DNA of 15,477 nt from an uncultured Deinococcales bacterium (GCA_964247135.1 CAXTTL010000113.1:1-15477); one strand, 5' to 3'. Positions 1 through 15,477 are shown, counted from the stretch's first letter. A program made the numbers and translations. Notes: a model not told the origin generated them from the sequence alone.

Positions 1-1
1 A

Positions 2-295
2 GTCGGCGCAAAAACCGCCAGTTGCGTGTTGATGTTTGACCTCGGACTCGCGGCAATGCCGGTGGACACGCACTTGCACCGCATCGCCAAGCGGCTCGAG
101 TTTGTGGGTGCAGACTCCAGCGCCGTGCAAACCGAAGCTTGGTTTGACGCGCACCTGCCGCGCAGTTGGGCAAAACGCTACGAGTTTCACGTCAACGGTT
201 TTCAGCACGGACGCGAAACCTGCCGCTCGCAAAAACCAAAATGCGCCGAATGCGTGCTGCTCGAGTTGTGCCCGAGCGGGTTGATGTTTGACTAA
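2..295 (+). CDS. nth: Endonuclease III / HhH-GPD DNA glycosylase with C-terminal 4Fe-4S loop (5'-truncated by window edge)
   Basis: The frame is open from position 2: VGAKTASCVLMF (end of the HhH motif with catalytic Lys), PVDTH (catalytic Asp) and C-X6-C-X2-C-X5-C (CRSQKPKCAECVLLELC). Stop TAA 293-295 overlaps the convergent gene's stop. Confidence 0.92.
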   Translation, partial: VGAKTASCVLMFDLGLAAMPVDTHLHRIAKRLEFVGADSSAVQTEAWFDAHLPRSWAKRYEFHVNGFQHGRETCRSQKPKCAECVLLELCPSGLMFD

Positions 296-1551
296 AACTC
301 GAGTTGGGATTTGAACACTGCCAGGTTCACCACGCGATGCTCGAGCCTTGATTGTTCGATGGCGAACGCCAGAAAGTGGCTTTCGAGGTAACTCGAGATC
401 GGTTCAGGTTGATGATTTTGGACGGCTTCAATAAAGGCTGCGGTCAAGCCGTCATCGCCGCCGCCGTGCCGCCCACCAGCCGTTACCGACTCGAGCATCG
501 GAATGACCTCTCCCCTGCCGCCAAATCCGTGAGGCTCGAGTTTGATCTCGTAAAAACCGTCATTGAAAACCGCCCGAAGGCTGGCTTTTGTGCCATCAAT
601 CCGAATCGTGCGCCCCTCCTGCGCCGAAAGTCCGTGCATGGTCAACGTGCCGGAACCGCCACCCTCAAAGTTGAAAGACACCACTTGATTGTCCACCACG
701 TCGTTGTCCATTCGGTAAACGCAACGTCCGTAATTGCTGCTCTCGAGCACCCGCCGCCTCGCCTCGAGTGAGGTGTCGGCGCTGATGGTGGAGGTGGGCC
801 ATTCAATATTGTCGGTCAGGTAAATTTTGGCGGCATGGTAAATGCACGAGTCCTCGGCGGGACAACCGTCCAAACAGCGCTCCGGCGAACCATCGGGCGC
901 ATTCTCGAGTCTGAAATGCTGTAAATTCCCGAAGCTCGAGAGGCTGGAAATCTGTCTGCCCATCAACCAACCGAGCAAGTCCAGATCGTGGGAGCATTTC
1001 GCCAGAATCATGGCACTCGAGCGCCCAGTGTTGCCCCAGTTTCCGCGCACGAACGAATGCGCCATGTGGAGGCTCGAGACGTTCTCACGCCAGGAAACCG
1101 TGACGACCTCGCCGAGTTGACCAGATTGCACGACCTCGCGCAAGGTTTGGAAAAATGGGGTGAACCGCAAAACATAGCCGAGCATCACCACGCGTTCAGA
1201 TGCTCGAGCTGCTTTTGCAACCCGCAGCGTTCCCTCGAGGGTGCTGGCAACGGGTTTCTCGAGCATCAGATGGAAACCGGCTTGCAGGGTTTTGATGGCG
1301 GCGGTTTCGTGCAGGGCATCGGGCAGACAAATAAATGCCGTGGACGCCCGCCCATGTTGAATCGCATCTTCCCAACTCGAGAATCGAAGCTCGAGCGGAA
1401 TCTGGTGCGCATTGCCAAAACGCTCGAGCTTCGTGGGGTCGGCATCGGCGACCGCCACAAATTTGAGCTGGTCCGGATTGTGAAACGCATAATTTCCGTA
1501 CACGTCAAACCCGCGATTTCCCGCTCCCAACATGATGGCGTTTAATGGCAT
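292..1551 (-). CDS. Gfo/Idh/MocA family NAD(P)-dependent oxidoreductase with Cys-containing insert
   Basis: Rossmann motif IMLGAGNRG, LMLEKP and AKCSHDLD; insert CLDGCPAEDSC...GRCVY. The ATG at 1551 is preferred over the track's 1569 because a TATGCT -10 lies 6 nt upstream. Confidence 0.88.
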   Translation of the reverse strand: MPLNAIMLGAGNRGFDVYGNYAFHNPDQLKFVAVADADPTKLERFGNAHQIPLELRFSSWEDAIQHGRASTAFICLPDALHETAAIKTLQAGFHLMLEKPVASTLEGTLRVAKAARASERVVMLGYVLRFTPFFQTLREVVQSGQLGEVVTVSWRENVSSLHMAHSFVRGNWGNTGRSSAMILAKCSHDLDLLGWLMGRQISSLSSFGNLQHFRLENAPDGSPERCLDGCPAEDSCIYHAAKIYLTDNIEWPTSTISADTSLEARRRVLESSNYGRCVYRMDNDVVDNQVVSFNFEGGGSGTLTMHGLSAQEGRTIRIDGTKASLRAVFNDGFYEIKLEPHGFGGRGEVIPMLESVTAGGRHGGGDDGLTAAFIEAVQNHQPEPISSYLESHFLAFAIEQSRLEHRVVNLAVFKSQLEF

Positions 1552-1557
1552 GGCTCG

Positions 1558-1563
1558 AGCATA
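1558..1563 (-). promoter_or_regulatory. Putative -10 element (TATGCT) for a leaderless oxidoreductase transcript
   Basis: Minus strand reads TATGCT-CGAGCC-ATG(1551); no Shine-Dalgarno sequence. Confidence 0.6.
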
Positions 1564-1575
1564 ACGCAAAAACGC

Positions 1576-1581
1576 TAAACT
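1576..1581 (+). promoter_or_regulatory. Putative -10 element (TAAACT) for a leaderless transcript of the 70-aa ORF
   Basis: Plus strand reads TAAACT-CGGGTC-ATG(1588); no Shine-Dalgarno sequence. Confidence 0.6.
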
Positions 1582-1587
1582 CGGGTC

Positions 1588-1800
1588 ATGCTTGAATGGT
1601 CGGAAACGGAATTACCCCACGGCACAATCTGGCTGGAAACCAAGCTGGACAATCTTGAAATTTGGCTCGAGTGGAACGACCGCGTGATGGCGTACCGTTT
1701 TGGGATCGTCAAAAATGATCAACCGTCAAGCAGTTCGCTCGGGTTTGCGGATTCACTCGAGGCTGCAAAATTATTGTGCCTCGAGAGCATTTTGCCTTGA
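1588..1800 (+). CDS. Small acidic, Trp-rich hypothetical protein (70 aa)
   Basis: Fills the gap between two minus-strand genes, and its stop is 1 nt from the convergent stop at 1802-1804. ATG start preceded by TANNNT-N6. Protein-like composition. Confidence 0.65.
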   Translation: MLEWSETELPHGTIWLETKLDNLEIWLEWNDRVMAYRFGIVKNDQPSSSSLGFADSLEAAKLLCLESILP

Positions 1801-1801
1801 G

Positions 1802-3766
1802 TTATTTCTTGTCCTTGACCCAATATTTTCGCCCGCCGATTTGCATAAAACTCGGGTCTTTGCGTCCGCTGGGCAAGAAAATAAATTGTTTGATGATGCG
1901 TCCGTCGTCGTACTTGAATTCGATGGTGTTGCCGTACAGTTTGTAAGCGCCGATGTTGCTGCGCGAGTTGGAACCTGCCACCGAGGCGGTCACATCGCCA
2001 GTTTGCGTTCCCGTATCGGTTGCCCCAAAAAAGAAACTGCTGTTCGCCTCTCGAGAAAAGCGTCCATCTTTACGCAGCAGCAAGTCCACCGACGAGGATG
2101 ATCCGCCTGTGCCGATTGCCGCGCCTTGAACCACCAACGATTCGTAGGCGGCATTCAATTTCAAGCCGTCGAGAGGCTCGAGGGTATTGTATTGGTCGCC
2201 GTCGATGGTTAAACCTGACTTGCTGCGTTTCCAAGTCCTGGGTTTGTCCAAACCAATTTGAATCGTATTGCCTTTGAGGCTGTAAACCTCGCAGACCGGA
2301 AAGCCGCTCGGGTAGGTGCGGCTGCAATCGGCGTCCATCAACCCTTCGGTGTCCTCGAGGTCATCGGTGTAAACGTAACCGTTTTTCTGAAACAACAGGT
2401 ATTCGTAGCAGATGCCACCACACGCCAAGTAGCCGTTGATCGCCACTTGGCTGATGCCATAAAAATACCGTCCCTCGAGTCCGCCCACCCCTGGCGCGGC
2501 TGGGGCTTTGGTCTTGCCAAATTTTGGATTTCGACGCGCTGTGACTTGCCGTGCGCATTCGATTTTGGGATTCCTGCCAAAACTGTATTCCTGGCGTCCC
2601 AATTCATCTTCTTGGTAATAACCCGTTTGGTCGTCCAGTCCGCCCTGCGTGAAATCCAAACTCGAGTAATCGTTGCTCAATTCGCCCGTGATGTTGACCT
2701 TGTAACTCCCCTCGCCGCCAGCGTAACGGTAACGCCGTTCCGCCAAAACCTCGAGCGTCCCCGCCGATTGCCCAGTGCCGTCAATCTTCAGGCATGGGTA
2801 CGAACCTGCTTGCGGGTCTTTGCGTTTGAAGCGCAGTTGCTCGAGTTGCTCATTGCCGCCGCGTTGAAAGCAGCGCACGTCGATTTTGTGGTCTTCGTTG
2901 CCCAGGTCGTACAGCCAGATTTGTGCGCCATCAATACGTTTAAAATTGTAAAAGTGTTTACGCGTTGACCCGAGCGCACCGCCTGTAAAGTACAAGTCGT
3001 AACCATCCATGCGAAATGTTCCGCTCGAGGTGGCAGTGCCGATGCCAACACGGTATTTGTGACCCGCCAGAATCTGCAAGGTCAGGCTGGGAGCGCCGTA
3101 TTTCTCGCCCCTAACCTCTGGGTAACAGTGATACTCGTCGGGAATCGGTTCTTTTTGGGGGTCGAGTTTGGTCTTATTAAACGCCGCAAAGTCAAACGCA
3201 GGCACAGGCTCGAGTTTGGCGGCGGCTGGCACAGTCGTTGGCGTACCCACAGGAGTCTTGATTGGGGTTTTTCCAGGAACGATGCTCGGGTTGGTGGTTG
3301 GAGTTGGCGTCACAGCCACTTTTCCAGCCTGCGCCGCAACCAGCGCGTATTCGCCTGAGTACAACACTTTCAAGTTAAAATCGGTATTCAATGATTTCTC
3401 GAGGTCACGACAATCCGTTTCGGGATCGGTGCTGGACTGGTCGAGTTGGGCATACAATTCCGCGCGTTTCTCCTCCAGGCTGGCGTCAATCCTCGCTTTT
3501 CCGTCGCCCAGCATTAGTGTAACAATCGCATCAATGTTCGGCAAATCCATGCTCACCCGCCACGCCTCGAGCACCTGGGCATTTTGGGTTTTCAGGGCTG
3601 GCACGCGCTGGTCGCACCATTCTTTGACCAGTTTGGCGGTTGCCCCCGCCGCGTAAATCGTGCTGATGGCGCGAAGGTATTCGGGCGTCATGGTTTGTCC
3701 AAAACCAAACGTGGAAAACAACAACACGATTGCCACAAAAATCAGCCGAAAACGATTTGAGGTCAT
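1802..3766 (-). CDS. Secreted multi-domain hypothetical protein (654 aa) with Pro/Thr linker and internal repeat
   Basis: Signal-peptide-like N-terminus (MTSNRFRLIFVAIVLLFSTFGFG-Q), P/T-rich linker at about aa 150-190, two similar ~90-100-aa units, 10 Cys and a beta-rich C-terminus. Confidence 0.85.
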   Translation of the reverse strand: MTSNRFRLIFVAIVLLFSTFGFGQTMTPEYLRAISTIYAAGATAKLVKEWCDQRVPALKTQNAQVLEAWRVSMDLPNIDAIVTLMLGDGKARIDASLEEKRAELYAQLDQSSTDPETDCRDLEKSLNTDFNLKVLYSGEYALVAAQAGKVAVTPTPTTNPSIVPGKTPIKTPVGTPTTVPAAAKLEPVPAFDFAAFNKTKLDPQKEPIPDEYHCYPEVRGEKYGAPSLTLQILAGHKYRVGIGTATSSGTFRMDGYDLYFTGGALGSTRKHFYNFKRIDGAQIWLYDLGNEDHKIDVRCFQRGGNEQLEQLRFKRKDPQAGSYPCLKIDGTGQSAGTLEVLAERRYRYAGGEGSYKVNITGELSNDYSSLDFTQGGLDDQTGYYQEDELGRQEYSFGRNPKIECARQVTARRNPKFGKTKAPAAPGVGGLEGRYFYGISQVAINGYLACGGICYEYLLFQKNGYVYTDDLEDTEGLMDADCSRTYPSGFPVCEVYSLKGNTIQIGLDKPRTWKRSKSGLTIDGDQYNTLEPLDGLKLNAAYESLVVQGAAIGTGGSSSSVDLLLRKDGRFSREANSSFFFGATDTGTQTGDVTASVAGSNSRSNIGAYKLYGNTIEFKYDDGRIIKQFIFLPSGRKDPSFMQIGGRKYWVKDKK

Positions 3767-3772
3767 GGATTT

Positions 3773-3778
3773 ATTATG
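3773..3778 (-). promoter_or_regulatory. Possible -10 element (CATAAT) 6 nt upstream of the 654-aa gene ATG
   Basis: Minus strand CATAAT-AAATCC-ATG(3766); same spacing as the other leaderless starts, but no -35 was seen. Confidence 0.4.
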
Positions 3779-3949
3779 AACTCGAGTCTCAAAACCAGAT
3801 GAGTTTCAATGTGGCGCAGACACGATTCTTTGATAACCCTTAACGCCAGCTCGAGCCAAGAAAACAGGTCAGGGTCTAGCACCTGAACTTCATGAGCATC
3901 CATTTTTAACCACGACTCGAGTCTCATTTTTAAACTCGAGCAAGCCAAA

Positions 3950-4429
3950 TTATGGTTTTGGCATTCCCTTGCTGACCCCTATTGGAAACTCTTGCGCCAT
4001 GCGCTCAATCGTGCGTTGTGCGGTGGCTTCCGCCATTTTCGCAAACGCCCGCCCACCCCATTTTTCAGCAACTGGAAGCTCGAGGTGAACTTCGGCGCGA
4101 AGGTGATAATGGATACTTGAGGTTGCGCCCGTACTGGTCACGCGACCTTCACCGTTGACGGCAGCCCAGAATTTACCGTCAAGCTTTTGCGCGATCAAGT
4201 TCGCGCCGTCTGGCACTGGCTCGAGCGCCGATTTAAAGTCGAGCAACCTTTCGCCCAGAAACGGCACTTCGATCCGCAAATGGGCGAATACCTCATTGCC
4301 CTCGATGCGCAAATTTCGGATAAACGAAACATTTTCGAGGCTCGTTTTGACATCCCGAATAAACGCAATGCCGTCATCAACACCGCCTGGGAATGGAATG
4401 TCAAACTGCCGATCCACCTCGAGGATCAT
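3950..4429 (-). CDS. DUF3809-like protein (Deinococcota; probable SRPBCC/START-like fold)
   Basis: Recognised pattern VPFLGE..L.F.S.LEP.PDGA.L ... HLELP.AEKWGGRAF.KM..A.A.RT.ER. Its start overlaps the upstream stop (TGATG), indicating translational coupling. Confidence 0.75.
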   Translation of the reverse strand: MILEVDRQFDIPFPGGVDDGIAFIRDVKTSLENVSFIRNLRIEGNEVFAHLRIEVPFLGERLLDFKSALEPVPDGANLIAQKLDGKFWAAVNGEGRVTSTGATSSIHYHLRAEVHLELPVAEKWGGRAFAKMAEATAQRTIERMAQEFPIGVSKGMPKP

Positions 4430-4743
4430 CAGTCAATCCATTCGACGGTCAGTTCGCCTTTTTTGGCGGCGTCGGCAATCTCGGTATCGGTTGCGCCGCG
4501 CAATTTGGGCAATTCCTTAAAGCTGCTGGTGTTGGTGGCGTAACCCATGCGCACAATCACTTTTTCGGTGCCTTCCTCTTTGCCCATCTTCCAGACCAGG
4601 TTGCTCGAGAGGGCTTCGATGCTGGCAGCCAAAGCCCCCACGTCTGGCACGGTGGGCATTCCAAAATCGCTCGCGCCGAATTCGAGCGGTTCTGGGGACT
4701 CGAGTTCTTCTTCGGTTAAGAGTTGATGGTTGATTTCGTCCAT
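4429..4743 (-). CDS. DUF3248-like protein (Deinococcota)
   Basis: C-terminal LVWKMGKEEGTEKVIVRMGYA...LPKLR...EI......GELTVEWID matches the family pattern as I recall it. The start is revised from GTG 4791 to ATG 4743 based on the promoter below. Confidence 0.78.
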   Translation of the reverse strand: MDEINHQLLTEEELESPEPLEFGASDFGMPTVPDVGALAASIEALSSNLVWKMGKEEGTEKVIVRMGYATNTSSFKELPKLRGATDTEIADAAKKGELTVEWID

Positions 4744-4749
4744 AACAAA

Positions 4750-4778
4750 AGCGTACCCGAGGTTTGGTTTTACGGCAA
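4750..4778 (-). promoter_or_regulatory. Sigma70-type promoter for a leaderless DUF3248-DUF3809 transcript
   Basis: Minus strand TTGCCG (4778-4773), 17 nt, TACGCT (4755-4750), 6 nt, ATG (4743). Confidence 0.7.
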
Positions 4779-4791
4779 GGACGGCAGACAC

Positions 4792-5913
4792 TTAAAGGCG
4801 GTACAACTCGAGCGCATTGTCGTGCAGGATGCGGCTTGCCGCCCATTGTGCCTCAGGGTTTGTCAGGTCGTGGTCGCTCACCGTCAACTCGAGCGCCTGC
4901 CCGATGATTCGCCGCCCGTGTTTTGCCGCCAGCCAGAACAACTCTGGGGTTCTGGAGGCATCGGTGGAAAATAAAATTTTTGTGATCGGCGCGAGGTGCA
5001 GGGCTTCTCGAGCCGAGGTCAGCATGGCGTGGCTGCTCATGTACGGAATGGTCAAGCCCAAATCCATGAATGCCCCAGGGTAGACGCTGCACAGGTATCC
5101 TGCCTCGCGCACGAAGGGGTAACAGTGCAACATCACGACGCGCAAACCAGCCAGTTCTGAGGCTTCAAAAATCGGGCGCAAATGCAAGGGGTTGGCGAGG
5201 CGTAAATCCAAATCGGGGTCACCGTACCCCGTGTGAAATTGAATCGGCAGTCCAGTTTCAGCCGCGACGCGCAATCCCGTCCAGAGCATCTCATCGAGCA
5301 ACGCCTTGTCGTTCACCCTTGGCGCAACGCCAGGTTCAGTCCCGTACTTCAGGCTCGAGTACGCCCGTTCCAAGTTGCTTGAGTCGTGACGCATGATCTC
5401 GAGTCCAGTGCGGTAAGCAATGATGCTTTTCAAACCGACCAGACTCGGCGCAGTCTCGCGCAGCATTTGCTCGAAAGCCATCATCAAACCGACCCAAGTG
5501 TCATGCTGTGGCACAAGCGCCGCCAGTTCGGTCTCGAGCCGTAAAACGCGTTTGCAGGGCAGCCCAATCATGTTTTGGTTCTGCTCGAGTGGTTGCATCA
5601 CCTCGAGCCAGATGCCGTCATCCACCAACACCTGTTCGATGTTGGTTTGCGCGAACATCGCGCGTGCCAAATCCGTGTAATTCCAAGCCGCTCGAGCCTC
5701 CAACACCGCCGCTCGGGTCGGTTCGCAACCGTAAAAACCTGCCAGTTCCCGAATCGAGCGCCGCGCAAAGATCACATCGGGCACAAATTTCTCGAGCATG
5801 GTCGGGTCGTAAGCCTCGGAGAAAAAAGCTTCGATGGGCGTTTTGCGCCAGATTTCCTCGCGGAACATGGCGTGCGCGTGATGGTCAAGAATTGAGATGT
5901 GCTCGAGGTTCAT
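4792..5913 (-). CDS. Amidohydrolase-2 family protein resembling the N-terminal domain of FluG/NodGS
   Basis: DHHAH metal motif, LKSIIAYRTGL, QFHTGYGDPDL, LHCYPFVREAGYL, KILFSTDA..PE. ATG 5913 is preceded by AAGGGG. Confidence 0.88.
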   Translation of the reverse strand: MNLEHISILDHHAHAMFREEIWRKTPIEAFFSEAYDPTMLEKFVPDVIFARRSIRELAGFYGCEPTRAAVLEARAAWNYTDLARAMFAQTNIEQVLVDDGIWLEVMQPLEQNQNMIGLPCKRVLRLETELAALVPQHDTWVGLMMAFEQMLRETAPSLVGLKSIIAYRTGLEIMRHDSSNLERAYSSLKYGTEPGVAPRVNDKALLDEMLWTGLRVAAETGLPIQFHTGYGDPDLDLRLANPLHLRPIFEASELAGLRVVMLHCYPFVREAGYLCSVYPGAFMDLGLTIPYMSSHAMLTSAREALHLAPITKILFSTDASRTPELFWLAAKHGRRIIGQALELTVSDHDLTNPEAQWAASRILHDNALELYRL

Positions 5914-5941
5914 GGTTTGCCCCTTCAAAATCAAAAATCAG

Positions 5942-6745
5942 TTAATCCGCAACTCGAGCTTGGATTGCCCAAGCCCTGGCAATCATCGAAATCGATCCGT
6001 CAGATTGAACGGGGATTCGTTCCCTCAGGCTTTCTCGGAGGCGAATTCTGGCAGGTTCCTCGAGCAACATCACGTAGGCGGGAGCAGAACCTTGTCCGCC
6101 CAAGAATGGCTGCCAGTAGTCTTCAAAACCCGAAAAGGGTGTCGGAATGTCAATCGCCCTCACCTCGATGTGCTCGAGTTCGGCAGCCGCAAAAAGTTCG
6201 GTCAATGGCTGTGGTTTGCACAGCGCGAAGCGCAAACCTTCGTCCAAAGCGGCGAGGTTGGGATCAAGTTGAACGGCTGCATCCCAAAAGTAACGCATCA
6301 ATTCCATTTTTTCGGCGTAATCCCAGACGTAAGCCCCAATGATGCCACCCTTACCCGTCACCCTTGTCATTTCGGCAAGCGCAGCAGCTTGATCTGGAAC
6401 AAAATTGAGCACCAAACCCGAGACAACCACATCCACACTGGAATCTTCCAAAGGAATTGCACTGGCATTGCCCTGGTAAAACCTGACGCGATCCTTGAGT
6501 TGCCGCCGTGCAGATTCAAGAAATCCTTCAGAGGGTTCGACACCCGTGACCGACAACGGCGAGCAAGCATCCAAAATGGCAGCGCAGAGCGCCCCCGTGC
6601 CACAACCGACGTCCAGCCACCTGCGATCAGGCGGCACACCCAGCCAGTTCAAAAACAATGGGGCAACTTGGCGACTCCAACGACCAACGTATCGCTCATA
6701 GGGATCACCGCGCTCCCAAACGTCTGACACTTGCCGCTTGTTCAT
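5942..6745 (-). CDS. Class I SAM-dependent methyltransferase (Methyltransf_11/25-like)
   Basis: WLDVGCGTG (motif I), VTGVEPS, GNASAIPLEDSSVDVVVSGLVLNF. ATG 6745 is preceded by AGGAG at 7 nt spacing. Confidence 0.9.
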   Translation of the reverse strand: MNKRQVSDVWERGDPYERYVGRWSRQVAPLFLNWLGVPPDRRWLDVGCGTGALCAAILDACSPLSVTGVEPSEGFLESARRQLKDRVRFYQGNASAIPLEDSSVDVVVSGLVLNFVPDQAAALAEMTRVTGKGGIIGAYVWDYAEKMELMRYFWDAAVQLDPNLAALDEGLRFALCKPQPLTELFAAAELEHIEVRAIDIPTPFSGFEDYWQPFLGGQGSAPAYVMLLEEPARIRLRESLRERIPVQSDGSISMIARAWAIQARVAD

Positions 6746-6765
6746 GGGATTACTCCTCTCGAGGG

Positions 6766-8097
6766 TCAATACACATAACGGTGTCTGGGGATTTCTTCAT
6801 CTGGATGCTCGGTAAAATAGGCGGCTTCGGCTTTGCGTACCGCGATAAAACTTTGCGCCAGACCACCCAAAGCCGAGAGCAGCACCTCATCACGCTCGAG
6901 ATTGGCAACAGCTTGCTCGAGGTTGCCTGGGAGTTGGATAATCCCTCGAGCGGCAAGTTCTGCGTCCGACATTGCTCCTGGGGCGGTTTGCAGCGGTTCA
7001 CCTGGTTTTAGTTTGCGTTTTATCCCGTCGAGCATGGCGGCGATCAGACCTCCCAGGGCGATGTACGGGTTGGCGCTGGCATCGCAGGTTTTGAGTTCAA
7101 AATTGGTGCTTTTGCCGTTCACATCCGCGCTTGACAGCAAATGCGTGCTCGCCACGCGCACGCTCGCCTCGCGGTTGTCCAAGCCGTAACAGGCGAACGC
7201 ACCCGCCCACCAGCCAGGTTGTAAACGCCTGTAGGAGTTCACGCTCGGCACGGTCAAGGCGCACAAACCAGGCAGATGCTCGAGCACCCCCGCAATCGCG
7301 TGATACGCAAGTTTTGAGAGTTTGATTGGGTCACTGGGGTCAAAAAAAGCGTTCTTGCCATGCTGCCAGAGTGAGACGTGCAAATGACAGCCGCTGCCCG
7401 TACTCTCGAGGATGGGTTTTGCCGCGAATGAGGCTTTGAGCTTGTGCTGGGCGGCAATGCCTTTGACAATCGTTTTGAACAAGACCTGTTGGTCGGCGGC
7501 AGTCACACCCATGCTCGGTGCAATACTGATTTCCTGCTGACCCGTACCAGCTTCTGGATAGTACATTTCTGGCGTCAAACCCGCAGCCTCAAGCGCATCC
7601 AGAATGTCATCAATCACGAGTCTCGAGGGTTCAAAAGCGTCCAGGGTGGCGTAATTGCTCGAGTCGAGCGGCGTGTCGTCAGGGTTGAACAAGAAAAATT
7701 CGTTCTCAAAACTCGAGAAGACCTCAAACCCAAGCTTGTGCGCCTCGAGCAATTGTGATTTTAAAAACGTGCGCGGACAGTGTGCCCAAGGCTCACCAGC
7801 CACCGTCACCATGTCACCCAAAACCATCGCGCTCTCAGGGGCAAAAGGCAAAACCGTGAACGTCTCGAGGTCAGCCATGATTCTCGCCTCACCGACGGCA
7901 GAAAGCCCTGTTTCTGGAATCACCGCATCGAACATCATCGGCAATGCTTGCTGCCCCACCGTCAAACCCACACCAGCCCGCAACGCCCCCTCGAGACCAC
8001 CGCGCCAAACTGCTTTGCCTCGAGAAATGCCCGCATTGTCCACCCAGCAAAAACGGGTCAAACGCGGCGGGTGTTGCAGAATTTGATCTTTGGTCAT
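6766..8097 (-). CDS. Glutamine-synthetase-like gamma-glutamyl ligase (FluG/NodGS C-terminal-domain type)
   Basis: ENEFF, EAGTGQQEI, ASFAAKP, GSGCHLHVSL, NSYRRL, DNREASVR, NFELKTCDASANPY. NFE.K in place of canonical R.E.R, and W.GAF.C.G..NREA, resemble NodGS/FluG rather than GlnA. Confidence 0.88.
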   Translation of the reverse strand: MTKDQILQHPPRLTRFCWVDNAGISRGKAVWRGGLEGALRAGVGLTVGQQALPMMFDAVIPETGLSAVGEARIMADLETFTVLPFAPESAMVLGDMVTVAGEPWAHCPRTFLKSQLLEAHKLGFEVFSSFENEFFLFNPDDTPLDSSNYATLDAFEPSRLVIDDILDALEAAGLTPEMYYPEAGTGQQEISIAPSMGVTAADQQVLFKTIVKGIAAQHKLKASFAAKPILESTGSGCHLHVSLWQHGKNAFFDPSDPIKLSKLAYHAIAGVLEHLPGLCALTVPSVNSYRRLQPGWWAGAFACYGLDNREASVRVASTHLLSSADVNGKSTNFELKTCDASANPYIALGGLIAAMLDGIKRKLKPGEPLQTAPGAMSDAELAARGIIQLPGNLEQAVANLERDEVLLSALGGLAQSFIAVRKAEAAYFTEHPDEEIPRHRYVY

Positions 8098-8173
8098 GAA
8101 GTATTCCTGACTTTTTAAGAGGTTCGAGGTACTTTTTGTTCTGAAACACGAAGATCAGCGATTGCTCTCGCTG

Positions 8174-8288
8174 CCTCTCATCCCCAACCCTGTCTTGCCC
8201 TTAATGCAGCACCTTCTTGGTTTCAAGACGCACCTGACGGGCGAAACCGCTTCGGGCTTGGGCGCTTCTCTCCGAGGAGGGAAGGGAG
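8174..8288. repeat. REP-like C-rich/G-rich intergenic element, apparently interrupted
   Basis: CCTCTCATCCCCAACCC (8174-8190) and the hairpin CTTCTCTC-CGAG-GAGGGAAG (8265-8284), followed by GGAG, are separated by about 74 nt. Single copy in the window. Confidence 0.4.
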
Positions 8289-8363
8289 TTTTGGCGGATT
8301 CTCGAGGAACCAAATATTTTGAGTTCCAAACTCGCATCTTGAGGTTCAAATTTGTCGAACAAG

Positions 8364-9107
8364 CTATTCGCTGATCGCCACCACCCGAGCCGGAAAGCCA
8401 CTGCCGCCGCGCGGTTTCGCCCAGGTCGCCATGACCAACGCCCCGTGCTCTGGCACTTTGTCCAGATTCGTCAACAATTCGATCTGCCAACGATCCAAGC
8501 CCAAAATATAACCCTCGAGCGCCCAATTGCTGGTTTCCTGGCTGGTGGCAATGCCGCCGTCGGTGTCAGTGGTTTCATGACCAACCGCCGTAATTTGACG
8601 CGTTTCAAACAAAAACTCGAGCACCTCTTTGGACCAGCCAGGGAAATGCTGTACGCCGCTGGCGTCACGGTTCGCCATGCGGGCGGTATCAGCCCAACGT
8701 TTGCTCCAATCGGTGCGCATGGCAACAAAAGACCCTGCTGGAATCTGACCATATTTGGTTTCCCAAACCTTAACATCCTCGAGCTTAATGCAGTAATCGG
8801 GATTCGCTTCGACACTTTCCACCACGTTCACCACTACCAGCGGCAGGAGCATCTCCTCCACCGCCAATTGCGCCACATTTCGCCCGCCCGCGTGCATGTG
8901 AAGCGGCGGGTCAACGTGCGTTCCCCACTGCCCGACAAAAGAATACTGATGAATCTCGAACAGCATTCCATCCTCGAGCTTTAAAAAATTGCTGATCTGT
9001 TGGTCTGGAAGCGCTGGAAATTTGGGTTGCCCTGGAAAGAATTCGTGCGTCAAATCCGTGAATTTTGCGGTTTTCAAGTGTTGGTTGTAGATATCCCAGA
9101 GCTTCAT
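8364..9107 (-). CDS. Cyclase family (kynurenine formamidase/isatin hydrolase-like) metal-dependent hydrolase
   Basis: TDLTH, QWGTHVDPPLH (variant of HxGTHxDxPxH), HFPG, GHETTDTD, QIELLTNLDKVP, GSGFPARV. TAAGGAG Shine-Dalgarno upstream. Confidence 0.9.
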   Translation of the reverse strand: MKLWDIYNQHLKTAKFTDLTHEFFPGQPKFPALPDQQISNFLKLEDGMLFEIHQYSFVGQWGTHVDPPLHMHAGGRNVAQLAVEEMLLPLVVVNVVESVEANPDYCIKLEDVKVWETKYGQIPAGSFVAMRTDWSKRWADTARMANRDASGVQHFPGWSKEVLEFLFETRQITAVGHETTDTDGGIATSQETSNWALEGYILGLDRWQIELLTNLDKVPEHGALVMATWAKPRGGSGFPARVVAISE

Positions 9108-9127
9108 GAAACACTCCTTAGCGAAGA

Positions 9128-9162
9128 TGGTTTCTCGAGAAATCCACCTTCTCGAGAAACCA
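9128..9162. repeat. Perfect 14-bp inverted repeat (intergenic stem-loop) between the binding-protein and cyclase genes
   Basis: TGGTTTCTCGAGAA (9128-9141), loop ATCCACC, TTCTCGAGAAACCA (9149-9162). No strong U-tract follows on the coding (minus) strand. Confidence 0.85.
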
Positions 9163-9176
9163 GACTTTTACAATCG

Positions 9177-10355
9177 TTACGGTTTCGGCACGTAGCCAGG
9201 AACCATTTCCGCCGCCAAGAACAAGGCTTTGTTCTTGACGCCGATCACGGTCACGCCTTTTTGCGGCACGCGAACGCCTGGGGCGTAAGTGATTGTGCCC
9301 GTCACGACTATCAAACCTTTGGTGGCGGCGAGCGCATCACGAATTTTTGCGCCCTCGGTGGATTTGGCGCGTTTGATCGCGTCGGCAATCAAGTAAACCG
9401 TGTCGTAACCCAACGCGGCAAAAGCATTGTCAGGGTCCTTGCTGTACTCTTTTTTGTACGCCCCAATGAATTTCTTGACGCTCGAGCTGCCGAGTTTCGC
9501 ATCCATGAGTGCGTGTGTGGTGAAGTAGACGTTGTTCGCGGCGGCACCGCCGACTTGAACCAGCAATGGCGTGTCGTAACCGTCCCCGCCAACAATCGGT
9601 TGGTTGATACCCGCTTGACGCATTTGCTTGACCAGCGTGCCAATATCGTCTGGCAGCGCCGAAACAAAGAGCATTGCGGGTTTGGTTTTGAGTGCCTTGA
9701 GTTTGGTGATTTGCGCCGCGAAACTCTTGTCGCCCGATTTGTAGGTATCCTCGAGCGGAATTTTGCCGCCGCCTTTGAGGTAGGCATCCTTAAAGAATTT
9801 CCCGAGCAGCACCGTGTATTCCGAGCCTTTGTCGATCAGCAGGTACGAGGTTTTGGCTTTCAAGTTTTTCAAACCGAATTCTGCACCCACCGCCGCCTGC
9901 ACATTGTCGCCAAATGGTGCGAGGAACATGTAATCACCAATTTGGGTCGGCAGCAACGGACTGGTCGCGCCTGCGGTCACAAATGGAATCCCCGCCTTTT
10001 GGGCTATCGGTCCGAGTGCCAAGGCGCTGTCCGAATCGGTAAAACCACCGATTGCCACAACCTTATCCGAATCAATCATCTGGCTGGCGATGTTGGTGAT
10101 CGTCGCAGGGTCGGTTTTGCCGTCGTATTCGACCAGTTCAATCTGTCGCCCGAGCACCCCGCCTGCCGCATTGATTTCTTTGGCAGCCAATTTTGCACCG
10201 TTGCTGGCGGGAACATCGAGCGAACTCATGCTGCCCGTCAGGTTGTACGCATTGCCAATTTTGATCGGATCGCCCTGCGCCCCCGAAAATCCTGCCAACA
10301 ACGCGAGCGTGAGCACGGATACCCCAGTGAATCCCAGAACCGTTTTGACTTTCAT
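9177..10355 (-). CDS. ABC transporter substrate-binding protein, LivJ/LivK (Peripla_BP_6) family
   Basis: Signal peptide, then PIKIG...LTG, EINAAGGVLGRQIELVEYD, GGDG and ALGYD. ATG 10355 is preceded by AAAGGAG and is preferred over 10370. Confidence 0.92.
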   Translation of the reverse strand: MKVKTVLGFTGVSVLTLALLAGFSGAQGDPIKIGNAYNLTGSMSSLDVPASNGAKLAAKEINAAGGVLGRQIELVEYDGKTDPATITNIASQMIDSDKVVAIGGFTDSDSALALGPIAQKAGIPFVTAGATSPLLPTQIGDYMFLAPFGDNVQAAVGAEFGLKNLKAKTSYLLIDKGSEYTVLLGKFFKDAYLKGGGKIPLEDTYKSGDKSFAAQITKLKALKTKPAMLFVSALPDDIGTLVKQMRQAGINQPIVGGDGYDTPLLVQVGGAAANNVYFTTHALMDAKLGSSSVKKFIGAYKKEYSKDPDNAFAALGYDTVYLIADAIKRAKSTEGAKIRDALAATKGLIVVTGTITYAPGVRVPQKGVTVIGVKNKALFLAAEMVPGYVPKP

Positions 10356-10661
10356 ACCCTCTCCTTTCATTTCCCCCGAGCAACCCCGAGTTGAAATCCA
10401 AAAAATGGTGTGTGACGTTCAAAATCTTTGGTATCTTGGTTGATCTCAATAACAAACCCGAGTCAATCCAAGCCAAGTACCCAATGCTTGCATTTTGGAT
10501 TTTTCGATCTGCTCGAGTGTTCCATGTTCCATCATACCGAACCCAAGCAACTTCATGTCGAAACCAGAAATCGCGCAAACGCACCTCTTGGGCATCGTCA
10601 CCTCTGATTGCCCTTCCCTCGAGATTCAATTTCGAGAACGTTCTCAACAGCTTCAATCAAC

Positions 10662-10705
10662 CAAAACACTCGAGCCTCACAGTGAATAGAGGCTCGAGTG
10701 TTTTG
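10662..10705 (-). terminator. Probable intrinsic terminator of jag: perfect 17-bp stem, 10-nt loop
   Basis: CAAAACACTCGAGCCTC (10662-10678) / GAGGCTCGAGTGTTTTG (10689-10705), 14 nt after the jag stop. The stem ends in TTTTG on either strand. Confidence 0.75.
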
Positions 10706-10719
10706 CCAATTGTAATCAA

Positions 10720-11346
10720 CTATTTTGCTTTGATAATAATCCTGCGCTCTGCCCCTTCACCCAAACTTTCGGTGCTGACAAACGCGTCTTCGCGTAGGGC
10801 AATGTGAATGATGCGGCGGTCGGCGGCGCTCATGGCATCCATCTCGAAGGGTTCACCACTTTTGCGCACGCGTGCAGCGGCACGTCTGGCTTGCTCGAGC
10901 AGGCGTTCCTCGTGGCGGCGACGGTAACCGCTGGCGTCCACGCTGACGCGGGGGGCTTCAGCGCCCATCTCTTTGGTCAAGACCGTGTTTGCCAGGAATT
11001 CGATGGCGGCGAGGGTGCGTCCTTCGCGCCCAATGACTTTGCCGGCGTCGCCACCCAAAATTTCGGCGTTGACGCTGTCGCCGCGCGTGCGTGCCGAAAC
11101 GGTGAACCCAGGGTCAACGTGAACCAGCATTCCAGACAGGAAATCTTCAACGATTGCGTCGCTGCTGGCGACCAAACCGCCGGCGCGTTCTTTTGGGGCA
11201 CTATCGCTGGGCGCTGCGCCACTCGAGCTGCGGACTGGGGTTGGAATGGCTGGTGGGGTGCTGGGAACAGCGGGGGCTTTCTTGGTGTCAGCGTCGCTGA
11301 TACCAAGATTCTCGAGGTACGAGTCCAGATTATTCTTGTCGCTCAT
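10720..11346 (-). CDS. jag: Jag/KhpB (EloR) RNA-binding protein, KH-II plus R3H domains
   Basis: KH GxxG loop VIGREGRTLAAIE, VDASGYRRR, R3H motif DRRIIH, TESLGEGAERR. The N-terminus NLDSYLENLGIS and a Pro/Ser-rich linker replace Jag_N. Confidence 0.9.
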   Translation of the reverse strand: MSDKNNLDSYLENLGISDADTKKAPAVPSTPPAIPTPVRSSSGAAPSDSAPKERAGGLVASSDAIVEDFLSGMLVHVDPGFTVSARTRGDSVNAEILGGDAGKVIGREGRTLAAIEFLANTVLTKEMGAEAPRVSVDASGYRRRHEERLLEQARRAAARVRKSGEPFEMDAMSAADRRIIHIALREDAFVSTESLGEGAERRIIIKAK

Positions 11347-11352
11347 GTCAGG

Positions 11353-11361
11353 AGTCTATCA
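11353..11361 (-). promoter_or_regulatory. Extended -10 promoter (TGn-TAGACT) for a leaderless jag transcript
   Basis: Minus strand TGA-TAGACT-CCTGAC-ATG(11346); no Shine-Dalgarno sequence. Confidence 0.68.
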
Positions 11362-11399
11362 TCTGGCTGCCTGGGTTGAAGCGCAAATTGAATTGCGGC

Positions 11400-12455
11400 T
11401 CATTTCAGCTCGAGCGGTTGCCCGAGTTTGGCGCTTTCGTAGGCTTTAAGAACCAAGCGAACGCTCTCGAGACCGTCCTCGCCCGTACAAATCACAGGTG
11501 TGCCGTGGCGAACGCTCGAGATAAACGCCACGATTTCGCGGCTGTGACCGCCCTCGTCGGCAAAGCTGTAAATCGTTTCGTCTGGCGTCGCCCAATCGGT
11601 GCCGCTCGAGGTGCGGTGAACGTGACGCAATCTGCGTGTCCCGAGGCGGTTGGTGCATTCGAGTGCGCCGTCCGTGCCGTAAACCCACCAGCCCTCCTCC
11701 CAGCCTGTCGCCGTCCAGGAGCTTTCGACGCTGCCGAGCGCACCCGATTCAAACTCGAGGCTGGCATTGGCAACATCTTCGACCTCGATCTCAAAACCGA
11801 GCGTGGCGGTGCGGGCGAAAATGTTTTTGACGTCGCCGCCCAGGTTGCGTGCCAGGTCGAACATGTGACAACCGTTGTCGAGCAGCGTGCCGCCACCAGA
11901 ATTAGCAAGTTTCCCAAACGAGTCGGCAACGGTTTTGTTGCCGCCCCAGTCGTGGGTTTGGCGCAACCTGATAAAAGTCACCCGTCCAACCGCACCGCTC
12001 GAGATGAGTTCCTTGGTTTTTTCGACCAACAAATTTGCGCGCAAGTGATGCCCCGTTTGCAAAACCACACCCGCAGCTCGAGCGGCGTCAATCATCCTTT
12101 GGCAGTCCGCCAAACTCATTGAAAGTGGTTTTTCGCAGAGTACATGTTTGCCCGCCAGCGCAGCTTGAATGCTGGCTGGGGCGTGATAGGCGTTTGGGGT
12201 GCAAACGCTGACCGCCTCGAATTTTTCGCTTGCCAACAACTCCTCGAAGCTCGAGTAACCGGTGATCTTCCATTCTTTTTCGCGCCGCGTGCGGGTTGGC
12301 TCAAATGGATCGACAAATCCGACGATGACCGCGCCTGCCGCCGTGTAACCCTTGTAATGCGCGTTGGCAATGCCGCCCGCGCCAATCAGTGCCACGCGAA
12401 AGGGCGCTCCCTCGAGTGTTGTGCTCCGACCGCCGTATGTGTTTGCTTGCGTCAT
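11400..12455 (-). CDS. Gfo/Idh/MocA family oxidoreductase (sugar/inositol dehydrogenase-like)
   Basis: VALIGAGGIA, VCTPNAYH, GKHVLCEKP, GGGTLLDNGCH. GAGGAG Shine-Dalgarno upstream. Confidence 0.92.
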   Translation of the reverse strand: MTQANTYGGRSTTLEGAPFRVALIGAGGIANAHYKGYTAAGAVIVGFVDPFEPTRTRREKEWKITGYSSFEELLASEKFEAVSVCTPNAYHAPASIQAALAGKHVLCEKPLSMSLADCQRMIDAARAAGVVLQTGHHLRANLLVEKTKELISSGAVGRVTFIRLRQTHDWGGNKTVADSFGKLANSGGGTLLDNGCHMFDLARNLGGDVKNIFARTATLGFEIEVEDVANASLEFESGALGSVESSWTATGWEEGWWVYGTDGALECTNRLGTRRLRHVHRTSSGTDWATPDETIYSFADEGGHSREIVAFISSVRHGTPVICTGEDGLESVRLVLKAYESAKLGQPLELK

Positions 12456-12510
12456 GAAATGATTCTCCTCGAGCTTTCCAAGAGCCTGTTTTTGAAGGGA
12501 TGTCGAGCAG

Positions 12511-12572
12511 GGCTATACGGTCCAAGCTTCAAGCGATAAGCCAAAAACTGCTGTTCCTTGGAGCTTATAGCC
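12511..12572. repeat. Imperfect 16-bp inverted repeat (14/16) with 30-nt spacer in the divergent intergenic region
   Basis: GGCTATACGGTCCAAG (12511-12526) versus CTTGGAGCTTATAGCC (12557-12572). Confidence 0.6.
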
Positions 12573-12781
12573 AGAACAATAACAAAATTTTGCCATGTCT
12601 TCGTTCCAACTGACTTCATAAACACGTCCTAACTTTCTATCCTAAAGCACAGGGCGCAAAATGCGTTTCTTGTCTATACAACTCGGCATAAAAACCCAGT
12701 CCAGCAGCGTGTAAAACCCGATTGTTTGTGTTAGGGTACAATTTCAAAATTCAAATAAGCCAAGAATCGGAGAACTTCGAG

Positions 12782-15477
12782 ATGCCGCAACCCAGCCAGT
12801 ATCCATTTATGCCCAAAAAACAAGGGCTTTACGATCCGCAATATGAACACGATGCTTGCGGTATCGGTTTTGTCGCCAACATCCTCGGCGAAAAGTCGCA
12901 CTCAATCGTGCGCGATGGCGTGGCAATTCTTAACAATTTGACCCACCGTGGCGCTCGAGGTGCAGAGGAAAACACGGGCGACGGCGCGGGTATTTTGGTG
13001 CAGATTCCGCACGCGTTTTTGCAAAAGAAAGTGGCGCGGCGCGGTTTTGTGCTGCCAGAACCAGGGCAGTACGGCGTAGGCGTGATTTACATGCCGCCGG
13101 ACGCCACGCACCGTCGGGCGCTCGAGATTGAGTTTGCCAACATTGTCGCCGCCGAGGGGCAGAAGGTCTTGGGCTGGCGTTCAGTGCCGGTGAAAAATGC
13201 GGCGCTGGGCGACACTGCCAAGCGCGGCGAACCAAAAATGCGGCTTGTCTTTATTGCCAGAAACTCGAGCATCACGGATGACATGGCGTTCGAGCGCAAA
13301 CTGTACGTGATTCGCAAACGCGCCGAAAACGAACTTCATTACAGCGCCCAGTTCGTGGGTGGCGAGTATTTTTACGTGCCGAGTTTGTCGTACAAAACCA
13401 TGATTTACAAGGGCATGTTCGTCTCTGACCAGTTGGACGCGTACTTCCCAGACCTTGCCGACCCCGATTTTGTCAGCGCCATCGCCCTGGTTCACTCGAG
13501 GTTCAGCACCAACACCTTCCCGAACTGGGAACGCGCCCACCCGTACCGTTACATCATCCACAACGGCGAGATCAACACCTTGCGCGGCAATGTCAATTGG
13601 TTGCGGGCGCAAGAAGAAATGTTTGAATCCGAATTGTTCGGCGCGGACATCAAAAAGGTTTTGCCAATCATTCAACCCGACGGCAGCGATACCGCCATGT
13701 TCGACAACACCCTCGAGTTTCTGGTGATGGCGGGGCGTTCACTGCCACACGCCCTCATGATGATGATTCCTGAACCGTGGTCAAACCACCAGACCATGAA
13801 CGACGACAAAAAAGCCTTTTACGAATACCACGCCAATTTAATGGAACCCTGGGATGGACCCGCCGCGATTGGTTTCTCGGACGGCATTGTGATTGGTGCG
13901 CTGCTGGATCGCAACGGTTTGCGCCCAGCCCGTTACTGCGTGACCAAAGACAACAAAGTCGTGCTCTCGAGCGAGGTCGGTGTGCTGCCAATAGCCCCAG
14001 AAAACATTGCCTACAACGGGCGGCTCGAGCCTGGGAAGATGTTCTTGGTGGACACTGCGCAAGGGCGAATCATCAGCGATGAAGAGTTGAAAACGCAAAT
14101 CACCACCGCGCAACCGTACCGCGACTGGCTTAACAAATACCAAGTTCGTCTGGCGGATTTGCCACCAGCCCCAGCCGATAAAGTCCCGCACCTCGAGTCT
14201 GACACGATTTTCCAGCGTCAGGAGGTGTTCGGTTACACCGACGAGGACTTGCGGGTGATCCTTGGACCGATGGCGGAAAATGGCATTGAACCGATTGGTT
14301 CGATGGGCAACGATGCAGCGTTGGCGGTGCTCTCGAACAAACCCAAGTTGCTATATAACTATTTCAAACAGCTTTTTGCCCAAGTCACCAATCCACCGAT
14401 TGATGCCATCCGCGAGGAGATCGTGATTGCCACCGAAGTCATGGTCGGCGCGGAAAGCAATTTGCTGAAACCCACCGCGCAAAGCTGCCATCAGATTCGG
14501 CTCGATTACCCGATTCTGACCAACGAAGAGCTGGCGCAGATTCGTCACAGCCGCATTCCAGGTTTTGTCACGGCGACGCTGCCAATACTGTTCAAAGCCG
14601 ATTCTGGCGGTGCGGGATTGCTGCAAGGTTTGGATGAATTGTTCCAAGCCGCCGACAACGCCATCGCTCGAGGCATGAACATGTTAATTCTCAGCGACCG
14701 AGGCGTGACTGCCGAGCAAAGCCCAATTCCGGCGCTGCTGGCGGTGGCGGGTTTGCATCATCACCTTGTACGTCAAGGCACACGCACCAAAATCGGTTTG
14801 ATCCTCGAGAGTGGCGAACCTCGAGAGGTGCATCATTTTGCCGCGTTGATTGGGTACGGCGCGACCGCCATCAACCCGTATTTGTCGTTTGAGTCGATTG
14901 AAAACATGATCGACCAGGGTGTGCTGCTGGGCATTGAGCACAAAAAAGCCATTAAAAATTACGTCAAAGCCGCCATCAAAGGCATTGTCAAAACCACCTC
15001 GAAGATGGGCATTTCGACCATCCAAAGCTATTGCGGCGCACAAATTTTTGAAGCGCTCGGCATCCACCAAACCGTGGTGGATCGGTACTTCACAGGCACG
15101 CCCTCGAGAATCGGCGGCATCGACCTCGAGATTATTGCGCTCGAGGCGAGTATGCGGCACAGGCAAGGTTTCCCGCACCGTCCGACCAACAGCACGACCC
15201 TGCCGATTGGCGGCGAATACCAGTGGCGCTCGGAGGGCGAATACCATCAGTTCAACCCGCAAACCATTCACACCCTGCAAAAAGCTTGCCGCAACAACGA
15301 CTTTGGCGTGTTCAAACAATATTCCAAACTCATTGACGACCAGAGCAGCAAGATGGGCACGCTGCGCGGTTTGTTTGAACTCAAACTCGAGGCAACCGCA
15401 ATTCCGCTCGAGGAAGTCGAATCGGTTGAAGCGATTTGCAAGCGCTTCAAGACGGGCGCGATGAGTTACGGCTCGAT
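12782..15477 (+). CDS. gltB: Glutamate synthase large subunit (3'-truncated by window edge; absent from the ORF track)
   Basis: Hand translation gives MPQPSQYPFMPKKQGLYDPQYEHDACGIGFVA (Ntn Cys at 12857-12859), HRGA, GDGAG, HSRFSTNT, HNGEINT, EPWDGPA, FAQVTNPPID and, in the same frame, RFKTGAMSYGS at the window end. GGAG at 12769-12772. Confidence 0.97.
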   Translation, partial: MPQPSQYPFMPKKQGLYDPQYEHDACGIGFVANILGEKSHSIVRDGVAILNNLTHRGARGAEENTGDGAGILVQIPHAFLQKKVARRGFVLPEPGQYGVGVIYMPPDATHRRALEIEFANIVAAEGQKVLGWRSVPVKNAALGDTAKRGEPKMRLVFIARNSSITDDMAFERKLYVIRKRAENELHYSAQFVGGEYFYVPSLSYKTMIYKGMFVSDQLDAYFPDLADPDFVSAIALVHSRFSTNTFPNWERAHPYRYIIHNGEINTLRGNVNWLRAQEEMFESELFGADIKKVLPIIQPDGSDTAMFDNTLEFLVMAGRSLPHALMMMIPEPWSNHQTMNDDKKAFYEYHANLMEPWDGPAAIGFSDGIVIGALLDRNGLRPARYCVTKDNKVVLSSEVGVLPIAPENIAYNGRLEPGKMFLVDTAQGRIISDEELKTQITTAQPYRDWLNKYQVRLADLPPAPADKVPHLESDTIFQRQEVFGYTDEDLRVILGPMAENGIEPIGSMGNDAALAVLSNKPKLLYNYFKQLFAQVTNPPIDAIREEIVIATEVMVGAESNLLKPTAQSCHQIRLDYPILTNEELAQIRHSRIPGFVTATLPILFKADSGGAGLLQGLDELFQAADNAIARGMNMLILSDRGVTAEQSPIPALLAVAGLHHHLVRQGTRTKIGLILESGEPREVHHFAALIGYGATAINPYLSFESIENMIDQGVLLGIEHKKAIKNYVKAAIKGIVKTTSKMGISTIQSYCGAQIFEALGIHQTVVDRYFTGTPSRIGGIDLEIIALEASMRHRQGFPHRPTNSTTLPIGGEYQWRSEGEYHQFNPQTIHTLQKACRNNDFGVFKQYSKLIDDQSSKMGTLRGLFELKLEATAIPLEEVESVEAICKRFKTGAMSYGS

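What the first reader, a model, noticed from the sequence alone, without database searches (positions are those of the whole stretch)
95..15412. CTCGAG behaves as a highly iterated palindrome (HIP-like) in a non-cyanobacterial genome
Seen: about 112 exact copies in 15.5 kb (hand count, may be off by a few) versus about 4-5 expected at ~55% GC, i.e. roughly 25-fold. Copies occur in every predicted gene and in all three codon phases. In gltB these include CTC-GAG (Leu-Glu, 13121), GCT-CGA-GGT (Ala-Arg-Gly, 12954), AAC-TCG-AGC (13264) and CAC-TCG-AGG within the conserved HSRFSTNT motif (13495). Leu-Glu usage alone therefore cannot explain it. Established: cyanobacterial HIP1 (GCGATCGC) shows the same dispersed, frame-independent pattern and has been linked to a cognate DNA methyltransferase; restriction sites are usually avoided rather than enriched; CTCGAG is the XhoI/PaeR7I site and contains the TaqI core TCGA. 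Inference: a genome-wide system creates or maintains these sites, such as methylation-directed repair bias, a DNA-uptake or recombination signal, or a nucleoid protein binding site. No responsible gene is evident in this window. I cannot tell whether this has been reported for this lineage.
Basis: partly seen in the sequence, partly recalled or inferred. Interest (0 to 1): 0.85.

Follow-up and report, generated by a model that had tools for sequence, protein, structure and literature searches.

The report
Hyper-abundant CTCGAG palindrome in Deinococcota genome
The six-letter palindrome CTCGAG occurs about every 150 bases throughout this uncultured Deinococcus-relative's genome, in genes and between them, and is still being preserved and created, which makes it a denser counterpart, in another phylum, of the unexplained HIP1 palindrome of cyanobacteria.

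Summary
The window holds exactly 112 CTCGAG, against 2.85 expected. The whole 5.09-Mb assembly holds 33,925 (6.66/kb), which makes it the commonest hexamer.

Codon or dipeptide usage does not explain it:
- A within-gene synonymous shuffle expects 3,998±50 in-gene copies against 28,741 observed.
- Non-coding DNA is as dense as coding DNA, 7.1 against 6.6/kb.
- Leu-Glu is the most over-represented dipeptide (O/E 2.35), and 77% of it is spelled CTC-GAG.

The motif is not an artefact: all 19 genomes of the family carry it.

In a 50.7-kb three-species alignment the word is lost 2.7 times more slowly than control hexamers. It is gained 3.9 times faster than neutral expectation, rank 2 of 3,557 hexamers.

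The organism belongs to Deinococcota.

I found no family-wide methyltransferase, XhoI-type nuclease or Vsr, so the agent remains unknown.

Across the phylum the same word ranges from strongly enriched to strongly depleted, and its flanks differ by lineage.

This scan had already noted the motif on another piece of this genome and in other Deinococcota genomes. My searches found no published report.

The parts
95..15412 (.). Span holding all 112 exact CTCGAG copies of the window (7.2 per kb). 97 lie in the 13 called genes and 15 lie outside them.
13121..13126 (+). Phase-0 site in gltB (CTC-GAG, Leu-Glu). The Glu is shared by 78% of 80 orthologues and the Leu by 11%.
12954..12959 (+). Phase-1 site in gltB (GCT-CGA-GGT, Ala-Arg-Gly). 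The Arg is shared by only 15% of orthologues; the consensus is Cys.
13495..13500 (+). Phase-2 site in gltB (CAC-TCG-AGG, His-Ser-Arg) at three residues that are 100% conserved, so the motif is reached by codon choice alone.
13966..13971 (+). Phase-2 site in gltB where this genome has Ser at a column that is Ala in 93% of 80 orthologues (own residue shared by 1%). The motif coincides with an amino-acid replacement.
14024..14029 (+). Phase-0 site in gltB where Glu replaces a Gln present in 89% of orthologues.
1423..1428 (.). Site present only in this genome among six species of the genus. The others read CGTCAA, CGCCAG, CGTCAG, CATCAG and CGTTCG. This is a lineage-specific gain.
904..909 (.). 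Second site unique to this genome among the six species.
115..120 (.). Position that reads CTCCAG here but CTCGAG in all five other species of the genus. This is a lineage-specific loss.
10512..10698 (.). Four intergenic copies (10512, 10618, 10669, 10693) between two called genes, showing that the motif is not confined to coding DNA.

Best explanation
CTCGAG is a genuine, lineage-wide iterated palindrome.

Shown:
- The exact, contiguous hexamer is kept at about one copy per 150 bp by a weak directional bias acting at each site independently, in coding and non-coding DNA alike. Mutations that destroy a copy fix about 2.7 times less often than at other hexamers. Mutations that create a copy fix about 3.9 times more often than neutral expectation.

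Inferred:
- In a simple fixation-bias model these ratios correspond to a scaled advantage S of about 2-4 per site. That predicts a 6- to 45-fold enrichment, and 7- to 35-fold is observed.
- The agent is a conserved host factor that reads the hexamer on double-stranded DNA. My best guess is an abundant DNA-binding or DNA-processing protein (nucleoid organisation or repair scaffold), so that each bound site carries a tiny benefit. I favour this over a classical restriction-modification enzyme, because no cognate methyltransferase or nuclease is conserved in the family.
- The bias is strong enough to override codon preference and to push thousands of mildly deleterious amino-acid changes, mostly to Leu-Glu, into proteins.
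For: Enrichment:
- O/E is 35 under a 1st-order model, against 2.1 for the next palindromic hexamer.
- In-gene copies are 7.2 times the within-gene synonymous shuffle, and 5.7, 14 and 11 times in phases 0, 1 and 2.
- Non-coding DNA holds 7.11/kb at 46% GC, against 6.59/kb in coding DNA.

Effect on proteins:
- There are 23,326 LE dipeptides against 9,945 expected, the top of all dipeptides; EL has O/E 1.01.
- 77% of LE is spelled CTC-GAG, against 4.9% expected from context-free codon use.
- 42% of phase-1 and 49% of phase-2 compatible peptide contexts carry the motif, against 2% and 3% expected.
- The window's genes hold 73 LE against 29.5 expected.

The unit is the bare hexamer:
- Spaced half-sites CTC-N1-8-GAG have O/E 0.6-1.4.
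- All four palindromic 8-mers fall below flank independence, at 0.44-0.92.

Sites behave independently:
- Spacing has CV 0.96.
- Density is flat over gene deciles, and only 11 of 2,031 genes of at least 900 nt lack a site.

Dynamics, from 50.7 kb aligned in three species at 84.6-85.3% pairwise identity:
- Presence patterns are 254 in all three, 114 in two and 88 in one.
- Loss is 114 of 876 (0.13) against 0.356 for control hexamers. This is the 3rd lowest loss fraction of 297 hexamers.
- Gains with a known ancestor are 18 against 4.63 expected, rank 2 of 3,557 (median 0.89, 99th percentile 2.26).
- One-off ancestors became the motif in 10 of 192 cases against 3.73 expected, Poisson p=0.005.
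- Single-transition losses are 17, 20 and 13 at position pairs 1/6, 2/5 and 3/4. Against background transition rates of about 0.04-0.06 per position, that is my arithmetic for 4- to 7-fold protection at every position.

Lineage-wide: 19 of 19 family genomes carry 838-4,448 GCTCGAGC.

No conserved restriction-modification partner.
Against: - No reader protein has been identified. Its existence is inferred only from the sequence statistics.
- Selection on bound sites and biased repair predict the same slowed loss and raised gain, so my data do not separate them.
- Estimated gains (about 71) are only half of estimated losses (about 151) over the three branches. The motif may therefore be slowly decaying in this genus rather than at equilibrium, or gains in unalignable DNA are under-counted.
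- The gain test rests on 18 events.
- In gltB alone, the residues under motifs are not significantly less conserved than the others (p=0.75).
- Gamma-class methyltransferases occur in all 5 well-assembled family genomes checked, and their specificities are unknown.
- G000 is only 84% complete.
Confidence: 0.4

Rival explanations
1. Methylation-directed repair ratchet, as Elhai proposed for cyanobacterial HIPs. An orphan methyltransferase marks CTCGAG or its TCGA core. A nicking enzyme that reads the mark biases mismatch repair towards the strand carrying the motif. Sites then accumulate as a by-product.
For: - In cyanobacteria each HIP word is accompanied by a methyltransferase for that word (Elhai 2015, PMC4390886; abstract and section 3.4 read).
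- CTCGAG is a classical restriction-modification target.
- XhoI-family nucleases with adjacent methyltransferases occur in 3 of 41 relatives searched (G021, G033, and a broken copy in G031).
- Relative G027 iterates G-CTCGAG-C (85% G before the core, 84% C after it, 0.87/kb), the same architecture as HIP1, G-CGATCG-C. It carries a 63% homologue of the XhoI-linked methyltransferase and has no XhoI-family hit.
- Orphan CTCGAG methyltransferases exist in Nocardia (Blow 2016, PMC4752239, passages).
- A hot-spring meta-epigenome preprint reports methylated CTCGAG and TCGA shared by the hosts and phages of one network group. The passages I saw do not name its phylum.
- TCGA outside the motif sits at about its expected count: 54,606 in total minus 33,925 leaves about 20,700. 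That parallels CGATCG in HIP1 genomes.
Against: - The XhoI-linked beta-class enzyme has no orthologue in 0 of 19 family genomes; only generic matches of at most 47% over about 70 residues appear. G000 has none either.
- The gamma-class XhoI neighbour of G031 has no match in G000.
- Beta-class enzymes are missing altogether from the closed genome G011 and from G015.
- TaqI_C-type enzymes occur in 6 of 18 family genomes and not in G000 or G011.
- G000's own unexplained methyltransferases are patchy: 5 of 19, 3-4 of 19, 7 of 19, and one with pseudogenised copies.
- A search with G000's C178 C5 methyltransferase as query (E at most 1e-10) found no match in 5 family genomes.
- G000 has no Vsr.
- One-off variants are only weakly biased to the outer positions. 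My sums give O/E 1.28 for positions 1/6 against 0.96 and 0.99 for the inner pairs.
- No position in the motif shows a deamination-type excess of loss.
- G022 and G038 carry the same methyltransferase-plus-partner module as G027, yet have only 5 and 10 GCTCGAGC.
Confidence: 0.25
2. Methylation-independent, sequence-directed repair or conversion bias. An example would be a nuclease or recombination factor that acts at near-cognate sites and resolves them towards CTCGAG. The motif would then be a selfish or neutral by-product with no function.
For: - Density is uniform in coding and non-coding DNA, flat along genes, and spacing is near-geometric. There is no sign of a position-dependent function.
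- Gains from ancestors two or more changes away are 8. My estimate of the neutral expectation is roughly 1, the difference between 4.63 and 3.73. This hints at multi-base events.
- An earlier, unchecked note of this scan reports a milder enrichment in a phage.
Against: - No candidate enzyme is known.
- Some apparent multi-base gains are 2-bp slippages of the site, for example window 1780 against 1782.
- Neighbours at one mismatch are not depleted (O/E 0.45-1.96).
Confidence: 0.2
3. DNA-uptake or self-recognition signal. The competence machinery or a defence system would prefer DNA that is rich in CTCGAG.
For: - Known uptake sequences are also genome-wide, about 1/kb, and constrain proteins (recalled knowledge, not from a call).
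- The 25- to 35-fold density difference could discriminate self from foreign DNA.
- Motif-poor stretches exist; the largest gap is 2,638 bp.
Against: - Known uptake sequences are 9-12-mers and not palindromic (recalled).
- A 6-mer gives little specificity.
- I ran no test of competence genes.
- The word is depleted, not enriched, in the large Deinococcus-like genus.
Confidence: 0.08
4. Compositional, codon-pair or assembly artefact.
For: Phase 0 (Leu-Glu) holds 17,981 of the 28,741 in-gene sites.
Against: - Copies are 7.2 times the synonymous shuffle.
- Non-coding density equals coding density.
- Phases 1 and 2 are 14 and 11 times over the shuffle.
- The motif is present in 19 of 19 separately assembled family genomes, at conserved orthologous positions.
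Confidence: 0.01

Closest known systems
HIP1 (GCGATCGC) and the alternate HIPs of cyanobacteria (Elhai 2015, PMC4390886; Xu, Lawrence & Durand 2018, PMC5861425)
   Same: - It is a short GC-rich palindrome, tens of times over-represented.
- It is dispersed through genes in all frames and between genes.
- It is conserved between related genomes beyond background. For HIP1 I take this from the Xu 2018 abstract; for this motif.
- The core word sits at roughly expected frequency outside the full motif.
- Word variants are lineage-specific.
   Different: - The word (CTCGAG) and the phylum (Deinococcota) are different.
- It is a hexamer, not an octamer.
- It is about 6.7/kb, against roughly 1/kb quoted for HIPs in Elhai section 3.4.
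- No cognate methyltransferase was found conserved in the family.
- One-off variants are not concentrated at the outer positions.
- Long-range periodicity could not be tested on this fragmented assembly.
- Neither paper mentions CTCGAG.
XhoI / PaeR7I-type type II restriction-modification systems (site CTCGAG)
   Same: - They recognise the same word.
- Such modules do circulate in the same order: G021, G033, and a broken copy in G031.
- The word is strongly depleted in the large Deinococcus-like genus, as expected for a restriction target.
   Different: - The word is enriched 35-fold here, not avoided.
- No XhoI-family nuclease was found in 0 of 19 family genomes.
- Neither linked methyltransferase type has an orthologue.
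Orphan CTCGAG methyltransferase of Nocardia, with motif clusters near dnaA (Blow et al. 2016, PMC4752239; passages read)
   Same: Both involve CTCGAG used outside restriction, and both are lineage-specific.
   Different: - There the motif clusters at the replication origin and co-occurs with a conserved orphan enzyme.
- Here the motif is spread evenly over the genome and no such enzyme was found.
- I did not test origin clustering.
Vsr very-short-patch repair with Dcm in E. coli, which shapes CCWGG/CTWGG frequencies (recalled, not from a call)
   Same: It is a sequence-specific repair bias that changes oligomer frequencies genome-wide.
   Different: - G000 has no Vsr family hit.
- All six motif positions are protected, including T and A, not only the deamination products.
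- The effect here is orders of magnitude larger.
DNA uptake sequences of Neisseria and Pasteurellaceae (recalled)
   Same: They are genome-wide, occur in genes, and affect protein sequences.
   Different: Those are longer, asymmetric words at about 1/kb. This is a 6-bp palindrome at 6.7/kb. Uptake was not tested.

Membership tests
Highly iterated palindrome (HIP) in the sense of Elhai 2015 / Xu 2018 | A short palindrome at least about 15-fold over-represented genome-wide | tested here: met
   33,925 copies against 963 (1st-order) to 2,351 (2nd-order) expected. It is the commonest hexamer.
Highly iterated palindrome (HIP) | Dispersed in coding DNA in all frames and in non-coding DNA, and not part of a longer repeat | tested here: met
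   Phases 0/1/2 hold 17,981/4,195/6,565 sites. Non-coding DNA holds 7.11/kb. Flanks are only weakly biased, and 8-mer palindromes fall below independence.
Highly iterated palindrome (HIP) | Sites conserved between related genomes beyond background | tested here: met
   76-87% of sites are conserved against 38-44% of control hexamers. The loss fraction is 0.13 against 0.356.
Highly iterated palindrome (HIP) | A methyltransferase specific for the word or its core is present in the genomes that carry it (Elhai 2015) | tested here: not met
   No orthogroup tested is family-wide. The XhoI-linked type is in 0 of 19 and TaqI_C in 6 of 18. Beta-class enzymes are missing from the closed genome G011. 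G000's own candidates are in 3-7 of 19. Caveat: specificities cannot be read from sequence, and gamma-class enzymes of unknown site are present.
Highly iterated palindrome (HIP) | Long-range (10-90 kb) periodicity of motif density (Xu 2018) | not testable with these tools
   G000 is in 386 contigs.
HIP1 proper | The word GCGATCGC in cyanobacteria | tested here: not met
   The word is CTCGAG. CGATCG has only 47 copies here. The organism is Deinococcota.
Type II restriction-modification target (XhoI type) | A cognate nuclease plus methyltransferase in the genome, and the site avoided or fully protected | tested here: not met
   PF04555 was found in 0 of 19 family genomes. Linked methyltransferases are absent. 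The site is enriched 35-fold.
Vsr-type very-short-patch repair | A Vsr endonuclease, and protection limited to deamination products | tested here: not met
   G000 has no PF03852 hit (the assembly is 84% complete). Single-transition losses are similarly rare at all three position pairs, 17, 20 and 13 of 876 ancestral sites.
DNA uptake sequence | An asymmetric 9-12-mer recognised by a competence receptor, often paired in terminators | tested here: not met
   The unit is a 6-bp palindrome with no extension. The receptor and uptake itself were not tested.
REP / MITE-type dispersed repeat | Copies share a longer conserved element | tested here: not met
   Flank positions beyond +/-3 are near background. 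REP-like repeats do exist in the window but are separate features.

The most novel reading that the evidence does not exclude
Deinococcota carry an undiscovered genome-maintenance system that reads the bare hexamer CTCGAG without a classical restriction-modification partner. It evolved independently of the cyanobacterial HIP1 system. It comes in lineage-specific versions (CTCGAG, G-CTCGAG-C, C-CTCGAG-G). It is strong enough to rewrite tens of thousands of codons and thousands of residues. If so, iterated palindromes are a recurrent bacterial strategy rather than a cyanobacterial oddity. Cultivable relatives with a moderate enrichment, such as Allomeiothermus silvanus, would make the 30-year-old HIP question open to experiment.
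Probability: 0.35. Interest if true: 0.9.

Novelty: new variant of a known kind. Interest (0 to 1): 0.8.

Why it matters
- HIP1 has been unexplained since the 1990s and has been known only from cyanobacteria.
- A second, independent and much denser case in another phylum allows comparison. Whatever gene set is shared by the motif-rich lineages of both phyla, or whatever tracks the graded CTCGAG density across about 200 Deinococcota genomes, becomes a candidate for the mechanism.
- Within one order the same word runs from 6.7/kb to near absence, which is an unusually clean natural experiment.
- The case shows that a weak per-site bias can override codon usage and shift proteome composition: LE is 2.35 times over-represented.
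- In practice, motif density flags foreign DNA in these genomes.
- XhoI digestion or long-read methylation calls on existing samples could decide the leading hypotheses cheaply.

Tried and rejected
Taxonomy
- gltB relatives in genome contigs pointed to Chloroflexota at about 70% identity. I rejected this as a guide to taxonomy after the DUF3809 result and the plasmid hits. The gene may be an old transfer, or the genome's own lineage may have been left out of that search.
- Ribosomal protein L2 and RpoB, wanted as taxonomic markers, are not in the 84%-complete assembly.

Statistics
- A 4th-order Markov O/E does not flag CTCGAG, because its own pentamers dominate the model. I used lower-order models and shuffles instead.

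Reads
- Sequencing runs: none was listed for window 1-10000 and no RNA holder was listed. I therefore made no read-level check and did not use read laying.

G000's methyltransferase candidates
- C14 is a C5 enzyme next to an NgoPII-type nuclease (GGCC). C189 is next to a MvaI/BcnI-type nuclease. C36 is a close M.PvuII homologue. These are explained by other sites.
- C21 and C192 are MmeI-type, and C169 is HsdM.
- C207 (with the C4-edge fragment), C178, C320 and the C4 466-aa protein are patchy in the family.
- The 1,499-aa C112 protein was not followed further.

Literature
- Six searches found no report of a CTCGAG or HIP-like palindrome in Deinococcota or Chloroflexi.
- The methylome search gave two leads that I read only as passages.
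- Supplementary tables of methylome papers, which might list CTCGAG methylation in Meiothermus or Thermus, were not seen.

In-window amino-acid test
- In gltB the residues under motifs are not significantly less conserved than the others (p=0.75). The genome-wide LE excess carries that claim instead.

Full report
OBSERVATION

The window holds exactly 112 CTCGAG, the first at 95 and the last at 15412. Dinucleotide-preserving shuffles give a mean of 2.85 and a maximum of 8, and none of 200 reaches 112.

My self-trained gene caller found 13 genes in the window, out of 4,431 genes covering 86% of the genome. Every one of the 13 carries at least two copies. 97 of the 112 lie in genes and 15 outside, and all three phases occur.

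The His-Ser-Arg site at 13495 sits on three residues that are invariant in 80 orthologues.

WHOLE GENOME

The window is contig C113 of a 5.09-Mb, 386-contig assembly with 52.6% GC, 84% complete.

- CTCGAG occurs 33,925 times (6.66/kb) and is the commonest hexamer.
- Expectations are 1,371 (0th order), 963 (1st order) and 2,351 (2nd order).
- All 297 contigs of at least 5 kb carry 2.6-10.5 copies per kb.
- Among the 64 palindromic hexamers its O/E of 35 stands alone; the next is 2.1.
- 25 of the 64 lie below 0.2, and GAGCTC has no copy at all.

NOT A CODING ARTEFACT

- Coding DNA has 6.59/kb. Non-coding DNA has 7.11/kb although its GC is only 46%.
- In genes the phases hold 17,981, 4,195 and 6,565 copies. 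Shuffling synonymous codons within each gene (20 replicates) gives 3,127, 291 and 579, a total of 3,998±50 against 28,741 observed.
- Leu-Glu is the most over-represented of all dipeptides (23,326 against 9,945, O/E 2.35), while Glu-Leu is at 1.01.
- 77% of Leu-Glu is spelled CTC-GAG, against 4.9% predicted from codon use in other contexts.
- 42% of [SPTA]-R-[VADEG] contexts and 49% of X-S-[SR] contexts carry the motif, against 2% and 3% expected.
- The window's own genes hold 73 Leu-Glu against 29.5 expected.
- gltB has 9 Leu-Glu, against a mean of 6.1 (range 2-12) in 80 motif-poor orthologues.
- In gltB about 7 of 16 sites coincide with residues that are rare in orthologues, for example Ser for a 93% Ala at 13966. 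Over the whole gene the difference is not significant (p=0.75).

ANATOMY OF THE WORD

- Flanks are only mildly biased: G at -1 (0.39), C at +1 (0.38), A at -3 and T at +3 (0.37).
- The four palindromic 8-mers are below what independent flanks predict, at 0.44-0.92.
- Spaced half-sites CTC-N(1-8)-GAG are not enriched, at 0.6-1.4. The contiguous hexamer is therefore the unit.
- 62% of all TCGA lie inside the motif. TCGA outside it numbers about 20,700, close to expectation.
- Spacing is near-geometric (mean 148, CV 0.96), with a 3-base ripple from phase 0 and a deficit below about 20 bp.
- Density is flat along genes, and only 11 of 2,031 genes of at least 900 nt lack a site.
- The longest motif-free stretch is 2,638 bp.
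- One-mismatch variants are not strongly depleted (O/E 0.45-1.96). Together they number 22,412 loci against 33,925 perfect sites.

WHO IT IS

gltB's best named relatives are Chloroflexota MAGs at about 70% identity, which misled me at first. Three things then pointed to Deinococcota:

- Earlier notes of this scan place the genome in Deinococcota.
- The window's DUF3809 gene belongs to a family that, among 14 named control genomes, is found only in Thermus thermophilus and Deinococcus radiodurans.
- The window's ABC substrate-binding protein has its two best matches among 72,556 plasmids in Deinococcus psychrotolerans (75.5%, with the same cyclase neighbour) and Allomeiothermus silvanus (72.9%). 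The next best is 57%.

NOT AN ARTEFACT, AND HOW FAR IT REACHES

All 19 genomes of the family, G000 included, carry 838-4,448 GCTCGAGC, while the reversed word has 0-165 copies.

A survey of 201 genomes of the phylum shows a graded picture:

| Group | Genomes | CTCGAG |
|---|---|---|
| This family (f1) | 3 | 5.2-6.7/kb |
| Genus g13 | 18 | 3,336-18,927 copies (1.4-3.5/kb) |
| g18, g19, g35 and several f2 genera | - | 1.5-3.6/kb |
| 2-Mb genus g9 | 30 | about 0.9/kb, same as its reversed-word control |
| Genus g7 | 83 | only 26-1,010 copies per genome, depleted |

The reversed word GAGCTC is itself a restriction site and is avoided in f1, so it is an imperfect control.

Named anchors, 50 kb of plasmid each, agree with this picture:
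- A. silvanus: 1.26/kb, O/E 3.5.
- D. radiodurans: 0.16/kb, O/E 0.43.
- T. thermophilus: 0.9/kb, O/E 1.7.

Flanks differ by lineage:
- G027 iterates G-CTCGAG-C, with 85% G before the core, 84% C after it, and 0.87/kb.
- G196 prefers C-CTCGAG-G (64% and 68%).

DYNAMICS

Against five species of the same genus at about 85% identity, 76-87% of the window's sites are conserved, against 38-44% of control hexamers. Of 55 positions covered in all six genomes, 23 have the motif in all six, 14 in five and 6 in one only.

I extended this to 50.7 kb aligned in three species with star-like distances of 84.6-85.3%.

- The motif is present in all three at 254 positions, in two at 114 and in one at 88.
- Where the other two species agree, an ancestral motif was lost in 114 of 876 cases (0.13), against 0.356 for control hexamers. 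That is the third lowest loss fraction of 297 hexamers.
- Gains with a known ancestor number 18 against 4.63 expected from the background substitution matrix. That is O/E 3.9, rank 2 of 3,557 hexamers (median 0.89, 99th percentile 2.26).
- One-off ancestors became the motif in 10 of 192 cases, against 3.73 expected (p=0.005).
- Single-transition losses number 17, 20 and 13 at position pairs 1/6, 2/5 and 3/4. By my arithmetic against the background transition rates, all six positions are protected about 4- to 7-fold, and no position shows a deamination-like excess.
- Estimated totals are about 71 gains and about 151 losses over the three branches. The motif is therefore near equilibrium or slowly declining in this genus.

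Inference: in a fixation-bias model, a gain ratio of 3.9 and a loss ratio of 0.37 correspond to a scaled per-site advantage S of about 2-4. The predicted enrichment, e^S, is about 6-45, and it brackets the observed 7-fold (against the shuffle) to 35-fold (against the Markov model). Selection on each site and biased repair both predict this pattern. Conservation alone, the argument of Xu 2018 (abstract read), does not separate them.

SEARCH FOR THE AGENT

G000 carries many restriction-modification genes, and they explain its avoided words:
- A C5 enzyme beside an NgoPII-type nuclease: GGCC has 380 copies against 23,441 expected.
- A beta-class enzyme beside a MvaI/BcnI-type nuclease: CCSGG has about 430 against 5,408.
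- A close M.PvuII homologue (PDB 1boo, E 1.5e-149): CAGCTG has 15 against 1,311.
- Two MmeI-type enzymes and an HsdM.

The remaining candidates are patchy in the family:
- The C207 type is in 5 of 19.
- The C178 C5 enzyme is in 3-4 of 19.
- The C320 D12-class enzyme is in 7 of 19.
- The C4 466-aa protein is in a few genomes, two of them with stop codons.

Other tests:
- No XhoI-family nuclease was found in 0 of 19 family genomes. It does occur in G021 and G033, and broken in G031.
- G000 has no Vsr.
- The methyltransferase next to the XhoI nuclease in G021 and G033 is a 340-aa beta-class enzyme with an SPPY motif.
- It has orthologues only in G033 (73%) and in G027, G022 and G038 (63%). There are none in the family and none in G000.
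- The gamma-class neighbour in G031 has no match in G000.
- TaqI_C-type enzymes occur in 6 of 18 family genomes, but not in G000 or in the closed genome G011. They occur in 3 of 3 genomes of g9.
- Beta-class enzymes are absent altogether from G011 and G015.
- Gamma-class enzymes of unknown site are present in all 5 well-assembled family genomes checked.

The methylation model therefore lacks its first component in this family. It is not excluded.

LITERATURE

- Elhai 2015: abstract and section 3.4 read, plus term searches.
- Xu 2018: abstract read, plus term searches. Neither paper mentions CTCGAG.
- Six full-text searches found no report of such a motif in Deinococcota or Chloroflexi.
- Blow 2016 (passages) describes orphan CTCGAG methyltransferases in Nocardia, with motif clusters near dnaA.
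- A 2026 preprint (passages) reports methylated CTCGAG and TCGA shared within one hot-spring host-phage group. The passages I saw do not name its phylum.
- Supplements were closed. Methylome tables that might list CTCGAG in Meiothermus or Thermus were not seen.

VERDICT

It is a HIP-like iterated palindrome of a new word in a new phylum. It is kept in place by an ongoing weak per-site bias, and it has changed codon use and protein composition.

The agent is unknown:
- I lean to an unidentified reader of the hexamer that is not a classical restriction-modification enzyme (0.4).
- The methylation-directed ratchet comes second (0.25).
- A methylation-independent repair bias comes third (0.2).

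The scan had already noted the motif on another piece of this genome and in other Deinococcota genomes. New here are the polarised gain/loss test, the negative methyltransferase co-occurrence tests, the phylum-wide gradient with depletion in one genus, and the lineage-specific flanks.

Noticed in passing
whole genome G000 (for example C14:36040-37933, C36:20010-21056, C189:4077-5632): Palindrome avoidance is extreme: 25 of 64 palindromic hexamers have O/E below 0.2. GAGCTC has 0 copies (984 expected) and GGGCCC has 1. GGCC has 380 against 23,441, CCSGG about 430 against 5,408, and CAGCTG 15 against 1,311. Three matching restriction-modification pairs are encoded: NgoPII-type, MvaI/BcnI-type and a close M.PvuII homologue.
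   Followed up: partly
relative G027 (L143, L149-L158), with G022 (L144) and G038 (L145): In G027 the iterated word is the 8-mer GCTCGAGC (126 of 165 CTCGAG in 145 kb). That is the HIP1-like architecture G+site+C, at about 1 per 1.1 kb. G027 has a 63% homologue of the XhoI-linked methyltransferase plus a conserved partner of about 200 aa with no known family. G022 and G038 have the same two-gene module but only 5 and 10 GCTCGAGC.
   Followed up: partly
relative G196 (L162, L163): A different flank preference around the same core: C at -1 (64%) and G at +1 (68%). CCTCGAGG is the top 8-mer, and CTCGAG is at 2.95/kb at 66% GC.
   Followed up: no
window 8128-8325 and 12477-12637: Two intergenic stretches match dozens of short dispersed copies (71-100% identity) in G000 and all five same-genus genomes. 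They look like REP-type repeats, consistent with earlier notes of a RAYT/REP system in this genome.
   Followed up: no
window 12722-15475 (gltB): The best named relatives of this glutamate synthase are Chloroflexota/Anaerolineae MAGs at about 70% identity, and no Deinococcota appear among the 80 loci kept. Neighbouring genes look Deinococcota-like. This may be an old horizontal transfer, since the gene's motif density of 5.8/kb is normal, or the genome's own lineage was left out of that search.
   Followed up: no
window 9177-10370 (-): The ABC substrate-binding gene has the lowest motif density in the window (2 sites, 1.7/kb). It is 73-75% identical to plasmid-borne genes of A. silvanus and D. 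psychrotolerans. A 464-aa antisense ORF (9000-10394 +) with no family hit overlaps it and is probably a shadow ORF.
   Followed up: no
window 1802-3766 (-): A 654-aa protein with no Pfam family at E up to 0.001.
   Followed up: no
G000 tRNA genes (66 found by aragorn): tRNA genes hold 10 CTCGAG in 5,129 bp. At genome density 34 would be expected. By my estimate this is still several times the chance level.
   Followed up: no
G000:C112 (15.5 kb) and other low-density contigs (C289, C137, C231, C75, C42): These contigs have about half the usual motif density (2.6-3.6/kb). C112 carries a 1,499-aa Eco57I/N6_Mtase-type protein. They are possibly more recently acquired DNA.
   Followed up: no
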